Shown here in pieces: positions 1-64,000 of a stretch of DNA of 64,000 nt (positions within the stretch are counted from its first letter, which is position 1; the number at the start of each line of letters is the position of its first letter). A model generated the notes under the pieces. That model was not told the DNA's origin. It saw nothing but the letters and a program-made list of their open reading frames with translations, and ran no database searches. Location of the stretch: positions 11,940 to 75,939 of the forward strand of contig DASTWK010000017.1 in the NCBI GenBank assembly GCA_035776655.1. Reading direction: 5' to 3'. Source of the stretch: Mycobacteriales bacterium (GTDB lineage: Bacteria > Actinomycetota > Actinomycetes > JAFAQI01). The position numbers and the translations under genes are program-made.

Positions 1-2
1 TG

Positions 3-299
3 TTTCTCACCGGTGAGACCTTCGACGCCCACCGAGCGGTTGCGATCGGCCTGCTCAACGCCGCGGTGCCGCCCGAGGCGCTGGATGACGAGGTGCGACG
101 CTACGTCGACACGCTCGGCCTGGCCGCACCGCGGGCACTGGCGGCGACCAAGTCGATGCTGCGGGCGCGGCGGCCGGAGTCGATGAGCGAGGACTTCGCG
201 CAGATGCTGGAGCTGTCGGCCCGGCACTTCGGGTCGGATGAGGCGCGCGAGGGAATGGCGGCGTTCCTGGAGAAGCGCAAGCCTCGCTGGGTGCCTTAG
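3..299 (+). CDS. Enoyl-CoA hydratase/crotonase family protein, C-terminal part (5' truncated by window edge)
   Basis: Frame is open from base 3: FLTGETFDAHRAVAIGLLNAAVP...EAREGMAAFLEKRKPRW, a typical crotonase C-terminus. Confidence 0.85.
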   Translation, partial: FLTGETFDAHRAVAIGLLNAAVPPEALDDEVRRYVDTLGLAAPRALAATKSMLRARRPESMSEDFAQMLELSARHFGSDEAREGMAAFLEKRKPRWVP

Positions 300-324
300 C
301 TCACGACCGACTCAGGCGGAGCGC

Positions 325-1095
325 TCATGCGGCCAGGGTCGCGTGCATCTCCCAGACGAGGACCTCCGCAGGTTCGGTGGCGGTCACTCGCTGGCCGCCC
401 GTGCCCGTGAAGCGGACGGCATCACCGGACTCGAGCCGCCCCGCTCCCTCCAGGTCGACGCTGCCGCGGGGGACGAACAGGTGCAGGAACGGCGCGTCCG
501 GAAGTTGCACGCTCTGTCCGGCGGTGAGCCGCGCAGCGTAGAGCGCGGCGTAACGGTTCTTGATGCGGATCGCGGCACCGCCGTCGTGCTTCGGCAGGCC
601 GGACGCCACCGGCACCAGGCCACCGCCCAACAGCTCGGCATCGATCTCGAGCTGCTCATAGCCGGGCTCGATGCCGCGCTCGTCCGGCACCACCCACATC
701 TGCACGAAATGCACGGGGTCGGTCGCCGCGGAGCCGAGATCGGCGCGGCCAGCGGCGTCGTTCTTCTCGGAGTGCAGGATGCCGGTGCCGGCGCTCATCC
801 GCTGCGCCAGCCCCGGATAGATGACGCCGTTGTTGCCCTGCGAGTCCTGGTGGACGAGCTGCCCACGCAGCACCCAGGTCACGATCTCCATGTCGCGGTG
901 TGGGTGGGTCTCGAAGCCGGTGCCCGGCTCGACGACGTCGTCGTTGTTGACGAGCAGGAGCCCGTGGTGGGTGTTGCGGCTGTCGTAGTGGTGCCCGAAC
1001 GAGAAGCTGTGCCGGGACTGCAGCCAGCCGACGTCGGTGCGGAAGCGCGACTGCGCGCGACGGATGTCCACGCTGGGGTTCGGCAGGTTGTCCAC
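325..1095 (-). CDS. Pirin family protein
   Basis: HSRHSFSFG, GFETHPHRDMEIVTWV and GILHSE pirin metal-binding motifs. Start moved to GTG 1095 (MDNLPNPSVDIRRA). Confidence 0.9.
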   Translation of the reverse strand: MDNLPNPSVDIRRAQSRFRTDVGWLQSRHSFSFGHHYDSRNTHHGLLLVNNDDVVEPGTGFETHPHRDMEIVTWVLRGQLVHQDSQGNNGVIYPGLAQRMSAGTGILHSEKNDAAGRADLGSAATDPVHFVQMWVVPDERGIEPGYEQLEIDAELLGGGLVPVASGLPKHDGGAAIRIKNRYAALYAARLTAGQSVQLPDAPFLHLFVPRGSVDLEGAGRLESGDAVRFTGTGGQRVTATEPAEVLVWEMHATLAA

Positions 1096-1165
1096 GTCTC
1101 GCCGAACGGCCGGCAGCGCGCAGGCATTCCCGCCGTACCGGAGGAGCGCTCCTGTGCGAGCGCGC

Positions 1166-2614
1166 TCAGCCTTCGGGGCTGTCGCTGCCGCCCGGTGGCG
1201 CCGATGGTGCGGCAACGCGCTCTTGGTGCGGCACGACGGCATAGTGGCTGTCCGCGACCATCGTCAGCACCGCGTCCGGCGGTGGGGCGAGCTCGGCGCG
1301 TTCGGCGGCCGCCTGCAACCGCGTGCAGATCTTGTGGGTGGCCAGGAAGGAGAGCGGGGGCGCGATGATGAGCAGCACCCGCATGGCCCAGGTGAAGTCC
1401 ATCATGTCGAGGCCGAACGTGAAGGGGATGACGTCGTTCGCGCCGGCCACCGACAGCACGACGTAGAACACCAGAACCGCAATGCCGACGCCGGTGCGGA
1501 ACGGGTGGTAGCGCGGCCGTTGCAACAGCTCGTGCGGCTCGTGATCCCGGGTGAGCAGTCGCTCCACGAACGGGTGCGCGTAAATCATGACGAACAGCAG
1601 CACCGGCAGCACGACGGCGGGGACGAACACGTTCCAGGGGATCGTGTGGCCGAGGAAGCGGCTCTCCAGGTGCGGCATCAGCCGGAGCGATCCCTCGAGC
1701 CAGAACATGTACCAGTCGGGTTGAGATCCGGCCGAGACGACCGCCGGGTCATAGGGCCCGTAGAGCCAGATCGGGTTGATCTGTGCGTACGCTGCGAGCA
1801 GGGCCAGCACCCCGAAGATCATGAAGAACAGGCCCTGCGACTTCATCGTGTAGTTGGGCCAGATGTGGCTGCCGACGACGTTGCGTTCCTGATAGCCCTC
1901 CTTCGGGAACTGCGTGTGCTTCTGGTGCCAGACCGCCATCAGGTGCGCCGTGATGAGCACGAGCATCAGCCCGGGGATCAGCAGGACGTGCAGGATGTAG
2001 AGCCGTGGGATGAAAGCCTCTGCGCCCGGATACTGGCCGTTGAAGATGAACGTCGCGAGGTAGGGCCCGACCCAAGGGATGGACTCGAGGATCGAGTAGG
2101 CGATGCGCACGCCGGTTCCGGACAGCAGGTCGTCCGGCAGCGAGTACCCGGCGAAGCCCTCGACGATGGCCAGGATCGCCAGGGTGACGCCGATGATCCA
2201 GTTCATCTCGCGCGGCTTGCGGAAGGCGCCGGTGAAGAAGATCCGGCACATGTGCAGCACGATCGCGGCGACGAACAGAAGCGCGGCCCAGTGGTGGATC
2301 TGGCGGATCAGCAGCCCGGCTCGGATGTCGAACGTGATGTGGATGACAGATTCGTAGGCCTCGCTCATCCGCACGTGCTGCAGCGGCAAGTACGAGCCGT
2401 GGTAGCGGATGTCGTGCTCGGACGCGTGGAAGAAGAATGTCAGGAACGTGCCCGTGACGATGAGAATGGCGAACGTGTACAGGGCGATCTCGCCCAGCAT
2501 GAACGACCAGTGATCCGGAAAGATCTTGTTGAGCTGGTTGCGCAGCAGGTGGCCGGTGCCCAGCCGATCGTCCATCGCCCGCATGGTCCGGCGGGTCTTG
2601 CTCGGCTTGCTCAC
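1166..2614 (-). CDS. qcrB: Cytochrome bc complex cytochrome b subunit (actinobacterial, menaquinol type)
   Basis: PDHWSFMLGEIALY, IRQIHHWAA..LHMCRIFFTGAFRKPREMNW, LHV...AHL heme ligands, Qo motif PDWY. Confidence 0.95.
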   Translation of the reverse strand: MSKPSKTRRTMRAMDDRLGTGHLLRNQLNKIFPDHWSFMLGEIALYTFAILIVTGTFLTFFFHASEHDIRYHGSYLPLQHVRMSEAYESVIHITFDIRAGLLIRQIHHWAALLFVAAIVLHMCRIFFTGAFRKPREMNWIIGVTLAILAIVEGFAGYSLPDDLLSGTGVRIAYSILESIPWVGPYLATFIFNGQYPGAEAFIPRLYILHVLLIPGLMLVLITAHLMAVWHQKHTQFPKEGYQERNVVGSHIWPNYTMKSQGLFFMIFGVLALLAAYAQINPIWLYGPYDPAVVSAGSQPDWYMFWLEGSLRLMPHLESRFLGHTIPWNVFVPAVVLPVLLFVMIYAHPFVERLLTRDHEPHELLQRPRYHPFRTGVGIAVLVFYVVLSVAGANDVIPFTFGLDMMDFTWAMRVLLIIAPPLSFLATHKICTRLQAAAERAELAPPPDAVLTMVADSHYAVVPHQERVAAPSAPPGGSDSPEG

Positions 2615-2620
2615 CGCGGG

Positions 2621-3712
2621 TCACTCATCCTTGTTGTCCCGCGCCCAGAAGCTCGGGCCGAGCGGCATGTCGAACGGCCGCTGAGCCCGGAAGTAGCCCT
2701 CCCGGTCGACGTAGATCGGCAGCTGGGGAAGGGCGCGCGCGGCCGGCCCGAAGATGACCGTGCACCCGCGCGGCACGTCGAACGTCGACTGGTGGCAGGG
2801 GCAGAGCAGGTAGCCGGTCTGTCGCTCGAACAGTCCGACCGGGCAGCCGGCGTGGGTGCAGATCTTCGAGTAGGCGACGTGGTCGTCGGCCGCCCAGTGC
2901 TCTCGGCCGGGTAAGGGCTGGTTCACGCCGGGGCCGAGGTGGATGAGGAGCACGACGCTCTCGGCGTTGACCGGAAAGGAGGAGTCCGGGTCGTCCTCCG
3001 GCATCACCGTCACCATGCCACCGATGTCGATGTCGCCGAGGCGCACCGGCACCCGCGTGTCGATGTCGACCAGACGGATGTCCTTGGTCCAGGAGTTCGC
3101 GCGCAGCCGCGCCACCGGCCGCGGGCCCAGGTCCCGCAACCCGACGACGAACGGCACCGGCAGCAGCCCGAGCGCGGCCAACATCGTGCGGCGGACGAAG
3201 CTGCGCTGCTGCAGGCCCATCTCGGTGACCCCGCCGATGAGCTGCTCCTCGGCGGCGAACTCGTCCTCCGGCGAGGAGTGGTGCGTCGGGCGGTGTTGCT
3301 CCGACTTGACGGCCGGGATCAGGTGCTTGCCGATCAGAATCATTCCGACGCCGAGCCCGAGCATGGTCAGCCCGAGTCCGCTGCCGAGCACGAGGTTGAG
3401 CAGGTTGCCGAGGTGAGCGTCGTGAATCGGCAGCAAGATGTAGCCGAAGGTGAACAACAGCGATCCGGCGACCGACGCGACGAACGCGACCGTCACCGCG
3501 AACGAGACCCGCTTCTCTGCCGCCGGGTCGCGGTTGGAGCGCGGCGGCTTCTCCTGCGTCACTGCCGGCGCCGGGTGGGTGTGCGCCTCCGGGTCGGTCG
3601 GCCGGTGGAGCACGGCGTCGTAGGACGTGGCCATCGTCTCCGAGGCCAGGGGATAGGCGGGCAGCGGCAACTCCGCGGGGACCCGTGGAGTCTCCTCGCC
3701 GCGTTCGGTCAT
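2621..3712 (-). CDS. qcrA: Rieske iron-sulfur subunit of cytochrome bc complex
   Basis: CTHAGCP and CPCHQSTFD Rieske boxes, three N-terminal TM segments, RRSFVRR motif. Start chosen at ATG 3712. Confidence 0.93.
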   Translation of the reverse strand: MTERGEETPRVPAELPLPAYPLASETMATSYDAVLHRPTDPEAHTHPAPAVTQEKPPRSNRDPAAEKRVSFAVTVAFVASVAGSLLFTFGYILLPIHDAHLGNLLNLVLGSGLGLTMLGLGVGMILIGKHLIPAVKSEQHRPTHHSSPEDEFAAEEQLIGGVTEMGLQQRSFVRRTMLAALGLLPVPFVVGLRDLGPRPVARLRANSWTKDIRLVDIDTRVPVRLGDIDIGGMVTVMPEDDPDSSFPVNAESVVLLIHLGPGVNQPLPGREHWAADDHVAYSKICTHAGCPVGLFERQTGYLLCPCHQSTFDVPRGCTVIFGPAARALPQLPIYVDREGYFRAQRPFDMPLGPSFWARDNKDE

Positions 3713-3722
3713 CGGGGCGCGG

Positions 3723-3747
3723 CTACCCAGGCAAACGAGCGGCAAAC
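3723..3747 (-). promoter_or_regulatory. SigF/SigB-type promoter motif for qcrAB (GTTT-N15-GGGTAG)
   Basis: Minus strand reads GTTT gccgctcgtttgcct GGGTAG, ending 10 nt before the qcrA ATG. Confidence 0.6.
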
Positions 3748-3765
3748 GCGGCGGTCGCAGGCGCG

Positions 3766-3790
3766 GGTTAGCGCCGTGATCGACGGGTAG
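3766..3790 (+). promoter_or_regulatory. SigF/SigB-type promoter motif for ctaCD (GGTTA-N14-GGGTAG)
   Basis: GGTTA gcgccgtgatcgac GGGTAG upstream of the ctaC RBS (gagggagggg). Confidence 0.5.
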
Positions 3791-3847
3791 TCGCGACTCA
3801 GCGCCCGTGTGGCGCGCCGCTGCCGGCCGAGAGGGAGGGGACCGCGG

Positions 3848-4507
3848 GTGCCCTACACGAGCGTCTTCGACCAGATCTCGACATTCGAGTGGTCACTCGC
3901 CGGCGCCGTGTTCGCCCTCGTCCTCGCCGTCCTCGCGTTCGCCGTCTTCCGCTACCGCGCCGCTGCCCGAGACCATGCCTCCCAGGAAACCGAGCACCCG
4001 AAGGTCGAGCTGGTCTACGCCGTGCTGCTCCTGCTGGTTGCCATCGGCATCGTGAGCTACACGAGCCAGGTCGGCCAGCGCGACAGCGCCGTGGCCAGCA
4101 GCCCGGCCGTCCACCTGCAGGTGACCGGCTTCCAGTGGTGCTGGCGGTTCAGCTACGTCGGTGAACCGGTCACGGTGACCGCGACCTGCCAGAACGGCCA
4201 CTATCCGACGGTGGTGCTGCCGGCGCGGGAGCCCATTCACGTCACCACGACCTCCGGGGACGTCATCCACTCCTTCTGGATTCCCGAGTTCCGCTACAAG
4301 ATGGACTCCTTTCCCCACCACACCAACTCCTTCGACCTGACGATCCCGCGTGAAGGGCAGTGGCTCGGCCACTGCGCGGAGTTCTGCGGACTCGACCACG
4401 CGACGATGCTCTTCCACGTGAAGGCGGTCTCACCCACCGCGTTTCGTGCCTGGCTGCACACCCGAGCCACGACCGCTGCCGCCGCCACCGGCGGCCCGCG
4501 CTCGTGA
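3848..4507 (+). CDS. ctaC: Cytochrome c oxidase subunit II (CuA, no fused cytochrome c)
   Basis: Two TM helices, GFQWCWRF, DVIHSFW and CAEFCGLDHATM CuA ligands. GTG 3848 follows a purine-rich RBS. Confidence 0.93.
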   Translation: MPYTSVFDQISTFEWSLAGAVFALVLAVLAFAVFRYRAAARDHASQETEHPKVELVYAVLLLLVAIGIVSYTSQVGQRDSAVASSPAVHLQVTGFQWCWRFSYVGEPVTVTATCQNGHYPTVVLPAREPIHVTTTSGDVIHSFWIPEFRYKMDSFPHHTNSFDLTIPREGQWLGHCAEFCGLDHATMLFHVKAVSPTAFRAWLHTRATTAAAATGGPRS

Positions 4508-6141
4508 CGACGGCCGAGGTCGCCCGGCCGGACGAGGTCCTGCCGTCGGTGCCGCATGTCGGGGGCTGGCTGCTCACGACTGACCACAAACGCATCGCGG
4601 CGATGACGCTGGCCGTGGCGACGTTCCTGTTCTTCGGCATGGGCGTCCTGGCGCTCATCATGCGTTCCCAGCTGGCCCAACCCGGGCTGTCGATCGTGAG
4701 CCACGACGTCTACAACCAGATCTTCACGATCCACGGCTCCGGCATGATCTATCTGGTCATCACGCCGTTCGCCATCGCACTCGGCGTCTACCTCGTGCCG
4801 CTGCAGATCGGCGCACCGGCCATCGCCGCCCCGAAGACCACCATGCTCGGGTTCTGGCTCTACGTCATCGGTGCGGTGTCGCTGCTCTCCGGGTTCGCCT
4901 TGACCGGCGGCGCCGGCAGTGACGGGTGGACGGCGTACCCACCCTTGTCGGACAGCCAGTTCACCCAGGGCAAGGGCATGGACCTGTGGATGTTCGGCGT
5001 CTTCGTCGCCGTCCTCGGCATGATCCTCATGAGCGCCACCCTGTTGTGGACCGTGCTCATGAAGCGGATGCCGACGATGACGATGTTGCGGCTGCCGGTC
5101 TTCACGTGGTCGATGGTGGTGTCGGTGCTGATGGTGCTCGGCGCGTTCCCGTCACTGCTCGCGGCGCTGGGGCTGCTCGCCGTCGGACGGATGGACCCGA
5201 GCGTGTTCGACCACAACATCTGGAACATCGGGTTCCAGCACCTGTTCTGGTTCTACGGCCACCCGGTCGTCTATGTGATGTTCTTCCCGTTCGTCGGCGC
5301 TGTCGCCGAGGTGTTGTCGACGTTCGCGGGGCGACCGTTCTCGGGCTACAAGCCCACGGTGTTCTCCCTGCTGGCCTTCGCCGCGCTGTCGATGAGCGTG
5401 TGGGGCCACCACATGTTCACGACCGGACAGGCGACGAACGGTTACTACCAGCTGACGTCCACGTTGTTGCTGGTGCCGGCCGGCATCGAGTACTTCGGCA
5501 TGCTGTCGACGCTCATCGGCGGCAAGCTGCGGTTTCCGGTGCCGATGCTGTTCGCGCTCGCGTTCATTCCGCAGTTCCTGGTCGGCGGACTGACCGGCAT
5601 CATGGTCGCCACGCCCGGCCTGGACTACCACGCGCAGGACAGCTACTTCGTCGTCGGACACTTCCACTACACGCTGCTTGCCGGCAGCGTGTTCGGCCTG
5701 TTTGCCGGCTTCTACTTCTGGTTTCCCAAGGTCACCGGGGTGATGCTGCGCGAGGGCCTCGGCAAGCTGCACTTCTGGCTGATGGTGGTCGGCACCAATG
5801 TGACGTTCCTGCCGTTCTTCGCGCTCGGCATGCTCGGCATGCCGCGCCGGGTGGCGACCTATCCCGACCTGCCGTGGTGGGGAACGCTCAACCTCATCTC
5901 CACGATCGGCGCCGGCATCCTCGGCCTGGCGATGATTGCCTTCGCGATGAACATCGCCCTGTCGTTGACGTTCCGTCAGATTGCGCCCGCCGATCCGTGG
6001 GGCGGCCACACCCTCGAATGGGTGACGTCGTCACCGCCGCCACCGATGAACTTCAACGCGGACTGGCCGCTGCCGCGGGTGACGAGCTTCACGCCGCTGC
6101 TCGACCTGCGCAAGCGGGCGGCGGCGCGGGCCGCGTCATGA
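4504..6141 (+). CDS. ctaD: Heme-copper oxidase subunit I (A-family fold, atypical proton-channel residues)
   Basis: TDHKRI, IHGSGM, GHPVVY, WGHHMF, VGHFHY, GMPRR. GTGA overlap with the ctaC stop. Confidence 0.95.
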   Translation: MTTAEVARPDEVLPSVPHVGGWLLTTDHKRIAAMTLAVATFLFFGMGVLALIMRSQLAQPGLSIVSHDVYNQIFTIHGSGMIYLVITPFAIALGVYLVPLQIGAPAIAAPKTTMLGFWLYVIGAVSLLSGFALTGGAGSDGWTAYPPLSDSQFTQGKGMDLWMFGVFVAVLGMILMSATLLWTVLMKRMPTMTMLRLPVFTWSMVVSVLMVLGAFPSLLAALGLLAVGRMDPSVFDHNIWNIGFQHLFWFYGHPVVYVMFFPFVGAVAEVLSTFAGRPFSGYKPTVFSLLAFAALSMSVWGHHMFTTGQATNGYYQLTSTLLLVPAGIEYFGMLSTLIGGKLRFPVPMLFALAFIPQFLVGGLTGIMVATPGLDYHAQDSYFVVGHFHYTLLAGSVFGLFAGFYFWFPKVTGVMLREGLGKLHFWLMVVGTNVTFLPFFALGMLGMPRRVATYPDLPWWGTLNLISTIGAGILGLAMIAFAMNIALSLTFRQIAPADPWGGHTLEWVTSSPPPPMNFNADWPLPRVTSFTPLLDLRKRAAARAAS

Positions 6142-6620
6142 GCACCCCGACGGTCATCGCCGGCTGGGGCGCCGTCAACGGGGTGCTGGTCGCCATCCTG
6201 CTCGCGTACGGCGGGGGCGTCTTCGAGCTCTCGCTCTATGCATCGGTGGTGCTGCTGCTCGAGCTGGTGGCCGTGGCGGCCTTCGTCAGCAACCAGCGGC
6301 TGGGGGACACCCCTCCCGTCTCACCGGCGCCGAGCCGCAGTCGGCAGTCCCTGCTGGCGGCGCTGGTCGTCGCTTTCGTCGGGCTGGGGCTGGTCTACCG
6401 GGTGTACATGATGATCCCGGCGGCCTATCCGGGCCTGGCGCTCCTCGGCGAGTGGGGCAAGGCGCTGTGGGAGCGCATCTCACCGGATGAGGCCGACGAC
6501 GTGCCGGAGCCCGAGCCGGCGGAAGGCGGCGGCGGTGCCGCTGGTGCGATCGCAGTGGCCGGCGCGGTGGCTGCCGGCGTCGCCACCGCCCGGTCGCGGT
6601 GGCGGCGGCGGACGGAGTGA
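6138..6620 (+). CDS. Small multi-TM membrane protein, possible oxidase subunit IV (CtaF-like)
   Basis: ATGA overlap with ctaD; about four hydrophobic segments with an acidic/Pro linker. The CtaF call rests on position and topology only. Confidence 0.55.
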   Translation: MSTPTVIAGWGAVNGVLVAILLAYGGGVFELSLYASVVLLLELVAVAAFVSNQRLGDTPPVSPAPSRSRQSLLAALVVAFVGLGLVYRVYMMIPAAYPGLALLGEWGKALWERISPDEADDVPEPEPAEGGGGAAGAIAVAGAVAAGVATARSRWRRRTE

Positions 6621-7195
6621 TGGCGATGGGCGTTGCGCACATGGCGGAGATGGGACTCGAGACGTCGGTGCTGGCTCCGGTCATCGTCCTGTTGGCGCGG
6701 CGCGTCCGGCTGCCCCTCGATCGGCTGGCCGTGCCGGCCGCTGCCGCACTCCCGCTGTTCCTCGGCGTCCACTCCGCGGTGACGATGACGATGCCGTTCC
6801 GCGAACCCCCGTTCTGGCAGCACCTCGGGCTGCACGCGCTGCTCCTTGCCGCCGGGGTCATTTTCTGGCTGCCGGTGCTCGGCGGTCGGCGCCGGCTCAG
6901 CGAACCGGGTCGCATGGTCTACCTCTACCTGGCGATGCCGACGATGGACCTGTCCGGCGTCTACGTCGTGCTGCGCGGCGACGCAGCGGGCGGTCTGGCG
7001 ATGATCGTGGCGATGCTGCCGGTCGGCCTCACCGCAGTGGCAATCACGTGGCGGTGGATCGTGGCGGAGGAACGCGCCGCGCGCGCGACCGCCTCACTGG
7101 CGGAGTGGGATGCCGACGAGCGCCGCCAGGGCGGTCACGCCGATGAACACCCAGGTGATGTAGTCACCGACGTGGCCGGAGTGCAACCGGCGTAG
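6620..7195 (+). CDS. Cytochrome c oxidase assembly protein (caa3 CtaG-like)
   Basis: AHMAEM..APVIVL and QHLGLHALLLAAGVIFWLPVL His-bearing TM motifs; overlaps the upstream stop. Confidence 0.7.
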   Translation: MAMGVAHMAEMGLETSVLAPVIVLLARRVRLPLDRLAVPAAAALPLFLGVHSAVTMTMPFREPPFWQHLGLHALLLAAGVIFWLPVLGGRRRLSEPGRMVYLYLAMPTMDLSGVYVVLRGDAAGGLAMIVAMLPVGLTAVAITWRWIVAEERAARATASLAEWDADERRQGGHADEHPGDVVTDVAGVQPA

Positions 7196-8929
7196 CCCGG
7201 ATCCCACCATCGCGAACGGGTCGAGAACGCGTTCGGCGGCGCGCCGGATCTTCTCGGCGTACAGCCCGAGCGCCGCGACGAGCAGCGCCAGCACCGTCGA
7301 GGTGAGCCCCAGCGCGACACCCAGGGTTGTCCAGTCGATGCCGGTCGGAAGGGCAACGGAATGGGCCGCTCGACCGAACAGCGCCTGCTGCGCATATCCG
7401 GCGTGGTCGACGAACCGGGTGGCGCCGCGGCCGAGGGCGTGGGTGATCGGCGAATAGATGCCGCAGACGAGGCAGCCGGCGACCAACGTGACGATCGCGA
7501 GCATCATCGTCGCGGGCATGCGTGGCAGGCTCTGGGTCTCCCGCTCCTCCTGGTCACCTGACGTCTGTTGCTGATCTTCGGCCGGCACCGGCCCCAACCC
7601 GAGGAAGATGCGGGCTCCCGCGCGCAGCACCGCGCCACCGGTGAGCGCGGAGACCGCGACGAACAGCACGGGGCCGATCCAATAACCACGCGCCAGCAGC
7701 GCGTCCTCGCCGATCGCCTTGCCCAGGCTCGTCGCGAACGGCGGCAGCCCGGACAAGGCGAGCCCCGCAACGGCGAACAGCACGGCAGTCGCCTTCGCAT
7801 CCCGCCCCTTGCCGTGCAACGTGGCCTCGTCGACGCTGCCATAGCGGGCGAGGATGACGCCGGCGAGCAAGAACAGCGCCGACTTGGCTCCGGCGTGTCC
7901 CAGCACGTAAACCGCCGCACCAGCGGTGCCGGAGTCGTCGAGGGTGGCGGCGGCACAGATGAACAAGCCGACGTGAGCGATCGTCGAGTAGGCGAGTAGC
8001 CGCTTGAGGTGGCGTTGCATCAGGCACATCACAGCCCCGACGACGGCGGTGAGGATGCCGAGGACGAGCAAGGCCCGGCGGATGTCGTCAGGCGGAAGGA
8101 TCCCGGAGAAGGTCGTCCAGTAGACGCGGAAGACACCGTAGACGCCGAGCTCGACCATGATGCCCGAGAACATGACGCACACCGGTGTCGGGGCGACTGC
8201 GTGCGCATCGGCGAGCCAGAAATGGAACGGAACCATCGCGGCCTTGACCAACCAGCCGGTGACGACGAGCACGAACGCGATGACGACCAGTGCATCGAGG
8301 GGGGACCGGTCGAGCACCTGACCGATCTGAGCGAGACCCAACTGCCCCGTGTGTGCGTAGATCAGTCCGATCCCCATGAGCGTCAGGTAGGCGCCGAAAG
8401 AGTTGACGATGCCGAAGTTGAGGGCACCCTGCACCGATGTCGGGTCCTCCACCTTGAAGCCAGTGAGGGCATAGGCCACCGCTCCCATCAGCTCGAAGAA
8501 CACGAACATGTCGAACAGGTCGCCGGTCAGCGCGAACCCGGTCATGCCGGCGAGGAACAGCAGCATCAGCGCATGGAAATGCGCCTCGACGGAGTCGAAG
8601 TAGCGCCAGGAGAAGACGAGCGCGCACAGCATCAAGGCGCCGGCGAGCAGCGCCGCTCCGCTCCCGACGCGGTCGGCCACCAGCACGATGCCGACGCTGT
8701 GCCCGTGTTTCGGGGTCCAGTTGCTTGCCCACGTCACCACCCGCCCGCCGGCGGTGTGGGCGAACAGCGCTGCGTCGAGTCCGACCGTGGCCGCGGCGGT
8801 GCCAGTGGCGAGAACGTCGATGAGCGTCCGCGGCAGCCACCGGCCCACCGACAAGAGGACGGCCGCCGCGATGATCGGGATGACAATGGCAAGCGGTGCG
8901 AGCTGTGCAGCTCCCGAGTGGAAGTTCAT
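7094..8929 (-). CDS. mrpD: Mrp/complex I antiporter-like subunit (MrpD type, with NuoL/MrpA-like C-terminal extension)
   Basis: DLFDMFVFFELM, VKAAMVPFHFWLADAH, LKRLLAYSTIAHVG, GLPPF..GK; ends RRLHSGHVGDY. Confidence 0.85.
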   Translation of the reverse strand: MNFHSGAAQLAPLAIVIPIIAAAVLLSVGRWLPRTLIDVLATGTAAATVGLDAALFAHTAGGRVVTWASNWTPKHGHSVGIVLVADRVGSGAALLAGALMLCALVFSWRYFDSVEAHFHALMLLFLAGMTGFALTGDLFDMFVFFELMGAVAYALTGFKVEDPTSVQGALNFGIVNSFGAYLTLMGIGLIYAHTGQLGLAQIGQVLDRSPLDALVVIAFVLVVTGWLVKAAMVPFHFWLADAHAVAPTPVCVMFSGIMVELGVYGVFRVYWTTFSGILPPDDIRRALLVLGILTAVVGAVMCLMQRHLKRLLAYSTIAHVGLFICAAATLDDSGTAGAAVYVLGHAGAKSALFLLAGVILARYGSVDEATLHGKGRDAKATAVLFAVAGLALSGLPPFATSLGKAIGEDALLARGYWIGPVLFVAVSALTGGAVLRAGARIFLGLGPVPAEDQQQTSGDQEERETQSLPRMPATMMLAIVTLVAGCLVCGIYSPITHALGRGATRFVDHAGYAQQALFGRAAHSVALPTGIDWTTLGVALGLTSTVLALLVAALGLYAEKIRRAAERVLDPFAMVGSGLRRLHSGHVGDYITWVFIGVTALAALVGIPLRQ

Positions 8930-8938
8930 CGTGGTCGC

Positions 8939-9286
8939 CTAGCCCTGAAGGGCCACGAGCTCGTCCGGGTCGACCGTGTCGTGCCGTTTGGCGATCTGGA
9001 TCGACAGCGCGAGCAGCAGTGCCGTGACCGTCGCGGACACGACGATGTCGGTCAGGCAGAGTGACTGCACCACAGGGTCGACGACCTGCTTGGTCGGCTT
9101 CGCGGTTGACCCGAACACCGGTGCCGGCGCGTTGGTCTGGTAGCCGACCGCCATCAGCAGCACGTAGGTCCCGGCCTGAGCGATCGACAGGCAGATCGTC
9201 GCGTGGACCAGGTTGCGGCTGCGGGCGATGCCGAACCCGCCCACCAGCACGAGGGCGCCGGCGACGAAGTAGGCGTAGTGGCTCAT
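8939..9286 (-). CDS. mrpC: Mrp subunit C
   Basis: 115 aa, three TM, DPVVQSLCLTDIVV motif. Confidence 0.88.
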   Translation of the reverse strand: MSHYAYFVAGALVLVGGFGIARSRNLVHATICLSIAQAGTYVLLMAVGYQTNAPAPVFGSTAKPTKQVVDPVVQSLCLTDIVVSATVTALLLALSIQIAKRHDTVDPDELVALQG

Positions 9287-10053
9287 CGCAGCTCACCGGG
9301 CTGCGGGACCGAGATCGACTCGCGCTGGTGACCCAACAACACGGCTTGGTCGAAGAACCGGGCCAACAGGACGATCACGCCACTGGCGACCTCCACTCCC
9401 ACGATCGCGTTCAGGATCGGAACGGTGCCCGCGGAGAACATCTGGCCGAGCGTGCCGTAGGACAACATGTTGGTCAGGTATGCCGCAGACGTGAGGATTC
9501 CGGCGATGCCGAGGATGGCGAAGCCGGCTGCGCCGATGGCTTCGCCGTGCTCGAACAGGGCCACGGGGCGCAGGCGGTCGAGGGCCTGGTAGGAGCCGGC
9601 GACGTAGAGCAGGTGGAGGCCGGTCGCGAGGATGACCCCGCCCTGGAAGCCCCCGCCGGGGGTCAGGTGCCCGTGGGTCACGACGTCGACTCCGATGACC
9701 AGCGTCGTCGGCAACATCACGTATCCCAGCAGCCGAGTCGGCTCGAGCACCCGTCCCATCGGTGACGGACCGTGCTCCTGCTCCTCCCGCGAGGGGCGGA
9801 GGAGCGCCACGGCGCCGATGACCGAACCGAAGAGGATGATCTCCTCGACCAGGGTGTCGAGGCCGCGCTGGTCGAACACGATCGACGTGACCGCGTTGGC
9901 CGCACCATGGGCGACCGCTGCCGGCACGGCCATGTCCCGATAGGGATGGAACGTGCTGCCGAACGAGGGCAGGTCCAGCGCCGCCAGCGCGTAACAGACG
10001 CCGACGCCGATCAGTCCGAGCCCGAGCAGCCACATGCGGGCGGTGCGGCTCAC
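9283..10053 (-). CDS. mrpB: Mrp subunit B (MnhB domain)
   Basis: NAVTSIVFDQRGLDTLVEE and HLTPGGGFQGG motifs. Confidence 0.9.
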   Translation of the reverse strand: MSRTARMWLLGLGLIGVGVCYALAALDLPSFGSTFHPYRDMAVPAAVAHGAANAVTSIVFDQRGLDTLVEEIILFGSVIGAVALLRPSREEQEHGPSPMGRVLEPTRLLGYVMLPTTLVIGVDVVTHGHLTPGGGFQGGVILATGLHLLYVAGSYQALDRLRPVALFEHGEAIGAAGFAILGIAGILTSAAYLTNMLSYGTLGQMFSAGTVPILNAIVGVEVASGVIVLLARFFDQAVLLGHQRESISVPQPGELR

Positions 10054-10289
10054 CGGCCCCCCCGGATCTTGCTCACGGCCAGGAGAACCATCAGTGGCAC
10101 GAAGGCGGTGCCCACGGCAAGCTGGCTCAGCGCGACATCCGGTGCTTGCAAGACGATGAACAGCACGGTGAGTGACAACCCGAACAGTGACAACGTCACC
10201 GCCTGGCGTCGGGGATCCGAGGTCAGCACCACCGCCACCCCGGCGAAGAGCACCAGTGTCAGCGCGAGGCCGACCACTGCGGTCATCAT
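10050..10289 (-). CDS. DUF4040 / MbhD-like small Mrp subunit
   Basis: 79 aa, QAPDVALSQLAVG motif; coupled to mrpB. Confidence 0.8.
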   Translation of the reverse strand: MMTAVVGLALTLVLFAGVAVVLTSDPRRQAVTLSLFGLSLTVLFIVLQAPDVALSQLAVGTAFVPLMVLLAVSKIRGGR

Positions 10290-10308
10290 CGGCGGCTCCG
10301 TTCGGAGG

Positions 10309-10617
10309 TCATTGCGGTCCCTCGGGTTCGATGATCTGGCGCTGCTGCGCCCCCACCCGTCCGATCGCGGCCTCGAGGATCGGTCCGGACAACATGACCA
10401 ACGCCGTCGTGAGGATCTCCAGGCCGGTGGCGATGCTCCACGTGCTGTCGACGACGAGTGCGGCGCAGAACAGCGGGGCCCCCACCGTGGTCACCGGAGT
10501 GATGAAGTGCAGCTTGCCGAACGTGGTCCGCATCACGACCGCGCCGAAAGCCGCGAGCACGATGATCAGCAGCGACAGGGACAGCATCACGTCTGCCGCC
10601 AGCGTCCGCCCGCTCAT
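10309..10617 (-). CDS. mrpG: Mrp subunit G
   Basis: KLHFITPVTTVG motif, three TM; ATG 10617 overlaps the mrpF stop. Confidence 0.8.
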   Translation of the reverse strand: MSGRTLAADVMLSLSLLIIVLAAFGAVVMRTTFGKLHFITPVTTVGAPLFCAALVVDSTWSIATGLEILTTALVMLSGPILEAAIGRVGAQQRQIIEPEGPQ

Positions 10618-10868
10618 GGGCGCGGCCCCAGCAGACGTGTGTAGACGAGGGTGCCCGTCACCGTCAGGACGGCCAGCACCAGCGGCACGATGAGGTAGAT
10701 GGACTGCTGCATCGCGCGGGAGAACGCGAGCAGCACGAGCACCGTGACGGCCCCGGCGATCTCGACGCCGACGAGCCGGTTCACCGCGTCTCCGCGCGAG
10801 CCCACCCAGAGGGCGGGGAACAGGCCGAGCGCGATCAACACGATGCAGGCCGCGAGCCATGTCGTCAC
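10614..10868 (-). CDS. mrpF: Mrp subunit F
   Basis: 84 aa, GDAVNRLVGVE motif, three TM; GTG 10868. Confidence 0.8.
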   Translation of the reverse strand: MTTWLAACIVLIALGLFPALWVGSRGDAVNRLVGVEIAGAVTVLVLLAFSRAMQQSIYLIVPLVLAVLTVTGTLVYTRLLGPRP

Positions 10869-11356
10869 CGCGTCACCACCACGTGCATGCTCGGGCCGCC
10901 GTCGAGCAGGCCGTGCACGACCAGCTCGCCGGTGTCGGGGTCGTCGTGCACGACGAAGCTGCCCGGCGTCGCTGACACCAGCACGATTGCCGCCGCGCGC
11001 CGGGTGTTGGCGCGCAGGTCTGCCCCCGGGGCGACCGCGACGCGCACGAACTTTCCTTCGTCGGCGCGGCGGCCCAGCAGCCGCAGCCAAGGCAGTGCCA
11101 GCACCCGGACGGTGTCGGTGACGATGATCAGCGGAAGGCGGAGGGCCCAGACACCCGCCCGCGCCGGATAGCGCCACTGCGCGCGGAGCGCGCGCCGGGC
11201 GGCGACGGCCAACACCCCGCACACGATCGCCGACGGGGTCGCGAGGATGAGATCACCGGGGGTGACGGCTGACAGCGTCAGCAGCCAGATGCCGAGGCCG
11301 GCCCCGGCCCACCACAGGGCCTCGAGCAGCCACAGGAGGATGACCACGGCGCTCAT
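10865..11356 (-). CDS. mrpE: Mrp subunit E
   Basis: N-terminal TM pair, VSATPGSFVV and LVVHGL motifs; ATG 11356. Confidence 0.75.
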   Translation of the reverse strand: MSAVVILLWLLEALWWAGAGLGIWLLTLSAVTPGDLILATPSAIVCGVLAVAARRALRAQWRYPARAGVWALRLPLIIVTDTVRVLALPWLRLLGRRADEGKFVRVAVAPGADLRANTRRAAAIVLVSATPGSFVVHDDPDTGELVVHGLLDGGPSMHVVVTR

Positions 11357-11363
11357 CTGCCCC

Positions 11364-12191
11364 TCACCCGGCCCGGCCATTCGCGGCGGCCAGCTCGGTT
11401 CGGTGCGGGTTCGGTCGCTCCCGTTCGCAGACCCAGATCTCATGTCCCGGCCGCGCCGTCACCCGCAGTCCGGCGCTGCGCAGCATGGCCTCGACGCCGC
11501 TGGCGTTGGCGAGCCACCAGTTGGTGGGGTCGCCGGCCATCCTGTTCTCGACGAATGCCATCGCCGGCCAGCCGGGGTCCAGCAGCCGGTGCCGCTCGTC
11601 GAGCGACAGGTCCTCCGGCGGGTCCACGTGCTCCTCGCCCGGCAACGTCAGCGTCTGGAAGACCAGCCGCCCGCTGACCCGTTCAGCCACCAGATCGAGC
11701 GCGAGCAGCGGATAACGCAGGTGGTAGAGCACGCCCATGAACAGGACGAGGTCGAACTGTTCGTCCAGCCGGGCCAGGTCATAGACGCCCAGCTGGCGCA
11801 GTTCCACCCGGTGGCTCAGGCCGAGCTGCTCGCGTGCCCACCGCGCCTGCTCCAGGTAGTGCTCGTCGTGGTCCACGGCCAGGACGTGGGCGCCGCGCTG
11901 CGCGAGCTCGAAGCTGTAGAACCCGGCGTTGCAGCCGATGTCCAACGCCCGGCAGCCACTCAGATCCGTCGGCACGGCGGTCTGGACCTGCTGCCACTTG
12001 AATCGGGGGAAGTCTCCGAGCGGGTGGTCCGGCGCGGTCTGTACGCCGCCGGGCAGGTGCAGGTTGTGGAACCACGGACCGAGCCGGGCGACGTCGGCAT
12101 GTCCGCCCGCAGTGCCTGCGGACTGCAAGGTGCGTCCCGCCTCACGGCGCCGTTGTGGCCGGGTCGAGATGAGGTCCCTCTGCCGCGTCAC
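11364..12191 (-). CDS. SAM-dependent methyltransferase (TIGR04290 / Rta_06860-like)
   Basis: PWFHNLHL..QTAPDHPLGDFP, LDIGCNAGFYS, LFMGVLYHLRYP, DPTNWW. GTG 12191 overlaps the upstream stop. Confidence 0.8.
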   Translation of the reverse strand: MTRQRDLISTRPQRRREAGRTLQSAGTAGGHADVARLGPWFHNLHLPGGVQTAPDHPLGDFPRFKWQQVQTAVPTDLSGCRALDIGCNAGFYSFELAQRGAHVLAVDHDEHYLEQARWAREQLGLSHRVELRQLGVYDLARLDEQFDLVLFMGVLYHLRYPLLALDLVAERVSGRLVFQTLTLPGEEHVDPPEDLSLDERHRLLDPGWPAMAFVENRMAGDPTNWWLANASGVEAMLRSAGLRVTARPGHEIWVCERERPNPHRTELAAANGRAG

Positions 12192-13288
12192 GCCGACTCC
12201 TCCACTCGATGCAGCTGTCGGACGAGCTCTTCGAGCTCGCCGGCCCGATGCTCGGCGGTGTGTTCGGCCAGCACCCGGGCCCGGGCGGCCCGGCCGATGG
12301 TCTGCCGGCGCAGGCCGCGGGGGTCGTCCAGCGCGGCCAGCACGTCGGCGGCCGCGTCGGCGATGACGATCTCCTCGCCCGGCCGGAAGAAGCTGTCCAG
12401 CCCCTCCCATCGATCCGAGACCACCGGGACGCCGCACGCCGCCGCCTCGAACAACCGCACGCTCGGCGACCAGCCGGCCCGCACCATCTCCGCGCGGGTG
12501 ACGTTCAGCGTGAACCGTTGCGCTGCGTAGAACGCTGGGTGCTCGTCGGGTGGCAGGTGCTCGATCCGCTCGACGTTTGCCGGCCAGTCGATGGCGGCGG
12601 GGTACTGCGGCCCGGCCACCACGAACCGCAGGTCGGGCCGGGCCCGCGCCGGCTCCAGCAGCAGCCGTTCGACCGCTGGCTGCCGGTCCTCGCTGTAGGT
12701 GCCGAGGTAACCGAGATCCCAGCGCAGCGGCGCTGTCACCGGCGGATAGGTATCGGGGTCGACGAGGCAGTGGAACGCTTGCGCCCGCCGCGCCCCGAGC
12801 TGCTGCTCCAGCCGGTCGAGCGTCGGGCCGCCGGTGAACGACAGATAGACGTCGTACGCCGGCACCAGGTCCGCATCGAGGTAGTCGCAGTCGCCGCGCT
12901 CCAGCGCAGCCAACGTCACCGGCGTGTCGATGTCGTAGAACGCGGTGACGCCGGTGGCGGTCGACGTGACCCACCGGCCGATGTCCCGCCCGTCCGGCAC
13001 GTAGGAGCCGACCACCACGAGGTCGGCGCCGGTGATCTCACCGTCGAGCTCCTCCTGCAACTCGGGCTGCGACGAGTAGAGGACCGTCCACCCGTAGGGC
13101 GGGCTCGGCAGGTCGCGGTGCGCGGCGTACCAAGGCACGTCCCGCTCGGCGAACACGACGTCGTGGCCGCGCGACGTCAGCGCGCGCACCAGCGCGCGGT
13201 AGTTGGTCGCGTGTCCGTTGCCCCACGAGGACGTGATCGACAGGCCGAGCACGACGATCCGCAGCGGCGACGGCAGGTCAGTGGTCAT
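12188..13288 (-). CDS. CgeB-family glycosyltransferase
   Basis: LGLSITSSWGNGHATNYRAL, FYDIDTPVT, SPSVRLFEAAACG. Confidence 0.88.
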   Translation of the reverse strand: MTTDLPSPLRIVVLGLSITSSWGNGHATNYRALVRALTSRGHDVVFAERDVPWYAAHRDLPSPPYGWTVLYSSQPELQEELDGEITGADLVVVGSYVPDGRDIGRWVTSTATGVTAFYDIDTPVTLAALERGDCDYLDADLVPAYDVYLSFTGGPTLDRLEQQLGARRAQAFHCLVDPDTYPPVTAPLRWDLGYLGTYSEDRQPAVERLLLEPARARPDLRFVVAGPQYPAAIDWPANVERIEHLPPDEHPAFYAAQRFTLNVTRAEMVRAGWSPSVRLFEAAACGVPVVSDRWEGLDSFFRPGEEIVIADAAADVLAALDDPRGLRRQTIGRAARARVLAEHTAEHRAGELEELVRQLHRVEESA

Positions 13289-14379
13289 GCCGCCGCCTGC
13301 ACCCGCGAGCGCAGCAGCTGGTCGACCTGGGCCGCACGACGGGCGTAGGTGTGCTCGCGCCGCACCCGCGCGGCGGCGCCGGCGCCGATGCGCTGAGCCT
13401 GCTCGGTGGTGACGCGGTCGACATGAGCGGCGACCTCGCCACCGTCCGCGGCCACCAGCACCTCACGGCCGGGAGCGAGAAAGTCCTCCACGCCCTCCCA
13501 CGCGTCGGTGATGAGGCAGGCGCCGGCGCCGGCTGCCTCGAACACGCGGGTGGCCGGGGACCATCCGTTGGCCACCATGCCGTCCCGCGTGACGTTGAGC
13601 ACGGTCGTCGGGCTGCAGTTGAACGCGTTGTGGTCACTCGTGCCGACGTGACCGACCCAGCGCACGTTGGCCGGCATCCGTCTGTCGTCCCAGCCGTTGC
13701 CGCCGAGCAGGAACCTGCGGTGCGGCTGCAGCGCGGCCGCCCGGAAGAAGAACTCGTCGATGCGTGCCTCCCGGTCCGGCAACCGGTTGGCCAGCAGGGC
13801 ACAGTCGGCGGCGAACCGCGGATCCGCGGGGACCTGGTGGTGCGTCGTCGGGTCGAGTGCGTTGTAGACGACCGCGCAGTCGCGCGCGCCGAGGCGGCGG
13901 TAGCGGTCGACCACCCGGTCACCGCCGCCATAGGTCAGCACGAGGTCGTAGGCCGGGAGCAGCTGGCGCAACGGGTCGCTGTCGCTTGCCTCCAACCGGC
14001 CGAGCGTCGCCGGCGCGTCCACGTCCCAGAAGATCCGCACCGTGGTGGGGGAGCCGACGGTGGCGACCGCGGCTTCGAGCACGTCGTCGAACACGCCGAC
14101 TCCCGAGGTCTTCACGACGACATCCGCCCCGGCCGCCCGGTCGACCGTCGCCCGCACCTCGTCGGCGTCCTCCGCCGGGTAGATGACGACGCGTGCATAG
14201 TTCGGATCGGGGATGTCGCGATGTTCCTGGCGCTCGTAAGCAATGGGTTCATAGAACGTCACCCGGTGGCCGCGGGCGTGCAGCTCCCGGATCAAGCCCC
14301 GGTAGTAGGTGCAGGCCCCGTTCCACCAGGCGGACACCAGGCTCGAGCCGAAGAATGCGATGTCCAGGCCGTCACCCAT
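13285..14379 (-). CDS. CgeB-family glycosyltransferase
   Basis: FFGSSLVSAWWNGACTYYRG, FWDVDAPAT, SPATRVFEAAGAG. Confidence 0.88.
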   Translation of the reverse strand: MGDGLDIAFFGSSLVSAWWNGACTYYRGLIRELHARGHRVTFYEPIAYERQEHRDIPDPNYARVVIYPAEDADEVRATVDRAAGADVVVKTSGVGVFDDVLEAAVATVGSPTTVRIFWDVDAPATLGRLEASDSDPLRQLLPAYDLVLTYGGGDRVVDRYRRLGARDCAVVYNALDPTTHHQVPADPRFAADCALLANRLPDREARIDEFFFRAAALQPHRRFLLGGNGWDDRRMPANVRWVGHVGTSDHNAFNCSPTTVLNVTRDGMVANGWSPATRVFEAAGAGACLITDAWEGVEDFLAPGREVLVAADGGEVAAHVDRVTTEQAQRIGAGAAARVRREHTYARRAAQVDQLLRSRVQAAA

Positions 14380-15541
14380 GGCTGGGACCCTCCGGCTCGG
14401 TCGGCGCCGTCGCCGCCAGTCCCAGCTCCGCGCAGATCGCGATCAGCTCGTCCACCCGATGGCCGCACGTGTGTCGTTCGTGGATCGTCTGCAACCCGTG
14501 GTCGCGCAAGGCGCGGGCGAGACCGGGGTCGTGGAGCACGTCGTCGAGATGGCGCTCCATCTCGGCCCCGTTGCGGGCGACGAGGAAGTCCTTCCCTGCG
14601 CTGAACAGTCGCTCGCTGTCCTCCCACGGCGCGCACACAAGCGGGATGCCGCAGGCCATCGCCTCGAAGGGTCGGATGGTGGGAATCCCCGGCAGCGCTT
14701 CGACATAGGGGCGGCGCGGGACGTGCACCGTCACTCCGTGCGCCGCGAACGCTGCTGCCACTCGGTGCGACGGCCGCCACCCGCCGTACCGGATGCCGGC
14801 GGCAGCCAGTGACTCCTGCGCCGCAGCGGGATAGCGGACGCCATAGGCGTGCGCTCGTAGACCCAACCGGCGCACCGGGTCGATCAGGAACTCGTGCAGC
14901 TCGGCCGTGCGCTCGCCGTCGCCCCAGTTGCCGACCCACACCAGGTCGCCGCGACGGGCAACGCCGTCGATCGGGTGAAACGTCCTGACGTCCGCCGCCT
15001 CGTGCCAGGTCCAGGCGCGGGCGGCCCAGCCGCGCTCGAGGTAGAGCTCGCGGATGACGCCGCCGAAAGCCAGCACACCGTCGTAGTGCTGCAGGTCATA
15101 GCGGGACATCTCCGCCGGCTTGGTCACGGCGCGGTGATGAGTGTCGTGGAAGAGCAGCCGATAGCCACCGGCGGCCTTGTGCCGTCCGAGCAGTGCGACC
15201 AGTGCGGGGTCGTTCCACTCGTGCACCAGGACGAGGTCGGCGCCCGCCGTCATTGCGTCGATCTCGTCGCGGCCACCTGGCGAGGCACTGATGTCGAGGT
15301 CACGCGGGTCGTACACGTTGCTCACCGGCCGGTGCATCCAACCGAAGGCATCGAACACTGCGTCGACCGCCTCGCGGCCGTGCCCGGCGACCAGATGCGC
15401 TCGGCTCCAGCCGTCGAGCGGCTCGAACACGCGGACGTCGTGTCCCCGGTCGAGCAGCTCGGCGCACACCCCGCGCAGGAAGTGCGCGTTGCCGTGGTTC
15501 CAGTCCGACACCAGCGAGTGGCAGAAGACGACGATCCTCAT
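14372..15541 (-). CDS. CgeB-family glycosyltransferase
   Basis: MRIVVFCHSLVSDWNHGNAHFLRG, FHDTHHR, PTIRPFEAMACG; true start ATG 15541. Confidence 0.88.
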   Translation of the reverse strand: MRIVVFCHSLVSDWNHGNAHFLRGVCAELLDRGHDVRVFEPLDGWSRAHLVAGHGREAVDAVFDAFGWMHRPVSNVYDPRDLDISASPGGRDEIDAMTAGADLVLVHEWNDPALVALLGRHKAAGGYRLLFHDTHHRAVTKPAEMSRYDLQHYDGVLAFGGVIRELYLERGWAARAWTWHEAADVRTFHPIDGVARRGDLVWVGNWGDGERTAELHEFLIDPVRRLGLRAHAYGVRYPAAAQESLAAAGIRYGGWRPSHRVAAAFAAHGVTVHVPRRPYVEALPGIPTIRPFEAMACGIPLVCAPWEDSERLFSAGKDFLVARNGAEMERHLDDVLHDPGLARALRDHGLQTIHERHTCGHRVDELIAICAELGLAATAPTEPEGPSHG

Positions 15542-16698
15542 GCCGGTCCTCCCGCCGCGGCCCCGGCGGTCGACAGCGGTGCGCGCGGCAATGCTTGATA
15601 GACCTCCAGGTAACCCGCCGCCATCCGCTCCGGTGTGTACGCCGTCGCACGCGATCGTGCCGCCCGGCCAGCCGACTGCAGCCGCTCCGGGCACTGCACG
15701 AGCGTCTGCACCGTCGCCACGAGCTCGTCGGAGCTGGCGGGATCGACGTAGCAGGCGGCGTCGCCCCACAGCTCGCGCAGGCTCGGGATGTCGCCGAGGA
15801 CGAGCGCGCAGCCGGCCTGCGCGGCCTCCAGCACGCCGAGCCCGAACGGCTCGTAGCGAGCGGGTGCGACGTAGACGGCCGCTCGCGACAGCAGCGCGGA
15901 CAGCTCCGCTGCCGGCAGCACACCGACGAGCGAGGCAGCGGGCTCCGGGACGTGACTCGCGTCGGGTGCGCGGGCTGGCGCGCCGCGCGCCACGACCCCG
16001 GGGGGGTGCGGGTCGCCTGCGATGACGACGGGCCAGGGGAGCCGCGGCGCGTCCGCGGCCAGCCGACGCAGGTTCTTGGCCTCGTCCCACACCCTGCCGG
16101 TGCCGACGATGAGCTGCTCTTTGTCGGCACCCGTCGCGTCCGGCGGAGCTGTCCGACCGTTGAGTACGACGGTGCCGCCACCGTAGCCGTAGCAGCGGGA
16201 GAGCGCGGCCAGCATCGCCTGGGTCGGCGCGACGACGGCGGTCGCGGCGAACAGCCCCTCCGTCACCCGTCGGCGGTAGCTGTCCCACTCGGCGGGCGCG
16301 TCGACACCGTGCACCGCCTGCCACCACGACAGCACACAGGAGTGCGCCACCACGACGGTGGGCGCGTGCCACGGCAGTGCGGCATGCGCATAACCGTTGA
16401 GGTGTACGACCTCCGGCCGCAGCTGAGCCTCGAGGTCGAGCAACCATTCGCCGGCCGCGTCCACCTCCGACCACGGATCGGCCATCCACTCGAGGGCGAA
16501 GGTGCTCTCGTGCACCCCGGCGACCGGCGTGCCGGCAACGGCCCGCCGTTGGTGTGCGTCGAGCGGCCGCCCCATCGTCGCCAGGTGCACCTCGACGTCG
16601 TACGCCGCTAGCGCGGTCACCAGCTCGAGCGCGTAGGTCCACACGCCACCGACGGTGTCGGCGGTCATCAGCAGCCGGCGTGGTGCACTGGCTGTCAT
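15538..16698 (-). CDS. GT4 family glycosyltransferase
   Basis: MTADTVGGVWTY and YEPFGLGVLEAAQAG (EX7E motif). Confidence 0.9.
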   Translation of the reverse strand: MTASAPRRLLMTADTVGGVWTYALELVTALAAYDVEVHLATMGRPLDAHQRRAVAGTPVAGVHESTFALEWMADPWSEVDAAGEWLLDLEAQLRPEVVHLNGYAHAALPWHAPTVVVAHSCVLSWWQAVHGVDAPAEWDSYRRRVTEGLFAATAVVAPTQAMLAALSRCYGYGGGTVVLNGRTAPPDATGADKEQLIVGTGRVWDEAKNLRRLAADAPRLPWPVVIAGDPHPPGVVARGAPARAPDASHVPEPAASLVGVLPAAELSALLSRAAVYVAPARYEPFGLGVLEAAQAGCALVLGDIPSLRELWGDAACYVDPASSDELVATVQTLVQCPERLQSAGRAARSRATAYTPERMAAGYLEVYQALPRAPLSTAGAAAGGPA

Positions 16699-17678
16699 CG
16701 GCCGTAGATCCGATCGATGACCTGCGCCACCTCGACCAGCTCGGCGTTGGCCGGATCGAAGCGCTCGCCGGCCGCGAGGCGGCGCGCCCAGGTGACGGCG
16801 GCCCGACCGCCCCAGTCATCCGGGGGCTCGCTGAGCCGGCGGCTGGTCGTGCCGGTGTGCTGCCAGGCGCTGAAGTCATAGAACGAACCGTCGACGTTGT
16901 GCAGTGCCAACGAACCGCGGGTGCCGTGCAGGGTTGCTCCGATGACGGCGTCGCGGCCGGCGTGCAGGAACCAGGAGCAGGTCAGTGTGACGGTGGCGCC
17001 GGTGGCGAGGTCGAGTCGAGCGGTGGCGTAGTCCTCGACGACGATGGGCGCCGGGTCCAGCGGCCGGCCGTGCGCGAACAGCCGCGCCGTGACGGCGTCG
17101 ACCTTGGGCCGGTCGAGCAGCCACAGCGCCAGGTCGATGAGATGAATACCGAGATCGATCACGCAGCCCCCGCCGGACTGGGCGGGATCGGTGAACCACG
17201 GCTTGTCCGGGCCGTAGGCGTTGTGGAAGGTGAGGTCGGCGGCGTAGACCTCCCCGATCGCACCGGCGGCGAGCGTCGCGCGGATGGGCTCGATGGCCGA
17301 CAAGTGGCGGTAGGACAGATCGACGGCCAGCAGTCGGTCGGCGCCGCGGGCGGTGTCGACAACCGCCTCGCACTCGGCCGCGGTGCGGCCGAGTGGCTTC
17401 TGGCAGAACACGGCCAGTCCGCGCTCCAAGGCACTGATGGTCTGCTGGGCGTGCAGCGCACTGGGCGTCGCGATCACGATCCCGTCCAGGCCGAGCTCGC
17501 CGTGGAGCAGCTCGTCTGCATCGACGACGTGCCCGCCCGCGGCAGCTGCTGCCGCGGCGGCGGTGGAGGCATCGCTGTCGGCCACGGCAACCACGTCAAC
17601 CGCTCCGCAGCGAGCGATGGCTTCCATGCGGTTGCGTCCGATCCAGCCGACACCGAGGAAGCCGAGCCGTGGGGTCAC
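16695..17678 (-). CDS. Gfo/Idh/MocA family oxidoreductase
   Basis: GFLGVGWIG, IATPSALH, FCQKPLG, GGCVIDLGIHLID. Confidence 0.92.
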   Translation of the reverse strand: MTPRLGFLGVGWIGRNRMEAIARCGAVDVVAVADSDASTAAAAAAAAGGHVVDADELLHGELGLDGIVIATPSALHAQQTISALERGLAVFCQKPLGRTAAECEAVVDTARGADRLLAVDLSYRHLSAIEPIRATLAAGAIGEVYAADLTFHNAYGPDKPWFTDPAQSGGGCVIDLGIHLIDLALWLLDRPKVDAVTARLFAHGRPLDPAPIVVEDYATARLDLATGATVTLTCSWFLHAGRDAVIGATLHGTRGSLALHNVDGSFYDFSAWQHTGTTSRRLSEPPDDWGGRAAVTWARRLAAGERFDPANAELVEVAQVIDRIYGR

Positions 17679-18643
17679 CGGGTCACCAGCGCTTTCACGA
17701 AGCCGTCCGGTCGGTCGGCCATCACCTCGAATGCGGCGTCGAGCCGATGCAGCGGGAACGTGTGGGTGAACAGCGGTGCCGGGTCCAGCTGCCTGGAGGC
17801 GACGGCCGCGGCCGCGGCACGGATGCCGCCGAGGCGCACCTCCGGGTCGCGCTCATGCGCGTTGACGACATCGATACCGCGCCAGTTCCACAGCTGCATG
17901 TCGACGGTGCGCGGACCGTCCTGGTGGAAGCCGGCGACAACCAGCCGACCGCGGGTCTTCGTCAGCTGCCCGGCCAGATCGAGTGGCCACTGCGCTCCGA
18001 CCGCTTCCACGACGACGTCGCAGAGAGCGCCGTCGGTGAGTCGGTGCACTTCCTCGACGACGTCGTCGCCGAGCGCAACGGTGTCCTTGGCCCCCATCGC
18101 CCGCGCGACGTCAAGGGCGAACGGGCGGCGGGAAACGGCGATCACGTGCGCACCGGCATCGGCCGCCAGTGCGCCGACCAGGGTCCCCAGGAAGCCGGCC
18201 CCGACGATGCACACCGTCTGATCCGGGCCGAAGCCGCTGCGGGCGGCGATGTTGAACGCGCAGCCCAGCGCCTCACCCGGGAACGGCTGGCCCTCCAGTG
18301 CCGCCGGGAGCACGACGACCTCGTGCGCCGGCACCTCGACCCGCTCGGCGAACGCGAGGTCCGACAGGAACGCGACGGGATCCCCGACGCCGACCTCGGT
18401 CACGCCGGCTCCGATCTCGGCGACCCGTCCCCACGCCTCGTGGCCGGGCGCGCCGGGCGCCAGCGGGTAGCTGAACCAGGGGCGGCCCTCCCACACCGGC
18501 AGGTTCGACCCGCAGACGCCGCACCCGTCGACCTCGACCTGCACCGAGCCAGCGGCGGGCGAGTCGAGATCGACGGGGACGAGCTCGGTGCGGCGGGGCG
18601 CGGCGACGACTGCTGCTCGTGCACCGCGCCGGCCCGGGCTCAG
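17675..18643 (-). CDS. Zn-type MDR dehydrogenase (threonine/sugar dehydrogenase-like), start uncertain
   Basis: CGVCGSN, GHEAWG, GAGFLG. The frame stays open upstream of GTG 18544 to CTG 18643 and encodes RAAVVAAP. Confidence 0.8.
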   Translation of the reverse strand: MSPGRRGARAAVVAAPRRTELVPVDLDSPAAGSVQVEVDGCGVCGSNLPVWEGRPWFSYPLAPGAPGHEAWGRVAEIGAGVTEVGVGDPVAFLSDLAFAERVEVPAHEVVVLPAALEGQPFPGEALGCAFNIAARSGFGPDQTVCIVGAGFLGTLVGALAADAGAHVIAVSRRPFALDVARAMGAKDTVALGDDVVEEVHRLTDGALCDVVVEAVGAQWPLDLAGQLTKTRGRLVVAGFHQDGPRTVDMQLWNWRGIDVVNAHERDPEVRLGGIRAAAAAVASRQLDPAPLFTHTFPLHRLDAAFEVMADRPDGFVKALVTR

Positions 18644-19692
18644 CTGACCTCCGCGATGAGCGGGTGGCGTTCACCCTGCAGCCACCCGACCAGGCGCTCC
18701 AGTCCGGCCTTCACGTCGACCTTCGTCGACCAGCCGCTGACCTGCTGGAAGCGGCGGGTATCGGACACGTACCAGCGCTGGTCGCCGACCCGCCAGTCGC
18801 CGAACTCGAGCCGGGGCTTCGCGCCGGTGAACGCGGAGACCATCTCGATCACCTCGAGCAGGCTGACTGCGTTGTCGGGGCCGCCGCCGAGGTTGAAGGC
18901 CTGCCCGCGGAATCGTTCGATGTCGCCGGTGGCCAGCAGCATCGCCTCGACGAGGTCATCGATGAAGAGCACATCCCGGACCTGCCGACCGTCGCCGTAG
19001 AGCGTGATCGGCTCGTTCGCGAGCGCCTGCTTGGCGAAGTGCGCGACCCAGCCCTGGTCTTCGTTCCCCTGCTGGTGCAGGCCGTAGATGCAGCTCATCC
19101 GGAACACGACGGTCGGCAGGCCGTAGCTCTTCGCGTAGTCGAGCACGTACTGGTCGGCGCCGCCCTTGGAGCAGCCGTAGGGGCTGCAGAAATCCAGCGG
19201 CCGTCGCTCGCTGATGCCGTGTCGGCGCAGTTGCGGGTCGCTCGGCTCGTAGCGGCCGGCGGCGTCGGTGACCTCCACGTCCTCGAGGCCGCCGTAGACC
19301 TTGTTGGTAGAGGTGAACAGCAACGGCACCGGCCGGTCCAGACGGCGCAGCTCCTCGAGCACGTTGAGTGTTCCCGCCAGGTTCACCGCGAAGTCGTGTC
19401 GCGGATCCGTCACGCTGGTCGTCACAGCCACCTGGGCGGCGAAGTGGAACACCCGCTCGGCAACGCGCAGAGCGGCACGCACCGTCGACCGGTCGCGCAC
19501 ATCGCCCTCACTGATCGTGAGCCGGCCCGGATGCTGCTCGCGCAACCACCGCAGGTTTCGGCGGACCCCTGGCCGGGACAGGTCGTCGAGCACCACGACG
19601 GAGCGCCCCGCCCGGAGCAACCGATCAGCCACGTTCGTGCCGATGAAACCGGCGCCGCCGGTGATGACGGTCCGACCAGTTCCCTGCTTCAT
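18640..19692 (-). CDS. NAD-dependent epimerase/dehydratase (CDP-paratose epimerase-like)
   Basis: ITGGAGFIG, STNKVYG, SPYGCSKG, RMSCIYG; ATG 19692. Confidence 0.9.
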   Translation of the reverse strand: MKQGTGRTVITGGAGFIGTNVADRLLRAGRSVVVLDDLSRPGVRRNLRWLREQHPGRLTISEGDVRDRSTVRAALRVAERVFHFAAQVAVTTSVTDPRHDFAVNLAGTLNVLEELRRLDRPVPLLFTSTNKVYGGLEDVEVTDAAGRYEPSDPQLRRHGISERRPLDFCSPYGCSKGGADQYVLDYAKSYGLPTVVFRMSCIYGLHQQGNEDQGWVAHFAKQALANEPITLYGDGRQVRDVLFIDDLVEAMLLATGDIERFRGQAFNLGGGPDNAVSLLEVIEMVSAFTGAKPRLEFGDWRVGDQRWYVSDTRRFQQVSGWSTKVDVKAGLERLVGWLQGERHPLIAEVS

Positions 19693-19741
19693 GCAGCCTC
19701 CACCTCGCCCGGCGCCCACGCGAAACGCGGGCTTCGCCAAC

Positions 19742-20869
19742 TCAGACCGTCAGACCGCGCTTGGCGAGCTCGGACGTGGCAGCGTCGACCGAGTCGACCG
19801 CGACCTGTCCCTCGAGCCATTCCGCGAGCTCCGTCAGTCCGGCGTCGAAGTCGACCTGCGGGGCGAACCCCAGCACCTCCCTCGCGAGGGTGATGTCGGC
19901 GAAGCAGTGTCGGATATCGCCGACGCGGTACTTGCCGGTCACCTGCGGCTCGATCGCCTCACGCCCGAGGATCCGGGCCAGCCGGTTGGCGACCTCGTTC
20001 ACCGAGACACTGGTGCCACTACCGATGTTGATCACCCGTCCCGCGACGTCCGGTGAGACCAGCGCTAGCCGGCAGGCTCGCGCTACGTCGTGGACGCTGA
20101 CGAAGTCCCGTCGCTGCTCGCCGTCTTCGAAGATCATCGGCGACCGGTCATTGAGCAGCCGGGACGCAAAGATAGCGAGCACGCCCGTGTAGGGGTTGGA
20201 CAGCGCCTGGTAGGGGCCGTAGACGTTGAAGAAGCGCAGGGCCGTGGTGGACACCTGATAGGCCTCGCCGAACAGCAGGCAGAGCCGCTCCTGGTCGAAC
20301 TTGTTGAGCGCGTAGACCGAGGACAGCGCCGGTGGCTTCGTCTCCGGGGTCGGCACCGGAGTCAGCTGCTCGCCCGCGGGACCGTGCGGCTCCCACTGCC
20401 CACGCGCCAGCTGCTCCCGGCTGCGGCTCGCCGCGGTCGTCGCCGTTCCTTCGCGGTCCAGGTAGAGGCCCTCGCCGTACACGCTCATGCTGGAGGCCAC
20501 GACCAGTCGCTCGACCGGGTGGTCGAGCAGCGCCTCGAGCAGCACAGCCGTTCCGACCGTGTTGGCGCTGGTGTAGTCACTGATCTCGTACATGCTCTGC
20601 CCGACGCCGACCCGCGCGGCAAAGTGCACCACCCGGTCCACGCCGCCCAGTGCCGCCCGAACCGCGCGCGGGTCACGGACGTCGCCGACGCACAGTTCCA
20701 CCTCCGGCGACAGGTAGTCCGGCCGCCCCTCCTCCGCGCCCAGCTGGTCGCCGTGCACTTGCGGGACCAGAGCGTCGAGCACGCGGACGTGATCTCCGCT
20801 CCGGAGCAGCTCGTCGGCCAGGTGGGCACCGATGAATCCAGCACCGCCGGTGATCAGCGTCGTCGCCAC
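19742..20869 (-). CDS. NAD-dependent epimerase/dehydratase
   Basis: ITGGAGFIG, ASSMSVYGEG, YALNK (YxxxK), RFFNVYG. Confidence 0.92.
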   Translation of the reverse strand: MATTLITGGAGFIGAHLADELLRSGDHVRVLDALVPQVHGDQLGAEEGRPDYLSPEVELCVGDVRDPRAVRAALGGVDRVVHFAARVGVGQSMYEISDYTSANTVGTAVLLEALLDHPVERLVVASSMSVYGEGLYLDREGTATTAASRSREQLARGQWEPHGPAGEQLTPVPTPETKPPALSSVYALNKFDQERLCLLFGEAYQVSTTALRFFNVYGPYQALSNPYTGVLAIFASRLLNDRSPMIFEDGEQRRDFVSVHDVARACRLALVSPDVAGRVINIGSGTSVSVNEVANRLARILGREAIEPQVTGKYRVGDIRHCFADITLAREVLGFAPQVDFDAGLTELAEWLEGQVAVDSVDAATSELAKRGLTV

Positions 20870-20907
20870 GACCGACCCTTCTGTCGGTCCCCGGCAGCGC
20901 CGGGGAC
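20870..20907 (-). promoter_or_regulatory. Two overlapping leader hairpins upstream of the glycosyl/Mrp operon start
   Basis: GACCGAC/GTCGGTC (20870-20889, loop carries the SD AGAAGG) and GTCCCCGG/CCGGGGAC (20887-20907) share 3 nt. Confidence 0.45.
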
Positions 20908-20993
20908 GGGAAGCATGTCGTCGTACGGCGCCTACCCGGCCCCTATGCGGGTAGTCATTGAAGATGCTGAAGCCGGTCGAGTGGTCCGGCGTC

Positions 20994-21572
20994 TCAGGCG
21001 GTCGGCGCCGCTCCGAGCAACCGGAAGTAGATGCTGGTCCGGATCGACGGACCGAGGTTGAGGCTGCCGGAGTGCTCGAGCTGCGGGTGCATGATCAGCG
21101 CGTCGCCGGCCTCGAGCGGCACCGGTGTCGGTGGCCGCCTGTTGTCCCCGTGGTGCGAGCCCGGCCAGACGTGGACGCAGCCGTCCTGCTCGCCGCTGGT
21201 GGTCAGCGCCACCCCGACGATGCCGCGATAAGACCGGCCGCCGGCCCACGGGGGGATCGCGTCGATGTGCGGCTGCAGCGGCCATTCCTGCGGCTCGTCG
21301 GGGAAGCGCAGCAGCAACTGCGGCTCCGCCCATTCGTCGCCCTCCTGCCAGCCCAACGCCTCGGCGGCGCCAGGTGGCAGCGCTCCCCACACCTCCGGCT
21401 CCCAGCGCAGGTGAGGGAAGAACGTCGCCTCCTGACACTGCACGATCTCCTGGCTGCTCAACCCGTAACGACGGATGGCCAGGTTGAGCAGGCGCAGCGC
21501 CGCTGCCACCGCATCGGGCGCGACTGCCCGGCGCAGGACGACATAACCGTCGGTCTCCAGCGAGGTGGCCAC
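20994..21572 (-). CDS. Phytanoyl-CoA dioxygenase (PhyH)-like 2OG-Fe(II) oxygenase
   Basis: LETDGYVVL, PHID (HxD), VWPGSH, EHSG. Confidence 0.75.
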   Translation of the reverse strand: MATSLETDGYVVLRRAVAPDAVAAALRLLNLAIRRYGLSSQEIVQCQEATFFPHLRWEPEVWGALPPGAAEALGWQEGDEWAEPQLLLRFPDEPQEWPLQPHIDAIPPWAGGRSYRGIVGVALTTSGEQDGCVHVWPGSHHGDNRRPPTPVPLEAGDALIMHPQLEHSGSLNLGPSIRTSIYFRLLGAAPTA

Positions 21573-21733
21573 GGCAACATCATTTCAACCGATCGCCCGC
21601 GGACTGTGGCGACGCTCCCGAGGCGGAGCGATCTCCGAGGTTTTTTGGGATCTCAGCGTGAGAGAAGCCGGATGTTCGTGAAGAAGACATTGACGGCCGC
21701 GGCGCGCTCGGACGCGGCGGGCGAGGAGGCTTC

Positions 21734-23062
21734 GTGACGCGTGTCGCCGTCGTGGGAACCGGTTACGTCGGCACCGTCACCGCCGTCTGTTTCGCCTGGC
21801 TGGGTCACGAGGTGGTCGGTTTCGACCTCGACGCCTCCAGAGTCGGGCAGCTGGCGGCCGGCCAGCTGCCGTTCGTGGAGCCGGGGCTGCCGAGCCTGTT
21901 GAGCGACACGCTCGCCACCGGCCGGCTGTCGTTCGTCGACGATCCGGCCGCGGTCGGGTCCACCGACGTCATCTTCCTGTGTGTCGGCACGCCCACGGGG
22001 CCGGGCGGGATGCCGGACATGTCACAGGTCGGTGCGGCCGCGCATGCCGTCGCCCAACATCTGCGTGACAGCGCCATCGTCGTGAACAAGTCGACGGTGC
22101 CGGTGGGATCCGGCAACTGGGTGCGGACGATCATCGAGGAAGCGCTGCCGGCGGGTCGCCGCATTCGTTTCGGCGTGGTCTCGAACCCGGAGTTCCTGCG
22201 TGAGGGCGCCGCTGTCGAGGACTTCCTCTTCCCCGACCGCATCGTGCTCGGCGGCGAGAACGGCTCGCTGGCCACCGTCGCGCGCCTCTACGACCGGGTC
22301 CTGCGGCAAGACTTCCCGGGCGCGCGGCCGGCGCGGCTGCCCGCTCTGGTGCAGACGACGTTGCCCTCCGCCGAGATGGTCAAGTACGCCGCCAATGCGT
22401 TCCTCGCCACCAAGATCTCCTTTGCCAACGAGATCGCGACGATGTGTGAGCTCGTCGGCGCGGACGCGGGGGAGGTCCTGCCGGCCATCGGCGCGGACTC
22501 CCGGATCGGCCCACGATTCCTCCAACACGGGTTGGGGTGGGGCGGATCCTGCTTCGGCAAGGACGTCGCCGCGCTGATCGCGACGGGTGAGGAGTACGGC
22601 CACTGCTCACCGATCCTGCGGGCCGCGGTCGAGGTCAACGAGGCACAGCGAGCCGCGGTGCTGCGCAAGCTGCAGATGGCGCTGAAGGTCCTCAAGGGAC
22701 GCCGCGTGGCGGTCCTGGGTCTGGCGTTCAAGCCGGGCACGGACGACCTGCGGGACTCGCCGGCCGTGGATGTCATCCGGCGGCTCCACGCCGCCGGTGC
22801 GGTCGTCAGTGCCTACGACCCGGTGGTGAAGCACGTGCCCGCGCTCGACGACCTGCCGGTGCGGATCAGCAGTGACGTCTATGACACAGCCGATCGTGCG
22901 GACGCGGTCGTGGTGGCCACCGAATGGGCGGAGTTCGCCGACCTGGACCTGCACCGGCTCGCCGAACACATGAGCGGGCGGGTGGTGCTCGACGCGCGCT
23001 CGGTGCTGGACCGGCAGCGGGCCGCAGCGGCCGGTCTCGCCCTCAGCGGTTTCGGCTGGTGA
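21734..23062 (+). CDS. ugd: UDP-glucose/GDP-mannose 6-dehydrogenase
   Basis: VVGTGYVG, NKSTVPVG, SNPEFLREG, GWGGSCFGKD, FKPGTDDLRDS. Confidence 0.93.
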   Translation: MTRVAVVGTGYVGTVTAVCFAWLGHEVVGFDLDASRVGQLAAGQLPFVEPGLPSLLSDTLATGRLSFVDDPAAVGSTDVIFLCVGTPTGPGGMPDMSQVGAAAHAVAQHLRDSAIVVNKSTVPVGSGNWVRTIIEEALPAGRRIRFGVVSNPEFLREGAAVEDFLFPDRIVLGGENGSLATVARLYDRVLRQDFPGARPARLPALVQTTLPSAEMVKYAANAFLATKISFANEIATMCELVGADAGEVLPAIGADSRIGPRFLQHGLGWGGSCFGKDVAALIATGEEYGHCSPILRAAVEVNEAQRAAVLRKLQMALKVLKGRRVAVLGLAFKPGTDDLRDSPAVDVIRRLHAAGAVVSAYDPVVKHVPALDDLPVRISSDVYDTADRADAVVVATEWAEFADLDLHRLAEHMSGRVVLDARSVLDRQRAAAAGLALSGFGW

Positions 23063-23065
23063 GCC

Positions 23066-24607
23066 TCAGGCCCGATAGCCGATCAACGGCACCCGGAAAC
23101 AGTTTCGGTCCATGTCCGGCACCTGGGTGACCCATCCGTTCCTGCTCTGGACCCAGCGCACGACGTTGATGCAGTTGCGCCGAGTGTGCGGCGGTGAGTG
23201 CAGCTCCGCGAAGTGGCGTGGGGTCAGCAAGCCGTGTGCGTCGTAGTCCTTGCCACTGTTCATGAACTGCTCGACACACCTGCGGGTGAGGTTGCCCCCG
23301 CACGAGCCCGCGGCGTCGGCGAACCACTGCCCACCGGCCCATCCCTCCAGCGCCCACTCGGAGACCTGCTCCGTGCCCCCGTGACCGTCGGCAGCCATCT
23401 GCTGACGGAACGCGCGCACCTCGGGATACTGCGTGTCCTCGAAGTTGCGGGTGTTGCCCGTCGCCCACAGCTTGCTCCGGCACCGCGGTGAGGCGCTGTA
23501 GTCCTGTCCTACCGCTTGGTCCCAGCTCTGCGGCGTGAGCACCTTCGCGGTGAAGTCGACGCCGTTGTCGTCGAGGGCCTTGCACAGCCGGACGTTGCCT
23601 TCGCGGTCGATGACGTCGTAGATGAACTGGACGCCCTTGTTCTTGAAGTCGATGGCCACGGAGTCGTAGTCGGGCAGCGCGAAGTTGACGACCTTCTCGT
23701 CGACCTTGTAACCCTCGTGCTTCAGCCCGTTCACGATGCTGGAACCGAATCGTTGGGACGCGGCCTGGTTGTAGACGACGACCCCCGCGCTGCGTGGCAC
23801 CTTCGGGAACTTGGTCTTGAAGTAGCGATAGACCTCGGTGCCGCCGAGCAGCTCACCGTGGAACCCCACCTGCTTGCCGTCGCGGGGGTATTCCTCGCCG
23901 TAGATGTCCCACAGGTGTGGGTACTGGTAGTAGGCGTTGTCGATCGGCTGGCTGCCGATGTCCGGCACCCCCTTGCTGTTCACATAGCTGGCGCCGGCGT
24001 AGTCGAGGATGCCGTTGCTCACGAGCGCGAACACGTGATCGTGGTCGATCAGCTGGTGCACGCAGTTGACGTTGCCGTCACCGCTGCCCTGGTCGTCGCA
24101 GGTCCGGAGGATGATCTGGCGCCCGTGCACGCCGCCGTGGGCATTGACCCAGTGCACGAACGCCTGGATGCCGTAGGCCGGGCCGACGAACGCGCGGGGG
24201 TCGAACGGGTTCGTCTTGCTCACGATGTTGCCGATCGTGATCGTCGTCGCAGTGACACCGGTGTCGGAAGCCGTGTTGCCGGCCGGCGTCGGGCCGGAGC
24301 CGGTGCGCGCGCCGGTGCCGGTGCCGGCGGAGCCGGCACCGCCGCCCGTCCCGCTCGGCCCGCGGCCGGTCGCGCTGCCGGGACCGGCTGGAGCCAGCGG
24401 CGTACCACCGGGTGCCGGGCCGGCGCCCGGCGCCGGGGCGGACGCGGCCGGCGCGCCTGCACCCGCCGGTGGCGCACCCGCCTGCACGAAGTCGCTGTCG
24501 GGCAGCCGGGTGCCGCATGCGCTCAGCGCGCCCAGGGCCACCGCCGTGCCCGCCATCACCCAGCGGACCCGACGCCGACGCTCCAGCCGTCTCATCTGCA
24601 CAGTCAT
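23066..24607 (-). CDS. ABC transporter substrate-binding lipoprotein (LivJ/Peripla_BP_6 type)
   Basis: Lipobox LSAC, Pro/Gly linker, GVTATTITIG, NAHGGVHGRQI. Confidence 0.85.
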   Translation of the reverse strand: MTVQMRRLERRRRVRWVMAGTAVALGALSACGTRLPDSDFVQAGAPPAGAGAPAASAPAPGAGPAPGGTPLAPAGPGSATGRGPSGTGGGAGSAGTGTGARTGSGPTPAGNTASDTGVTATTITIGNIVSKTNPFDPRAFVGPAYGIQAFVHWVNAHGGVHGRQIILRTCDDQGSGDGNVNCVHQLIDHDHVFALVSNGILDYAGASYVNSKGVPDIGSQPIDNAYYQYPHLWDIYGEEYPRDGKQVGFHGELLGGTEVYRYFKTKFPKVPRSAGVVVYNQAASQRFGSSIVNGLKHEGYKVDEKVVNFALPDYDSVAIDFKNKGVQFIYDVIDREGNVRLCKALDDNGVDFTAKVLTPQSWDQAVGQDYSASPRCRSKLWATGNTRNFEDTQYPEVRAFRQQMAADGHGGTEQVSEWALEGWAGGQWFADAAGSCGGNLTRRCVEQFMNSGKDYDAHGLLTPRHFAELHSPPHTRRNCINVVRWVQSRNGWVTQVPDMDRNCFRVPLIGYRA

Positions 24608-24653
24608 CACCAGCGGGGACCATAGATCAACATCAAGCGAGTCACCGGCTGCC

Positions 24654-24679
24654 GTTTTCCTGACGGGTGCACCGGGCAC
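24654..24679 (+). promoter_or_regulatory. SigF/SigB-type promoter motif (GTTT-N16-GGGCAC)
   Basis: Motif ends 12 nt before the GTG of the first MFS gene. Confidence 0.45.
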
Positions 24680-24691
24680 TTCGCGCACGAG

Positions 24692-26191
24692 GTGAAGACC
24701 ACTGCTGGCCGCGACGACTCTCCGGCGAGTGCGATCGCCGACCGCGTCCAGCAGGTCGCCGAACAGTCGCTGGGGCGGCTCGACGATGCGCTCGGCGGCC
24801 GAGCGCGCCGGCACGTCCTGCTGCTGCTCGCCGCGATCCTCGGTCTGAGCAGCGCCGACCAGGCGACGATCGGGGCCAGCGCGACACAACTGCGTGCTGC
24901 GCTCAACCTGAGCAACACCGACCTGGGCCTCATCGCGAGCGTGAGCGGCCTGGTCGGGGCCGCGGCCACGATCCCGCTCGGGGCTCTCGTCGACCGGGTC
25001 AACCGCACCAGGTTGCTGGCGATCGCGCTGGTGGGCTGGGCGGTGGTCATGGCCGCGAGTGCCGCGGCCACCTCGTTCCTGTTCCTCGTGTTGATCCGAT
25101 GCGCACTGGGGGGCGTCGTCGCCGTGGCCACGCCGGCGGTGGCGAGCCTGATCGGCGACTACTTCCCCGCGGCCGAGCGCGGCCGCATCTGGGGCTATGT
25201 GCTCACCGGCGAGCTCGTCGGCTCCGGCTTCGGGCTCAGCGTCGCCGGGGGGCTGGCCTCGATCAGCTGGCGGGTGTCGTTCTTCGTTCTCGCCCTGCCC
25301 GCCATCGGTCTCGCTGTGCTGTTCCGCAGGTTGCCCGAACCGGTGCGCGGGGGCGCTGCCCGGCTTCCGATCGGCGCCCCGGAGGTACGCCGTGAGCAGC
25401 CCCAGCCCGGCGACGCGGATGCCGAAGAGCCGTCCCCGATGAGCCACGCCCAGCAGGCGGCTGCCGAGGGAGAGACCGAACCGATCAGCGACCTCGTGCT
25501 CGACGAGGAGCCGACCGGCTGGCCGTTGATGCAGGCGGTCCGCTACGTGCTGCGGATCCGCACCAACGTGATCCTCATCATCACCGGCGCGGCCGGCTAT
25601 TTCTTCTTCGCCGGCGTCCGGGCCTTCGGCATCGAGTTCGTGAAGGGGCAGTACGGCATCGGTCAAGGCGTTGCCAGCATGCTCGCGCTCTTGCTCGGCG
25701 CGTGCGCCATCGGGGGAGTACTCGTCAGCGGACGGCTGAGCGACCGGTTGGGGGCTCGCGGCCACCTGAACGGGCGCGTGTACGTAGCCGCGGTTGCGCT
25801 GTCCGCTGCCACTCTCCTGTTCATCCCGTCGCTGCTGCTCACGCAGGTGGTGTGGGCGGTGCTGAGTCTCAGCGCAGCCGGGTTCTTCCTCGCCGCCGTC
25901 AACCCGCCGTTGGACGCAGCGCGGCTCGACATCATGCATCCGACCCTCTGGGGTCGCGCCGAAGCGGTGCGGACGGTGCTGCGCCAGCCGGCGGAGTCGG
26001 CCGCGCCGTTGATCTTCGGTGTTCTCGCCGACCACTTGTTCAACGGGGGACATCAAGGGTTGCAAGCGGCGTTCCTGCTCATGCTCGTGCCCCTCGGTGC
26101 CTCGGTTGCGGTGCTGCTGCGAGCCCGGCACACCTACCCCCGGGACGTCGCGACCGCGGCGGAGTCGATCGAGCGGACGTGTGATCTGTGA
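24692..26191 (+). CDS. MFS transporter
   Basis: About 12 TM; GALVDRVNRTR and GRLSDRLGARG motif-A variants. Confidence 0.9.
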   Translation: MKTTAGRDDSPASAIADRVQQVAEQSLGRLDDALGGRARRHVLLLLAAILGLSSADQATIGASATQLRAALNLSNTDLGLIASVSGLVGAAATIPLGALVDRVNRTRLLAIALVGWAVVMAASAAATSFLFLVLIRCALGGVVAVATPAVASLIGDYFPAAERGRIWGYVLTGELVGSGFGLSVAGGLASISWRVSFFVLALPAIGLAVLFRRLPEPVRGGAARLPIGAPEVRREQPQPGDADAEEPSPMSHAQQAAAEGETEPISDLVLDEEPTGWPLMQAVRYVLRIRTNVILIITGAAGYFFFAGVRAFGIEFVKGQYGIGQGVASMLALLLGACAIGGVLVSGRLSDRLGARGHLNGRVYVAAVALSAATLLFIPSLLLTQVVWAVLSLSAAGFFLAAVNPPLDAARLDIMHPTLWGRAEAVRTVLRQPAESAAPLIFGVLADHLFNGGHQGLQAAFLLMLVPLGASVAVLLRARHTYPRDVATAAESIERTCDL

Positions 26192-27474
26192 CGACCACCC
26201 ACACCAGCCAGTCGGCCGGCGCCGAGGAGGAGACGAGCGGCGACTCTTCCCTCAGCGGTGGCCAGCGGCGGTTCTTGCTCATGCTCGGGCTGCCGGCGCT
26301 CGGCATCACGTTCGCTGTCACGGTCGTCTCGACCTACGCGCCCGTGCTGCTCGGCGCCAAGTCCAGCCCGGTGGTCGTCGGGCTCGTCGTCGGCGGCGAG
26401 GGGTTCTTCGGGCTGCTTCTCCCGTTGCTCGTGGGCGCGATCTCCGACCGCAGGAGCGACACTGCTCGAGAGCGGGCCCGGGCACTACTGGTCGCGGGAC
26501 CCATTGCCGTTGCGGCCTTGCTGCTGCTCGCCCTGCCCGGCGGCTTCGCGCTCATCGTCGTGGGCGCCGCGCTCTACTTCGCCGCGCACTTCGCTTACCT
26601 CGCGCCGTTCCAGGCGCTCTACGCCGACTATGTGCCGGACCAGGCCAGTGGCCGCTCCCGCAGCTTCGAGAGCATCTGGCGCCTCATCGGCGCCGCCGGT
26701 GCGCTCATCGCCGGCGGGTTCCTCATCGAGGCGTGGAAACCGTCGCCGTTCCTCGTCGGGGCGGTGCTGATCGGCGCAACGACCACAGCCTTCTGGCTCT
26801 ACCTGCGCGGTCGCGAGGACGTTCCGGTCGACCACAGCGGGCGCAACCTGCAGGAGCTGTGGTCCACCAGCAAGGAGATCCTCGCCGACCGCGACGTCCG
26901 GCTGATCATCATCGCCAACACGCTGTGGAACGTGACGCTGTCAGCGCTGCGAGCGTTCGTCGTGCTGTTCTTCACCATCGGGCTCGGTCGCCGTCCCTCC
27001 TTCGTGTCCGGCGTCGTCTTCCCGCTGGTCGCGCTGGGGATGGCGCTCAGCGCACCGCTCACCGGGAAGGTCGCCGACCGGTGGGGCCACATCAAGGTGC
27101 TGCGGCTGGCCGTGCCGATCTATGGCCTGGGGCTGTTGCTCCCCGGCATCTGGCAGAACGCCTGGGTCCTCGGGATGGTGCCGATCGTGGCCGCCTGCGC
27201 CGCCACCGTCATGATCGTGCCGTTCGCAGCGTTGATGCGGCTGATGCCGGACGCCGACCACGGCGCAACCTCCGGCCTGTTCACCCTGAGCCGCGGGCTC
27301 GGCAGCATGCTCGGTCCGCTGCTGGCGGGTGGCGCGATCATGGCGTTGCGCGGCCCCCTCAGCGCCACCCACGGTTTCGCCGCGATGTGGTTCGTCATCG
27401 GCGGCTCCACGCTTGCCAGCTGGCCGGTGCTCACCCGGATCGGCTCCGGCCGGCGGCGGCAGCGGGAAGGTTAG
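26188..27474 (+). CDS. MFS transporter
   Basis: About 12 TM; GAISDRRS and GKVADRWGHIK; GTGA overlap with the upstream MFS gene. Confidence 0.9.
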   Translation: MTTTHTSQSAGAEEETSGDSSLSGGQRRFLLMLGLPALGITFAVTVVSTYAPVLLGAKSSPVVVGLVVGGEGFFGLLLPLLVGAISDRRSDTARERARALLVAGPIAVAALLLLALPGGFALIVVGAALYFAAHFAYLAPFQALYADYVPDQASGRSRSFESIWRLIGAAGALIAGGFLIEAWKPSPFLVGAVLIGATTTAFWLYLRGREDVPVDHSGRNLQELWSTSKEILADRDVRLIIIANTLWNVTLSALRAFVVLFFTIGLGRRPSFVSGVVFPLVALGMALSAPLTGKVADRWGHIKVLRLAVPIYGLGLLLPGIWQNAWVLGMVPIVAACAATVMIVPFAALMRLMPDADHGATSGLFTLSRGLGSMLGPLLAGGAIMALRGPLSATHGFAAMWFVIGGSTLASWPVLTRIGSGRRRQREG

Positions 27475-27504
27475 AGCTGCGACCGGCGCGGACAAGGGTC
27501 AGTC

Positions 27505-27945
27505 ATGGCCGTGTCGCAACCGATGTCACAGCCGCTCGAACCGGAGCGGCAGAGCGTGGCCAAGCCGTTGCGCGCCATGGCCATGACCGCCGCGATCGTC
27601 GTTGGCGGGATCCACCTGGCCCTGGCCCAGCAGCGCTACGAGCTGGACTCCGCCTGGATCGGCTCCGTCTTCGTCGCCGGCGCGCTCGTGCTCATCGTCG
27701 CCACCGGAGTAGCGGCCTCCGGCGACCGCTGGGGCCGCCCGCTCATGTGGGGCGGCTGGACCGTCAGCGCCGCCATCTGCGCTGCCTTCTTCGTGCTGTT
27801 CGTGCTGAGCCGGTCCGTCGGGCTGCCCGGCTATCACCGCAGTGACGTGCCGCCGGAACAGGTGCTCGCGCTCGTGGTGGAGGCGGCGTACGTCGTCACC
27901 TTCCTGGCCGCCGTCGCCCAGGCCCGTCGCTCGTCGGCACACTGA
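27505..27945 (+). CDS. Hypothetical membrane protein (about 4 TM)
   Basis: Hydrophobic ORF with GC-rich codon usage; no family motif recognised. Confidence 0.65.
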   Translation: MAVSQPMSQPLEPERQSVAKPLRAMAMTAAIVVGGIHLALAQQRYELDSAWIGSVFVAGALVLIVATGVAASGDRWGRPLMWGGWTVSAAICAAFFVLFVLSRSVGLPGYHRSDVPPEQVLALVVEAAYVVTFLAAVAQARRSSAH

Positions 27946-27976
27946 CGCGGCGCCCCACCTGCCCTAGGGTGGACGG

Positions 27977-28843
27977 ATGAGTCCTGCCCGCCGACGCCGC
28001 GGCGAGCAGCAGCTGATGCTCGACCTCGCTGCCCACCTGCAGGCGATCTCCGCGCCGCCGGCGTGCGCCGAGTCGTGGCGGCTGCAGACAGCGCTCGCCG
28101 TAGCCGACGGAGCGCCGATCGGTGGCGACTTCATGGTCTTCGCCCGCGACGAGGAGGGCACGCGGCTGCAGGCCGTCGTCGTGGACAGCTCCGGCAAGGG
28201 GGCTGAGGCGGCAACCCGATCGGTCATGCTCGCGGGCGCTCTCTCCGGGTTGCTGGGCGAGGTGCCGAGCGACCATCTGCTGCCGGCGGCGAACCGGCAC
28301 ATCCTCCGGATGGGGTGGGACGAGCACTTCGCGACGGCGGTGCACCTCGACCTCGACCTCGACTCCGGCGCTTATCGCATGGGTGTCGCCGGTCATCCCG
28401 CGCCGGCGCACTTCGACGCGGGGTCGGGCCGGTGGACGCCGCTACCCGCGACCGGCCCCGCGCTGGGCTTCTTCAGCGGAGCGACCTGGACCCAGCACCG
28501 CGGCCAGCTCGAGAACGGCGACGCGCTGCTCGTCGTGACCGACGGCGTGGTCGAAACGCCCGGGCAGGACCTGGACACCGGCCTCGACCGGCTGCTCGGC
28601 CAGGCCGAGCGGCTCGTGCTGACCGACTTCCAGGGCGGCGCCGAGCGGCTGCTCGCCCAGCGTCGACACATCGGGCAGGACGATGCCCAGGTGCTGCTCA
28701 TCTGCCGCCGCGCCAGCTCGTCCGTGACCGGCGCCGGCGAACAGCCGGGTGGGCGGTCCGTGACCGGGCCCTCGCTGGCGGGGTTGGTCGGCGGACTCGG
28801 ACAGCGCAAGCCGCCGTCGGAGCGGGTGAGCGAGCCGCGATGA
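27977..28843 (+). CDS. PP2C/SpoIIE (RsbU-like) protein phosphatase, catalytic domain only
   Basis: IGGDF, VVDSSGKG, AGHPAP, VVTDGVVE, QDDAQV. Confidence 0.85.
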   Translation: MSPARRRRGEQQLMLDLAAHLQAISAPPACAESWRLQTALAVADGAPIGGDFMVFARDEEGTRLQAVVVDSSGKGAEAATRSVMLAGALSGLLGEVPSDHLLPAANRHILRMGWDEHFATAVHLDLDLDSGAYRMGVAGHPAPAHFDAGSGRWTPLPATGPALGFFSGATWTQHRGQLENGDALLVVTDGVVETPGQDLDTGLDRLLGQAERLVLTDFQGGAERLLAQRRHIGQDDAQVLLICRRASSSVTGAGEQPGGRSVTGPSLAGLVGGLGQRKPPSERVSEPR

Positions 28844-29373
28844 GCAGCGACAGCCACGCCGTGCTCGGGCGCTACGACCCAGACCGGCCGCAGGGCGACT
28901 CGGAGCTCGTGACCGTGCAGCTGCTCAACTTCCCGCTGCAGTTGTTCGCCCAGTCCCGCGAGCACCACGACGAGCTCCTGCGCGAGTTCGCGCTCATCGC
29001 TCTCGACCCGCAGCCGCCGGACAGCCACCGCGCCGTCCCCGGGCGGCTCCTCGAGCTGATCGAGGTGCTCGGTCGCCAGTACGGCGGGGCCAGCGACCGG
29101 ATGGACAGCGCCCGCGAAGCGGCCGTCGAGCGGGGTGAGCTGGCGATGGACCTGAGCTATCACGTGCCGCGGTCGATCGGTGCCGCCATGACGCACCTCA
29201 ACGAGCTGATGGAAGCAGCGGACGAGTTCTGCCGCAGCGAACAGCTGCTGACGCTGGCCGCCACTCCGCTGGAGCGGGCCTTCCGGGTGTGGTTCATCGA
29301 GGAGTTCGTCCGCCAGGCGGCGGGCGCCCCGCCGCGGCCGTGGGACGGTCCGGCGACGCAGACCACCGGCTGA
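28840..29373 (+). CDS. Hypothetical cytoplasmic protein coupled to the PP2C gene
   Basis: ATGA overlap with the phosphatase gene; 177 aa helical protein (LLNFPLQLFAQSREHHDELLREF). Confidence 0.7.
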   Translation: MSSDSHAVLGRYDPDRPQGDSELVTVQLLNFPLQLFAQSREHHDELLREFALIALDPQPPDSHRAVPGRLLELIEVLGRQYGGASDRMDSAREAAVERGELAMDLSYHVPRSIGAAMTHLNELMEAADEFCRSEQLLTLAATPLERAFRVWFIEEFVRQAAGAPPRPWDGPATQTTG

Positions 29374-29599
29374 ACGCGGCGCCGGCGCGAAGCCGCCGGA
29401 GCCTGGTGGCGCGCATCCCCCGCCGGCGCTCAGCCTGCCCTCCGCCTGCCCTCCGAGTGCATCCAGCCGGCCGCCGCCGACGGCCGACGGCCGCGACCGG
29501 CTGTCGCACTCCGTCGCGGCGCGGGCGGCAGATCCGGACTAGTCGGATATGGCCACGGGAAAACGGCTCGGTCGAGGCATGGTGGCTAAGCGCTTGCTT

Positions 29600-29615
29600 T
29601 GTGAACCTGTACACA
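29600..29615 (+). promoter_or_regulatory. CRP/GlxR-like site TGTGA-N6-ACACA
   Basis: One mismatch to TGTGA-N6-TCACA, 49 nt upstream of the 29665 start. Confidence 0.5.
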
Positions 29616-29664
29616 AGCGGTTACCGCTCGGTACCCGAACCCCCTCGACTCCGGGAGAGTCCCC

Positions 29665-30309
29665 ATGCTCCGTCGTACCGTGCTGGTCGGCGTCGCGCTG
29701 GCCGTCGCGGTCGGCCTGCTCGTCGACCACGCCGGCCAGTTCGGCCAGAACATGACCAACGTCGCGCTGCTGGGCGCAGCGCTCGGGGCCGTCGCCGGCC
29801 TGGTGCCCGACGGCTCGCCGCTGACCCGCATCTTCGGCGCCCTCGCCGGGATGGTCGTGGCGCAGGTGGGATACGGCCTTCGCGCCGGGCTCCTGCCCGA
29901 CATTCCCGCCGGGCGGGCCATCGCGGCCACGGTCGTCGTCCTCGTGCTGACCGCCATCGCCGTGGCGAGCCGCAACCGGCTCCGCCTGTGGGCGCTGTTG
30001 CTGGGGGCCGGCGCGTTCGTCGGTGCCTACGAGACCGTCTACGACGCCAGCCCGACCTCGTTCGTTGCCGACTCGTTCGCCATGGCGACGGCCGTGTCCC
30101 TCGGCGCCGCTGTCGGTTTTGCGGTCGCCAGCTTCGTCAGCGCGCTGACGACACCGAAACCCACCGAGGCCGGCGAGGCCACGGGTGCTGCCTTCCCCGT
30201 CGAGCTGCCCCGCCAGCGGTCGACCTCCGTCGACGCCGCTGCGCGCACCACGTCGACCTCCGTCGACACCGCCGCCCCCACCACCACATCCGTTCGCTCG
30301 GAGGCCTGA
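29665..30309 (+). CDS. Hypothetical membrane protein (about 6 TM)
   Basis: RBS ggagag, hydrophobic ORF, Ser/Thr-rich tail with a 33-nt tandem duplication. Confidence 0.7.
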   Translation: MLRRTVLVGVALAVAVGLLVDHAGQFGQNMTNVALLGAALGAVAGLVPDGSPLTRIFGALAGMVVAQVGYGLRAGLLPDIPAGRAIAATVVVLVLTAIAVASRNRLRLWALLLGAGAFVGAYETVYDASPTSFVADSFAMATAVSLGAAVGFAVASFVSALTTPKPTEAGEATGAAFPVELPRQRSTSVDAAARTTSTSVDTAAPTTTSVRSEA

Positions 30310-30314
30310 CCCTC

Positions 30315-32882
30315 ATGTCCCTCACCCACCTCCCCACCGGCGGCGCGCTGCGTCGACGCGCGGTGATCGGCACCGCTGCACTCGGCATGACCGGGGCGGC
30401 ATCCGTCGTTGCTGTCCTGAGCGGCGGCTCGGCCGCTGCCGGCACCACGACCCCGGCGTCACGGATCGTCAACCGTGAGACCGTCCAGGTCGAGGCGTCG
30501 AGCACCGGCTCGATCCAGCACGCCCGCCTGTTCAACCAGCTCACCGTCTACGGCGACGGCACTTACCGGGTCGTCGACCCGACCGCGACGAAAGGGCTGC
30601 GCAACCTCGACGGTTTCGCGAAGCCGCAGATCGAGAACGGCCGCGCCATCTGGTCAGTGACTGCGGACGGCCGCGCCGACCGTCGTACCGTCGCCGACGT
30701 CCCGGCCGCGAAGCTGCCGGTGACCCTGCGCGCGACCTACACCCTCGACGGGCAGCCGATCGCACCCTCGGAGCTGGTCGGCAAGACGGGCACCGTGACC
30801 GCGACCTACCACGTCGCCAACCGCACCGCCACGCCCACGACCATCCGCTACAAGGACGGGCACGGCCGGCTGCACACGGAGACCGTCGATCTCGTCACCC
30901 CGTTCGTTGGTCAGCTGCAGACCGACCTGCCGTCGTCGTTCACGTCGATCCACACCGCCCGTGGTGACCTGGCCGGTGACGGTCGGGGCGGCACTGCCGC
31001 CGCGTTCACCCTGGTGCTGTTCGGCCCCATCGGCTCGCCGGCGCAGACCTTCGGCTGGACCGCGCACGTCAAGGACGCCGCCCTGCCGCCGGCGACCCTG
31101 CAGGTGCTGCCGGTGACCCCCGAGCGGCACCCGGAGCTCGAGACCGGTGAGACCGGTTACGCCGACGGCGCGGCCACCGGCACCCAGCTCACCGACGGGG
31201 CCGGGCAGATCGACAGCCATCTCCTCGAGCTGCAGGCCGGCGCGGCCAAGCTGCTCACCGGGCTGACCCAGCTGTCCACCGGAGCGCAGCAGCTCAAGGC
31301 CGGCCTCGCCGGCCGGGCCGTCCCCGGCGCGCGCCAGCTGTCCGGCGGCATCGACCAGATCAACAGCGGTGCCGCGCAGCTGCGCGACGGCGTCGGCGCC
31401 AAGCTCGGCGACGCCGGCAGGCTCGCCGCGGGCGCGGGCAAGGTCGCTGCCGGCGCCGGGCAGCTGTCCGCGGGTGCGAACGAGCTCGCGACCGGCACCG
31501 GGCGACTGGCCGGCGGCGCTCACCAGGTCGCGGGTGGCGCCGGGCTGCTGTACGCCGGGCTGCAGAACGTCAGCGGCGGTCTCAGCGCGCTCGGCGACGC
31601 CAAGGCCGGTCTGCCCGCGGCCGTCGCCGGGGCGCAGGCATTGCGGGTCGGCGTGGACGCGATCCTCGCCGGGCTCGGCGCGCCCAACCAGGACCAGACG
31701 GTCCTGGGCGGTCTGGCGCAGGTCTCCGGCGGACTGACTCGGCTCAACGACGTCACGACCGGCCTGCCGGCGGCCAAGGCCGGCATCAGCCGCATCCAGG
31801 ACGGGCTGACGTCATCGACCGCCGACGCCGGTTCCGCCATCACCGGGCTCAAGGGCGGCATCTCCGGCGCCCAGCAGCTGATCGCCGGTGCGCAGCAGGC
31901 GCTGGCCGCGACGCCCAACCCGACCGCAGACGCGCTGCTCACCCAGGCGGCGGGGGCACTCGGCCAGGTCGATGCCGGCCTCACCCAGTTCGCGACCACG
32001 CTGCAGGACAACGTGGCGCAGGCGGCCGGCGGCCTGCAGCAGGTGTCCAGCGGCATCGGCGACGCGATCGCCGGCGTCGACACCCTCGGTGCCGGCGTCG
32101 CCCGGATCACGGCCGGTGTCACGCAGGTCAAGCTCGGGCTCGCCAGCGGCTCGGCCGCCGAGCCGGGGCTCGCCGAAGGGCTGGACGCGCTGGTCGCCGG
32201 GCTCACCCGCGCGGTGACCGGGGTGGGCGCGCTGAGCGACGGCGTCGACGGCCAGGTGCTCCCCGGGATGGCGCAGCTCGCCAGCGGTGCGAGCGACTTG
32301 GCTGCCGGCAGTGACGAGGCCGCGACCGGCGCCGGCGCGCTGGCGGCCGGAGCTCACCAGGTGGCCGACGGCGCGCACCAGGTCGCCGATGGCACCGCGC
32401 AGTCCGCGGCCGGCCTCGAGGACCTGCACGGCCACCTCGGTGACCTCGCCACCGGCACCGGCCAGGAGAAGGCCGGCCTGCACCAGCTCAGCAGTGGGCT
32501 CGACACCGCGGCGACCGGCAGCGGCAAGCTCGCGTCCGGGCTGCAGCAGGCGGCCGATGGTGGCCGGCAGATCGTCTCCGGGTCCGGCCGGCTGCACCGC
32601 CAGGGCACGGCCAAGCTCGTCACCGCCGGCAACGACACGGCGAGGACGTACGCCCGGCAGTACGCGATCATGAAGGCGCTCGACGCCAAGGGCGCGCGCG
32701 GCGGCCTGCCTTACGGCGCTCCCGCGGGTGGCACCGGCAGCGCAGCGTTCGTCTACACCCTTGCGGCGGCCACCAACGCGACCAGCGAGGGCATGACCCG
32801 CGGCGGCGTCGCCCTCGTGCTGGCGATCGCCGGCGCGGTTGGCAGCGGCTTCGTCCTGCGCCGCCGGATGATCCGCGCCTGA
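30315..32882 (+). CDS. Secreted/anchored protein with X-X-X-Leu-X-X-Gly heptad repeats (YhgE/Pip-like coiled coil)
   Basis: Signal peptide, YTLDGQPIAPSELVGKTG domain, long GAxQLxxG repeats, C-terminal TM followed by RRRMIR; ATG 30315. Confidence 0.8.
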   Translation: MSLTHLPTGGALRRRAVIGTAALGMTGAASVVAVLSGGSAAAGTTTPASRIVNRETVQVEASSTGSIQHARLFNQLTVYGDGTYRVVDPTATKGLRNLDGFAKPQIENGRAIWSVTADGRADRRTVADVPAAKLPVTLRATYTLDGQPIAPSELVGKTGTVTATYHVANRTATPTTIRYKDGHGRLHTETVDLVTPFVGQLQTDLPSSFTSIHTARGDLAGDGRGGTAAAFTLVLFGPIGSPAQTFGWTAHVKDAALPPATLQVLPVTPERHPELETGETGYADGAATGTQLTDGAGQIDSHLLELQAGAAKLLTGLTQLSTGAQQLKAGLAGRAVPGARQLSGGIDQINSGAAQLRDGVGAKLGDAGRLAAGAGKVAAGAGQLSAGANELATGTGRLAGGAHQVAGGAGLLYAGLQNVSGGLSALGDAKAGLPAAVAGAQALRVGVDAILAGLGAPNQDQTVLGGLAQVSGGLTRLNDVTTGLPAAKAGISRIQDGLTSSTADAGSAITGLKGGISGAQQLIAGAQQALAATPNPTADALLTQAAGALGQVDAGLTQFATTLQDNVAQAAGGLQQVSSGIGDAIAGVDTLGAGVARITAGVTQVKLGLASGSAAEPGLAEGLDALVAGLTRAVTGVGALSDGVDGQVLPGMAQLASGASDLAAGSDEAATGAGALAAGAHQVADGAHQVADGTAQSAAGLEDLHGHLGDLATGTGQEKAGLHQLSSGLDTAATGSGKLASGLQQAADGGRQIVSGSGRLHRQGTAKLVTAGNDTARTYARQYAIMKALDAKGARGGLPYGAPAGGTGSAAFVYTLAAATNATSEGMTRGGVALVLAIAGAVGSGFVLRRRMIRA

Positions 32883-32897
32883 CCCTGCGGATGAGAG

Positions 32898-32937
32898 AAG
32901 GTGAGGCCGGCTGTGATGACGCAGCCGGCCTCACCTT
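32898..32937 (+). terminator. Intrinsic terminator-like hairpin
   Basis: Perfect 16-bp stem AAGGTGAGGCCGGCTG/CAGCCGGCCTCACCTT, 8-nt loop, right after the 32882 stop. Confidence 0.75.
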
Positions 32938-32964
32938 TCGCAGCCGCTTGATGAGGAGCCAGCC

Positions 32965-33642
32965 ATGACCCGCGCGACCCGCGAGCAGGCGAGCGCCGAG
33001 TTGGCGAAGGCAGCCGGCTGTCCCGGCATTGCGGCCCGCCTCGACCCCACGCTGCCGGACGCGGCGCGCACGCTGATCCTCGCCGGCCTCGCCTGCTTCG
33101 CCGCCGACGGCTACAACGCCACGACGACCCGCGACATCGCCACCCGCGCCGGGCTGTCACCGGCGGGCATGTACGTCCACTTCCCGTCGAAGGCCGACCT
33201 GTTGCACCGCATCGTGGTCACCGGTCACGACGCGATCCTCGAGGCGTTGAACGCGGTCGTCGCGTCCACCCCCGACCCATGCCAGCGGTTGCGCGCGCTG
33301 ATCGCCGCGTTCGCAACGCTGCTGGCCGAGAACTACTCGGCCGGGCGGGTGACGAACTACGAGTACCGCTACCTGCCCGATGGGCTGCGCGCTCCGGTCG
33401 ATCAGCAGCGCCTGCAGATCCGCGAGATCGTGCGCACTGCGATCAGCGACGGTGTGAGTGCGGGCGTCTTCGTCGCGGAGGATCCGGACGCCGCCGCTCG
33501 CGCCGTCATCTCCATGTGCGTCGACATCAGTCGGTGGTACACCGACGAGCAGACGGTGGATCCAGCAACGCTGGGGGACACCTACGGCGAGCTCGCGTTG
33601 CGGCTCGCGGGTGTCCGACCGGCACCTGAACAGGAGGCTTGA
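32965..33642 (+). CDS. TetR family transcriptional regulator
   Basis: GYNATTTRDIATRAGLSPAGMYVHFPSKADLL HTH. Confidence 0.92.
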   Translation: MTRATREQASAELAKAAGCPGIAARLDPTLPDAARTLILAGLACFAADGYNATTTRDIATRAGLSPAGMYVHFPSKADLLHRIVVTGHDAILEALNAVVASTPDPCQRLRALIAAFATLLAENYSAGRVTNYEYRYLPDGLRAPVDQQRLQIREIVRTAISDGVSAGVFVAEDPDAAARAVISMCVDISRWYTDEQTVDPATLGDTYGELALRLAGVRPAPEQEA

Positions 33643-33665
33643 CGCGGCCTGCTTCCCGGGTGGAC

Positions 33666-33680
33666 TGTAACGCCGTTACA
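33666..33680 (+). promoter_or_regulatory. Palindromic operator TGTAAC-GCC-GTTACA
   Basis: Perfect 6-bp inverted repeat 18 nt before the amidohydrolase start, downstream of a TTGACG -35-like box. Confidence 0.6.
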
Positions 33681-33698
33681 GACGTTGGGGGTGAGGCC

Positions 33699-34934
33699 GT
33701 GCAGCCCGACGACCACTACGTCGTCATCTCGGCCGACTGCCACGGCGGCGGTGACATCTACGACTACCGCCCCTATCTGCCGAAGCGCTGGCACGCGGAG
33801 TTCGACGCGTGGGCCGCGACGTACGAGATCCCTTACGAGGACATGAAGGGCCCGGAGGGTTATCGCAACTGGGACTCCAAGCGCCGACTGGTCGAGCTCG
33901 AAGACGACGGTGTCGTGGCCGAGGTCATCTACCCCAACACCGTGCCGCCGTTCTTCCCGAAGCCGTCGCTGTCCGAACAGCCACCGGCGGCAACCGCCGG
34001 TGATCTCGAGGCGCGCTGGGCCGGGCTGCAGGCGCACAACCGCTGGCTCGCCGACTTCTGCGCCGACGCGCCCGGCCGCCGCGCCGGCATCTGCCAGATC
34101 ATGTTGCACGACGTCGATGCCGCCGTGGGCGAGATCCGCTGGGCGAAGGAGGCTGGTCTCAGCGGCGGGGTGCTGCTGCCGGGCGCGCCGCCCGGCTCGG
34201 GTCTGGCTCCGCTCTACGACGCCGCCGCATACGAGCCGCTGTGGCAGGTGTGCGAGGAGCTCGAGGTCCCGGTCAACCACCACAGCGGCAGCGCAGCTCC
34301 GGCGGCGGGTGACGACGCCGAGGACAAGGTGGTCCTGCTCCTCGAGGTCACCTGGTGGGCCCACCGGGCGTTCACCCACCTGCTCGTCGCCGGTGTCTTC
34401 GAACGCCACCCCGGCCTGCAGCTCGTGCTCACCGAACAGGGCACGGCCTGGATCCCGGATGAGCTCATGCGGTTGGACTTCTTCTTCGACCGGATGCGCA
34501 GCGCCACCGGCTCGCAGGAGGTGGAGTGGGGTCTTCCGGTCGTCGAGCGGCTGGCGCTGAAGCCGTCGGAGTACTGGGCGCGGCAGTGCCATGTCGGCTC
34601 CAGCTTCATCCGCCCCGCCGAGGTGCAGCTGCGGCACCGGGTGGGCGTCGACAAGATCATGTGGGGCGTCGACTACCCGCACAAGGAAGGCAGCTTCCCG
34701 TTCTCGCGGGAGGCCCAGCGGGCTGCGTTCGCCGGCGTCGATTCGGCGGAGGTCGCGGCGATGCTCGGCGGCAACGCTGCGCGCCTCTATGGCTTCGACC
34801 TCGCGGCCCTGCAGCCGGTGGCAGACGCGGTGGGCCCGACCGTCGCTGACATCGCGGTGCCGCTGCCCGCGCAGTCGTTGCCGCCGGAGGCGGAGAAGTG
34901 CCCGGCGCTCGTCGGTTTCGGCCGACCGGCCTGA
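33699..34934 (+). CDS. Amidohydrolase-2 family protein
   Basis: YVVISADCH, PVNHHSG, EQGTAW, MWGVDYPHKEG; GTG 33699. Confidence 0.88.
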   Translation: MQPDDHYVVISADCHGGGDIYDYRPYLPKRWHAEFDAWAATYEIPYEDMKGPEGYRNWDSKRRLVELEDDGVVAEVIYPNTVPPFFPKPSLSEQPPAATAGDLEARWAGLQAHNRWLADFCADAPGRRAGICQIMLHDVDAAVGEIRWAKEAGLSGGVLLPGAPPGSGLAPLYDAAAYEPLWQVCEELEVPVNHHSGSAAPAAGDDAEDKVVLLLEVTWWAHRAFTHLLVAGVFERHPGLQLVLTEQGTAWIPDELMRLDFFFDRMRSATGSQEVEWGLPVVERLALKPSEYWARQCHVGSSFIRPAEVQLRHRVGVDKIMWGVDYPHKEGSFPFSREAQRAAFAGVDSAEVAAMLGGNAARLYGFDLAALQPVADAVGPTVADIAVPLPAQSLPPEAEKCPALVGFGRPA

Positions 34935-34948
34935 GCCCAGGAGGGGCC

Positions 34949-35731
34949 ATGACGAGGATCCGCTACGGCGCCCGCTCACTCGACGAGCTGCGCAACCGAG
35001 AGGTCGAGGCGACCTCGGTCGACACCTGGGCCACCACGCTCGTCGCCGTCTACGAGACCGACGCCGACGCGGTCGCCGCGGTGCTGCCTCCGCCGCTGTC
35101 GCCACCGGCGGAACCGTTGGTGCGCCTCACGATCGCGACCGTCGACGTCGGCCGGGGACATCCCGTCTTCGGCGCCGGGACCTTCGCCGTCCTCGCTTCG
35201 CACGAGGGTGTCGACGGTGACTACGCGCTGGTCATGCCGATGACGACCGAGCAGGCGGTCGTCGGCGGCCGAGAGACCTTCGGTGAGCCGAAGAAGCTCG
35301 CCGAGGTGAGCCTCGACCGCAGTGGTGACCAGGTGCGCGGCACGTTCACACGGATGGGAGTCACGTTCGTCGAGGTGACCGGTCGGGTCACGGGGTCGCT
35401 CGAGGCGACGCCCGACCGCATCCGCACCAGCTTCTACCTGAAGTTCCAACCGGCCCCGACGGGCAAGGGATTCGATGACGACCCAGCCCTGGTCTACGTG
35501 CGGCGCGCGGAGAAGACGCGCAGGGCCGAGCGGGTGGAGGGCGAGATCATCCTGCGTGAGTCGCGGTTCGACCCGGTCATCGATCTGCCCGTACGCGCGA
35601 TCCGCTCGATCGAGCTGGCCGAGCGCAGCAGCATCCAGACCGGTGAGGTCGTGAGCCGCGTGCCCGCCGACTGGATCGCGCCGTTCCTGCACCAGCGCTA
35701 CGACGACCTGTCGCCGGCCGGCTCCGACTGA
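34949..35731 (+). CDS. Acetoacetate decarboxylase family protein
   Basis: GGRETFGEPKKL containing the Schiff-base Lys; RBS aggagg before ATG 34949. Confidence 0.85.
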   Translation: MTRIRYGARSLDELRNREVEATSVDTWATTLVAVYETDADAVAAVLPPPLSPPAEPLVRLTIATVDVGRGHPVFGAGTFAVLASHEGVDGDYALVMPMTTEQAVVGGRETFGEPKKLAEVSLDRSGDQVRGTFTRMGVTFVEVTGRVTGSLEATPDRIRTSFYLKFQPAPTGKGFDDDPALVYVRRAEKTRRAERVEGEIILRESRFDPVIDLPVRAIRSIELAERSSIQTGEVVSRVPADWIAPFLHQRYDDLSPAGSD

Positions 35732-36612
35732 TGCGGCGACTCGAGCGCCGGGTGGCGGTCGTCACCGGTGGGGCCGGTGGCATCGGCCGAGCGATGGGTG
35801 TCGCGTTCGCGCGAGCCGGCATGCACGTGGTGCTCGCCGATGTCGTTCCCGAGCGACTCACCGCGGTGGTCGACGACCTGCGTGGGGACGGACTCGACGT
35901 GATCGGCGTGCCGACCGACGTCACCGACTATGCCTCGGTGGAGGCACTGCGGGACGCCGCGGTCGCGACGTACGGCGCGGTGCACGTCGTCTGCAACAAC
36001 GCCGGCATCGGCGCGGGCGCCGAAGGCCGGCAGTGGGAGCACGACCTGCGCGACTGGGAGTGGGCGTTCGCCGTCAACGTCTGGGGCGTCATCCACGGCA
36101 TCAACGCGTTCGTGCCGACACTCCTCGCGCAGGACGACGAAGGGCACATCGTCAACACGTCGTCGGGCAATGGTGGGGTGTCACCGCTGCCGAGCACGCC
36201 GCAGTACGCCGCCACCAAGGCCGCCGTCGTCACGATCACCGAATGCCTGTACGCGCAGCTGCAGGAGGTCAGTGACAAGGTCAGCGCATCCGTGCTGTTC
36301 CCCGGGCCACACATGCTGCGCACCGGGTTGTTCGAGTCGTGGCGCACCCGGCCGGACCGGTTCGCCAAGCAGCGCCCGCGGCGCACGCCCTACACCACCG
36401 TGGAACAGCTCGAGGAGCAGATGCGCGCGGCCGGCGTCGAGCCGGAGTACACGGACCCGAGCGAGGTCGCCGACCAGGTCGTGGACGCGTTGCGCACCCG
36501 GACCTTCTGGATCCAGCCGGCCAGCGACCGGATCGACGACATGATCCGGGCGCGGGCGGAGTCGATGCTCAAGCGGGAGAACCCGGCCTATCTGCGGGCC
36601 GTCCCGGGCTGA
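35731..36612 (+). CDS. Short-chain dehydrogenase/reductase
   Basis: VTGGAGGIG, CNNAG, YAATK. Confidence 0.92.
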   Translation: MRRLERRVAVVTGGAGGIGRAMGVAFARAGMHVVLADVVPERLTAVVDDLRGDGLDVIGVPTDVTDYASVEALRDAAVATYGAVHVVCNNAGIGAGAEGRQWEHDLRDWEWAFAVNVWGVIHGINAFVPTLLAQDDEGHIVNTSSGNGGVSPLPSTPQYAATKAAVVTITECLYAQLQEVSDKVSASVLFPGPHMLRTGLFESWRTRPDRFAKQRPRRTPYTTVEQLEEQMRAAGVEPEYTDPSEVADQVVDALRTRTFWIQPASDRIDDMIRARAESMLKRENPAYLRAVPG

Positions 36613-36622
36613 GAGGGGAAGC

Positions 36623-37891
36623 ATGAACGAGCCTTACGTCGTCATCTCGGCCGACAGTCACGCCGGACTGCCCACCGAGCTCTACCGGGACTACCTCGAG
36701 CGCAAGTACTGGCCGCAGTTCGACGACTTCCTGCGCGAGCGGGACGCATTCGTCGAGGAGATCCACCAGATGGGCACCTCGGACCGCGCATTCGCGAAGA
36801 AGTGGTTCGAGGAGAACGAGGAGGGGCTGCAGGGCGGCTGGGACGCCGAACGGCGCAACAAGGAGATGGACAACGACGGCATCACCGCCGAGGTCATCTA
36901 TCCCGACGCCGATGCGGTCGAGAGCCGGACCTGCGCGCCGTTCGGCACCGGGCTCGGGCTGTCCGGCGACCTCGATCCAGAGCTCGGGCTGGCCGGGTCC
37001 CGCGCCCATAACCGCTGGCTCGCGGAACTGTGCGCCGACAGCCCTGAACGCCGCTGCGGTGTCGCGCTCGTGCAGATCACCGCACCGCTGGACGACGTGC
37101 TCGCAGAGATCCGCCGGGCGAAGGCTTCTGGACTCGGTGCCGTGATGATCCCGGCGATGTGGATGCACCAGGAGCCCTATCACTCGCGGCGCTACGACCC
37201 CGTGTGGCAGCTGTGCGAGGAGCTGCAGCTGCCGGTCGTCACCCACTCCGGGCCCGCGGACAAGGAGGCCTACGACAACCATCTCGGCATCTACGTGACC
37301 GAAGTCGTGTGGTGGCCGGCTCGGCCGCTGTGGTTCATGCTGTGGTCCGGCGTCTTCGAGCGCTTCCCGGGGCTGCGTTTCGGCGTGACGGAGGCCGGCT
37401 GCTGGTGGGTGCCCGGTCTGCTGTGGTTCTGGGACCGGTTGTTCCTCGGGCAGAAGGGCGCCGAGAAGCTCGCCTCGCTCGGCATCACGATGCAACCGAG
37501 CGAACAGTTCGACCGCAACTGCTTCATAGGCTCGTCCAACACCAAGCGGCGCGAGATCGGCATGCGCTACGAGATCGGGTTGGACAACATGCTGTGGGGC
37601 AACGACTTCCCGCACCCCGAGGGGACCTGGCCGCACTCACGTGAGTGGCTGAAGAAGACCTACCACGACGTGCCGATCGCCGAGACCCGGCGCATGGTCG
37701 GCGCCGCCGCCGCGGAAGTGTTCGGGTTCGACCTCGAGGCGCTGCGGCCGATCGCCGAGCGGGTCAACATCACGCCGGCCGACCTCGGACAGACCGACGA
37801 CGCGGCCGCCGTCGAACGCTGGCGCGGCCATCGTGAGGTGGGGCGGCACTGGCTGACGGGCCACGACTTCCCGCTGGCGCCGGTCGGGTGA
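36623..37891 (+). CDS. Amidohydrolase-2 family protein (paralog of 33699)
   Basis: YVVISADSH, PVVTHSG, WGNDFPHPEG. Confidence 0.88.
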   Translation: MNEPYVVISADSHAGLPTELYRDYLERKYWPQFDDFLRERDAFVEEIHQMGTSDRAFAKKWFEENEEGLQGGWDAERRNKEMDNDGITAEVIYPDADAVESRTCAPFGTGLGLSGDLDPELGLAGSRAHNRWLAELCADSPERRCGVALVQITAPLDDVLAEIRRAKASGLGAVMIPAMWMHQEPYHSRRYDPVWQLCEELQLPVVTHSGPADKEAYDNHLGIYVTEVVWWPARPLWFMLWSGVFERFPGLRFGVTEAGCWWVPGLLWFWDRLFLGQKGAEKLASLGITMQPSEQFDRNCFIGSSNTKRREIGMRYEIGLDNMLWGNDFPHPEGTWPHSREWLKKTYHDVPIAETRRMVGAAAAEVFGFDLEALRPIAERVNITPADLGQTDDAAAVERWRGHREVGRHWLTGHDFPLAPVG

Positions 37892-38544
37892 CGGCGGGCG
37901 CCGCAGCGGCCGCGTCCGACCAACCGTCGGCTCCGCGCGACCCACGGGTGACCCGCGCGGCGGTCATCGCCGCTGCCATGCGGCTGGTGGAGGAGCACGG
38001 TGTCGAGGCATTGACGATGCGGCGGCTGGCCGAGGAGCTCGGCGTGGCCGTCACGGCCATCTATTGGCACATCGGAAACCGGGACACGCTCGTCGACCTG
38101 CTGCTGCAACGGTTGCTCGAGGACATGGGCCGCATCAAGCCGCGGGGCCGCCAGCCCCGGACCCGCATCACCTCCATCGCCCGCGTGCTCAGGGCCGGAC
38201 TGCTGGCGCGGCCACACCTCATCGCGCTGGCCGACCAGCGGGGCAAGACGGCCGCGATGTTCCAGCCGGCGCAGGCCGCGCTGGCCGCGGAGCTCGCCGC
38301 CGTCGGGCTGCGTGGCCGCCCGGCCGCCGTCGTGATCCAAGCGGTGCAGTGTCACATCGTGGCGTCGGTCGTCCTCGCCCGAGCGCTGAGCCGCAGCCAC
38401 ACCCACGACAGCACCGATCCGCAGGTGTGGCCGGATGCTCCCGACGACCCGCAGCTAGTCGCCGCACTCGCCCGGCCGCCGGACCTGGACCGGGTCTTCG
38501 AGCTCGGCTTGCAGGCGTTGCTGGACGGTCTGTTGGCCGACTGA
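37888..38544 (+). CDS. TetR family transcriptional regulator
   Basis: GVEALTMRRLAEELGVAVTAIYWH HTH; GTGA overlap. Confidence 0.9.
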   Translation: MTAGAAAAASDQPSAPRDPRVTRAAVIAAAMRLVEEHGVEALTMRRLAEELGVAVTAIYWHIGNRDTLVDLLLQRLLEDMGRIKPRGRQPRTRITSIARVLRAGLLARPHLIALADQRGKTAAMFQPAQAALAAELAAVGLRGRPAAVVIQAVQCHIVASVVLARALSRSHTHDSTDPQVWPDAPDDPQLVAALARPPDLDRVFELGLQALLDGLLAD

Positions 38545-38616
38545 GCCGGCGGCATCCGCTTTCACCGGCTTCGGCCCGCGTGGCGGCCTGCAGCGGCATA
38601 CTGCCGGTCAGGGGGT

Positions 38617-41600
38617 GTGATGTCCGAGACCGCCACCGGCACCGCCACGGTGCTGTTCACCGACCTGGTCGGTTCGACGGAGCTGCGCAGCCGGCTCGGT
38701 GAGGAGGCGGGCGAGCGGCTGCGGCGTACTCACGACCGGCTCGTCATCGACGCCATCACCGCCCACGCCGGCACGGTGGTCAAAGGTCTGGGGGACGGGT
38801 TCCTGGCGACGTTCGCGGGTGCCGCCGACGCCGTGGGCGCAGCGGTCGAGGTGCAACGGGGGCTGGACCGGCTCAACCGGCGCAGCGTGGTGCAGCTCGC
38901 CATCCGCATCGGCATCAGCGCCGGCGACGTGACGTGGGCCGACGGCGACTGTTTCGGGCTGCCGGTCATCGAGGCGTCCCGGTTGTGCGCAGCCGCGGAT
39001 GGCGGCACGGTGCTGTGCGCCGAGACGGTGCGGTGGCTGGCGCGGGGCCACGGGTCGCACGAGTTCCGGGGCCGGGGTGAGATGCAGCTCAAGGGGCTGG
39101 ACGAGCCGACCGCGGTCTGCGAGGTGGCGTGGACGCCGCACCAGCGAGAGGTGGCGCTGCCGCCGGTGCTCAGTGGCGACGACAGCGTGCGCCTGGTCGG
39201 CCGGGTGACGGAGTGGGAAGAGCTCGGCACCGCCTGGAAACGGGCGGCCACCGGCGAGCGCGCTGTGGTGCTGCTGGCCGGTGAACCGGGAGTCGGCAAG
39301 ACCCGGCTCGCGGCCGAGCTGGCGCGCAGCGTCGCCGCCGACGGCGCCCACGTGCTCGGCGGACGTTGCGACGAGGACCTCGGCGTGCCCTACCAGCCGT
39401 TCGCGGAGGCGTTGCGGCATTACGTCCGCGGCCTGGACGGGGCGCCGCCGACGCTCGGCCAGGGCAGTGGCGACCTCGTGCGGTTGCTGCCGGAGCTGGC
39501 GACGCTGGTGCCGACGCTGCCGGATCCGGTGCGGTCGGAGTCCGAGGTGGAGCGCTACCGGCTCTTCGATGCCGTCGTCAGCTGGCTGACCGCACTCACG
39601 GCCGAGGCACCGGTGTTGCTGGTGCTCGACGACCTGCACTGGGCCGCGAAGCCCACGCTGCTGCTGCTGCGCCACCTGGTGCGGGCGGACGAGTCGGATC
39701 GCCTGCTGGTGGTCGGCACCTATCGCGACACCGATCTGAGCCGGACGCATCCGTTGGCCGAGACACTCGCCGACTTCCGCCGCGAAACCATCGTGACCCG
39801 GATGGCCGTGCGCGGGTTGGACGCGGCCGGCGTCGGCGCCTATCTCGAAGCGGTCGCCGGCCACGATCTCGACGACCGCGCGCTCGCACTCGCGCAAGCC
39901 ATCCATGCCGAGACCGAAGGCAACCCGTTCTTCGTCGGTGAGGTGCTTCGGCATCTGGCCGAGACCGGCGCGATCTACCAGCAGAACGGCCGCTGGACCT
40001 CCGACCTCACCATCGACCAGGCCGGGATCCCGGAGGGGGTGCGGGAGGTCATCGGGCGCCGCTTGTCGCGGTTGTCGCAGACGGCCAACACCGTCTTGAG
40101 CCGGGCGGCGGTCGTCGGCCTCAGCTTTGATGCGCGGCTGCTGCCGTCGGTGTGCGAGATGAGCGAGGACGACATCGACCTCGCGTTGGACGAGGCGGTG
40201 AGCGCGCGACTGGTCACCCCGGCACCTGGGTCGGCCACCCGCTTCCAGTTCGCCCATGGCCTGGTGCGAGCCACGCTCTACGACGAGCTGCCGTCCCTTC
40301 GTCGCATCCGCCTGCACCAACGGGTCGGCGAGGGGATCGAGCGGCTGGCACGGGGTCGCCTCGACGAGCACGTGTCCGACCTCGCCTTCCACTTCGGCGA
40401 GTCCGCAGCCGGTGGCGACCTGCACAAGGCCATCGACTACACGATGCGGGCCGGCAACCGCGCGCTGGCGCAGCACGCGGAGCCCGACGCCGTTCGGCTG
40501 TTCGGTCGCGCGCTCGAGTTGCTCGACGAAGTCGACGCGCCGGACCCCGCGCGGCGGTGTGATCTGCTCATCGGGCTGGGGATCGCGCAGCGCGACACCG
40601 GCGATCCGTCCTTCCGCCAGACCTTGCTCGATGCCGCGGCCGTCGCCGACGAACTCGGCGACGCGGACCGGCTGGCCTCGGCGGTGTTGGCGAACACCCG
40701 CGGTTACTGGAGCAACGCCGGCATCACCGACCAGGACCGGTTGCGATTCATCGACGCCGCCCTGGCTGCCGTCGGCACCCAGGACAGCCCGGTGCGCGCG
40801 CGGCTGCTGGCATTGCGGGCGGTCGAGCTGATGTGGGTGGCGGACAGCCGCGATCGCTATGCCACCGCCGAAACCGCCCTGGAGGTCGCGCGCCGGGTCG
40901 ACGACCCGGTGGTGACCGCCCGGGTCTACGGGCCCTATCTCGCCGCGCGCTTCGGCGCCTGGTCGACGGAGGAGCGGCGGCGGTTGCTGCCGGAGATCGC
41001 CACCGTGGCCGCCGAGGTCCAGGACCCGGGACTGGCCTTCGAAGGGGCCTGGTACGGCGTGATGTCCGCCCTCGAGAGCTGTGACCGTCAGTGGCTCGAC
41101 GCGTGTATGGCGGAGTGCCGTCGGATCTCGACGGAGCTCGGCCAGCCCCGGCGGCGGTGGGAGACGGCCGTGCAAGAGGCGGCGGTCGCCCTGGCGTGCG
41201 AGTGGCCCGCGGCGGCGGAGCAGCACGCAACCGCCGCCCTGGAGCTGGGGACGGCGGCCGGCCAACCCGACGCGTTCCTCTGGTACGCCGTGCAGATCAC
41301 GATCGTGCGCTGGCAGCAAGGCCGGGACGGAGAGCTGGCCCCGCTGCTCGCCGAGCAGGTGGCGAACATGCCGTCCGTGCCGGCGTGGGAGACGACGCTG
41401 GCGGTCGCCTCCCTCACCGTCGATCCAGGGCGCTCCCGGGAGATCCTCGACCGCTATGCGGCCACCGGCTTCCGGCTCCCGCAGGATCTCACCTGGTCCG
41501 TGGGCGTCGTCGGGCTCGCGATGGTCTGTGCGTGGCTACGGGTGCGCGACTACGCGCAGGAGCTCTATGGGCTGCTCGCGCCCTACGCCGGGCAGATGGT

Positions 41601-41919
41601 GACGCAGGGCATCGTCACCAGCGGCCCGATGGACTTCCACCTGGCTCGGCTGGCCGACGTGCTGGACGAGGGAGAGACCGCCGACCGGCACTTCGCCGAT
41701 GCTCTCGGCATGTGTGAGCGCTTCGGCGCACCGGGCTTCCGCGGCTATGTGCAGGCGGGGTGGGCCGCGAGCCTGCGCCGGCGCGGGGCAGACACCGCTC
41801 GGGTGAACGAGCTCTTGGTGGCGGCGCGCCGGGTGGCCGACGAGCTCGGCTGGCTGAGCATCACGAGCCTGCTGCAGAACGAAGGTCTCGGCGCCGACTC
41901 GAACGGCCGTGATTCCTAG
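38617..41919 (+). CDS. Class III adenylate cyclase domain + AAA/STAND ATPase + helical repeat region
   Basis: LFTDLVGST, KGLGDG, GDCFG; Walker A GEPGVGKT, LDDLHWAA, TEGNPFF; no C-terminal LuxR HTH seen. Confidence 0.9.
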   Translation: MMSETATGTATVLFTDLVGSTELRSRLGEEAGERLRRTHDRLVIDAITAHAGTVVKGLGDGFLATFAGAADAVGAAVEVQRGLDRLNRRSVVQLAIRIGISAGDVTWADGDCFGLPVIEASRLCAAADGGTVLCAETVRWLARGHGSHEFRGRGEMQLKGLDEPTAVCEVAWTPHQREVALPPVLSGDDSVRLVGRVTEWEELGTAWKRAATGERAVVLLAGEPGVGKTRLAAELARSVAADGAHVLGGRCDEDLGVPYQPFAEALRHYVRGLDGAPPTLGQGSGDLVRLLPELATLVPTLPDPVRSESEVERYRLFDAVVSWLTALTAEAPVLLVLDDLHWAAKPTLLLLRHLVRADESDRLLVVGTYRDTDLSRTHPLAETLADFRRETIVTRMAVRGLDAAGVGAYLEAVAGHDLDDRALALAQAIHAETEGNPFFVGEVLRHLAETGAIYQQNGRWTSDLTIDQAGIPEGVREVIGRRLSRLSQTANTVLSRAAVVGLSFDARLLPSVCEMSEDDIDLALDEAVSARLVTPAPGSATRFQFAHGLVRATLYDELPSLRRIRLHQRVGEGIERLARGRLDEHVSDLAFHFGESAAGGDLHKAIDYTMRAGNRALAQHAEPDAVRLFGRALELLDEVDAPDPARRCDLLIGLGIAQRDTGDPSFRQTLLDAAAVADELGDADRLASAVLANTRGYWSNAGITDQDRLRFIDAALAAVGTQDSPVRARLLALRAVELMWVADSRDRYATAETALEVARRVDDPVVTARVYGPYLAARFGAWSTEERRRLLPEIATVAAEVQDPGLAFEGAWYGVMSALESCDRQWLDACMAECRRISTELGQPRRRWETAVQEAAVALACEWPAAAEQHATAALELGTAAGQPDAFLWYAVQITIVRWQQGRDGELAPLLAEQVANMPSVPAWETTLAVASLTVDPGRSREILDRYAATGFRLPQDLTWSVGVVGLAMVCAWLRVRDYAQELYGLLAPYAGQMVTQGIVTSGPMDFHLARLADVLDEGETADRHFADALGMCERFGAPGFRGYVQAGWAASLRRRGADTARVNELLVAARRVADELGWLSITSLLQNEGLGADSNGRDS

Positions 41920-42188
41920 CGGTGCACGATGCGCGGGGCCGCGGCGGTAGCATCGAAGCGTCCAGAGGTGACCGTCCTCGATCGCGCCTCGCCTCGCGCA
42001 CCCCGCCCTGAACCGGCAGGTGATCCGACCGGTTCTGACCCAGCGCCGGCACCCCCGGCCGGTCGATCGCCCCGAAGCTGTTCGGACGGTCGGGCCGCGG
42101 CGGATGCTGCGTCGCGCGTGACCAGTGGTCGCCCACGGGCGGCAAGCGTCGTGATGCACGGCGGCGGTTCGTCTTCGAGGAGAAGCTC

Positions 42189-44318
42189 GTGGTCCCACCA
42201 GGGCGGCGCCGGTCCGGCGGCGGCCGCACAGCGCCGCAGCGGGCCGGATCCAGCCCGCGGCCGGAGGAGGGACCGATCCCGGTGCTGGCGCGCGCGGTTC
42301 GCGGCGTGGAGCTCGACGTTCAGCACGGTCGCGTCTCTGCGGCGACCCGGGCCAGGTTCCAAGCCGTGTCCCTGCTGGTCCGCGAGTTGCGTGCGGAAGC
42401 GAAGTCCGGTGCCCTGAGCGACGCCCAGCGCGACGTGCAGCTGAAACGGATCGAGGGAGTCGCGACGGTGCTCGCCCGCTCTGCCGCGGGAGATGCGTCG
42501 CTCCTGGCGCTCCTGACGGACGACGCCGACCTGCTCCACGGCACGCACGAGGCGCTGCGCGAGCTGCGTCTGGCTGCCGGCATGGCCCCGGCGCCGGAGC
42601 CCGTGTCCGCGGAGCCGGAGGGGGCAGCGGCAGCCGCCGCCGATCGTCGGGTCGTGCCGCAGTCGGTCATCGCCCGGCAGTTGTCGAACCCGTTCCTCGC
42701 GCCGGACTACTCCGCCCCACTGCCTCCCCGCGGGCGGCCCCGGCTGCTGGCGGGATGGGAGCTGCTCGGCCCGCTCCTGCGCGCGTTCGAGACCGCCTCC
42801 GGTGGGGCGCCGTCGTGCATGCCGCTGCCCGCCCCGTCGGCGTGGCCCGGTGGCGCCGGCCCCGACCTCATGCCGCACCAGGCGCAGGTCGTGGCGGCCG
42901 CCGCGGCCGGCCATCGCACGTTCCTCCTGGCCGACGAGCCGGGCCTCGGCAAGACGGCTCAGGCGCTGCTCGCGGCCGAGGCGGCCAACGCCTATCCGCT
43001 GCTGGCCGTGGTCCCCAACGTCGTGAAGACCAGTTGGGCGCGCGAGGCGGAGCTGTGGACGCCCAAGCATCCGGTCACCGTCATTCACAGCGATGGTGAA
43101 ACCGTCGACGCCTTCTGCGACATCGTCGTCGTCAATTACGACGTGCTGGACCGGCACGTCGGTTGGCTGGGGATGCACGGGTTCCGCGGCATGGTGGTCG
43201 ACGAGGCGCACTTCATCAAGAACAAGACCTCGCAGCGCTCCCGCAACGTGCTCGAGCTGTCCGAGCGCATCCGCTCCCGCACCGTGCGTCCGCTGCTCAT
43301 GGCGCTGACCGGCACGCCGCTCATCAACGACATCGAGGACTTCCTGGCCATCTGGGAGTTCCTCGGCTGGATCGGCGCGTCCGAGCCCCGCGGCGAGCTG
43401 ATGGACGCGCTCGAGCGCAACGGCATGACCCCGGCCGACCCGGACTTTTATCCGGCCGCGCGATCGGCAGTGATCGACATGGGCATCGTCCGCCGGCGCA
43501 AGGTGGACGTCGCGGCCGACATCCCGGCGCGGCGCATCGCCGACATGCCGGTGGAGCTCGACGGTGCGCTGGGCAGCTCGATCCGTGCGGCCGAACGAGC
43601 GTTGGCGAAGCGGCTGGTGAAGCGCTACCAGAGCGCGCTCGAAGCCCGCACGGGTGGAGCGGTTCCCGACGGCATCGACCTCGCCCTGGTCCGCCAGGTG
43701 GCCACCTGGGAGCGGCAGGACGCGAAGGAGGCCAGCGGCGAGGACAACGTCTTCAAGCTGATGCGCCGGATCGGGCAGGCCAAGGCGGCCCTCGCTGCGG
43801 ACTACGCCGCGCAGTTGTCGCACAACGTCGGCAAGGTCGTCTTCTTCGCCAAGCACATCGACGTGATGGACGCGGCCGAGGAGACGTTCACGCGCCGCGG
43901 CATCGGCTTCTCCTCGGTCCGCGGCGAGCAGACGACCCGGGTCCGCCAGCGCAACATCGACGCCTTCGTCAACGACGACGACATCGCCATCGCGGTCTGT
44001 TCGCTGACCGCCGCCGGCGTCGGCCTGAACCTGCAGGTCGCGTCCAACGTCGTCCTCGCCGAGCTGTCCTGGACGGCCGCCGAGCAGACCCAGGCGATCG
44101 ACCGGGTGCACCGCATCGGGCAGGACCAGCCGGTGACGGCATGGCGCATCATCGCGGCGCAGACGATCGACGCCCGCGTCGCCGAGCTCATCGACAGCAA
44201 GGCCGGTCTCGCCGCCCGCGCCCTCGACGGGTCGGACGACGAGAGCGCTTCGTCCGTCGACGTTCAGCTCGAGGCGCTGGTGACGCTGCTCACCGACGCG
44301 CTGGCCCAGCTGGCTTGA
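42189..44318 (+). CDS. SNF2-like DEAH/DEAD-box helicase
   Basis: ADEPGLGKT, VVDEAH, LTGTP, QAIDRVHRIGQ; start uncertain (42189 or 42282). Confidence 0.88.
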   Translation: MVPPGRRRSGGGRTAPQRAGSSPRPEEGPIPVLARAVRGVELDVQHGRVSAATRARFQAVSLLVRELRAEAKSGALSDAQRDVQLKRIEGVATVLARSAAGDASLLALLTDDADLLHGTHEALRELRLAAGMAPAPEPVSAEPEGAAAAAADRRVVPQSVIARQLSNPFLAPDYSAPLPPRGRPRLLAGWELLGPLLRAFETASGGAPSCMPLPAPSAWPGGAGPDLMPHQAQVVAAAAAGHRTFLLADEPGLGKTAQALLAAEAANAYPLLAVVPNVVKTSWAREAELWTPKHPVTVIHSDGETVDAFCDIVVVNYDVLDRHVGWLGMHGFRGMVVDEAHFIKNKTSQRSRNVLELSERIRSRTVRPLLMALTGTPLINDIEDFLAIWEFLGWIGASEPRGELMDALERNGMTPADPDFYPAARSAVIDMGIVRRRKVDVAADIPARRIADMPVELDGALGSSIRAAERALAKRLVKRYQSALEARTGGAVPDGIDLALVRQVATWERQDAKEASGEDNVFKLMRRIGQAKAALAADYAAQLSHNVGKVVFFAKHIDVMDAAEETFTRRGIGFSSVRGEQTTRVRQRNIDAFVNDDDIAIAVCSLTAAGVGLNLQVASNVVLAELSWTAAEQTQAIDRVHRIGQDQPVTAWRIIAAQTIDARVAELIDSKAGLAARALDGSDDESASSVDVQLEALVTLLTDALAQLA

Positions 44319-44363
44319 TCACGGCAGTCGCCGGTACGGCGCGGCCGTGGTGCTTCGCCGTCG

Positions 44364-45593
44364 TCAGGCGGCGGCGCGTTCCCGCAGGTCGGTCGGCGCG
44401 GCTGCCTCGGCCGGCGCCGGTCGCGTGGTGCCGGCGACGTGACCCCGCAGCAACCGGATGAGCTTGCGCGGGCTCGTCGCCGTCTCCGCGACCGTGGCGG
44501 CCCTGACCGCAACGTCGTTGGGGAGCGCGAGCCGGAACACCTTCGACCACGCTGAGGCGACCTGCGTCGGCAGCGAGCCGACGGTGTAGCTCAGGCCGTA
44601 CCGGTCGAACAGCTCACGCACCTTGGGCGCGATCTCCTGGTAACGGTTGCTCGGCAGGTCGGGGAACAGGTGGTGCTCGATCTGGTAGGAGAGGTTGCCG
44701 GTCATCAGGTGCAGCGCCGGCCCACCGCTGATGTTGGCGGACCCGAGCATCTGCCGCAGGTACCACTCGCCACGGCTTTCGCCCTCGATCGAGCTCTTCT
44801 GGAAGGTCTCGACCCCTTCGGGGAAGTGGCCACACATGATGACCGAGTGGGTCCAGAGGTTGCGCACGAGGTTTGCGGTGACGTTGGCGGCGAACGTCGT
44901 GACCGCTGAGGGGCCGGACAGCAGCGGGTGCACGACGTAGTCGCGGGTCGCCTGGGTGCGGATCTTCGTCAGCACCTGCTTGGCCTGGCGGCGGAACTCC
45001 GGGTCGTCTTTGCGGCCGGGGAAACGCTTGGGGAGCTCGAGGTCGTAGACCGCGATCCCGTACTCGAACAGGCACGCGTTCAGGAAGTTCCACAGCGGTT
45101 GGCCGAGGTGGAACGGACTCCAGCGCTGGTCCTCGTCGACGCGCATGATGCCGTAGCCCAAGTCGTTGTCCCGGCCGAGCACGTTCGTATAGGTGTGGTG
45201 CAGCTCGTTGTGGGAGTGCTTCCACTGCGCGGCCGGGGAGGCGTTGTCCCACTCCCATGTCGTGGAGTGGATCTTCGGGTCGCGCATCCAGTCCCACTGG
45301 CCGTGCATCACGTTGTGCCCGATCTCCATGTTCTCGAGGATCTTGGACACGGACAGCCCGACCGTGCCGGCGAGCCATGCCGGCGGGAACAGCGACGCCA
45401 GCAACACCGCACGGCTGGCGAGCTCGAGCTTTCGTTGCGCGTCGATGACCCGGCGGATGTAGGCCGCGTCGCGTTCGCCGCGGCTCGCCACCACCTGGTC
45501 ACGGATGGCGTCGAGCTCGCGACCGAGGTTCTCGATGTCGGCGGGAGTGAGGTGCGCAATCGGGTTGGACGTCTTGTTCTGCAGAGCGGTCAT
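44364..45593 (-). CDS. Acyl-CoA/fatty acid desaturase (DesA3-like)
   Basis: His boxes EIGHNVMH, WKHSHNELHH, QIEHH. Confidence 0.92.
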   Translation of the reverse strand: MTALQNKTSNPIAHLTPADIENLGRELDAIRDQVVASRGERDAAYIRRVIDAQRKLELASRAVLLASLFPPAWLAGTVGLSVSKILENMEIGHNVMHGQWDWMRDPKIHSTTWEWDNASPAAQWKHSHNELHHTYTNVLGRDNDLGYGIMRVDEDQRWSPFHLGQPLWNFLNACLFEYGIAVYDLELPKRFPGRKDDPEFRRQAKQVLTKIRTQATRDYVVHPLLSGPSAVTTFAANVTANLVRNLWTHSVIMCGHFPEGVETFQKSSIEGESRGEWYLRQMLGSANISGGPALHLMTGNLSYQIEHHLFPDLPSNRYQEIAPKVRELFDRYGLSYTVGSLPTQVASAWSKVFRLALPNDVAVRAATVAETATSPRKLIRLLRGHVAGTTRPAPAEAAAPTDLRERAAA

Positions 45594-45622
45594 GGCTGCT
45601 CCTGTGGTCGGTGTGGTCAGGG

Positions 45623-46714
45623 TCAGAGGTCGAGCTGGCAGGCACCGGCGGCGGCGGAGACGCAGGTCTGGACGCGCACGCCGTCACCCGGGACAGCGGT
45701 GGTGAGGTCGCCGGTCCGCAGGTCACGCACGGCGCCCTCTCGCAGCGGGACCACGCAGCCGAAGCAGATGCCCATCCGGCAGCCCGAGGGCATCAGCACG
45801 CCGGCCGCTTCGCCGGCGTCGAGGATCGGGGTGCGGCCGTCGGCTTCCACCGACACTCCGCTCCGGGCAAACGTCACGGTGCCGCCGTCGCCGGCGACGA
45901 CCACCGTCGGACGGAACCGCTCCGTGTGCAGGCGGGCGCCGATGCCGAGCTGCTCCCAGTGGTCGCCGAGTGCGTCGAGCATCGGCGTGGGCCCGCAGGC
46001 CCAGGTCTCGCGGGCGGCCAGGTCGGGCACCAGGGCGTGCAGCTCCTCGACCGTGAGGATGCCCTCGCTGTCGGTGTGTCGCTCGACCAGCCGGATCCGG
46101 CCGCGGCGAGCCAGCTGGCGCAACTCGCCGCCGAAGATGGCATCGGCCGCGGTCGGCGCCGAGTGGACGACGACGACGTCGGGCAGCTCGTCGAGCGCGT
46201 GGCGCAGCATGCCCATCACCGGCGTGATGCCGCTGCCCGCGGTGACGAACAGCACCTGTCGCGGTCGTGGCGTCGGCAGCACGAACTCGCCGGTCGCCTG
46301 GTCGAGTTGGACGATCGTGCCGCTCCGCGCCCGGCGTACCAGATAAGAGCTGACCTTGCCGCCGTCGATCGCCTTGACGGTGATCGTCAGGCAGCCATCG
46401 GGTCGCTCCGGAGACGAGGTGAGGGAATAGGCCCGCCACTGTCGGACGCCGTCGACGTCGACGCCGATGCGCACGTACTGCCCCGGCACGTGCGGGCGCC
46501 AGCCGCGACCGGGCTCGAGGACGAGCGTCACCGCATCGCGGGTCTCCGGATGCGACGCGACGATGCGGGCGCGCAGCTGTGCGGGTGACCGCAGCGGACT
46601 GAGCACGTCGAGGTAGTCCGCCGGCACCAGAGGTGTCGTCACCAGCTCGGCCAGCCGCAGCACCCGCTCGAGCAGCGGTCGAGCGGGTGCAGCCGGCTCG
46701 GCGGTCATCGTCAT
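45623..46714 (-). CDS. Ferredoxin reductase partner of the desaturase (FNR + 2Fe-2S)
   Basis: RAYSLTS, AGSGITP, CGP, GCRMGICFGC, QTC. Confidence 0.92.
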   Translation of the reverse strand: MTMTAEPAAPARPLLERVLRLAELVTTPLVPADYLDVLSPLRSPAQLRARIVASHPETRDAVTLVLEPGRGWRPHVPGQYVRIGVDVDGVRQWRAYSLTSSPERPDGCLTITVKAIDGGKVSSYLVRRARSGTIVQLDQATGEFVLPTPRPRQVLFVTAGSGITPVMGMLRHALDELPDVVVVHSAPTAADAIFGGELRQLARRGRIRLVERHTDSEGILTVEELHALVPDLAARETWACGPTPMLDALGDHWEQLGIGARLHTERFRPTVVVAGDGGTVTFARSGVSVEADGRTPILDAGEAAGVLMPSGCRMGICFGCVVPLREGAVRDLRTGDLTTAVPGDGVRVQTCVSAAAGACQLDL

Positions 46715-46801
46715 GACTCCATGCTGATGCGCCAGGCGAGGTAAAGTCCTGGCCGTGAGGCGTGAAGAATCGTGGCTCCGCTGTTCGGAGCGAACAATCT
46801 G

Positions 46802-48061
46802 ATGCGAAAGCGGTCAGCGGACAGCCCGACCGCTCCCGGTGCGGCCGGGCTGGCGCTGGACCCGGGCATCGCGGCCGGGCTGCGGGGGCGACTGCCCGCC
46901 GTCGCCGAGCTCACCGTGGCGGCCGTGACCGCCGAGGTACCGGGGTACGCCGGGGCGCTCAGCGGCGAGATGGGCGCCAACATCGAGCAGGCGGTGCAGA
47001 TGGCCCTCGGCGGGTTCCTGCGACTGGCCGAGCAGCCGCGCGGCGCGGATGCGAGCACCCCGCTGCAGCCGGCGCGAGAGGCGGCGTATGCCCTCGGCCG
47101 GGGCGAAGCGCGCAGTGGTCGCACGATGGACGCGCTGCTGGCGGCCTATCGGGTGGGGGCGCGGGTCGCGTGGCGCGAGCTGTCGGCCATCGCGGTGGAG
47201 CACGGGCTGCCGGCACCGCGGGTGGCGAAGTTCGCGGAGCTGGTCTTCGCCTACATCGACGAGCTGTCCGCGGCCAGCGTCGCCGGGCATGCTGACGAGC
47301 TGGCCGCCGCCGGTCGGGTGCGCCGGCGCTATCAGGAGCGGCTGGCGCAGAACCTCGTCAGCGGGGCACCGGCAGACGTTGTCATCGCCAGCGCCGAGCG
47401 GGCGGAGTGGCCGGCACCGCGGACGCTCACCGCCCTGCTCGTGCCGTCGGCCGAGGTCGCGCGCGTGCTGTCGCGGCTCGACCCACGGACCCTGGAGCTG
47501 GCGGGGGACCAGGCCGGACTGGAGGCGAGCGAGGACCTCACCGTGCTGCTGGTGCCGGACGCCGACGGAGCGCGCCGGCCAGTGCTGATGCGCACGTTGC
47601 GCGGGCGCCCGGTCGCGGTAGGACCGGCCCGGCCCTGGGCCGAGGTGCGGGCGTCGTACCTGCGCGCGGTGCGCGCGCACCGGCTGTTCGGTCCGCGCGA
47701 CAGCGATCCGGCGTCGGGGACGAGCGTCTCCGTGCGGCCGCTGGACACCGACGAGCTGCTGCCCGAGCTGGTGCTCGGGGCCGACACCGAAGCCCTCGCC
47801 GATCTGCGGGAGCGGGCGCTGGCGCCGCTGGCGGAGCTGCGGCCGGAGGCCGCCGGCCGGTTGGCCGAGACGTTGGCCTCGTGGCTGCTGCACCTCGGGC
47901 GACGGGACGAGGTCGCGGCCGAGCTGCACGTGCACCCACAGACGGTGCGTTACCGGATGACTCAGCTGCGCCAGCTCTATGGCGATCGGCTGAACGAGCC
48001 GCGCACCGTGCTGGAGCTCACCGTCGCGCTGGGTCTCGATCTTCGGCCCGAGATCGGGTGA
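46802..48061 (+). CDS. PucR/CdaR family transcriptional regulator
   Basis: C-terminal HTH AAELHVHPQTVRYR; divergent from the desaturase pair; start 46772 or 46802. Confidence 0.88.
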   Translation: MRKRSADSPTAPGAAGLALDPGIAAGLRGRLPAVAELTVAAVTAEVPGYAGALSGEMGANIEQAVQMALGGFLRLAEQPRGADASTPLQPAREAAYALGRGEARSGRTMDALLAAYRVGARVAWRELSAIAVEHGLPAPRVAKFAELVFAYIDELSAASVAGHADELAAAGRVRRRYQERLAQNLVSGAPADVVIASAERAEWPAPRTLTALLVPSAEVARVLSRLDPRTLELAGDQAGLEASEDLTVLLVPDADGARRPVLMRTLRGRPVAVGPARPWAEVRASYLRAVRAHRLFGPRDSDPASGTSVSVRPLDTDELLPELVLGADTEALADLRERALAPLAELRPEAAGRLAETLASWLLHLGRRDEVAAELHVHPQTVRYRMTQLRQLYGDRLNEPRTVLELTVALGLDLRPEIG

Positions 48062-48159
48062 GAGGCGCGTGGCCGGCCTGCCGGTTCGGTCCGGCTCCGG
48101 CGGCTACGCTCCTGCGGGACTGCCGCTTGCTGCCTACGTTGTTCGGTCTGGAGGTCACC

Positions 48160-48624
48160 GTGCTTGCTCCGGGGACGAGAGCTCCCGACTTCCGGCTGCC
48201 GGACCACACCGGGCGGGTGTGGCAGCTCGACGAGCTGCGGGGCACGTGGGTGCTGCTGTGGTGGTATCCGAAGGCCAGCACCCCCGGTTGAACGATCGAA
48301 GGTCAGGCGCTGCGGGACAGGGCCAAGGAGTTTGCCGCCGTGAGCTGTGTCGTGCTCGGTGCCTCGTTCGACACCGTGGAGGAGAACCGTGCCTTCGCTG
48401 AGGCGCAGAACTTCGCGTTTCCGCTGCTGTCCGACGTCGACCGGACGGTCGGAGCCGCCTATGAGGTGGCGCGCCCGGCGCAGGACCAGTTCGCCGCATT
48501 CCCGTTGCGGGTGTCCTATCTCATTGATCCGGACCGGCTGATCCGACGTACTTATGCGGTCACCGACGTCGCCAACCATGCGGACGAGGTGCTCGCCGAT
48601 CTCGCCGCGTTGCAGCACGAGTGA
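48160..48624 (+). CDS. bcp: Bcp/PrxQ-type peroxiredoxin with in-frame TGA (48289-48291) at the peroxidatic Cys position, probable selenocysteine
   Basis: RBS GGAGG + GTG 48160; APDFRLPD...WWYPKASTPG*TIEGQALRD...GASFD...FPLLSD...RVSYLIDP is one continuous frame of 154 codons. Confidence 0.82.
48306..48324 (+). promoter_or_regulatory. Candidate bacterial SECIS hairpin
   Basis: GGC-G-CTG [CGGGA] CAG-G-GCC: 6-bp stem, 5-nt G-containing loop starting 21 nt after the TGA (folded by eye). Confidence 0.55.
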
Positions 48625-49385
48625 CGCAGCCGCCGCGCCCCACGCGCGTAGCGGCAGCGACCGGCGGCGACCGTCAAAGCGACGCGCAGGAGCTCACCGA
48701 GCGGGTCGCGCAGGTTGCTGGCGGTGCGGCTCGAGCGGCGGTGCTCGGCGTCAGTGACGGCCTCGTCACCAACGTCGCACTGATCCTCGGGGTGGCCGGG
48801 GCGAACGCCTCGGCGGCAAGCGTGCGGCTGGCCGGCTTCGCCAGTCTCATCGCCGGCGCTCTGTCGATGGCGGCCGGAGAGTGGATCTCGATGCGCAGCC
48901 AGGTCGAGATCTATCGCGGCGTGCTGGCCGAGATCAACCAGCTGGTGCAACGGAACCCGCGGCTGGTGCTCGACGAGCTGACCGATCGACTGGAAGCGGC
49001 CGGCTTCGGACGGACCACGGCGCAGCTCGCCAGCACCGAGCTGCCGCTGGACGAACCGCGGTTCCAACGGTTCACGGCCCGCACGGTGTTCGGCCTCGAT
49101 CCGGACCAGTTGGGCTCGCCGCTCGCCGCCGCGGGCAGCTCGTTGCTCTTGTTCGCCGTGGGCGCGCTGGTGCCGCTGCTGCCGTGGTTCTGGCTGGCGG
49201 ACGGCCTTGCCACCGCGGTGTCGGTCGCGGCGACGGCGGTTGCCAGCGCGATCGTGGGGGCTTACGTCAGCCGCAGTGGTGGGCGCGGCAGCGCGGTCGG
49301 GGCGTTGCGCCAGGTGGTCGTCGTGGCGGCTGCCGCCGCCGTCACCTATGGCATCGGCACGGCGTTCGGGTCGGTCATCTCCTGA
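48621..49385 (+). CDS. VIT1/CCC1 family Fe/Mn transporter
   Basis: AAVLGVSDGLVT, GALSMAAGEWIS, GALVPLLP; GTGA overlap with the peroxiredoxin gene. Confidence 0.9.
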   Translation: MTQPPRPTRVAAATGGDRQSDAQELTERVAQVAGGAARAAVLGVSDGLVTNVALILGVAGANASAASVRLAGFASLIAGALSMAAGEWISMRSQVEIYRGVLAEINQLVQRNPRLVLDELTDRLEAAGFGRTTAQLASTELPLDEPRFQRFTARTVFGLDPDQLGSPLAAAGSSLLLFAVGALVPLLPWFWLADGLATAVSVAATAVASAIVGAYVSRSGGRGSAVGALRQVVVVAAAAAVTYGIGTAFGSVIS

Positions 49386-49463
49386 CAACTTGCCCGCTGT
49401 GGCAGGAGTCGGCGGGCACAGCGCGAACTAGACCCGGACGTCACCGATCTCGGGGGATTCCAC

Positions 49464-52400
49464 GTGTTCTCACGTTCACGCCGTGCTGCCTTCGTTTCGA
49501 CGCTCGCCGCCACAATGGCGGTTGCCGTCGCCGCCCCGGTCATCGCCTGTCCGCCGGTGTTGCCCGGCACCCGCGACGCCCAGCGGGTCTATGGGGAGCG
49601 CATCACGCACATCGGCGTGACGTCCCCGGCCGCGCTCGTCGGCACGACGCGGCTGACCGCGGCACCGGCCGGCACCCGGCCGCGGCTGACCACCTTCTCC
49701 GGGCGGTTGACCCGCAACCCCGGCAGCAACAACGCGGCGGCCTTCCAGACGCCGGCTGACGCCTGCGCTCGTCCGTCCTGCATCGAGCTGCGGGTGCGGG
49801 TGCCCAAGAGCGCGCACCGGCAGACGCTCTACGCCCGCGCAGCGTGGGCGGCAACGACTCAGTACGTGCACATCTGGGGTGTCGATCCCAGCGGTCGGGT
49901 CGTCGGCAAGTCCGATGTCGCCTCCAGCTTCGACAAGCGCGTGGGCAACGCCGACGTCGCGCCGCTCGCCGAGTTCACGGTGCCCAACCCGAAGCCGGGC
50001 CTGTGGCGCATCCAGGTGCGTGCGGTGTTCGGCTACCGCATCCCGGTGCGTGCCGCGGTCGCGTTGGTCGCCGCGCCGGCGCTGCAGCTGCCGCAGCAAA
50101 ACGTCATCCAGCTGGCGAACCACTACCTGACCCAGACGTTGAACTACAACATCGTGTTCGTGAACCGCCGCTGGTCGAAGGCGGAGATCGCGGCGTTCCG
50201 CGCCTCGATGCCGACCGAGTATCGATCCGCGGTGTTGGAGAAGCAGTTCGACGACGGGTGCTCCAACCCGGCCGACGACCAGGCCTCCCAGTCCGTCAGC
50301 CAGTCCGGCGGCACACTCGTCAACTGGGGCACGTCCTACTACTGCGGAACCGAGACCGGCGGCAGCGGCAACGTGCCGTACTTCGAGCCGTTGCACTACA
50401 AGATCCAGTACCGCTTCCTGCAGGCGGACAGCACCTGGACCAACGATCTGTTCGCGACGATGCGCAAGCACACCACCATCGACCAGCCGTTCGCCGTGCT
50501 GCCCCCGGTCGGTGGCCGGCGGCAGACGCAGGGTCAGTACCTGGAGCAGTACGACGCGCAGGACGGCAAGGCCATGCGCGGTCCGGCGCACGCGGTGACT
50601 GATCCCAGCAAGGGCGACAAGATCGACGCATTCGCGGTCGAGGACTGGATCTTCAACCACCGGTACGACGCGAAGTATCGCCACTCGTTCAAGGACGTCG
50701 AAACCGGGGCGCTGCACTCGGGCGCGTTCATCACGCCGGACCCGAACGCCTACTTCGACCCGTTCTACACCGCGACCGGCAAGCGCGACCTCAACCGCAT
50801 GCCGCAGGGACCGACCACGTCGTACACGTTCTTCGCGATGGACACCTTCGACGGGCCGCTCGCGACGAAGTACTTCCGGCCCAACGCCTACCACTACTTC
50901 GACGTCAGCAAGCACATGGTCGACCCCGACCTGCACGAGCCGTCCGGTCCCGACTTCGCGCGGGCCTGGGGCGGTCGCTATCGCTTCTTCATGCACGACC
51001 TCGGTGCCGGGCCCAATGCGTACGAGAGCGCTGACACCGCGCTGACGCAGAACTACGGCGGCTCCGCCAGCGGACCGTTCGGCGACCCGCCGATCTGGGA
51101 CTACGACAACAACCCGCAATGGCAGGGCAAGCTCGCCGCCAACACTGCGCGCGACGCGCGGGTGTGGCTGTTCGCGCGGTTCCTCGGCGCCTACCTCTAC
51201 CGGCCGGTGCCGGCCGACGTCTACGCACTGGCCGACACCAACTGGCAGGACTGCTACTCCAACCCGCAGTGCTCCAAGGAGGGCATCAGCTACACCGACC
51301 TGCACAAGATCTACGACGAGTCCTACGTCAAGCGCAACCTCGGTGCGGCGCTGCCCGGCGCCACGTTCAACAGCCTCACCGGCACCAAGGGGTTCGTCGC
51401 CTACCGGCATCTCGGGTGCGCGGCCAACCGGGCGGTGGCTGCCCCGGACACCTCGCTCGTCGACAGCAGCGAGCAGGCGCAGTCACCGGTGCTGGTGCCG
51501 GACCCGGAGTGTGTCGGCAAGAAGTCCGATCCGCTGCAGCAGCTGCTCGAGATCGCCAAGGCGCGCGGCGACGAGCTCGCCGGCGGTGTGAACGACGCAG
51601 CGGCGAACCCGGCGGTCGTGCGGCACTACGTCGAGGAGCACCGGGCGCAGCTCGCTCCGCAGCCGGCCGGGCAGTTCACGCTGACGAACATCTCGGTGGT
51701 CTGGCCGGGTGCGACGACGTGGGCGCTGCCCGCCGTCGTCGGTGGCATCGCGATGGGCACGCCCAACGGAGAGGGCTGGGGCAACCTCAACAACGTCAAC
51801 GACCGGGTGAAGACCTCACAAGCGACGGACTGTGCGAAGAGCCTGCCGATCGCGCCGGGCTGTAACGGCGTGCCGCCGATCTCCAGCGGGTCGGGCTTCA
51901 GCTACACGATCGAGCACGAGTCGAGCCACTTCCTCGGTCTCACCCACCCGCACGACTTCATCGTGGTGGCCAGGGCGACCGGTGCCGGGCAGCAGCCGTG
52001 GCACTACTACGGCACCGGGTTCTCCAAGTACGCCGACTTCTCGATGGCTCCGACGACGTATGCGGGTGCGTTCGCGCCGTACAGCGTCCTCGATCAGGAC
52101 ATCATCCAGAAGGGCCACACGGCGGAGTACCTGCGCCAGATGCAGGACTACCTCGCCGACGCCTACGTCCGGGACGGCATGGCGGGACGAGTGCGCCCAT
52201 CGGGAGCGACACAGCACAAGGTCGACCAGGCGCACAACTGGATGGAGCTCGGCTCGAGCCTGTTCCGGTGTGGCGACTACCTGCACGCGGAGCGGGCGAT
52301 GCGCAACGCGTCGCTGGCTGCGCAGGGTGTCTTCGGGCCGGTGGTGGCGCCACGCCAGCTGAAGCCGGGCGAGAAGGTGCTGTTCCGCGTGGACCCGCAA

Positions 52401-52595
52401 CCGGTCTACGGGCCGGACGGCAAGCGGGTGGCCGGCTGCACTCCGCCGCGGGCCGCTGCCGCGGCGGGGGACATCGGTGGCATCGGGGCGCCGCTGGCGC
52501 CGGCGCTGCCGTTGGGTCTGGCGCTGATGGCCGCGTTCGGTGTGGCAGTGGTCCGCCCGCTGCGGCACCGGGGGCTGCGCCCCGCGCTCGTCTGA
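49464..52595 (+). CDS. Large secreted, C-terminally anchored protein with a metzincin zinc motif
   Basis: Signal peptide, PPC-like beta domain (PGLWRIQV), HESSHFLGLTH (HExxHxxGxxH) at 51915-51947, C-terminal TM followed by a basic tail. Confidence 0.75.
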   Translation: MFSRSRRAAFVSTLAATMAVAVAAPVIACPPVLPGTRDAQRVYGERITHIGVTSPAALVGTTRLTAAPAGTRPRLTTFSGRLTRNPGSNNAAAFQTPADACARPSCIELRVRVPKSAHRQTLYARAAWAATTQYVHIWGVDPSGRVVGKSDVASSFDKRVGNADVAPLAEFTVPNPKPGLWRIQVRAVFGYRIPVRAAVALVAAPALQLPQQNVIQLANHYLTQTLNYNIVFVNRRWSKAEIAAFRASMPTEYRSAVLEKQFDDGCSNPADDQASQSVSQSGGTLVNWGTSYYCGTETGGSGNVPYFEPLHYKIQYRFLQADSTWTNDLFATMRKHTTIDQPFAVLPPVGGRRQTQGQYLEQYDAQDGKAMRGPAHAVTDPSKGDKIDAFAVEDWIFNHRYDAKYRHSFKDVETGALHSGAFITPDPNAYFDPFYTATGKRDLNRMPQGPTTSYTFFAMDTFDGPLATKYFRPNAYHYFDVSKHMVDPDLHEPSGPDFARAWGGRYRFFMHDLGAGPNAYESADTALTQNYGGSASGPFGDPPIWDYDNNPQWQGKLAANTARDARVWLFARFLGAYLYRPVPADVYALADTNWQDCYSNPQCSKEGISYTDLHKIYDESYVKRNLGAALPGATFNSLTGTKGFVAYRHLGCAANRAVAAPDTSLVDSSEQAQSPVLVPDPECVGKKSDPLQQLLEIAKARGDELAGGVNDAAANPAVVRHYVEEHRAQLAPQPAGQFTLTNISVVWPGATTWALPAVVGGIAMGTPNGEGWGNLNNVNDRVKTSQATDCAKSLPIAPGCNGVPPISSGSGFSYTIEHESSHFLGLTHPHDFIVVARATGAGQQPWHYYGTGFSKYADFSMAPTTYAGAFAPYSVLDQDIIQKGHTAEYLRQMQDYLADAYVRDGMAGRVRPSGATQHKVDQAHNWMELGSSLFRCGDYLHAERAMRNASLAAQGVFGPVVAPRQLKPGEKVLFRVDPQPVYGPDGKRVAGCTPPRAAAAAGDIGGIGAPLAPALPLGLALMAAFGVAVVRPLRHRGLRPALV

Positions 52596-52623
52596 GGCGG
52601 CCCGACCGCGGGAGGGTGACGAC

Positions 52624-53397
52624 GTGGCTCGATGGGACCCGGAACAGTACGCCCGGTACGCCGACGAACGGTCCCGCCCGTTCCGCGAGCTCGTCGCCCG
52701 TGTCGGGGCGGCGGAGCCGCGGCACGTCGTCGATCTCGGCTGTGGCTCGGGTGAGCTGACGGCGTCGCTGCTCGACCGGTGGCCGTCGGCGCGCGTGGTC
52801 GGCGTCGACAGCTCAGCGGAGATGGTGGCGGCCGCAGCGACGCACGCGGTCGACGGTCGGCTGTCGTTCGTTCAGGCCGATGCGGCCGCCTGGCGGCCGG
52901 ACCAGCCGGTCGATGTCGTCGTCAGCAACGCGCTGCTCCAATGGGTGCCGGATCATCTCGACCTGCTGACGACGATCGCCGGGTGGCTCGCCCCGCAGGG
53001 GTGGCTCGCGTTCCAGGTGCCGGACAACTTCGACGCGCCGTCGCACACGTTGTTGCGCGACTTGCGCAGCTCGCCCCGGTGGCGGGACCGGCTGGGGGCC
53101 GGCGCCGACCGCGGCGCGGCGGTGGAGCGGCCGGAGCGCTATCTGCGCGCGTTGCAGGCCGCGGGTCTGGAGGTCGACGTCTGGCAGACGACTTACCTGC
53201 ACGTGTTGGTCGGCGAGGACCCGGTGTTGGAGTGGGTGAAGGGGACGGCGCTGCGACCGGTGCTCTCGGTGCTCGACCAGGACGAGCAGCGGCAGTTCCT
53301 CGGCGAGTACGGCGCCCAGCTACGGGCGGCCTATCCCGGGACGGAGAACGGCACCGTCTTCCCGTTCCGCCGCACCTTCGCGGTCGGCCACCTCTAG
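52624..53397 (+). CDS. tam: Trans-aconitate 2-methyltransferase
   Basis: WDPEQY..ERSRPF..L, VDLGCGSG, NALLQWVPDH, AFQVP, WVKGTALRP, FPFRR. Confidence 0.9.
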   Translation: MARWDPEQYARYADERSRPFRELVARVGAAEPRHVVDLGCGSGELTASLLDRWPSARVVGVDSSAEMVAAAATHAVDGRLSFVQADAAAWRPDQPVDVVVSNALLQWVPDHLDLLTTIAGWLAPQGWLAFQVPDNFDAPSHTLLRDLRSSPRWRDRLGAGADRGAAVERPERYLRALQAAGLEVDVWQTTYLHVLVGEDPVLEWVKGTALRPVLSVLDQDEQRQFLGEYGAQLRAAYPGTENGTVFPFRRTFAVGHL

Positions 53398-53451
53398 CTC
53401 CCGCGACGTCGACGACCTCCGTCGACGCCGTCGGGCTGCTTCACAGCGGCG

Positions 53452-54618
53452 TCAGTGCTTCTTGCGCCAGTGTGAGCGCGCCGGGATCTTGTCGATGTCG
53501 ACCCGGTCGACGTACTTCTCCGCGATGCGCGTGACCTCCTCGAGGAGGCCTTCCTCCAACGTGATCGGGCACAGCCCCAGCTCGATGAGCTGGTCGTTGG
53601 TGACGAGCAGCTCGTTCTCGGCCGCCTCGTTGCGCGGGTTCTCGACATGGTCGATCTCGACGCCGGTCAGCCGGGAGACGAGCTTGGCGAGATCGATGAG
53701 GCGGTGGGTCTCGGTCATCTGGTTGAACACCCGGACCCGGTCGGTGCGGGTCGGCGGGTTCTCGATGGCGAGCTGGATGCAGCGCACAGTGTCCTGGATG
53801 TGAATGAACGCTCGCGTCTGGCCGCCGGTGCCGTGGACCGTCAACGGATAACCGATCGCGGCCTGCATCAGGAAGCGGTTGAGCACGGTGCCGTAGTCAC
53901 CGTCGTAGTCGAACCGGTTGATCAGCCGCTCGTCGGTCGCGGTCTCCGCGGTCTGTGTCCCCCACACGATGCCTTGGTGCAGGTCGGTGACACGCACCTC
54001 GTCGTTCTTGTTGTAGTAGGCGAACAGCAGCTGGTCCTGGGTCTTGGTCATGTGGTAGATCGAGCCCGGGTTGGGCGGATAGAGGATCTCCGACTCGACC
54101 ACGCCGTCGTTGGTGGGGATCTGCACCTGCAGGTATCCCTCGGGGATCTTCACGCCGGCGGTGCCGTAGCCGTAGACACCCATCGTGCCGAGGTGCACGA
54201 CGTGGGTGTCGACCTCGGCCTCGACGATGGCGGCCAGCAGGTTGTTGGTCGCGTTCAGGTTGTTGTTGACGGTGTAGCGCTTGTGCCACGACGACTTCAT
54301 CGAGTACGGCGCGGCGCGCTGCTCGGCGAAGTGCACGACAGCCTCGGGTTGCCACTCCTGCAACAGCGTGAGCAGCCGGTGGTAGTGCACGGCGACGTCG
54401 AACCGGTCGAAACCGATGTCCTTGCCGGACACCTCACGCCAGGTCCGCAGCCGCACGCCCATCGGCTGGATCGGGGTCAGGGAGGACGCCTCGAGCTCGA
54501 TGTCAGCGTTTCGGCGCGCGAAGTTGTCGATGATGCGCACGTCGTGGCCTTGTGCCGACAGATGGAGCGCCGTCGGCCAACCGCAGAACCCGTCGCCCCC
54601 GAGGATCAGAACCTTCAC
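53452..54618 (-). CDS. sqdB: UDP-sulfoquinovose synthase
   Basis: MKVLILGGDGFCGWPTALHLS, HFAEQRAAPYSM, HLGTMGVYG, PGSIYHMTK, FDYDGDYGTVLNRF. Confidence 0.93.
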   Translation of the reverse strand: MKVLILGGDGFCGWPTALHLSAQGHDVRIIDNFARRNADIELEASSLTPIQPMGVRLRTWREVSGKDIGFDRFDVAVHYHRLLTLLQEWQPEAVVHFAEQRAAPYSMKSSWHKRYTVNNNLNATNNLLAAIVEAEVDTHVVHLGTMGVYGYGTAGVKIPEGYLQVQIPTNDGVVESEILYPPNPGSIYHMTKTQDQLLFAYYNKNDEVRVTDLHQGIVWGTQTAETATDERLINRFDYDGDYGTVLNRFLMQAAIGYPLTVHGTGGQTRAFIHIQDTVRCIQLAIENPPTRTDRVRVFNQMTETHRLIDLAKLVSRLTGVEIDHVENPRNEAAENELLVTNDQLIELGLCPITLEEGLLEEVTRIAEKYVDRVDIDKIPARSHWRKKH

Positions 54619-54622
54619 CGGT

Positions 54623-55531
54623 TCACCCTTCGCCGACCTCGCCGGCGGAGCCGGCCTGCGGAGGGAGCGTACCCAGGGCCGAACGCGCCGATTTGTCCGG
54701 CTGGTGCCGTCGCTGCCACAGGGGAGCGGACATCACCGCCAGCACGGTCAGCTCGGCGAGCACGGTCACGAGCCGGGAGGTCACGGCCGCCGCTTGCAGC
54801 TGGGCACGGGGATAGAGGCCGTGGAGCATCCACACATAGACCACCTCGCGGACACCGACTCCGCCGGGAGCGAAGACGACGACGAGCCCGGCCGCCCACG
54901 CGACGCACGCCGCGCCGGCGACGTACAACGGGTAGGTCGGGTGCCGGATTCCGGAGACGGCGACCTGGGTGAGGATCGACGCGAAGCCATAGGCGACGAA
55001 GCCGGCGAAGTAGATGCCCGAGGTCCGGACGACGCCGGTACGGGTGACGCGGGTACGCCGTTCCAGCCAGCGTGAGCCGAGGACAGGAAGGCCCGCCATC
55101 AGCACGAGCGGCAGCCATTGCGGGCTGTGCACGGTCATCCAGAGCGCTGCGGCTCCCAGCGCCGTGGTCAGCACCGTCACGTTCTCCGCGGCCACCGACG
55201 CCGCCTTGTCCCGGATGCGGCCGTGGACGGTGGAGGCACGCGCCACCGGAGCCCAGATCCCGCCGGGCAGGTAGCGCGCGACCTGCGTCTGACACCACGC
55301 TCGCACCGGACCCGCCGACACCCGTTCCGTGATCAGCGTCGACCATCCGGTCGCCAGCGCCACCCACCACGCGAGCGCGGCCGCGTAAGCCGCGAGCAGC
55401 GGTGCCACGCGGATGGCGGCAAGGTCCACCCGCTGGGAGGCGCGGTACCCGATGTAGCCGACCAGGACCAGCGCCAGCGGCAGGTAGACCACCCGCAGGA
55501 CGGCGATGACGCGGGGCAGCCGTTGCTGCAC
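54623..55531 (-). CDS. LPG-synthase TM / flippase-like (UPF0104) membrane protein
   Basis: QVARYLPGGIW and FAPGGVGVREVV motifs, about 8 TM; start approximate. Confidence 0.8.
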   Translation of the reverse strand: MQQRLPRVIAVLRVVYLPLALVLVGYIGYRASQRVDLAAIRVAPLLAAYAAALAWWVALATGWSTLITERVSAGPVRAWCQTQVARYLPGGIWAPVARASTVHGRIRDKAASVAAENVTVLTTALGAAALWMTVHSPQWLPLVLMAGLPVLGSRWLERRTRVTRTGVVRTSGIYFAGFVAYGFASILTQVAVSGIRHPTYPLYVAGAACVAWAAGLVVVFAPGGVGVREVVYVWMLHGLYPRAQLQAAAVTSRLVTVLAELTVLAVMSAPLWQRRHQPDKSARSALGTLPPQAGSAGEVGEG

Positions 55532-55653
55532 GACGGTCAGCCGGGCGCTGCCCGCCTGCCACAGCTGATGCCCGCGGACGAGCAGCACGTGGGCCCGCCC
55601 CGGCGGGTCGAGCCTTCGGTCGGGGTCAGCGGCCTGCTGCCCCGACTCCTCGC

Positions 55654-56472
55654 TCAACGCCCCTGGTGCGCGACGCGCCGTGCGCGCGTCCACTCGCGAA
55701 GCCACGTCTTGAGGATCACACGCGCGTATCTGCCGGCGTACAGAGCGTTGTGGCCCTTCTTGCTCTCGCCGGCGAGCCGCTTGTGCATCGTGATGGCCCG
55801 CTCCGTGACGCGGTAGCCGCGAAAGATCGCGCCGATGAGCAGCTCTGAGGTCTGGTATTGCACCTGCACCTGCGGGACCGACTGGGTCAGCTCGACCCGC
55901 ATCGCCCGGAAGCCGCTCGAGGTGTCGGTGACCCGCGTCCCGGTCAGCAGGCTGACCAGCCGCGCGAAGAAGGTGACGCCGGCATGTCGCACCGCGTCGT
56001 CGGTCTCGGCGGTGCCGAGGACCCGTGAGCCGATGACGAAATCGGCCTGGTCGCGGACCAGTGGCTCGAGCACGACCGGGATCTCCGCCGGATCCCACTG
56101 CAGGTCCGCGTCGAGCGTGACGACGTACTGCGCGCCGAACTCGGCCGCGAGCTGGTAACCCAGCCTCAGCGCGACACCGTGCCCGCAGTTGCGTTCCAGC
56201 CGGGCGAGGTGCACGCCCTCGTGCTGTTGGACGACTTCCGCCGTGCCGTCGGTGCTGCCGTCGTCGATGACGAGCGTGTCGATCTGCAGGCCGCAGGCCG
56301 TCGCCGGGATCGCGTCCAGCACCGCCCCGACGCTGTCACGCTCGTCGAGTGCCGCGATCAGCGCAACCACGGGGGCGAACTTGAGGTCGGTGTTCTCGGC
56401 GCAGAACCGCTCGAGCGCTGCCGCGCGGACCGCCTGGATGTATGGGCGGTCCTTGCGGTTGGTGGAGCTCAC
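55654..56472 (-). CDS. GT2 glycosyltransferase (polyprenyl-phosphate glycosyltransferase / DPM1-like)
   Basis: IAALDE, VIDDGSTDGT, TLDADLQWDP, DTSSGFRAM. Confidence 0.9.
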   Translation of the reverse strand: MSSTNRKDRPYIQAVRAAALERFCAENTDLKFAPVVALIAALDERDSVGAVLDAIPATACGLQIDTLVIDDGSTDGTAEVVQQHEGVHLARLERNCGHGVALRLGYQLAAEFGAQYVVTLDADLQWDPAEIPVVLEPLVRDQADFVIGSRVLGTAETDDAVRHAGVTFFARLVSLLTGTRVTDTSSGFRAMRVELTQSVPQVQVQYQTSELLIGAIFRGYRVTERAITMHKRLAGESKKGHNALYAGRYARVILKTWLREWTRARRVAHQGR

Positions 56473-56490
56473 CCGGTTACCCTACGGTTC

Positions 56491-58062
56491 GTGACCACCG
56501 GGGCTCCGGGCGCAGCGGTCGAGAGCCTCGTAGGCGCCACTGTCGATCCTCCGCGGGAGGCCTCCCGCGCTCGCTGGTTGCCGGCCGCGGTCGCCGGGGT
56601 GCTGGTGGTCAGCATCGCACTGCGGTTCCTCAGCCGGCCGCCGCTGTGGCTGGACGAGGCGCAGACGGTCGAGATCGCGCGACGGTCGTTGCCGCATCTG
56701 GTCGCGGCCTTGCGACACGACGGTGCCCCGCCGCTCTACTACCTGTTGCTGCACGGCTGGATGAGTGTGGCCGGCACCAGCACGTTCGCCATCCGTGCCT
56801 TGTCCGGGATCTTCGCGGTGGCTTCGCTGCCCGTGATGTGGTTCGTGGCCCGACGGTTCCGGCCGCCGGGCAGCGCATCGCCGTGGCCCGCCGTCCTGCT
56901 GCTGGCGACCTGCCCCTTCGCCGTCCGCTACGCCACCGAGGCGCGGATGTACGCCCTGGTGCTGCTGCTCGTCCTGCTCGGCCTGTTCCTCTTCGAACGC
57001 GCGTGGTCGACCGGCAGTCGGTGGGCGATGGCTGCTGCTGCGGTCGTCACCGGTGCGCTCCTTCTCACGCAGTACTGGGCGATGTTCTTGATCGCGGTCG
57101 TGGGGTTGGGTGCGGTCGGTTGCCTGCTGCGAGGAGACCGCCGTGGCTGGCGCGTGGTCGTTCCGCTGGCCGTCGGCTGCCTCGCCTTCGTCCCGTGGTT
57201 GCCGACGTTCGCCTACCAGAGCGCCCACACCGGAGCGCCGTGGGGCGCACCGCCGGGCCTCGAGACCCCGCTCCTGACTCTGCGCGACTGGTCCGGTGGG
57301 TGGCTGTCCGGCCCGTTGCTCGGCGTGGCCTACTACCTGCTGATCGCCGTCGCCCTGGCCGGACACCCGACGTTCGACGGCAGCGGCATCACGTTCCGCC
57401 GGCCGTTGCGGCGCCCCGCGCTGCTGCTGATCGGGCTCGCGGTCGCGACGCTGTACGTCGGGGTCGTGGCCAGCGTCGTCGCCTCCAGCGCCTACGCGTC
57501 GCGCTACAGCACGATCGTTCTCGCGCCGGCGCTGCTCGTGGTCGCCTTCGGCCTGGCGGTGCTCCCGGGCCGGGCCCGCACGGTTGCGCTGTGCGTCGTC
57601 TGCGCCCTGGGCCTGGCCGGGTCTGCCTGGTTGCCGGCGAAGCTGCGCACTCAGGCGGGACAGGTCGCGGCCCTGCTGCAGGCTGCCGGGCCGCACGACC
57701 TCGTCGTGTTCTGCCCGGACCAGCTCGGTCCGGCCGTGCACCGGCTGGCGCCGGATGCCGGGACGCAGGTCGTCTACCCGACGTTCGGCTCGGCGGCGAT
57801 GGTCGACTGGGTGGACTACGAGAAACGCAACAAGAGCGCCGACCCGATCGCGTTCGCGCGGCAGGCGCTGCAGCGTGCGTCCGGTCGGCCGATCTGGCTC
57901 GTCTATCGCACCGGCTACCCGACGCTGGCAGGTGCGTGCACGTCTCTCGTCACCTCGTTCACGGTCGCGCGCGGACGTCCGGAGGACGAGCTCGCTCCCC
58001 ACGGCGCCTTCGAGAAGTACACGGTCGCGCGCTTTCCGGCGGCCGCGCCGCCTGCTGGTTGA
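56491..58062 (+). CDS. GT-C membrane glycosyltransferase (PMT_2/GT39-like)
   Basis: LWLDE, DGAPPLYY, ATEARMY; multi-TM with an extracellular C-terminal domain; GTG 56491. Confidence 0.82.
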   Translation: MTTGAPGAAVESLVGATVDPPREASRARWLPAAVAGVLVVSIALRFLSRPPLWLDEAQTVEIARRSLPHLVAALRHDGAPPLYYLLLHGWMSVAGTSTFAIRALSGIFAVASLPVMWFVARRFRPPGSASPWPAVLLLATCPFAVRYATEARMYALVLLLVLLGLFLFERAWSTGSRWAMAAAAVVTGALLLTQYWAMFLIAVVGLGAVGCLLRGDRRGWRVVVPLAVGCLAFVPWLPTFAYQSAHTGAPWGAPPGLETPLLTLRDWSGGWLSGPLLGVAYYLLIAVALAGHPTFDGSGITFRRPLRRPALLLIGLAVATLYVGVVASVVASSAYASRYSTIVLAPALLVVAFGLAVLPGRARTVALCVVCALGLAGSAWLPAKLRTQAGQVAALLQAAGPHDLVVFCPDQLGPAVHRLAPDAGTQVVYPTFGSAAMVDWVDYEKRNKSADPIAFARQALQRASGRPIWLVYRTGYPTLAGACTSLVTSFTVARGRPEDELAPHGAFEKYTVARFPAAAPPAG

Positions 58063-59519
58063 GCAGGGCAGGTCGAGAGCACGGTCCAGCGGGCCCCCGG
58101 CGTCCCGACCGACCCCCGCAGTCGGTACGCCGCGGCGACCGCGGCCGGCAGTCGAGGTGCTCCGCCCTCCTGGAACACCGTGCCGCGCGGCGCGGCGACG
58201 ATGCCGACGTTCTCCAGATGGTCATGCAGCTCCCACGCGACCAGCGGCACCTGGAATGGCTGCGTCGTCACATGGCCGCACTGCCGGATCTCGTCGCGCC
58301 CTCCGGCGAGGGTGATGGCTGGCCCGAGCGTCGACTGCAGCCGGGCGAAGTCGCGGCCGATGCTGATGCCTGCGCGCACCTGTCGCTGCGTCGTGTGCAG
58401 CCGCGGCGCGACGAGCGCGACCAGCGCCACCGCCGTCACGGCGCTGACGACGACCGGGAGGGACGGTGACGGCCGCCGACGTACCACTGCCCGCACCAGA
58501 TCGGCGACGAAGACCCCGACCGCCACCACCGCGAGCCCCACGCCCGGGAGCAGATAGCGGGGAGCCCCGGTTGCGAAGCGGCCCTGGGCCAGCACCGCGT
58601 CGATGACCAACCAGCCGAAGGCGCCGGCACACAGCCATGCGGAGGGGGTGAGCCGGCGGCCGCGGAGTGAGGTGACGATCGCCCAGGCGGAGGCGGCCAG
58701 GAAGAGCACCAGCACCGGCCCCGACATCAGATGCCAGGTCTCCCGCACGGTTGCGATCCCGGGGTTCCGGGTCAGCAACGGCCCACCTTGGCTCGTGTGC
58801 TGAGCGGCCCCCGCCGAACGCGACAGCTGATGGGCTCCGAACAGGTCGATGACGAACCACGACGCGGGCACGATCACGGCAAGCGCCAGTGCCGACGAAC
58901 GGCGCCACAGCGGGCCGGATCGCGCCGACCAGACGCAGTAACCGAACAGGAACGGCCACGCCTCCGGGCGGAGCAGCCCGGCGACGACGAGCCAGCCCAG
59001 CGCGGCTCGACGGCGACGCGAGAGCAGGCTGTCCACCGCGGCGAGCACACCGGCGGCGGCGAACGGTTCGGACATGCCGCGCATGAACAGGTAGCCCAGG
59101 TATTCATCGGAGATCGCGAGGGCGATGACGGCGATCACTCCCGCTCCGATGCCGGCGAGCCGACGCGCGACGCGGAAGGCCAGCACCAGTGACAGCAGCG
59201 TTGCCGCCCGAGCGACGAGCAGCCACAGCACGGGTGCCGCGGCGGATCCCGTCAGCGCGAAGATCGTGTCCAAAGCGATCGGGAGCGGCTTGACCGCGGT
59301 GGCCGCGGCGCGGGTGTCGAGGTCGAGATGAAGGATCTCCCGCCCCCAGATCAGCCAGGACCACGGGTCATAGGCGACGCTGCGGGGGAGGAGCACCAGC
59401 GACACTCCGGCGAGCACCAGACACACGGCGACGACGCCCGCGAGCCCTCGACGGCGTGGACCGCCGGCGAGCTCCGGCTGCGGCCCGCTGTGGCTGGTCT
59501 CTGCCGCCGGCTCGACCAC
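57915..59519 (-). CDS. Multi-TM membrane protein, probable GT-C glycosyltransferase
   Basis: YDPWSWLIWGRE, AVKPLP, MSEP, LLRPEAW; start approximate. Confidence 0.65.
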   Translation of the reverse strand: MVEPAAETSHSGPQPELAGGPRRRGLAGVVAVCLVLAGVSLVLLPRSVAYDPWSWLIWGREILHLDLDTRAAATAVKPLPIALDTIFALTGSAAAPVLWLLVARAATLLSLVLAFRVARRLAGIGAGVIAVIALAISDEYLGYLFMRGMSEPFAAAGVLAAVDSLLSRRRRAALGWLVVAGLLRPEAWPFLFGYCVWSARSGPLWRRSSALALAVIVPASWFVIDLFGAHQLSRSAGAAQHTSQGGPLLTRNPGIATVRETWHLMSGPVLVLFLAASAWAIVTSLRGRRLTPSAWLCAGAFGWLVIDAVLAQGRFATGAPRYLLPGVGLAVVAVGVFVADLVRAVVRRRPSPSLPVVVSAVTAVALVALVAPRLHTTQRQVRAGISIGRDFARLQSTLGPAITLAGGRDEIRQCGHVTTQPFQVPLVAWELHDHLENVGIVAAPRGTVFQEGGAPRLPAAVAAAYRLRGSVGTPGARWTVLSTCPAQPAGGAAAGKRATVYFSKAPWGASSSSGRPRATVNEVTRDVHAPASVG

Positions 59520-59649
59520 GTGCGGAGGGCGGATCAACGGGCGCTCACCACGGAACCTTACGATGGCCGTTACCCGCCCAATCCGGACACGCTCGCCGGG
59601 GCGGCGTTCGAACACGTGCCCTCGAGACCGCACGAACCGAAGGAGACCG

Positions 59650-61173
59650 GTGTCCTGGTCAGGCAACCCGCACGTGGTCGTCATCGGTGCCGGTCCGGCC
59701 GGGCTGACCGCCGCCTACACGCTCACGAAGGCCGGCGAGCCGGTCACGGTCGTCGAAGCCGACGACGTCGTCGGCGGCATCAGCCGCACGGTGGAGCGCG
59801 ACGGGTGGCGGTTCGACATCGGTGGGCACCGGTTCTTCACGAAGGTGCCCGTCGTCGAAGACCTCTGGCACGAGATCCTGCCGGACGCCGATTTCCTCGT
59901 GCGGCCGCGGATGAGCCGGATCTACTACGACAACAAGCTCTTCGACTACCCGCTGCGGGCCGCGAACGCCTTGCGCAACCTCGGCGTCCTCGAAGCGATC
60001 CGCTGCGTGGCGTCGTACCTGTGGGTGCGCATCCGCCCGCCGAAGAACCAGCAGACCCTCGAGGGCTGGGTGGCGGCCCGGTTCGGCTGGCGGCTCTACC
60101 GGACCTTCTTCAAGACCTACAACGAGAAGGTCTGGGGCGTTCCCGCCAGTGAGATCGCGGCCGACTGGGCTGCGCAGCGCATCAAGAACCTGTCCCTGTT
60201 CGGCGCGGTGATCAACTCGATCCTGCCCAAGCGGAACCAGACGGACATCACCAGCTTGATCGAGGAGTTCCAGTACCCCAAGCTCGGTCCCGGGATGATG
60301 TGGGAGCGCTGCCGCGATCTCGTCGCCGCCGGTGGGGGAGACGTCGTGATGGGTTCGCCCGTCACGGCGATCCGGCGCAGCACGGCCGGCGCGATCGCGG
60401 TCGTGGCCGCGCGCGGCGGGGTCCAGGTCTCCATCCCGACCAGCGCGGTGATCAGCTCGATGCCGCTGCCGGAGCTCGTGCTCGCCATGGACCCGCCCGC
60501 ACCGGCCGAGGTGCAGATGGCGGCTCGACGGCTGTCGCACCGCGACTTCCTCACCGTCGCTCTGGTGGTGCCGGAGTCCGCCAGCTTCCCGGACAACTGG
60601 ATCTACATCCACGCACCGGACGTGAAGGTGGGCCGCATCCAGAACTTCGGGTCGTGGTCGCCGTACCTCGTCAAGGACGGACGCACGTGCCTCGGGCTCG
60701 AGTACTTCGTGTTCGAAGGTGACGATCTCTGGGCGGCGCCGGACGAGGAGCTGATCGAGCTGGCGAAGCGCGAGCTCGTCGCGTTGGGCCTGGTCGGCGA
60801 GGGCCAGTGCGAGGCTGGTTACGTCGTCCGCATGCCGAAGGCCTATCCGGTGTACGACCACGGCTACCAGGACGCGGTGGAGGTCATCCGTCGCTGGCTG
60901 TCCGACGCGGTCCCCAACGTCTATCCGGTGGGACGCAACGGCATGCACAAGTACAACAACCAGGACCACTCGATGCTGACCGCGTTGCTGTCGGTCGACA
61001 ACCTCCTGAACGACGCCGGTCACGACGTCTGGTCCGTGAACGTCGAATCCGACTACCACGAGGAAGCATCGCTGTCGCAACCGCGCGGTGACGGGGGCAG
61101 CAGCGGCGGCACCGGCCGGGACGCGCCCGTGCTCCCTACCCGTGCGGTGCTGGCAGAAGAGGGCGCGAGCTGA
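59650..61173 (+). CDS. FAD-dependent oxidoreductase (HemY/UGM-like, of the type found in glycan loci)
   Basis: IGAGPAGL, FDIGGHRFFTK, PKAYPVY, GRNGMHKYNNQDHSM; RBS aggag before GTG 59650. Confidence 0.85.
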   Translation: MSWSGNPHVVVIGAGPAGLTAAYTLTKAGEPVTVVEADDVVGGISRTVERDGWRFDIGGHRFFTKVPVVEDLWHEILPDADFLVRPRMSRIYYDNKLFDYPLRAANALRNLGVLEAIRCVASYLWVRIRPPKNQQTLEGWVAARFGWRLYRTFFKTYNEKVWGVPASEIAADWAAQRIKNLSLFGAVINSILPKRNQTDITSLIEEFQYPKLGPGMMWERCRDLVAAGGGDVVMGSPVTAIRRSTAGAIAVVAARGGVQVSIPTSAVISSMPLPELVLAMDPPAPAEVQMAARRLSHRDFLTVALVVPESASFPDNWIYIHAPDVKVGRIQNFGSWSPYLVKDGRTCLGLEYFVFEGDDLWAAPDEELIELAKRELVALGLVGEGQCEAGYVVRMPKAYPVYDHGYQDAVEVIRRWLSDAVPNVYPVGRNGMHKYNNQDHSMLTALLSVDNLLNDAGHDVWSVNVESDYHEEASLSQPRGDGGSSGGTGRDAPVLPTRAVLAEEGAS

Positions 61174-62515
61174 CCGAAGCGGCGAGGACCGGTCGCTCGG
61201 CGCTGGCAACGGCGACGGCGAGCAGGCCCAGCGGCAGTGTGTAGTGGTTGAAGAACGTCTGCTTGTTCGCCAGGTCGAACGCCCACAGAACGATCGCGCA
61301 GGCGAGGGCGAGGCCCGACGGCGTACGCGGCACCCGCCACAACACCAGGCCATAGGCGCCCGCCAGGAACGCCGCCGCGAGCCAGAATCCGACGTGCAGG
61401 TCGTAGCGAAGCAGCAGGCTCGGCAGGTTCAGTGCGCGCGGCTCGAGCTGCAACGCCAGGTTGGCATGCACCGCGTCGTGCCACAGGTCGCCAGGGCCGG
61501 CGGCGAACCACGGCAGCACGACCGCGGCCGCGGCGGCGAGTGAGACGGCGGTACGGCGCAGGCCGAACGACGGCCAGATCGCGAACACCGGCAGCAGCAG
61601 GACGATGTGTTGCTTGCACGCCAACGCCACGGCCAGCGCGATGACGGCGACGGCCGGTCGCTCGTCGAGCAACGCGAGGACGACGATCGCCAGTGCGGCC
61701 AGGAGGAGCGGTTCCGTCCAGGACCGGTTGATCAGCAGGACCCATCCAGGCAACCCGAGGAGCAGCGCGGACACCGCTGGTGCGGCCCGATGCTCCATCC
61801 GCCGGACGACCACCGCGGCCAGGACCGCGGCAGTGAGCAGTCCGAACCGGACGTCTCCGACCAGCCAACGAAACGGCGCGAGCAGCAAGGTCGAGCCCGG
61901 CAGATAGGGGTAGACGGCCTGCAAGCCGGTGCTGCCGGACCAGTGCTGCCGATACATGTCGTCCCCGTGCAGCAGCCCGCTGCTGGACTGCTGCAGTAGG
62001 TCCCACACGTCGATGCCGGGATCCCTGATCAGCACGACCGTGACCACACCGGTGGCGATCGCCAGTGCGACGAGCGACAGCCAGCAAGCCCGCTGCCACC
62101 GATGCGGTGCCAGCAACGAGGCGGCGGCCGCGACCGCAGTCGCGACACCGAGCGCCGAGACGATGTGCAGGTCCGTGCCGTGCAGGTAGAGGAACGGGTG
62201 CGTCGGGTTCACCACCGCCTCGACCACGACCAGCACCGCCGGCGCTGCGAGCAACGCGCGGTCGGGACGGGCAAGAGGTCGGCCGAGTGCCACTGCGGCG
62301 ACCAGAACCACGAAGCCCGCGAGCAGACAGCTGACAGCCGCCGACGAGTAGTAGCCGGCATGGGACGCATCAGCAATGGCGAGCAGGCACCACGCGAGCA
62401 GCACGCCGCCCGAGCTCAGCTTGCCGCCGACTGTCGGCGCCCCGGACCGGCGTGCGGCGAAGTTGGCGGTTCGTCGCCCCAGTCCCGACATCAAGGGATC
62501 GGCGTCCGTGCTCAC
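61136..62515 (-). CDS. GT-C membrane glycosyltransferase (GT87/DUF2029-like)
   Basis: IDVW, VYPYLP, SWTEP, ACKQH, NKQTFFNHY; multi-TM. Confidence 0.72.
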   Translation of the reverse strand: MSTDADPLMSGLGRRTANFAARRSGAPTVGGKLSSGGVLLAWCLLAIADASHAGYYSSAAVSCLLAGFVVLVAAVALGRPLARPDRALLAAPAVLVVVEAVVNPTHPFLYLHGTDLHIVSALGVATAVAAAASLLAPHRWQRACWLSLVALAIATGVVTVVLIRDPGIDVWDLLQQSSSGLLHGDDMYRQHWSGSTGLQAVYPYLPGSTLLLAPFRWLVGDVRFGLLTAAVLAAVVVRRMEHRAAPAVSALLLGLPGWVLLINRSWTEPLLLAALAIVVLALLDERPAVAVIALAVALACKQHIVLLLPVFAIWPSFGLRRTAVSLAAAAAVVLPWFAAGPGDLWHDAVHANLALQLEPRALNLPSLLLRYDLHVGFWLAAAFLAGAYGLVLWRVPRTPSGLALACAIVLWAFDLANKQTFFNHYTLPLGLLAVAVASAERPVLAASVSSRPLLPAPHG

Positions 62516-62639
62516 GCTTCCTGGTCGAGCCCGGCGTCACGGGTGCGGGCGTGACTGGCGCCGGGCTGCTCCACGGGCTCGACGCTACTGGGTGGCGCGC
62601 CGAGACTGCTGGCAGCAGATGGTCGGCTGCCGAGCAGAC

Positions 62640-62669
62640 TTGCAAATCAACTTATAACTTTGCTACTCT
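62640..62669 (+). promoter_or_regulatory. Housekeeping-sigma promoter TTGCAA-N18-TACTCT for hsp20
   Basis: AT-rich patch in a GC-rich window; GCAAA/TTTGC inverted repeat spans the spacer. Confidence 0.6.
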
Positions 62670-62730
62670 TCAGGCACTAGGTAGTTCGCCGATCGCTGGC
62701 CGGTCGGCGTCAGCGCACAGGAGGTGCTGC

Positions 62731-63159
62731 ATGTTGCTCGAGAGGGTCGACCCGTTCCTGGCCGAATTCGATCGGCTGACCCAGCGCGCCTTCGGCGGCG
62801 TGGACGGCATCGGCATGCCGATGGACGTCATCCGTCGCGCCGACGAACTGGTCGTCACCGTGGACCTGCCGGGCGTCGCGAGCGACAAGATGAGCTTGAC
62901 CGTGGAGAATCACGTGCTCACGATCGCCGCAGAACGCCGTGGTGGCTACGGCGACGGCGACCAGCTGCTCGCGCAGGAGCGATTCGACGGGACCATCAGC
63001 CGCCGGCTGCGCGTGCCGGACTGGGTCGATGCCGAGGCTGTCACCGCCGATTACGTCGACGGCGTGCTGACCGTGCATCTCCCGCTCGCGGAGAAGGCGA
63101 AGCCGCGCCGGATCGAGGTCAGCGTCGGCAAGGCGCAGCAGGCCCAGATCGAGAGCTGA
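62731..63159 (+). CDS. Hsp20/alpha-crystallin small heat-shock protein
   Basis: MDVIR..DLPGV, ERFDGTISRRL, ADYVDGVLTV, KPRRI; RBS AGGAGG. Confidence 0.93.
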   Translation: MLLERVDPFLAEFDRLTQRAFGGVDGIGMPMDVIRRADELVVTVDLPGVASDKMSLTVENHVLTIAAERRGGYGDGDQLLAQERFDGTISRRLRVPDWVDAEAVTADYVDGVLTVHLPLAEKAKPRRIEVSVGKAQQAQIES

Positions 63160-63167
63160 ACCCGAGC

Positions 63168-63209
63168 GTCGTGAGAGCGGCGGCTGCACCCGAGCGCCGC
63201 TCTCACGAC
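63168..63209 (+). terminator. Perfect 15-bp stem-loop between hsp20 and the MerR gene
   Basis: GTCGTGAGAGCGGCG / CGCCGCTCTCACGAC, 12-nt loop, no U-tract. Confidence 0.6.
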
Positions 63210-63218
63210 ACGTTTCGA

Positions 63219-63542
63219 ATGGCGGATGTGGTGCTGTCTCCACTCGACGATCCGACCCGTCCGATCTTCACGGTCGGACAGGTCGCGGACATGCTCGACG
63301 TACAGCAGGCATTTCTCCGCCGACTCGAGTCGCACGATCTCGTGACGCCGGGCCGGTCGGAGGGCAACCAGCGGCGCTACAGCCGAGTCGACATCGACCG
63401 AGTGACGCAGATCTGCGGCCTGATCGATGAGGGCCTCACCCTCGCCGGCGTCACCCGAGTTCTGCAGCTGCAGGCGGAGGTCGCGGAGCTGAAGGCCGAG
63501 CTCGCCGAAGCGCGCCGCCAAGCCCGGACACGTCAGCGCTGA
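63219..63542 (+). CDS. MerR family (HspR-like) transcriptional regulator
   Basis: FTVGQVADML..LRRLE..LVTPGRSEGNQRRYS; C-terminal coiled coil. Confidence 0.85.
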   Translation: MADVVLSPLDDPTRPIFTVGQVADMLDVQQAFLRRLESHDLVTPGRSEGNQRRYSRVDIDRVTQICGLIDEGLTLAGVTRVLQLQAEVAELKAELAEARRQARTRQR

Positions 63543-63655
63543 CCGAGTCGCCCGGCTCGAACCTCGCGGTTGCGACGCAGGCGCAGGCGGACAGGTGTTG
63601 CGTCTGCCACGTCTAGCCACTTGCCGGACCGTAGCGGTGTCGCTGCCGCGTGGGC

Positions 63656-64000
63656 TCAGCTGCTTCTGTCGGACTTTCGCGTCGTGAGGTAGCGCTGCAG
63701 GGTGTCGAGCCGGTTGTCCCAGTCGTTGGCGAGTGCGGCGAGGAACTGCTGGGCGAGCTGCACGGGGGCGGACTGCAGCCGGTAGCGCACTCGTCGGCGT
63801 TCACCTGGCTCGCGCGCCACGAGGCCGGCGTCGGTCAGCAGCGTGAGGTGCTTGGCGATGCCCTGACGGGTGATAGGCAGTCGAGCGGCGAGGTCGGTCA
63901 CTGTCGAGGGGCCGTCGGTGGCCAGCGCGGCGAGGATCGCGCGGCGGGTTGGGTCGGCGAGGGCAACGAAGACCTGCTCGGCGACAGCCTCGACATCAGC
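63656..64000 (-). CDS. ArsR/SmtB family regulator (5' truncated by window edge)
   Basis: VFVALADPTRRAIL...ITRQGIAKHLTLL...RVRY. Confidence 0.88.
   Translation of the reverse strand, partial: ADVEAVAEQVFVALADPTRRAILAALATDGPSTVTDLAARLPITRQGIAKHLTLLTDAGLVAREPGERRRVRYRLQSAPVQLAQQFLAALANDWDNRLDTLQRYLTTRKSDRSS

Follow-up and report, generated by a model that had tools for sequence, protein, structure and literature searches.

The window (the whole 64-kb stretch of DNA analysed here) derives from a metagenome-assembled genome (69.5% complete, 95 contigs, 2.37 Mb) and carries three adjoining modules (Table 1). Module 1 (1166-7195) appears to be a second, paralogous respiratory set behind two back-to-back SigF/SigB-type promoters, module 2 (7094-11356) a self-contained Mrp-type module, and module 3 (11364-20869, reaching 23062 with PhyH and UDP-glucose dehydrogenase genes) a mobile TIGR04290/CgeB cassette. 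Coordinates and matches to Pfam and NCBIfam bear out the gene content and arrangement given in a preliminary description of this DNA: qcrB-qcrA on the minus strand diverge from ctaC-ctaD-X-ctaG on the plus strand, and a minus-strand run opens with two epimerase genes, passes four glycosyltransferase genes and then a TIGR04290 methyltransferase gene, and ends in a seven-gene Mrp unit in Mbh order. The tight coupling claimed for this run holds at most junctions, which are ATGA or GTGA overlaps or gaps of at most 19 nt, apart from 49 nt between the two epimerases; the methyltransferase and mrpE are 7 nt apart, and a start of mrpE further downstream is impossible because MrpE homology to its relatives begins at residue 29. 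It fails at the alcohol dehydrogenase (ADH) gene if only ATG, GTG and TTG starts are allowed, which places the start at 18544 and leaves a 95-nt gap. Since similarity to ADH N-termini extends across this gap, the gene probably begins at CTG 18643, in a CTGA overlap with the stop codon of epi2. A SpoIIE/PP2C phosphatase gene lies near the three modules.

Table 1. Features of the locus, in window coordinates.
Feature	Position	Strand	Evidence or remark
qcrB paralogue (cytochrome b, second bc complex)	1166..2614	-	NF050120 640 bits, cut-off 500
qcrA paralogue (Rieske subunit)	2621..3712/3745	-	NF050121 309 bits, cut-off 275; QcrA_N and Rieske domains
SigF/SigB-type motif GTTT-N15-GGGTA, toward qcrA	3724..3747	-	sole exact match in 64 kb; 0.13 expected
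SigF/SigB-type motif GGTT-N15-GGGTA, toward ctaC	3766..3789	+	
ctaC-like subunit II	3848..4507	+	TIGR02866 149.9 bits, cut-off 147.7
atypical haem-copper oxidase subunit I (ctaD)	4504..6141	+	COX1 424 bits
small membrane protein X	6138..6620	+	~4 hydrophobic segments
CtaG-like (Caa3_CtaG) membrane protein	6617..7195	+	PF09678 25.8 bits, slightly under 27.7 cut-off
block missing from syntenic relative L200	7072..23095	.	Mrp, cassette, PhyH-like and UDP-glucose dehydrogenase genes
mrpD	7094-8929	-	
mrpC	8939-9286	-	
MbhE/MnhB fusion	9283-10053	-	
MbhD	10050-10289	-	
mrpG	10309-10617	-	
mrpF	10614-10868	-	
mrpE	10865-11356	-	
TIGR04290-family SAM methyltransferase, last cassette gene	11364..12191	-	344.3 bits, cut-off 300
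three CgeB-type (PF13524) glycosyltransferases and one GT4	12188..16698	-	Pfam
GFO/IDH/MocA oxidoreductase, Zn-ADH, two SDR sugar epimerase/dehydratases	16695..20869	-	Pfam/NCBIfam
PhyH-like dioxygenase	20994..21572	-	PF05721
UDP-glucose 6-dehydrogenase	21734..23062	+	TIGR03026 419 bits

Module 1 is a paralogue, because the canonical ctaE-qcrCAB/ctaCD set sits on another contig (C91); its QcrB is 61% and its CtaD 43% identical to the canonical proteins. Relative to the actinobacterial bcc-aa3 supercomplex (QcrCAB and CtaCDEF), QcrA and QcrB exceed the actinobacterial NCBIfam cut-offs and the CuA, CuB and haem ligands are likewise intact, but QcrC, CtaE and CtaF are absent, and the set differs in being preceded by SigF-type promoter motifs. 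CtaD, at 530 bits, falls under the NCBIfam cut-offs of 670 and 880; throughout the atypical CtaD clade the D-channel Asp is replaced by Ala, the gating Glu by Val and the K-channel Lys by Glu, with metal ligands kept. The CtaC-like subunit scores 162 bits against NF050117 (cut-off 250), retains the CuA ligands (H...CxxxCxxxHxxM) and lacks a haem c domain, with no CXXCH in its sequence. Protein X matches no family in Pfam or NCBIfam; its homologues in L195 and L200 are 44-51% identical to it. Across atypical-ctaD loci, ctaC adjoins in 78/80, qcrB in 73/80 and a CtaG-like gene in 33/80, a neighbourhood that marks this actinomycete paralogue as a conserved unit. Because the conserved CtaG core ends at ...TWRWI.EE, the tails beyond it vary and homology to L200 stops at 7071, the tail past ~7071 reads as translation continuing into inserted DNA. 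In S. coelicolor the QcrB paralogues are QcrB2 and QcrB3, the latter found in spores and proposed to be spore-specific (PMC7931247); module 1 resembles QcrB3 in being paralogous beside a canonical set.

That SigF/SigB-like motifs precede the respiratory units, as previously described, was confirmed with a strict pattern (G[GT]TT-N14-18-GGGTA): its only two matches in 64 kb, among just 15 sites in the 2.37-Mb genome, stand back to back in the qcrA/ctaC gap, facing outward. The published mycobacterial SigF consensus is GTTT-N14-19-GGGTA (PMC4694148); the motif upstream of qcrA shares it exactly, ctaC carries a GGTT variant, and a SigB/F/G-type sigma factor (318 bits, cut-off 234) is encoded in this genome, as in the mycobacterial SigF system. 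A SigF-type motif occurs within 800 nt upstream of ctaC at 34 of 79 orthologous loci, against ~1.7 expected per strand, and such promoters ahead of the set are a conserved trait among actinomycetes. The -10 box (3724-3728) lies 11 nt ahead of ATG 3712, the likely start of a near-leaderless qcrA. Deletion or inhibition of the aa3 oxidase induces the SigF regulon of M. smegmatis (PMC7693655); an alternative bc/aa3 set goes unmentioned in the searched passages of both papers, whereas the one here has putative SigF-type promoters. Module 1 is most likely an alternative respiratory branch induced by stress or dormancy.

The region upstream of epi1, the first cassette gene, contains no more than a loose match (GACT-N15-GGGTAG, 20956-20932, 62 nt away), one of five such SigB-like matches in the window and also half of a palindrome. 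Given this motif, all three modules could be co-induced in the present organism. The Mrp module, 7 nt from the methyltransferase, has no separate promoter region of its own; with the cassette abutting mrpE so closely, its genes are probably transcribed by read-through from the cassette.

Module 2 has the order mrpE-F-G-MbhD-MbhE/MnhB-mrpC-mrpD, with Pfam matches to MNHE, MrpF_PhaF, PhaG_MnhG, MbhD, MnhB, Oxidored_q2 and Proton_antipo_M; the MbhD, MnhB, MrpC, MrpF and MrpG domains, common to Mbh and Mrp (CPA3) complexes, exceed their Pfam cut-offs. Gene order and the single antiporter-like subunit match the membrane arm of archaeal Mbh/Mbs (MbhA-H), but the hydrogenase/NuoH-like coupling subunits (MbhI-N) are missing, as is the MrpA of Mrp antiporters, so that the module fits neither the canonical group 1/2 Mrp type nor Mbh. 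Unlike archaeal Mbh/Mbs, the module is bacterial and mostly found on its own: the seven-gene unit is free-standing in seven relatives, which have no common flanks. Module 2 is a self-contained Mrp-type cation/proton module, found alone in most genomes.

Module 3 belongs to the uncharacterised TIGR04290 (meth_Rta_06860) neighbourhood, whose nine genes keep an identical order in dozens of soil bacteria, as here. The cassette is strictly syntenic in at least six phyla (Actinomycetota, Acidobacteriota, Bacteroidota, Latescibacterota, Armatimonadota and Verrucomicrobiota; 45-74% identity), its glycosyltransferases likewise in identical order at 45-74% identity in other phyla, and the methyltransferase, here above its curated cut-off, closes the cassette at all syntenic loci examined. 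The version here lacks the B12-radical SAM partner gene, and its head-to-tail fusion to an Mrp operon was seen in no other locus. A PhyH-like gene is a frequent cassette neighbour in Actinomycetota (34/80 metagenome loci; a copy 69% identical directly follows the methyltransferase in L003), and UDP-glucose dehydrogenase, which in the window likely supplies a cassette precursor, is also encoded close to the cassette in L022 and L027. As elsewhere in the family, all cassette proteins are soluble and no exporter gene is present; the enzymes probably act in the cytoplasm to make a small methylated sugar compound. Such a distribution argues that the cassette is an independent, horizontally mobile and widespread unit.

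Modules 1 and 2 are statistically associated across genomes. Mbh-type Mrp occurs in 28/50 atypical-ctaD genomes versus 15/400 in the background, and, with kinship ignored, in 12/18 versus 31/147 within Streptomyces (p=1.4e-4) and 4/10 versus 10/111 within Pseudonocardia (p=0.016), giving odds ratios of 6.7 and 7.5 in these two genera and ~7 pooled; a small unbiased random subsample gave 2/3 versus 31/147 for Streptomyces (p=0.12). Of the 28 genomes with both modules, 4 have them side by side, against <1% expected; adjacency is seen at loci L203, L210, L221, L230 and L092, and in a Jatrophihabitans genome (L230) ctaG and mrpE adjoin on the same strand. It is conceivable, though on balance doubtful, that all three modules are merely juxtaposed without functional relation, the oxidase-Mrp co-occurrence reflecting a common ecology, common ancestry or large accessory genomes. 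Most Mrp genomes lack the atypical oxidase (in Streptomyces, 2/33 have it), 22/50 oxidase genomes lack Mrp, adjacent cases vary in orientation, the modules lie on different contigs in G031 and G127, and the co-occurrence statistics ignore phylogeny. Against mere juxtaposition stand the persistence of the enrichment inside two genera, the excess of adjacency, the same-strand contiguity in L230 and the absence of similar enrichment for the methyltransferase as comparison gene (0/50). The proposed tie between a stress-sigma respiratory branch and Mrp therefore gains comparative support from conserved SigF-type motifs, co-occurrence and occasional adjacency; of the three modules, only these two show a tendency to be found together in other bacteria.

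The preliminary description had read all three modules as parts of a single general-stress or dormancy system that functionally couples an unknown glycoconjugate, made by the cassette, to a respiratory branch of its own that translocates ions. The modules are contiguous, the 7-nt junction makes cassette-Mrp co-transcription likely, SigF-type motifs at the respiratory genes are joined by the loose motif ahead of epi1, the phosphatase gene is close by, and one further locus of 160 (L062, Solirubrobacteraceae) has oxidase genes (ctaC-ctaD...qcrA-qcrB) near the cassette. The comparison of gene neighbourhoods nevertheless renders a single system highly unlikely: oxidase and Mrp co-occur and are sometimes adjacent, but the cassette shows no such association with either. 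At none of 160 loci (80 genome and 80 metagenome) is there an Mrp gene within 6-10 kb of the methyltransferase, the methyltransferase is absent from all 50 atypical-oxidase genomes, Mrp occurs in only 2/50 cassette genomes (the background rate) and never adjacent, the cassette is missing from all 60 relatives and it is present in phyla without the other modules. Nor is the epi1-upstream motif conserved (strict 0/29, loose 1/29 loci), and soluble enzymes without an exporter also speak against such a system. In other genomes no link of the cassette to module 1 or module 2 was detected, and we regard the locus as probably a mosaic specific to this lineage, made up of three modules with separate evolutionary histories rather than a single conserved system. 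The cassette-Mrp operon fusion would then be peculiar to the present lineage.

The relative L200 bears further on this mosaic. By blastn, its positions 6701-12550 correspond to window 1220-7071 and 12596-13776 to window 23096-24277, and because ctaG is joined there directly to the gene at 23096, window 7072-23095 is a 16-kb indel. The L200 genome keeps the oxidase set and has neither Mrp nor the methyltransferase, which again counts against a single system. That the contig is instead chimeric, its modules not truly contiguous, seems extremely improbable: the source is an incomplete, fragmented metagenome bin and a second independent contig with the identical junction was not found, but the two ends of the block lie precisely between intact genes, a Shine-Dalgarno sequence and the two reading frames are preserved at the methyltransferase-mrpE junction, composition is uniform, and flanks syntenic with L200 on either side would require two precise mis-joins. 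Neither flanking repeats nor an integrase were found at the block. With one syntenic relative and phyletic rarity as its basis, the indel may represent a gain here or a loss in L200.

Because G+C in the window is ~70%, genes were predicted from G+C at third codon positions and from the context of start codons. Pfam and NCBIfam then served as a check, and the gene list of the preliminary description proved correct (see table). A 16-gene minus-strand run, nine cassette genes followed by seven Mrp genes, converges on ctaG, with ATGA or GTGA overlaps at nearly all of its junctions. The 7-nt gap reported between the methyltransferase gene and mrpE was borne out, since homology of MrpE to its relatives begins at residue 29 and thereby fixes the start at 11347-11356. 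The described spacing (gaps of 19 nt or less, apart from 49 nt between the two epimerase genes) has one deviation, at the zinc-dependent alcohol dehydrogenase (Zn-ADH) gene, where canonical start codons leave a 95-nt gap (18544). No ATG, GTG or TTG start between 18544 and 18643 covers the conserved N-terminus (RAAVV..ELV), and because homology to ADH N-termini runs through the gap, the start is probably CTG 18643, overlapping the stop codon of the second epimerase/dehydratase gene, epi2 (CTGA). An apparent gap of 120-230 nt occurs at the same ADH position in homologues from other phyla.

Features of the respiratory, Mrp and sugar-cassette modules
Feature	Coordinates	Strand	Remark
pirin gene		-	same strand as qcrB and qcrA
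qcrB	1166-2614	-
qcrA	2621-3712/3745	-
SigF/SigB-type promoter motif	3724-3747	-	faces qcrA; suitable distance from start codon
SigF/SigB-type promoter motif	3766-3789	+	faces ctaC; suitable distance from start codon
ctaC	3848-4507	+	divergent from qcrA/qcrB
ctaD	4504-6141	+
small membrane protein X	6138-6620	+
CtaG-like protein	6617-7195	+
Mrp module	7094-11356	-	in order: mrpE, mrpF, mrpG, MbhD, fused MbhE/MnhB, mrpC, mrpD
sugar cassette	11364-20869	-	in order: two SDR epimerase/dehydratases, Zn-ADH, GFO/IDH/MocA oxidoreductase, GT4, three PF13524 (CgeB-type) glycosyltransferases, TIGR04290 methyltransferase

A complete canonical ctaE-qcrCAB/ctaCD(F) locus, including a dihaem QcrC with two CXXCH motifs, lies on another contig of the genome (C91). 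The window's ctaD and qcrB are 43% and 61% identical to these canonical copies, and the qcr/cta set of the window is a paralogue. Its QcrA and QcrB are of the actinobacterial type (NF050121, 309 bits, cut-off 275; NF050120, 640 bits, cut-off 500), as in the actinobacterial bcc-aa3 supercomplex; the set differs from that supercomplex in the absence of QcrC, in CtaD and CtaC scores below the family cut-offs, and in replaced D- and K-channel residues. QcrC is confined to the canonical C91 locus, and none of the proteins encoded at 1166-7195 carries a CXXCH motif. CtaC scores 162 bits against a cut-off of 250 and has intact CuA ligands, and CtaD, at 530 bits, falls under both NCBIfam cut-offs (670 and 880). 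Aligned against its canonical counterpart and 81 segments of homologues, the window CtaD shows three altered motifs, GSPDVAFPRLN to GAPAIAAPKTT, HPEVY to HPVVY and VPTGVKFF to VPAGIEYF; across the clade the D-channel Asp is replaced by Ala, the gating Glu by Val and the K-channel Lys by Glu, with haem and CuB ligands retained. The clade spans Streptomyces, Pseudonocardiaceae, Mycobacteriales MAGs, Jatrophihabitans and Acidiferrimicrobium, and its ctaD genes are adjacent to ctaC in 78 of 80 loci and to a qcrB paralogue in 73 of 80.

SigF/SigB-like promoter motifs had been described ahead of the respiratory units, and this was upheld. The pattern G[GT]TT-N14-18-GGGTA matches exactly twice in 64 kb, both times facing outward in the 135-nt qcrA/ctaC gap, and equals the mycobacterial SigF consensus GTTT-N14-19-GGGTA as given in PMC4694148. 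Genome-wide, the motif occurs at 15 sites in 2.37 Mb, which is not above a composition-matched control pattern; at that frequency, two sites inside one gap are not a matter of chance. The position is also conserved: in 34 of 79 orthologous loci a motif precedes ctaC by at most 800 nt (~1.7 expected per strand). A gene for a SigB/F/G-type sigma factor is present in the genome (TIGR02980, 318 bits, above the curated cut-off; contig C44). In Mycobacterium smegmatis the SigF regulon is induced upon deletion or poisoning of the aa3 oxidase, according to PMC7693655, and in Streptomyces coelicolor the QcrB paralogue QcrB3 was detected in spores (PMC7931247). Taken with the conserved motif, these reports make it reasonable to infer, at the level of inference only, that the atypical set may be a stress- or dormancy-induced alternative respiratory branch. 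The analysis thus defines a conserved actinomycete respiratory paralogue without QcrC or CtaE, with a subunit I that has lost canonical residues of the D and K channels and with putative promoters of SigF type.

The sigma factor gene (C44 45443-46114) is the sole SigB/F/G-type gene above cut-off and lies ~3 kb from a strict SigF-type motif at C44 42675-42697. The Streptomyces loci L232-L272 agree in where the motif lies, ~400-900 nt upstream of ctaC and on the other strand; there it points at a divergent gene, and qcrB is several kb away. A SpoIIE/PP2C-type phosphatase gene (27977-28843), the most conserved segment in common with the syntenic relative locus L200 (84% nucleotide identity), is a few kb from SigF-type promoters and could encode a partner-switching input phosphatase.

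Within the Mrp module, MnhB (80.4 bits), Oxidored_q2 (60.2), MrpF (27.1), MnhG (34.5) and MbhD (52.1) domains pass their cut-offs; MNHE (23.4 bits) falls slightly below its cut-off of 27, with clear homology to relatives' MrpE, and MbhE (17 bits) is also below 27. The gene order, E-F-G-MbhD-MbhE/MnhB-C-D, is that of MbhA-H. Canonical Mrp shares the B, C, E, F and G domains but has two antiporter-like subunits, MrpA and MrpD; here there is one PF00361 protein in the module, with neither MrpA nor an adjacent second copy found. Mbh and Mbs share the gene order with MbhD and MbhE, whereas MbhI-N are absent here: neither the window nor the loci of relatives encode such a redox module or a NuoH-like coupling subunit. 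Having a single antiporter-like subunit and lacking both MrpA and partners of hydrogenase type, the module is neither canonical Mrp (CPA3 groups 1/2) nor Mbh. An identical seven-gene order was found in 7 of 60 relatives, where the unit is stand-alone, with no cta/qcr or cassette genes near it and no flanks in common with the window; this holds as well for another 80 loci, drawn from many soil phyla. MbhE and MnhB are fused at 9283-10053; several of the relatives' genomes G001, G031, G432, G440, G460, G474 and G704 carry one in-frame TGA in the matching frame, which suggests either two adjacent in-frame genes or read-through.

The preliminary description had united respiratory set, Mrp module and sugar cassette in one stress system. 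This reading has partial support for an alternative respiratory set that putative stress promoters would drive and that is associated with an Mrp-type module; for the cassette it is not supported. Mbh-type Mrp was present in 28 of the 50 genomes that carry the atypical ctaD, versus 15 of 400 in a class sample. The association recurred within Streptomyces (12/18 with atypical ctaD versus 31/147; odds ratio 7.5, p=1.4e-4) and Pseudonocardia (4/10 versus 10/111; odds ratio 6.7, p=0.016), in statistics that ignore kinship; the strictly random Streptomyces subsample alone, too small for significance, gave p=0.12. Oxidase and Mrp genes lie within 10 kb of each other in 4 of the 28 genomes with both (L203, L210, L221 and L230; <1% expected), and L092 is a further case of adjacency. 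At L230, from Jatrophihabitans sp. SMAG_U981, ctaG and mrpE share a strand and the mrpE frame opens ahead of the ctaG stop, without a gap (12647-12701), so that the two sets of genes look like one operon. The association is asymmetric, most Mrp-bearing genomes being without the atypical oxidase, which counts against an obligate complex.

In Mbh and complex I, Mrp-like arms serve as docking sites for redox modules. We regard it as rather unlikely that the atypical bc/oxidase and the single-antiporter Mrp work as a pair, in which a stress-induced branch would rely on Mrp to supply or manage ion translocation that the oxidase may not perform; such pairing could take the form of physical docking or of tight functional coupling. 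The association between the respiratory paralogue and an Mbh-order Mrp module is measurable, and offers a testable lead on respiration and ion balance of soil actinomycetes in stress or dormancy, for which culturable Streptomyces and Pseudonocardia strains are usable.

The cassette methyltransferase matches TIGR04290 (344.3 bits, E 2.7e-103, curated cut-off 300), and a neighbourhood survey returned hundreds of such loci, of which the best 80 genome loci and 80 metagenome loci were examined. Among the best 80 genome loci (L002, L006, L023 and L062 being examples) the order epi1-epi2-ADH-GFO-GT4-CgeB3-CgeB2-CgeB1-methyltransferase recurs, at 45-74% identity, with the methyltransferase the last cassette gene in every case; the phyla are Actinomycetota, Acidobacteriota, Bacteroidota, Latescibacterota, Armatimonadota and Verrucomicrobiota. 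No Mrp gene lies within 10 kb of the cassette in any of these 80 loci, and an oxidase is nearby in one, L062 (Solirubrobacteraceae), with ctaC-ctaD...qcrA-qcrB downstream. The 80 metagenome loci, closest relatives (72-79% identity) included, contain neither Mrp nor cta/qcr genes, and the methyltransferase-mrpE junction recurs in neither set. Counted by genome, the methyltransferase is absent from all 60 relatives (35 of the same family) and from all 50 atypical-oxidase genomes; conversely, Mbh-type Mrp is present in 2 of 50 cassette genomes, never adjacent, which equals the class-level background. By genome and locus counts alike, the cassette is thus not linked to Mrp or to the oxidase set. 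Lack of such co-occurrence is what the preliminary description itself had named as refuting a single system, and a place for the cassette in one is therefore not supported. The cassette encodes soluble proteins only, and a literature search on TIGR04290 and the cassette found no study. For this much-catalogued cassette, respiration and ion transport are a tempting but wrong frame of interpretation.

A sigma-70 and terminator consensus scan of 6500-23500 yielded nothing useful, and the Mrp module lacks a separate promoter region. Ahead of epi1 the sole match is a loose GACT-N15-GGGTAG, which forms half of a palindrome, TACCCG-N9-CGGGTA (20932-20953), in the PhyH/epi1 intergenic region; the palindrome could be a regulator-binding site, instead of or besides a SigB-like -10 box. 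A SigF-type motif was rejected as a general cassette feature (strict 0/29 loci, loose 1/29). At Mrp operons it was modestly enriched (9 of 80 loci at the expected position, ~1.7 expected), yet it occurs in none of the family relatives and was not accepted as a general feature there either.

An empty site, one mark of a mobile genomic island, is seen in L200, a locus from an uncultured Actinomycetota MAG that is nucleotide-syntenic with the window. Because both L200 flanks match (6701-12550 to window 1220-7071, and 12596-13776 to 23096-24277), the window holds an extra 16.0 kb at 7072-23095, comprising Mrp, cassette, a PhyH-like gene and a UDP-glucose dehydrogenase gene; the L200 genome has neither Mrp nor the methyltransferase. 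That ctaG and mrpD overlap convergently by 102 nt is simply due to the ctaG frame continuing into the extra DNA; the conserved CtaG core stops at ...TWRWI.EE in all homologues, and the tails vary in every one. Other marks of such an island are missing: Pfam scans and a repeat search detected no integrase, tRNA or direct repeats at the block boundaries. A chimeric assembly, which would make the junctions artefacts, was judged unlikely. In L003, the closest cassette relative with downstream sequence, a PhyH homologue (69% identical) follows the methyltransferase in place of mrpE. As Mrp and cassette were never found together elsewhere, the block is probably composite, and their fusion, being lineage-specific, probably places the two under common transcription in this organism. 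A second indel relative to L200 lies at 26169-27960, where the window carries a second MFS transporter gene and a small DUF6297-like gene that are absent there.

What the first reader, a model, noticed from the sequence alone, without database searches (positions are those of the whole stretch)
4504..6141. Heme-copper oxidase subunit I lacking both canonical D- and K-channel residues, with Glu at the K-channel Lys position
Seen, by eye alignment to A1 motifs and numbered from GTG 4504: the metal ligands (IHG, GHP, HH, HFH) and cross-link Tyr (HPVVY) are intact. D-channel GAPDxAFPRxN reads GAPAIAAPKTT (Asp to Ala106, Asn to Thr113). HPEVY reads YGHPVVY (Glu to Val255; the A2-type Tyr is present but its Ser is Gly). 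K-channel VPTGVK reads VPAGIE (Thr to Ala326, Lys to Glu329 at 5488-5490), and the helix VI Ser position is Ala. Knowledge: A-family enzymes need these residues for proton uptake and pumping, and B/C families use a Ser/Thr/Tyr K-analogue. Inference: a distinct subfamily with another proton route, non-pumping chemistry, different ion coupling or a different substrate. Retention of the Tyr favours O2 over NO reduction.
Basis: partly seen in the sequence, partly recalled or inferred. Interest (0 to 1): 0.8.

Follow-up and report, generated by a model that had tools for sequence, protein, structure and literature searches.

The report
Actinobacterial oxidase with rebuilt proton path
This gene encodes the catalytic subunit of a second, conserved oxygen-reducing respiratory enzyme of Actinomycetota. 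It has lost one of the two standard proton-input channels. In the other, the key lysine is replaced by an invariant glutamate, so the enzyme is a natural, apparently undescribed test case for how these enzymes move protons.

Summary
ORF 4504-6141 is an A-family haem-copper oxidase subunit I with all six His ligands and the cross-link Tyr.

- **D-channel:** seven of the eight defining residues are replaced (Asp to Ala106, Glu to Val255).
- **K-channel:** three of the four defining residues are replaced (Lys to Glu329, Thr to Ala326, Ser to Ala268).

This is not decay. All 119 homologues at 61% identity or more carry Val255, Glu329 and Tyr330, with synonymous codon variation. The D-channel positions drift freely.

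The clade has 100% support and a long stem. It is the sister paralogue of canonical actinobacterial CtaD, and the same genomes (the window's own included) also keep canonical copies. Relatives were found in at least 558 species genomes.

The gene sits in a conserved cluster:
- a CuA subunit II whose K-channel entrance Glu is invariant;
- subunit I;
- two small membrane proteins;
- a QcrB-type cytochrome b.

No subunit III is present. About 42% of loci also lie next to a selenocysteine formate dehydrogenase with an NrfD subunit.

Best reading: an O2 reductase that feeds protons through a single remodelled K-type route built on Glu329. It would resemble the B and C families in function while being A-family by descent. 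Pumping stoichiometry is unknown. I found no published description. I rate it a new variant of a known kind, of moderate to high interest.

The parts
4504..6141 (+). Subunit I (CtaD-type) of the variant A-family haem-copper oxidase, 545 aa. Key codons: Ala106 4819-4821, Thr113 4840-4842, Val255 5266-5268, Tyr257 5272-5274, Ala268 5305-5307, Ser319 5458-5460, Ala326 5479-5481, Glu329 5488-5490, Tyr330 5491-5493, Gln357 5572-5574.
   Evidence: AF2 model with pTM 0.85; best PDB matches are mycobacterial and corynebacterial CtaD at TM 0.88.
3809..4507 (+). Subunit II (CoxB/CtaC-type), a minimal 232-aa form with two TM helices and a CuA domain. The CuA ligands (H..CxxxCxxxH..M) and the TM2 Glu equivalent to R. 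sphaeroides II-E101 are invariant in the clade.
6138..6620 (+). s1, a small membrane protein of 160 aa. Its ATG overlaps the subunit I stop (ATGA). It sits where ctaF sits in canonical operons, but I detected no similarity to CtaF and no family match.
   Evidence: (found in 65 of 84 loci).
6620..7195 (+). s2, a membrane protein of about 190 aa predicted as five to six helices. It has invariant His50, Met127 and Met131, plus FW-P and P-x-x-D-L motifs. It resembles Caa3_CtaG weakly (27.4 bits, cut-off 27.7), so it may be a copper-insertion factor or a subunit. Its 3' end overlaps the convergent mrpD gene by about 100 nt.
   Evidence: (found in 67 of 84 loci). AF2 model with pLDDT 86 has no PDB fold match.
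2621..3745 (-). QcrA-type Rieske iron-sulfur protein, transcribed divergently from subunit II. The CTHAGC and CPCH cluster motifs are present.
   Evidence: NF050121 scores 309 bits against a cut-off of 275.
1166..2614 (-). QcrB-type cytochrome b, a paralogue 60% identical to the genome's canonical QcrB. It is the most constant partner of the oxidase genes, present in 80 of 84 loci.
   Evidence: NF050120 scores 640 bits against a cut-off of 500.
7094..11443 (-). Mrp/Mbh-type antiporter-like module (MnhE, MnhG, MbhD, MnhB/MbhE, MrpC, one MrpD; no MrpA). It is convergent with the oxidase operon. This is a recurrent but non-obligate neighbour, and a functional link is not shown.
   Evidence: An orthologous module lies next to the oxidase in 6 of 84 loci. 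It appears to lie in the same operon in L062 (ORFs and Pfam checked). In L086 it is co-directional after COX1 by tblastn order only. Elsewhere in the genome, or absent, in other carriers.

Best explanation
The ORF encodes the catalytic subunit of an accessory, second haem-copper O2 reductase of Actinomycetota. It is a paralogue that split from canonical CtaD early in the phylum and then changed quickly along its stem.

Shown:
- The redox core is intact: haem a and a3 ligands, CuB, the His-Tyr cross-link Tyr, the haem-propionate Arg pair, and CuA in subunit II.
- The D pathway has been abandoned. Seven of its eight defining positions now hold non-polar or freely varying residues, Glu286 is Val, and no subunit III gene (CtaE or CtaF) accompanies it.
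- The K region is under strict selection in a new state: Glu329-Tyr330 in place of Lys-(Ile/Phe), Ala326 in place of Thr, near-invariant clade-specific Gln357 on helix IX, and an invariant entrance Glu in subunit II.

Inferred:
- All substrate protons, and any pumped protons, enter from the cytoplasm through this single remodelled K-type route.
- Glu329 acts as the mobile protonatable carrier, the role Lys362 (and Glu286 in the D path) plays in canonical enzymes.
- Functionally the enzyme would then resemble the one-channel B and C families (compare HPIVY in ba3 with HPVVY here). I expect a lower pumping stoichiometry than 1 H+/e-, or none, and possibly a higher O2 affinity.
- Electrons reach CuA from a dedicated QcrB paralogue, with QcrA and QcrC encoded either in the cluster or by the canonical operon. 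In many species the branch is genetically tied to a menaquinone-linked selenocysteine formate dehydrogenase.
For: - **Formal alignment** to solved CtaD structures confirms every substitution.
- **Conservation:** in 119 homologues at 61-81% identity, Val255, Glu329, Tyr330, Tyr257 and all His ligands are 119/119 and Ala326 is 118/119. The D-channel positions vary: Asp site A/G/N/T/V; Asn139 site T/A/V; Asn207 site T/A; Ser142 site G.
- **Codon variation:** synonymous changes at Val255 (GTC 54, GTG 31) and Ala326 (GCC 48, GCG 36), with the residue kept in 86 of 87 loci by the automated motif scan, and in the 87th, L078, by eye.
- **Tree:** the variant clade has support of 100 and a stem of 0.98 substitutions per site. 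It is sister to canonical actinobacterial CtaD (99), with a joint node of 97.
- **Paralogy:** all nine carrier genomes examined, and the window's own genome, also encode canonical D/E/K copies.
- **Divergent members** at 54-57% identity from other classes keep VPAG(I/M)EYF and HP(V/A)VY.
- **Subunit II:** CuA ligands and the II-E101-equivalent Glu are invariant.
- **No subunit III:** no CtaE or CtaF in any of 84 variant loci plus 3 divergent ones.
- **Context:** cytochrome b in 80/84 loci, Rieske plus cytochrome c in 24-30/84, Fdh-NrfD in 35/84. In L003 the fdh genes and the oxidase genes form one overlapping-codon operon.
- **Fold:** A-family, TM 0.88 to mycobacterial CtaD.
- **Background:** one-channel operation of the B and C families (PMC11214002) and the channel definitions (PMC3084760).
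Against: - No biochemical, transcript or structural data exist for any member.
- I could not obtain model coordinates, so the orientation of Glu329, Tyr330 and Gln357 towards a water-filled cavity is inferred only from helix register.
- A buried carboxylate in place of a lysine reverses the charge of the site. It could serve a different role, such as cation binding or structure.
- The polar Thr359 and Ser299 equivalents are both Ala, so the upper K path would need water or other groups.
- Many loci lack their own Rieske and cytochrome c genes, so the electron route to CuA is assumed.
Confidence: 0.55

Rival explanations
1. It is a non-electrogenic 'scavenger' oxidase. With no working cytoplasmic channel, substrate protons come from the periplasmic side as in cNOR. 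The enzyme would remove O2 or dump electrons, for example from formate, without conserving energy. Glu329 would be structural.
For: Both canonical channels are altered. The upper K-path polar residues Thr and Ser are Ala. Several clade-specific polar residues (Asn241, Tyr244, Gln309, Tyr315) lie in periplasmic loops. cNOR is a precedent (PMC11214002).
Against: The subunit II Glu at the cytoplasmic K entrance is invariant, and Glu329-Tyr330 are invariant at mid-membrane depth. That pattern is hard to explain if the cytoplasmic route were unused. The proton-loading-site residues (Arg448, Arg449, Trp142, Asp374) are conserved.
Confidence: 0.15
2. It is a fully coupled proton pump (about 1 H+/e-) that uses an as yet unrecognised second route, so the missing residues are simply replaced in function.
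For: The exit-side and proton-loading-site residues are conserved. The clade has about 20 specific conserved residues, including Ser79, Tyr83, Tyr120, Trp182 and Ser395, that could line a new path.
Against: D-channel positions vary freely within the clade, which indicates relaxed constraint. No conserved carboxylate or Tyr-Ser pair replaces Glu286: Tyr251 is Phe in 17 of 119 and position 252 is Gly or Ala. Subunit III is absent. All known one-channel families pump less (PMC11214002).
Confidence: 0.1
3. It reduces a different substrate (NO, or another small oxidant) rather than O2.
For: New HCO-derived NO reductases keep being found, and some carry a conserved Glu in the K region (sNOR; PMC11214002). 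The channel loss resembles that in the NORs.
Against: The cross-link Tyr and three CuB His ligands are invariant. There is no fourth (Glu) ligand motif for FeB. The family is A-derived, whereas the NORs derive from the B and C families. I noted no nir or nos genes in the loci whose gene calls I read, but I did not search for them across the 84 loci.
Confidence: 0.07
4. It couples to another ion or to partner modules. The carboxylate at position 329 would bind or conduct Na+, or energy conservation would be handed to the neighbouring Mrp-type or NrfD modules.
For: An orthologous Mrp/Mbh-type module lies next to the oxidase in 6 of 84 loci from different families. It appears to share an operon with it in L062 (ORFs and Pfam checked), and in L086 it follows COX1 in the same direction by tblastn order. 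Fdh-NrfD is adjacent in 35 of 84 loci.
Against: Most carriers have the Mrp-like module elsewhere or lack it. There is no precedent for an A-family Na+ pump. Adjacency can reflect co-regulation alone.
Confidence: 0.07
5. It is a decaying duplicate, that is, a pseudogene in the making.
For: It scores below NCBIfam's CtaD cut-offs (530 against 670 and 880), and canonical copies exist in the same genomes.
Against: The frames are intact. Mean column identity is 68% across Actinomycetes and Acidimicrobiia. The ligands and new motifs are invariant, with synonymous variation, and the operon partners are conserved.
Confidence: 0.01

Closest known systems
Canonical actinobacterial aa3 oxidase CtaD within the bcc-aa3 supercomplex (M. 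smegmatis 6ADQ/6HWH, M. tuberculosis 8HCR, C. glutamicum 7Q21)
   Same: It is the closest relative by sequence (about 44-47% identity, 472 bits) and by fold (TM 0.88). They share the 12-TM core, all metal ligands, the cross-link Tyr, a CuA subunit II, and genetic linkage to QcrB, QcrA and QcrC. The two are sister clades in the tree.
   Different: The canonical enzyme has a full D channel (Asp115, Glu) and a K channel (Lys, Thr). It also has the subunit III equivalents CtaE and CtaF, and a long CtaC. The variant has none of these. It has Glu329-Tyr330, a minimal 208-232 aa subunit II, and two unrelated small membrane proteins.
B-family oxidase (Thermus thermophilus ba3, 1EHK/3S8F)
   Same: Both lack a D channel, have a hydrophobic residue at the Glu286 position (HPIVY against HPVVY), lack subunit III, rely on a single K-region input route with a subunit II Glu at the entrance, and have a small CuA subunit II.
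   Different: The variant is not a member by descent: 25 bits to ba3 against 472 bits to CtaD. The Thr, Ser and Tyr residues of the B-type K analogue are absent (the variant has Ala326, Ala268 and Glu329).
A2-type oxidases (Thermus caa3 2YEV, Rhodothermus marinus)
   Same: Both are A-family, lack Glu in helix VI, and often carry Tyr at the -4 position (YxHPxV).
   Different: [quoted passage not shown] Here Ser is Gly or Ala, the Tyr is Phe in 14% of members, and the D-channel Asp and Asn residues and the Lys are gone.
A-family variants already noted to lack channel residues
   Same: These are A-family enzymes with incomplete canonical channels, which shows that such losses recur. Examples are the archaeal COX1 with repeated K-channel loss (Degli Esposti et al. 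2021, PMC8239418) and the Nitrosopumilus A-type proposed as an A-to-B intermediate (cited in PMC11214002).
   Different: They belong to different lineages. None is described with an invariant Glu at the Lys position, nor with this operon. I found no paper on the actinobacterial clade.

Membership tests
Haem-copper oxidoreductase superfamily, O2-reductase type | Six conserved His ligands (low-spin haem x2, high-spin haem x1, CuB x3) in a 12-TM subunit I | tested here: met
   His77, His253, His302, His303, His386 and His388 are present and 118-119/119 in the clade. The model has 12 TM helices.
Haem-copper oxidoreductase superfamily, O2-reductase type | Cross-linked active-site Tyr (Tyr-I on helix VI, HPxVY) | tested here: met
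   The Tyr257 residue is present in 119/119. The covalent cross-link itself cannot be tested from sequence.
A family (by descent) | Groups with A-family subunit I in phylogeny, sequence and fold comparison | tested here: met
   Sister to actinobacterial CtaD at support 97-100. 472 bits to CtaD against 25 bits to ba3. TM 0.88.
A1 type (Pereira/Sousa definition) | D channel: Asp124, Asn199, Asn113, Asn131, Tyr35, Ser134, Ser193, Glu278 (P. denitrificans numbering) | tested here: not met
   Only the Asn113 equivalent (Asn71) is kept. The others are Ala106, Thr179, Thr113, Thr35, Gly116, Met173 and Val255 (definition in PMC3084760).
A2 type | D channel retained, with a Tyr-Ser pair (YSHPxV) replacing the helix VI Glu | tested here: not met
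   The motif is YGHPVVY. Ser is Gly (106/119) or Ala, Tyr is Phe in 17/119, and the D-channel entrance residues are absent.
A type, K channel | Lys354, Thr351, Ser291, Tyr280 (P. denitrificans numbering) | tested here: not met
   Glu329 (119/119), Ala326 (118/119), Ala268 (97/119), with Tyr257 kept. The subunit II entrance Glu is kept.
B type | No D channel, plus the alternative K channel (Thr, Ser and Tyr replacing Lys, Thr and Ser), and B-family descent | tested here: not met
   The D channel is absent, so that part is met. The alternative K residues are not present and descent is A-family.
NCBIfam aa3 CtaD (NF050116 / TIGR02891) | Score above the curated cut-off | tested here: not met
   530 bits against cut-offs of 880 and 670. 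The partner QcrB and QcrA do pass their models.
NO reductases of the HCO superfamily | Absence of the cross-link Tyr. For cNOR and qNOR, also Glu motifs H-x-Arom-x-E and HH-x-Arom-Arom-x17-E | tested here: not met
   Tyr257 is invariant. The His253 motif is H-P-V-V-Y, with no Glu at position +4 (motif definitions in PMC3084760).
Cytochrome c (CuA) oxidase as opposed to quinol oxidase | Complete CuA ligand set in subunit II | tested here: met
   HSFW...CAEFCGLDHATM. The ligands are invariant in 84 loci.

The most novel reading that the evidence does not exclude
The clade could be the oxygen-reducing core of a modular actinobacterial respiratory assembly. In this reading the oxidase has given up its own D-channel pump and subunit III, and energy coupling is carried partly or wholly by partner membrane modules.

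The candidate partners are the QcrB paralogue, the NrfD subunit of a co-transcribed selenocysteine formate dehydrogenase (a formate-to-O2 chain encoded in one operon), and in some lineages a co-operonic Mrp/Mbh-type antiporter-like module. Glu329 would serve as the single gated proton or cation carrier.
Probability: 0.1. Interest if true: 0.85.

Novelty: new variant of a known kind. Interest (0 to 1): 0.6.

Why it matters
Which residues gate proton uptake and pumping in haem-copper oxidases is a long-standing question. It has been studied mostly through loss-of-function mutants of Asp132, Glu286 and Lys362. Here evolution has made an A-family enzyme with none of these residues. It fixed a carboxylate where the lysine sits and has kept it for the whole history of a phylum.

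Measuring its H+/e- ratio, its O2 affinity and the effect of E329K or E329Q would test directly whether one channel with a carboxylate carrier can sustain catalysis and pumping on the A-family scaffold. It would also test whether the A-to-B style loss of the D channel has happened more than once.

The clade further marks an unrecognised branch of actinobacterial respiration. That branch comprises an alternative bcc-oxidase, often linked to formate dehydrogenase, in soil genera such as Streptomyces, Amycolatopsis, Pseudonocardia and Saccharomonospora. Current annotation labels these proteins inconsistently, sometimes as 'cbb3-type'.

Tried and rejected
1. **Link to S. coelicolor ctaD2 (SCO7234) and qcrB3 (SCO7236, found in spores; PMC7931247, PMC6414726).** A search with a Streptomyces member listed about 75 Streptomyces clusters before falling to other genera. 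None came from S. coelicolor, S. lividans or S. avermitilis. Those genes are probably canonical-type duplicates, so I dropped the lead.
2. **s1 as a diverged CtaF, and s2 as a diverged CtaE (subunit III).** hhalign of s1 against the genome's CtaF gave 7% probability. tblastn with the genome's CtaE and CtaF found nothing in any variant locus. The s2 model has no PDB fold match.
3. **Search of the 50%-identity representative library.** It returned only distant HCOs and gave no clade-specific information. It did supply outgroups and showed other representatives with non-Lys residues at the K site.
4. **Modelling to trace polar channels.** The AF2 model is good (pTM 0.85), but the tools return no coordinates, so no cavity or water-path analysis was possible.
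6. **Literature.** Nine full-text searches found no description of this clade. The library lacks most subscription-journal papers, so absence is not proof.
7. **Obligate Mrp linkage.** Rejected, because most carriers have the orthologous module elsewhere or lack it.
Full report
**Observation.** The ORF starts at GTG 4504, which overlaps the TGA of the upstream subunit II gene (GTGA), and ends at 6141, giving 545 aa. It is a COX1-family protein (Pfam PF00115, 424 bits). Its best NCBIfam models are the aa3 CtaD models, but it scores 530 bits, well below their cut-offs of 880 and 670.

A phmmer search of the PDB puts mycobacterial and corynebacterial CtaD first, at about 472 bits. The printed alignments are ungapped across the diagnostic motifs. 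They show:
- GAPDVAFPRLN becomes GAPAIAAPKTT.
- FGHPEVY becomes YGHPVVY.
- FGIVSE becomes VGAVAE.
- VPTGIK becomes VPAGIE.

All six His ligands and the cross-link Tyr257 are present.

Sousa et al. 2011 define the D channel by eight residues and the K channel by four (PMC3084760). Against those lists, seven D-channel positions are replaced and only the Asn113(Pd) equivalent, Asn71, survives. Three K-channel positions are replaced and only Tyr-I survives.

**Not decay, but a conserved clade.** A search of 5.8 billion proteins returned more than 100 homologues at 61-81% identity. They come from Streptomyces, Pseudonocardia, Amycolatopsis, Saccharomonospora, Prauserella, Actinoallomurus, Acidimicrobiales and many MAGs.

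Conservation across 119 of these homologues:

| Position | State in the clade |
|---|---|
| Val255, Glu329, Tyr330, Tyr257, all His ligands | 119/119 (His386 118/119 owing to one alignment gap) |
| Ala326 | 118/119 |
| Ser319 | 119/119 |
| Former D-channel Asp site | varies: A, G, N, T, V |
| Former D-channel Asn sites | varies: T, A, V |
| Former D-channel Ser site | mostly G |

The pattern is relaxed constraint on the D path and strict constraint on the new K-region state. Codons vary synonymously at Val255 (GTC 54, GTG 31) and Ala326 (GCC 48, GCG 36), while the residues are kept in every locus examined.

A scan of one genome per GTDB species found at least 558 species encoding a relative. 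In an even sample of 301 genomes across the phylum, only three besides the window's own carry it. So it is an accessory enzyme found in roughly 1-3% of species. The three sampled carriers, from other classes and 54-57% identical, still read VPAG(I/M)EYF and HP(V/A)VY.

**Origin.** A maximum-likelihood tree used 90 sequences: clade members, canonical copies from the same genomes, and diverse representatives. The variant clade has support of 100 and a long stem of 0.98 substitutions per site. It is sister to canonical actinobacterial CtaD (support 99), and the joint node has support 97. Acidimicrobiia members branch at its base.

All nine carrier genomes examined also encode one to four canonical copies with Asp, Glu and Lys intact. 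So does the window's own genome, on contig C91, together with ctaC, ctaF, ctaE and qcrCAB. This is the signature of an old duplication followed by a burst of change and then stasis. An AlphaFold2 model (pTM 0.85, 12 TM helices) matches mycobacterial CtaD best, at TM 0.88.

**Partners.** The gene order in the window is:
1. Pirin (-)
2. QcrB-type cytochrome b, 1166-2614 (-)
3. QcrA-type Rieske protein, 2621-3745 (-)
4. Subunit II, 3809-4507 (+)
5. Subunit I (+)
6. s1, 6138-6620 (+)
7. s2, 6620-7195 (+)
8. An Mrp/Mbh-type module, 7094-11443 (-)

. The genes beyond 11.4 kb are sugar-nucleotide and glycosyltransferase genes and are unrelated.

Gene content across 84 loci with 10-kb flanks:

| Neighbour | Loci |
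|---|---|
| Cytochrome b | 80 |
| s1 | 65 |
| s2 | 67 |
| Rieske | 30 |
| Cytochrome c | 24 |
| FdhA-FdhB-NrfD | 35 |
| Orthologous Mrp-like module | 6 |

The core order subunit II, subunit I, s1, s2 is constant. No locus contains CtaE or CtaF.

Subunit II is a minimal CuA protein. Its CuA ligands are invariant, and so is the TM2 Glu that aligns with R. sphaeroides II-E101, the cytoplasmic entrance of the K pathway. The window's cytochrome b and Rieske proteins pass NCBIfam's actinobacterial QcrB and QcrA models.

s2 is a helical membrane protein with invariant His and Met residues and a borderline Caa3_CtaG match. Its model has no PDB fold neighbour. s1 has no detectable family.

The formate dehydrogenase is the actinobacterial type (NF041513, 2026 bits) and carries a TGA selenocysteine codon. 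In Saccharomonospora marina it forms a single run of overlapping genes with the oxidase and cytochrome b. The window's genome carries this Fdh on another contig.

**Mechanism.**

*Shown:*
- The redox core and the CuA site are intact.
- The D path is stripped of its polar residues and is unconstrained.
- There is no subunit III.
- The K region is fixed in a new state, and its entrance Glu is retained.

*Inferred:*
- The enzyme reduces O2, because the Tyr cofactor is required for four-electron chemistry (PMC11214002).
- It takes all protons through one K-type route in which Glu329 is the protonatable carrier. Tyr330 may assist, as may Gln357, which lies at about the same membrane depth on the neighbouring helix IX by helix register.
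- This makes it functionally analogous to the one-channel B and C families, which pump about half as many protons (PMC11214002). The HPVVY motif parallels HPIVY of ba3.
- The loss of subunit III fits, because in canonical enzymes that subunit supports D-channel uptake and, in mycobacteria, contacts QcrB (PMC8361435).

*Not shown:*
- Whether the enzyme pumps, and at what stoichiometry.
- Whether it has a higher O2 affinity.
- Whether the Rieske protein and cytochrome c are borrowed from the canonical operon in species whose cluster lacks them.

**Comparison and novelty.** By descent the protein is A-family. By the residue definitions it is neither A1, A2 nor B, so the published classification scheme does not cover it (membership table). 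Losses of canonical channel residues within the A family have been noted before. Examples are the archaeal K-channel losses (PMC8239418) and a Nitrosopumilus A-to-B intermediate cited in PMC11214002. My representative set also contains other proteins with Gln, Ile, Leu, Ala or His at the Lys site, or lacking both channels. So the general phenomenon is known.

What appears new is this large actinobacterial clade with an invariant Glu-Tyr at the Lys position, its own operon architecture, and its linkage to formate dehydrogenase. Nine full-text searches found no description of it. The obvious candidate link, S. coelicolor ctaD2/qcrB3, did not hold up.

I rate it a new variant of a known kind. It is interesting mainly as a natural experiment on proton gating and as an unannotated respiratory branch. 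The main limits are the absence of any functional data, of model coordinates and of transcript data.

Noticed in passing
window 7094-11443 (-); also L012, L017, L027, L062, L086: An Mrp/Mbh-type module (MnhE, MnhG, MbhD, MnhB/MbhE, MrpC, a single MrpD, no MrpA) lies next to the oxidase cluster. Orthologous modules (MrpD 42-56% identical) lie next to the variant oxidase in 6 of 84 loci from different families. In L062 the module follows subunit I in one co-directional gene run (ORFs and Pfam checked). In L086 it is co-directional after COX1 by tblastn order only. Other carriers have it elsewhere in the genome or lack it.
   Followed up: partly
L003 4174-14140; 35 of 84 related loci; own genome contig C1 5260-10428: A selenocysteine (TGA, U189) actinobacterial formate dehydrogenase with an FdhB subunit and an NrfD-type membrane subunit is adjacent to the variant oxidase in about 42% of loci. 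In Saccharomonospora marina, fdhA-fdhB-nrfD-coxB-coxA-s1-s2-cytb form one run with overlapping stop and start codons. This suggests a dedicated formate-to-O2 branch.
   Followed up: partly
window 6620-7195 (+) against 7094-8929 (-): The s2 ORF runs about 45 codons past the point where its homologues end. It overlaps the 3' end of the convergent mrpD gene by about 100 nt. Either the tail is lineage-specific or the two genes really do overlap.
   Followed up: no
proteins P0129, P0132, P0137-P0142, P0157, P0159, P0211, P0232, P0235, P0260, P0272: Many 50%-identity representatives of A-like HCOs from metagenomes have Gln, His, Ile, Leu, Ala or Met at the K-channel Lys position. A few (P0235, P0260, P0272) lack both the D-channel and K-channel residues while keeping the Tyr. 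Non-canonical proton routes may therefore be common among uncharacterised HCO clades.
   Followed up: no
names: Public annotation labels members of this A-family clade inconsistently, as 'cytochrome c oxidase subunit I' or 'cbb3-type cytochrome c oxidase subunit I'. The cbb3 label is wrong for these proteins: they are A-family by tree and have a CuA partner.
   Followed up: yes
L078 about 11500-11620: In Streptomyces sp. NPDC100445, which carries two copies (L032 and L078), the L078 copy keeps all motifs. Its conserved C-terminal PPITS-APLLDLR segment is read in a different frame, so this is either a frameshift or a sequencing error.
   Followed up: no
window 325-1242 (-): A Pirin-family gene lies directly downstream of the cytochrome b gene. 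It is found in the same position in the closest relative, L010. Its significance is unknown.
   Followed up: no
L062 8549-9252: In one Streptosporangiaceae MAG, a 'Holin-X' family (PF07332) small membrane protein and a weak DUF3618 match (21.4 bits, below the 24.9 cut-off) lie between cytochrome b and subunit II, inside the same co-directional run.
   Followed up: no

What the first reader, a model, noticed from the sequence alone, without database searches (positions are those of the whole stretch)
48160..48624. Hidden selenoprotein: Bcp/PrxQ peroxiredoxin with UGA at the peroxidatic cysteine
Seen: the ORF track splits this gene, but GGAGG + GTG 48160 opens one frame in which the Prx motif PxxxTxxC reads PKASTPG-TGA-TIE (48289-48291, codon 44). 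The frame continues with intact Prx features (GASFD, FPLLSD, catalytic Arg in RVSYLIDP) to a stop overlapping the next gene. A random nonsense mutation landing exactly on the catalytic Cys while both halves stay intact is unlikely. Knowledge: Sec replaces catalytic Cys in thiol oxidoreductases and Sec-Prx are known in some bacteria. There is no resolving residue at the CxxxxC position. Caveat: AAGGAG precedes GTG 48340, so a C-terminal fragment could be translated separately.
Basis: partly seen in the sequence, partly recalled or inferred. Interest (0 to 1): 0.85.

Follow-up and report, generated by a model that had tools for sequence, protein, structure and literature searches.

The report
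Selenocysteine Bcp peroxiredoxin, known family
The "stop" codon inside this small peroxide-destroying enzyme gene is almost certainly read as selenocysteine, which makes it a real but ordinary member of a long-known selenoprotein family that gene callers routinely cut into fragments.

Summary
Window 48160-48624 (+) is one 154-codon Bcp/PrxQ peroxiredoxin frame with TGA (48289-48291) at the peroxidatic-Cys codon (PKASTPG-U-T).

It is a genuine selenoprotein gene:
- The same genome has tRNA-Sec, selD, selA and selB, plus a formate dehydrogenase with a canonical in-frame TGA.
- 73 of 80 and 62 of 80 homologous loci from many phyla carry TGA at this codon. The rest have TGC or TGT.
- Close full-length Cys forms (60-67% identity) exist.
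- The 42 codons upstream of the TGA are under purifying selection, like the rest of the gene.
- A hairpin lies 14 nt after the UGA (48306-48324). It is built with a rare AGG codon, where Cys forms with the same peptide use CGN.

The model (pLDDT 97.9) matches M. tuberculosis BcpB.

It is not new. "Peroxiredoxin (Prx), COG1225 (Bcp), TxxU" has been a catalogued prokaryotic selenoprotein family since 2005-2006.

Local details:
- There is no resolving Cys, so it is a one-Sec type.
- The stop overlaps the start of a VIT1 iron-exporter gene, and this pairing is conserved in actinobacterial Sec and Cys forms.
- The SECIS hairpin takes three different registers across the family.

Public databases hold only a 94-aa fragment of this gene.

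The parts
48150..48154 (+). Shine-Dalgarno-like GGAGG, 5 nt before the GTG start
   Evidence: Read directly. The start position agrees with the M-L-x-P/E-G N-termini of homologs.
48160..48624 (+). Sec-containing Bcp/PrxQ peroxiredoxin coding sequence: 154 codons plus stop TGA at 48622-48624. Active-site residues are P37, T41, U44 and R117.
   Evidence: PF00578 E 7e-32. Bcp is the best NCBIfam hit. The AlphaFold model has pLDDT 97.9 and best matches M. tuberculosis BcpB 5epf at TM 0.89. dN/dS upstream of the TGA is 0.2-0.46, similar to downstream.
48289..48291 (+). UGA codon 44, read as selenocysteine at the peroxidatic position
   Evidence: TGA at the same codon in 5 of 5 close homologs in related genomes. 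Also TGA in 73 of 80 and 62 of 80 loci from genome contigs, with the rest TGC/TGT. Sec machinery is present.
48306..48324 (+). SECIS-like hairpin: arms GGCGCUG / CAGGGCC, loop CGGGA (48313-48317), one G.G mismatch (48309/48321). It starts 14 nt after the UGA.
   Evidence: Hairpin energy is -8.5 kcal/mol, against -10.2 to -12.9 in relatives. In the 14 nearest Sec forms, 84.7% of cells pair in this register against 32-59% in slid controls. The 3' arm uses AGG (48319-48321), which is 2.0% of Arg codons in this genome. Four Cys forms with the same LRDR peptide use CGN, which cannot pair. Sister clades show strong covariation in their own register.
48621..49385 (+). VIT1/CCC1-family membrane protein gene (254 aa), with its start overlapping the peroxiredoxin stop (GTGA). 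Probable operon partner.
   Evidence: PF01988 E 1.6e-50. The same gene lies directly downstream in 8 actinobacterial Sec loci and, with a 4-nt overlap, in 4 of 4 Cys-form loci examined. No terminator-like site lies between the two genes.

Best explanation
This is an intact gene for a 154-residue Bcp/PrxQ-type peroxiredoxin whose peroxidatic residue is selenocysteine.

Decoding. During translation, SelB carrying Sec-tRNA(Sec) is recruited to the UGA at 48289-48291 by the hairpin 14 nt downstream (48306-48324). Sec is inserted and the ribosome continues to the real stop at 48622-48624.

Catalysis. The selenolate of U44 sits in the usual P37/T41/R117 pocket and attacks H2O2 or an organic hydroperoxide to give a selenenic acid. 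No resolving Cys is present at +5 (Gln49) or at the alpha-3 position (Ala). The oxidised Sec is therefore most likely reduced directly by an external thiol partner such as thioredoxin or, in an actinomycete, a mycothiol/mycoredoxin-type system. That would make it a one-Sec peroxiredoxin.

Operon. The gene is translationally coupled to a VIT1-family metal exporter, so the pair probably acts together against peroxide/iron (Fenton) stress.

Shown here:
- gene integrity;
- conservation of the UGA;
- presence of the decoding machinery;
- the fold;
- conservation of the operon.

Inferred:
- actual Sec insertion;
- the identity of the reductant;
- the function of the VIT1 partner.
For: 1. Domain and fold. 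PF00578 E 7e-32. The nearest solved relatives are BcpB, Bcp and PrxQ. The model has pLDDT 97.9.
2. Machinery in the same assembly. tRNA-Sec scores 80.2 bits, with an 8/5 cloverleaf and UCA anticodon, next to selD. selA and selB are adjacent.
3. A second selenoprotein. FdhA has one TGA in the canonical ARI-U-HS context, so Sec decoding is in use.
4. Close relatives. All five homologs at 56-68% identity, from four related genomes, have TGA at the same codon. All of those genomes have selA; 16 of the other 36 relatives do (hypergeometric P about 0.03, my arithmetic).
5. Wider family. TGA occurs in 73 of 80 and 62 of 80 loci, with TGC/TGT in the rest. Full-length Cys forms at 60-67% identity exist. 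A tree of 224 sequences needs at least 7 well-supported Sec/Cys switches, 22 by parsimony.
6. Selection. dN/dS of the 42 codons before the TGA is 0.2-0.46, like the downstream part.
7. Hairpin. It is conserved in position, built with the rare AGG codon where Cys forms use CGN, and shows compensatory changes in sister clades (88.8% paired, 19 double-change cells, 0 of 500 shuffles reach the score).
8. Literature. Prx (COG1225 Bcp, TxxU) is a listed selenoprotein family (PMC9312934; PMC13188914; PMC1794560; PMC2398784).
Against: - No direct evidence of Sec insertion or of expression.
- The window's own hairpin has a G.G mismatch and is weaker than in relatives (-8.5 against -10.2 to -12.9 kcal/mol).
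- The 65-nt region does not fold better than shuffles (z +1.5).
- Within the window's own 14-sequence subgroup, covariation is not above the shuffle control (132 of 500). Support for that exact helix therefore rests on position, codon choice and analogy with sister clades.
- The loop reads CGGGA, not the commoner CGUGA.
- The assembly is a 69.5%-complete MAG, so a consensus error at 48321 cannot be excluded.
- No Rfam family matches.
Confidence: 0.93

Rival explanations
1. The UGA is decoded, but mostly as cysteine or another residue rather than selenocysteine. Possible routes are Cys loaded on tRNA-Sec when selenium is scarce, or near-cognate read-through. The enzyme would then be functionally a Cys-Bcp made by an unusual route.
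For: Sec and Cys forms interchange often in this family, so Cys is catalytically acceptable. The window's hairpin is the weakest of its group. Cys insertion at Sec codons under selenium limitation is known in other systems (my knowledge, not tested here).
Against: A complete selD-selA-selB-tRNA-Sec set and a canonical Sec-FdhA are present. No second credible UCA tRNA exists: the ARAGORN call on C24 has a poor cloverleaf and did not appear among the Rfam tRNA-Sec matches, and the C52 hit is tRNA-Ser. Keeping a costly TGA plus hairpin across more than 130 sequences is hard to explain if Cys were the product.
Confidence: 0.04
2. The UGA terminates translation. The locus would then be a split gene: a 43-residue N-terminal peptide, plus a separate C-terminal fragment started at GTG 48340 behind AAGGAG.
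For: AAGGAG (48325-48330) followed by GTG 48340 is present. Public gene calls record exactly this 94-aa product (P0052).
Against: The fragment lacks the active site and three core strands of the fold. GTG 48340 is not conserved in relatives. The upstream 42 codons are under purifying selection in the same frame. Truncated products of 104-115 aa in databases begin at different, non-homologous starts, as expected of gene-caller artefacts.
Confidence: 0.02
3. The gene is a pseudogene, or the TGA is a sequencing or assembly error replacing TGC/TGT.
For: The assembly is an incomplete MAG. TGA differs from TGC/TGT by a single base. Reads could not be checked.
Against: The identical TGA occurs in independent assemblies from many phyla, including complete genomes of cultured Myxococcota. 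There are no other frame disruptions. Purifying selection acts on both halves. The genome has the Sec trait.
Confidence: 0.01

Closest known systems
Prokaryotic selenoprotein family 'Peroxiredoxin (Prx)', COG1225 (Bcp) / PF00578, motif TxxU (Zhang and Gladyshev catalogues; PMC1794560, PMC2398784, PMC9312934, PMC13188914)
   Same: Same domain, same Sec position (T41-x-x-U44), co-occurrence with Cys homologs, a SECIS hairpin directly after the UGA, and frequent Sec/Cys switching.
   Different: Nothing that defines the family differs. The local peculiarities are an actinomycete soil-MAG host, the absence of a resolving Cys, coupling to VIT1, and this clade's own hairpin register.
PrxU of Eubacterium acidaminophilum (Sohling et al. 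2001; NCBIfam NF040737), the experimentally shown Sec-peroxiredoxin
   Same: A peroxiredoxin with Sec at the peroxidatic position.
   Different: It belongs to a different Prx subfamily. The window protein scores 51 bits against a cut-off of 270 and is about 80 residues shorter, so it is not an ortholog.
Mycobacterium tuberculosis BcpB (PDB 5epf) and the Xanthomonas/Xylella PrxQ structures
   Same: Best fold and sequence matches: TM 0.89 at 39% identity, and phmmer E 2e-23. Same P/T/Cp/R active-site arrangement.
   Different: Those enzymes use Cys. BcpB has CxxxxC and X. campestris PrxQ has a resolving Cys in helix alpha-3. The window protein has Sec and neither resolving Cys.
One-Cys peroxiredoxins of actinomycetes such as M. 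tuberculosis AhpE
   Same: A small Prx with no resolving Cys (fold match at TM 0.84-0.89). This is a plausible precedent for recycling by an external thiol system.
   Different: It is a different Prx subfamily with lower sequence similarity (E about 1e-7) and uses Cys rather than Sec.

Membership tests
Selenoprotein family Prx (COG1225 Bcp / PF00578, TxxU) | AhpC/TSA (Bcp-type) domain over the whole protein | tested here: met
   PF00578 E 7e-32, profile positions 1-123 of 124. Bcp PRK09437 is the best NCBIfam hit. The fold matches BcpB and PrxQ.
Selenoprotein family Prx (COG1225 Bcp / PF00578, TxxU) | In-frame UGA at the peroxidatic position of the PxxxTxxC motif | tested here: met
   P37-K-A-S-T41-P-G-U44. 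The same column is Cys in Cys forms.
Selenoprotein family Prx (COG1225 Bcp / PF00578, TxxU) | UGA conserved in orthologs and alternating with Cys codons | tested here: met
   TGA in 73 of 80 and 62 of 80 loci, with the rest TGC/TGT. Cys forms at 60-67% identity exist.
Selenoprotein family Prx (COG1225 Bcp / PF00578, TxxU) | Bacterial SECIS stem-loop shortly after the UGA | tested here: inconclusive
   A hairpin is present at 48306-48324 in the position conserved among relatives, and a rare AGG codon builds it. However, it carries a G.G mismatch and its own subgroup shows no significant covariation. Covariation is strong only in sister clades.
Selenoprotein family Prx (COG1225 Bcp / PF00578, TxxU) | Host has the Sec-decoding trait (selA, selB, selD, tRNA-Sec) | tested here: met
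   All four were found over their curated cut-offs. The tRNA-Sec cloverleaf was checked. FdhA with a TGA is present.
Selenoprotein family Prx (COG1225 Bcp / PF00578, TxxU) | Selenium actually incorporated in the protein | not testable with these tools
   This needs 75Se labelling or mass spectrometry.
PrxU (NCBIfam NF040737) | Score above the curated cut-off of the equivalog model | tested here: not met
   51 bits against a cut-off of 270.
Atypical 2-Cys BCP/PrxQ | Resolving Cys five residues after the peroxidatic residue (CxxxxC) or in helix alpha-3 | tested here: not met
   Position +5 is Gln49. The residue aligned with X. campestris C84 is Ala. The only Cys, C63, lies at the start of a core strand and is absent from L022 and L026.

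The most novel reading that the evidence does not exclude
In Actinomycetota this peroxiredoxin, in either Sec or Cys form, may be one half of a fixed, translationally coupled two-gene module with a VIT1-family Fe/Mn exporter. One gene would remove peroxide and the other would remove the Fenton metal.

On this reading, the one-Sec, resolving-Cys-free chemistry has been swapped in and out repeatedly within that module. Each acquisition of Sec would have re-invented the SECIS hairpin in a different register inside the same GxGFRD/QALRDR coding stretch.
Probability: 0.3. Interest if true: 0.4.

Novelty: new member of a known kind. Interest (0 to 1): 0.18.

Why it matters
The value is mainly practical. 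The gene is recorded in public protein collections only as a 94-aa fragment, and its relatives appear as fragments of 104-115 aa. As a result, antioxidant capacity and selenium use of these soil actinomycetes are under-counted.

The finding adds a lineage (an uncultured family labelled Mycobacteriales) and a one-Sec subtype to a known selenoprotein family. It also flags a conserved peroxiredoxin-VIT1 gene pair that could be tested as a peroxide/iron defence unit. It does not change any concept.

Tried and rejected
- Rfam scan of 48100-48700 at E up to 10: no match. Bacterial SECIS elements of this type appear not to be modelled there.
- Single-sequence folding of 65 nt after the UGA: no better than shuffles (z +1.5). 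Thermodynamics alone therefore does not support a SECIS in this GC-rich context.
- Covariation in the window's own hairpin register: not significant (132 of 500 shuffles). Only the sister register is significant.
- A second ARAGORN 'tRNA-SeC' on C24:2590-2679: poor cloverleaf, and it did not appear among the Rfam tRNA-Sec matches. The Rfam hit on C52 (48.7 bits) is tRNA-Ser(UGA). Both were rejected as extra UGA decoders.
- Literature searches for 'bacterioferritin comigratory protein' or 'PrxQ' together with selenocysteine found no dedicated paper. The link to the known family came from the table in PMC9312934, which lists Prx as COG1225 (Bcp) with motif TxxU.
- A literature search for a described peroxiredoxin-VIT1 operon found nothing relevant.
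- Genome-wide UGA reassignment was rejected. The gene's own stop and the overlapping operon junction use TGA as a stop.

Full report
**Observation**

- GGAGG lies at 48150-48154, then a 5-nt spacer, then GTG at 48160.
- One frame runs from 48160 to the stop TGA at 48622-48624. Its single in-frame TGA is at 48289-48291, codon 44, in the context WWYPKASTPG-U-TIEG.
- Read through, the 154-residue product matches the AhpC/TSA domain end to end (PF00578, E 7e-32).
- Its best NCBIfam hit is Bcp (PRK09437, 97 bits, below the equivalog cut-off of 140). The Sec-peroxiredoxin PrxU model scores only 51 bits against a cut-off of 270.
- The stop overlaps the GTG of the next gene (GTGA at 48621-48624).

**The host genome**

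The window lies in a 2.37-Mb, 95-contig assembly with 71% G+C. Estimated completeness is 69.5%. Two same-family relatives are labelled 'Mycobacteriales bacterium' soil MAGs.

The genome has the complete Sec trait.
- tRNA-Sec scores 80.2 bits and has an 8-bp acceptor stem, a 5-bp T stem, a long extra arm and a UCA anticodon. It lies next to selD on contig 87.
- selA and selB are adjacent on contig 71.
- A formate dehydrogenase alpha subunit on contig 1 carries one in-frame TGA in the canonical ARI-U-HS context. Sec decoding is therefore already needed by this organism.
- Four other AhpC/TSA paralogs in the genome have no internal stop.
- UGA is not reassigned genome-wide, because this gene itself ends with TGA.

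**Comparative evidence for the UGA**

- Among 40 related genomes, five homologs at 56-68% identity in four genomes all have TGA at the same codon. Three distant homologs at 34-37% identity have Cys.
- All five TGA-bearing genomes, including the window's own, have selA above its cut-off, against 16 of the other 36 (hypergeometric P about 0.03, my arithmetic).
- Two scans of one-genome-per-species contigs gave TGA in 73 of 80 loci (7 TGC/TGT) and in 62 of 80 loci (17 TGC/TGT, one unresolved).
- These loci come from Actinomycetota (including Acidimicrobiia), Acidobacteriota, Binatia, Myxococcota and Planctomycetota. They include cultured Archangium gephyra, Pyxidicoccus fallax and a Myxococcus strain.
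- The protein database holds full-length Cys forms at 60-67% identity (WWYPKAQTPGCTVEGQ). It also holds many fragments of 94-115 aa at 65-88% identity, which are Sec forms truncated by gene callers. The window's own product appears there as a 94-aa fragment.
- A tree of 224 distinct sequences (131 Sec, 93 Cys) needs at least 7 well-supported Sec/Cys changes, and 22 by parsimony.
- The 42 codons upstream of the TGA have dN/dS of about 0.2-0.46 against ten relatives, similar to the downstream part. Both halves are therefore translated in one frame.

**The recoding signal**

A hairpin follows the UGA after 14 nt. Its arms are GGCGCUG (48306-48312) and CAGGGCC (48318-48324), and its loop is CGGGA. 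It has one G.G mismatch and an energy of -8.5 kcal/mol, against -10.2 to -12.9 in the closest Sec forms.

The evidence for this exact helix is mixed.
- The 14 nearest Sec forms pair in 84.7% of cells in this register, against 32-59% when the partner is slid.
- Covariation in this subgroup is not above the shuffle control (132 of 500).
- Single-sequence folding is unremarkable, and Rfam has no match.

Two further observations support it.
- The 3' arm depends on Arg54 being AGG, which is 2.0% of Arg codons in this genome. Four Cys-form genes that encode the same L-R-D-R peptide use CGG, CGA or CGC, which cannot pair.
- Sister clades have their own hairpins in the same coding stretch. One has a CGUGAUC loop and shows 88.8% pairing, four pairs with compensatory changes, 19 double-change cells and 0 of 500 shuffles reaching the score. 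It includes two same-order relatives. Another is GGUYGCGG-GUU-CCGCGACC, with G-C to C-G swaps where the peptide changes from GF to AL.

Seven Cys forms from other phyla lack such hairpins. The family therefore carries a SECIS in three different registers. The window's version is the weakest of its group but lies in the expected place.

**Protein and mechanism**

- The AlphaFold model, built on a 71-sequence alignment, has pLDDT 97.9 and pTM 0.92.
- It best matches M. tuberculosis BcpB (5epf, TM 0.89, 39% identity), followed by other Bcp/PrxQ structures and the one-Cys AhpE. The sequence search agrees.
- P37 and R117 are invariant, and T41 and position 44 are nearly invariant.
- Position +5 is Gln. 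The residue aligned with the alpha-3 resolving Cys of Xanthomonas PrxQ is Ala.
- The single Cys, C63, starts a core strand and is missing from two Sec relatives.

The most likely mechanism is therefore a one-Sec cycle. The selenolate attacks the peroxide, and the resulting selenenic acid is reduced by an external thiol system. This mechanism is inferred, not shown. Many homologs in other phyla are UxxxxC instead, and Binatia members have a Cys at +8.

**Genomic context**

- The next gene (48621-49385) is a VIT1/CCC1-family membrane protein (PF01988, E 1.6e-50).
- The same gene follows the peroxiredoxin in 8 actinobacterial Sec loci.
- It also follows, with a 4-nt overlap, in all four Cys-form loci fetched.
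- No terminator-like site separates the two genes.
- Upstream on the same strand is a PucR-type regulator.

Members of the VIT1 family export Fe or Mn (my knowledge). A peroxide/iron defence pair is therefore a reasonable but untested reading. I found no paper describing it.

**Comparison with what is known**

- The 2022 and 2026 reviews of prokaryotic selenoproteins list 'Peroxiredoxin (Prx)', COG1225 (Bcp) / PF00578, motif TxxU (PMC9312934; PMC13188914).
- The family had 12 members in the 2006 genome survey, with five Cys-to-Sec events (PMC1794560).
- It had 253 members in the GOS metagenomes (PMC2398784) and 91 in 78 organisms in 2016 (PMC5029168).
- The window gene meets every sequence-level criterion of that family. 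It is not an ortholog of the experimentally characterised PrxU.
- Earlier notes of this scan on look-alike genes in other genomes reached the same conclusion. I list them as agreeing, not as evidence.

**Verdict**

It is a new member of a known kind. Interest is low. The modest additions are the one-Sec subtype in an uncultured actinomycete lineage, the conserved Prx-VIT1 coupling, and the shifting SECIS register.

Noticed in passing
window 48621-49385 (and L021, L029-L034, L038, L191-L194): A VIT1/CCC1-family gene overlaps the peroxiredoxin stop by 4 nt. The pair is conserved in actinobacterial Sec and Cys forms alike, but is not seen next to the homologs from other phyla. It may be a peroxide/iron defence operon.
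   Followed up: partly
G000 contig C1:7270-10299 (-), outside the window: A formate dehydrogenase alpha subunit (968.8 bits when its pieces are joined) with one in-frame TGA in the ARI-U-HS context. It is a second, canonical selenoprotein of this genome.
   Followed up: partly
L027-L186, the 48 nt after the TGA: The SECIS hairpin of this one orthologous family occurs in three different registers within the same coding stretch. The loops are CGKGA, CGUGAUC and GUU. The Ilumatobacteraceae versions have a bulged C.
   Followed up: partly
L059, L065, L066, L073, L074 and other Binatia loci: Binatia Sec forms read TPG-U-TIEGRGFCD, with a Cys at +8 instead of the usual +5 resolving position. Most Acidobacteriota and Myxococcota forms are UxxxxC.
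   Followed up: no
window 46772-48061 (+): A PucR-type HTH regulator (PF13556) ends 98 nt upstream of the peroxiredoxin start on the same strand. Whether it controls the Prx-VIT1 pair is unknown.
   Followed up: no
window 44364-46714 (-): A fatty-acid desaturase gene lies next to a gene for an FAD/NAD-binding reductase with a 2Fe-2S ferredoxin domain, on the opposite strand. This looks like a desaturase with its own electron donor.
   Followed up: no
window 49464-52595 (+): A 1043-aa ORF with no Pfam match at E 1e-3. Another first-stage note also flagged it as an orphan surface protein.
   Followed up: no
G000 contig C24:2590-2679: ARAGORN calls a second 'tRNA-SeC (tca)' here. The cloverleaf is poor, and the site did not appear among the Rfam tRNA-Sec matches. 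It is probably a false positive.
   Followed up: yes
G006 contig C7:25468-26729 (related genome): selA matches in two separate pieces below the cut-off, which may indicate a decaying Sec trait. The Sec trait is patchy within the family (selA over its cut-off in 21 of 41 genomes).
   Followed up: no
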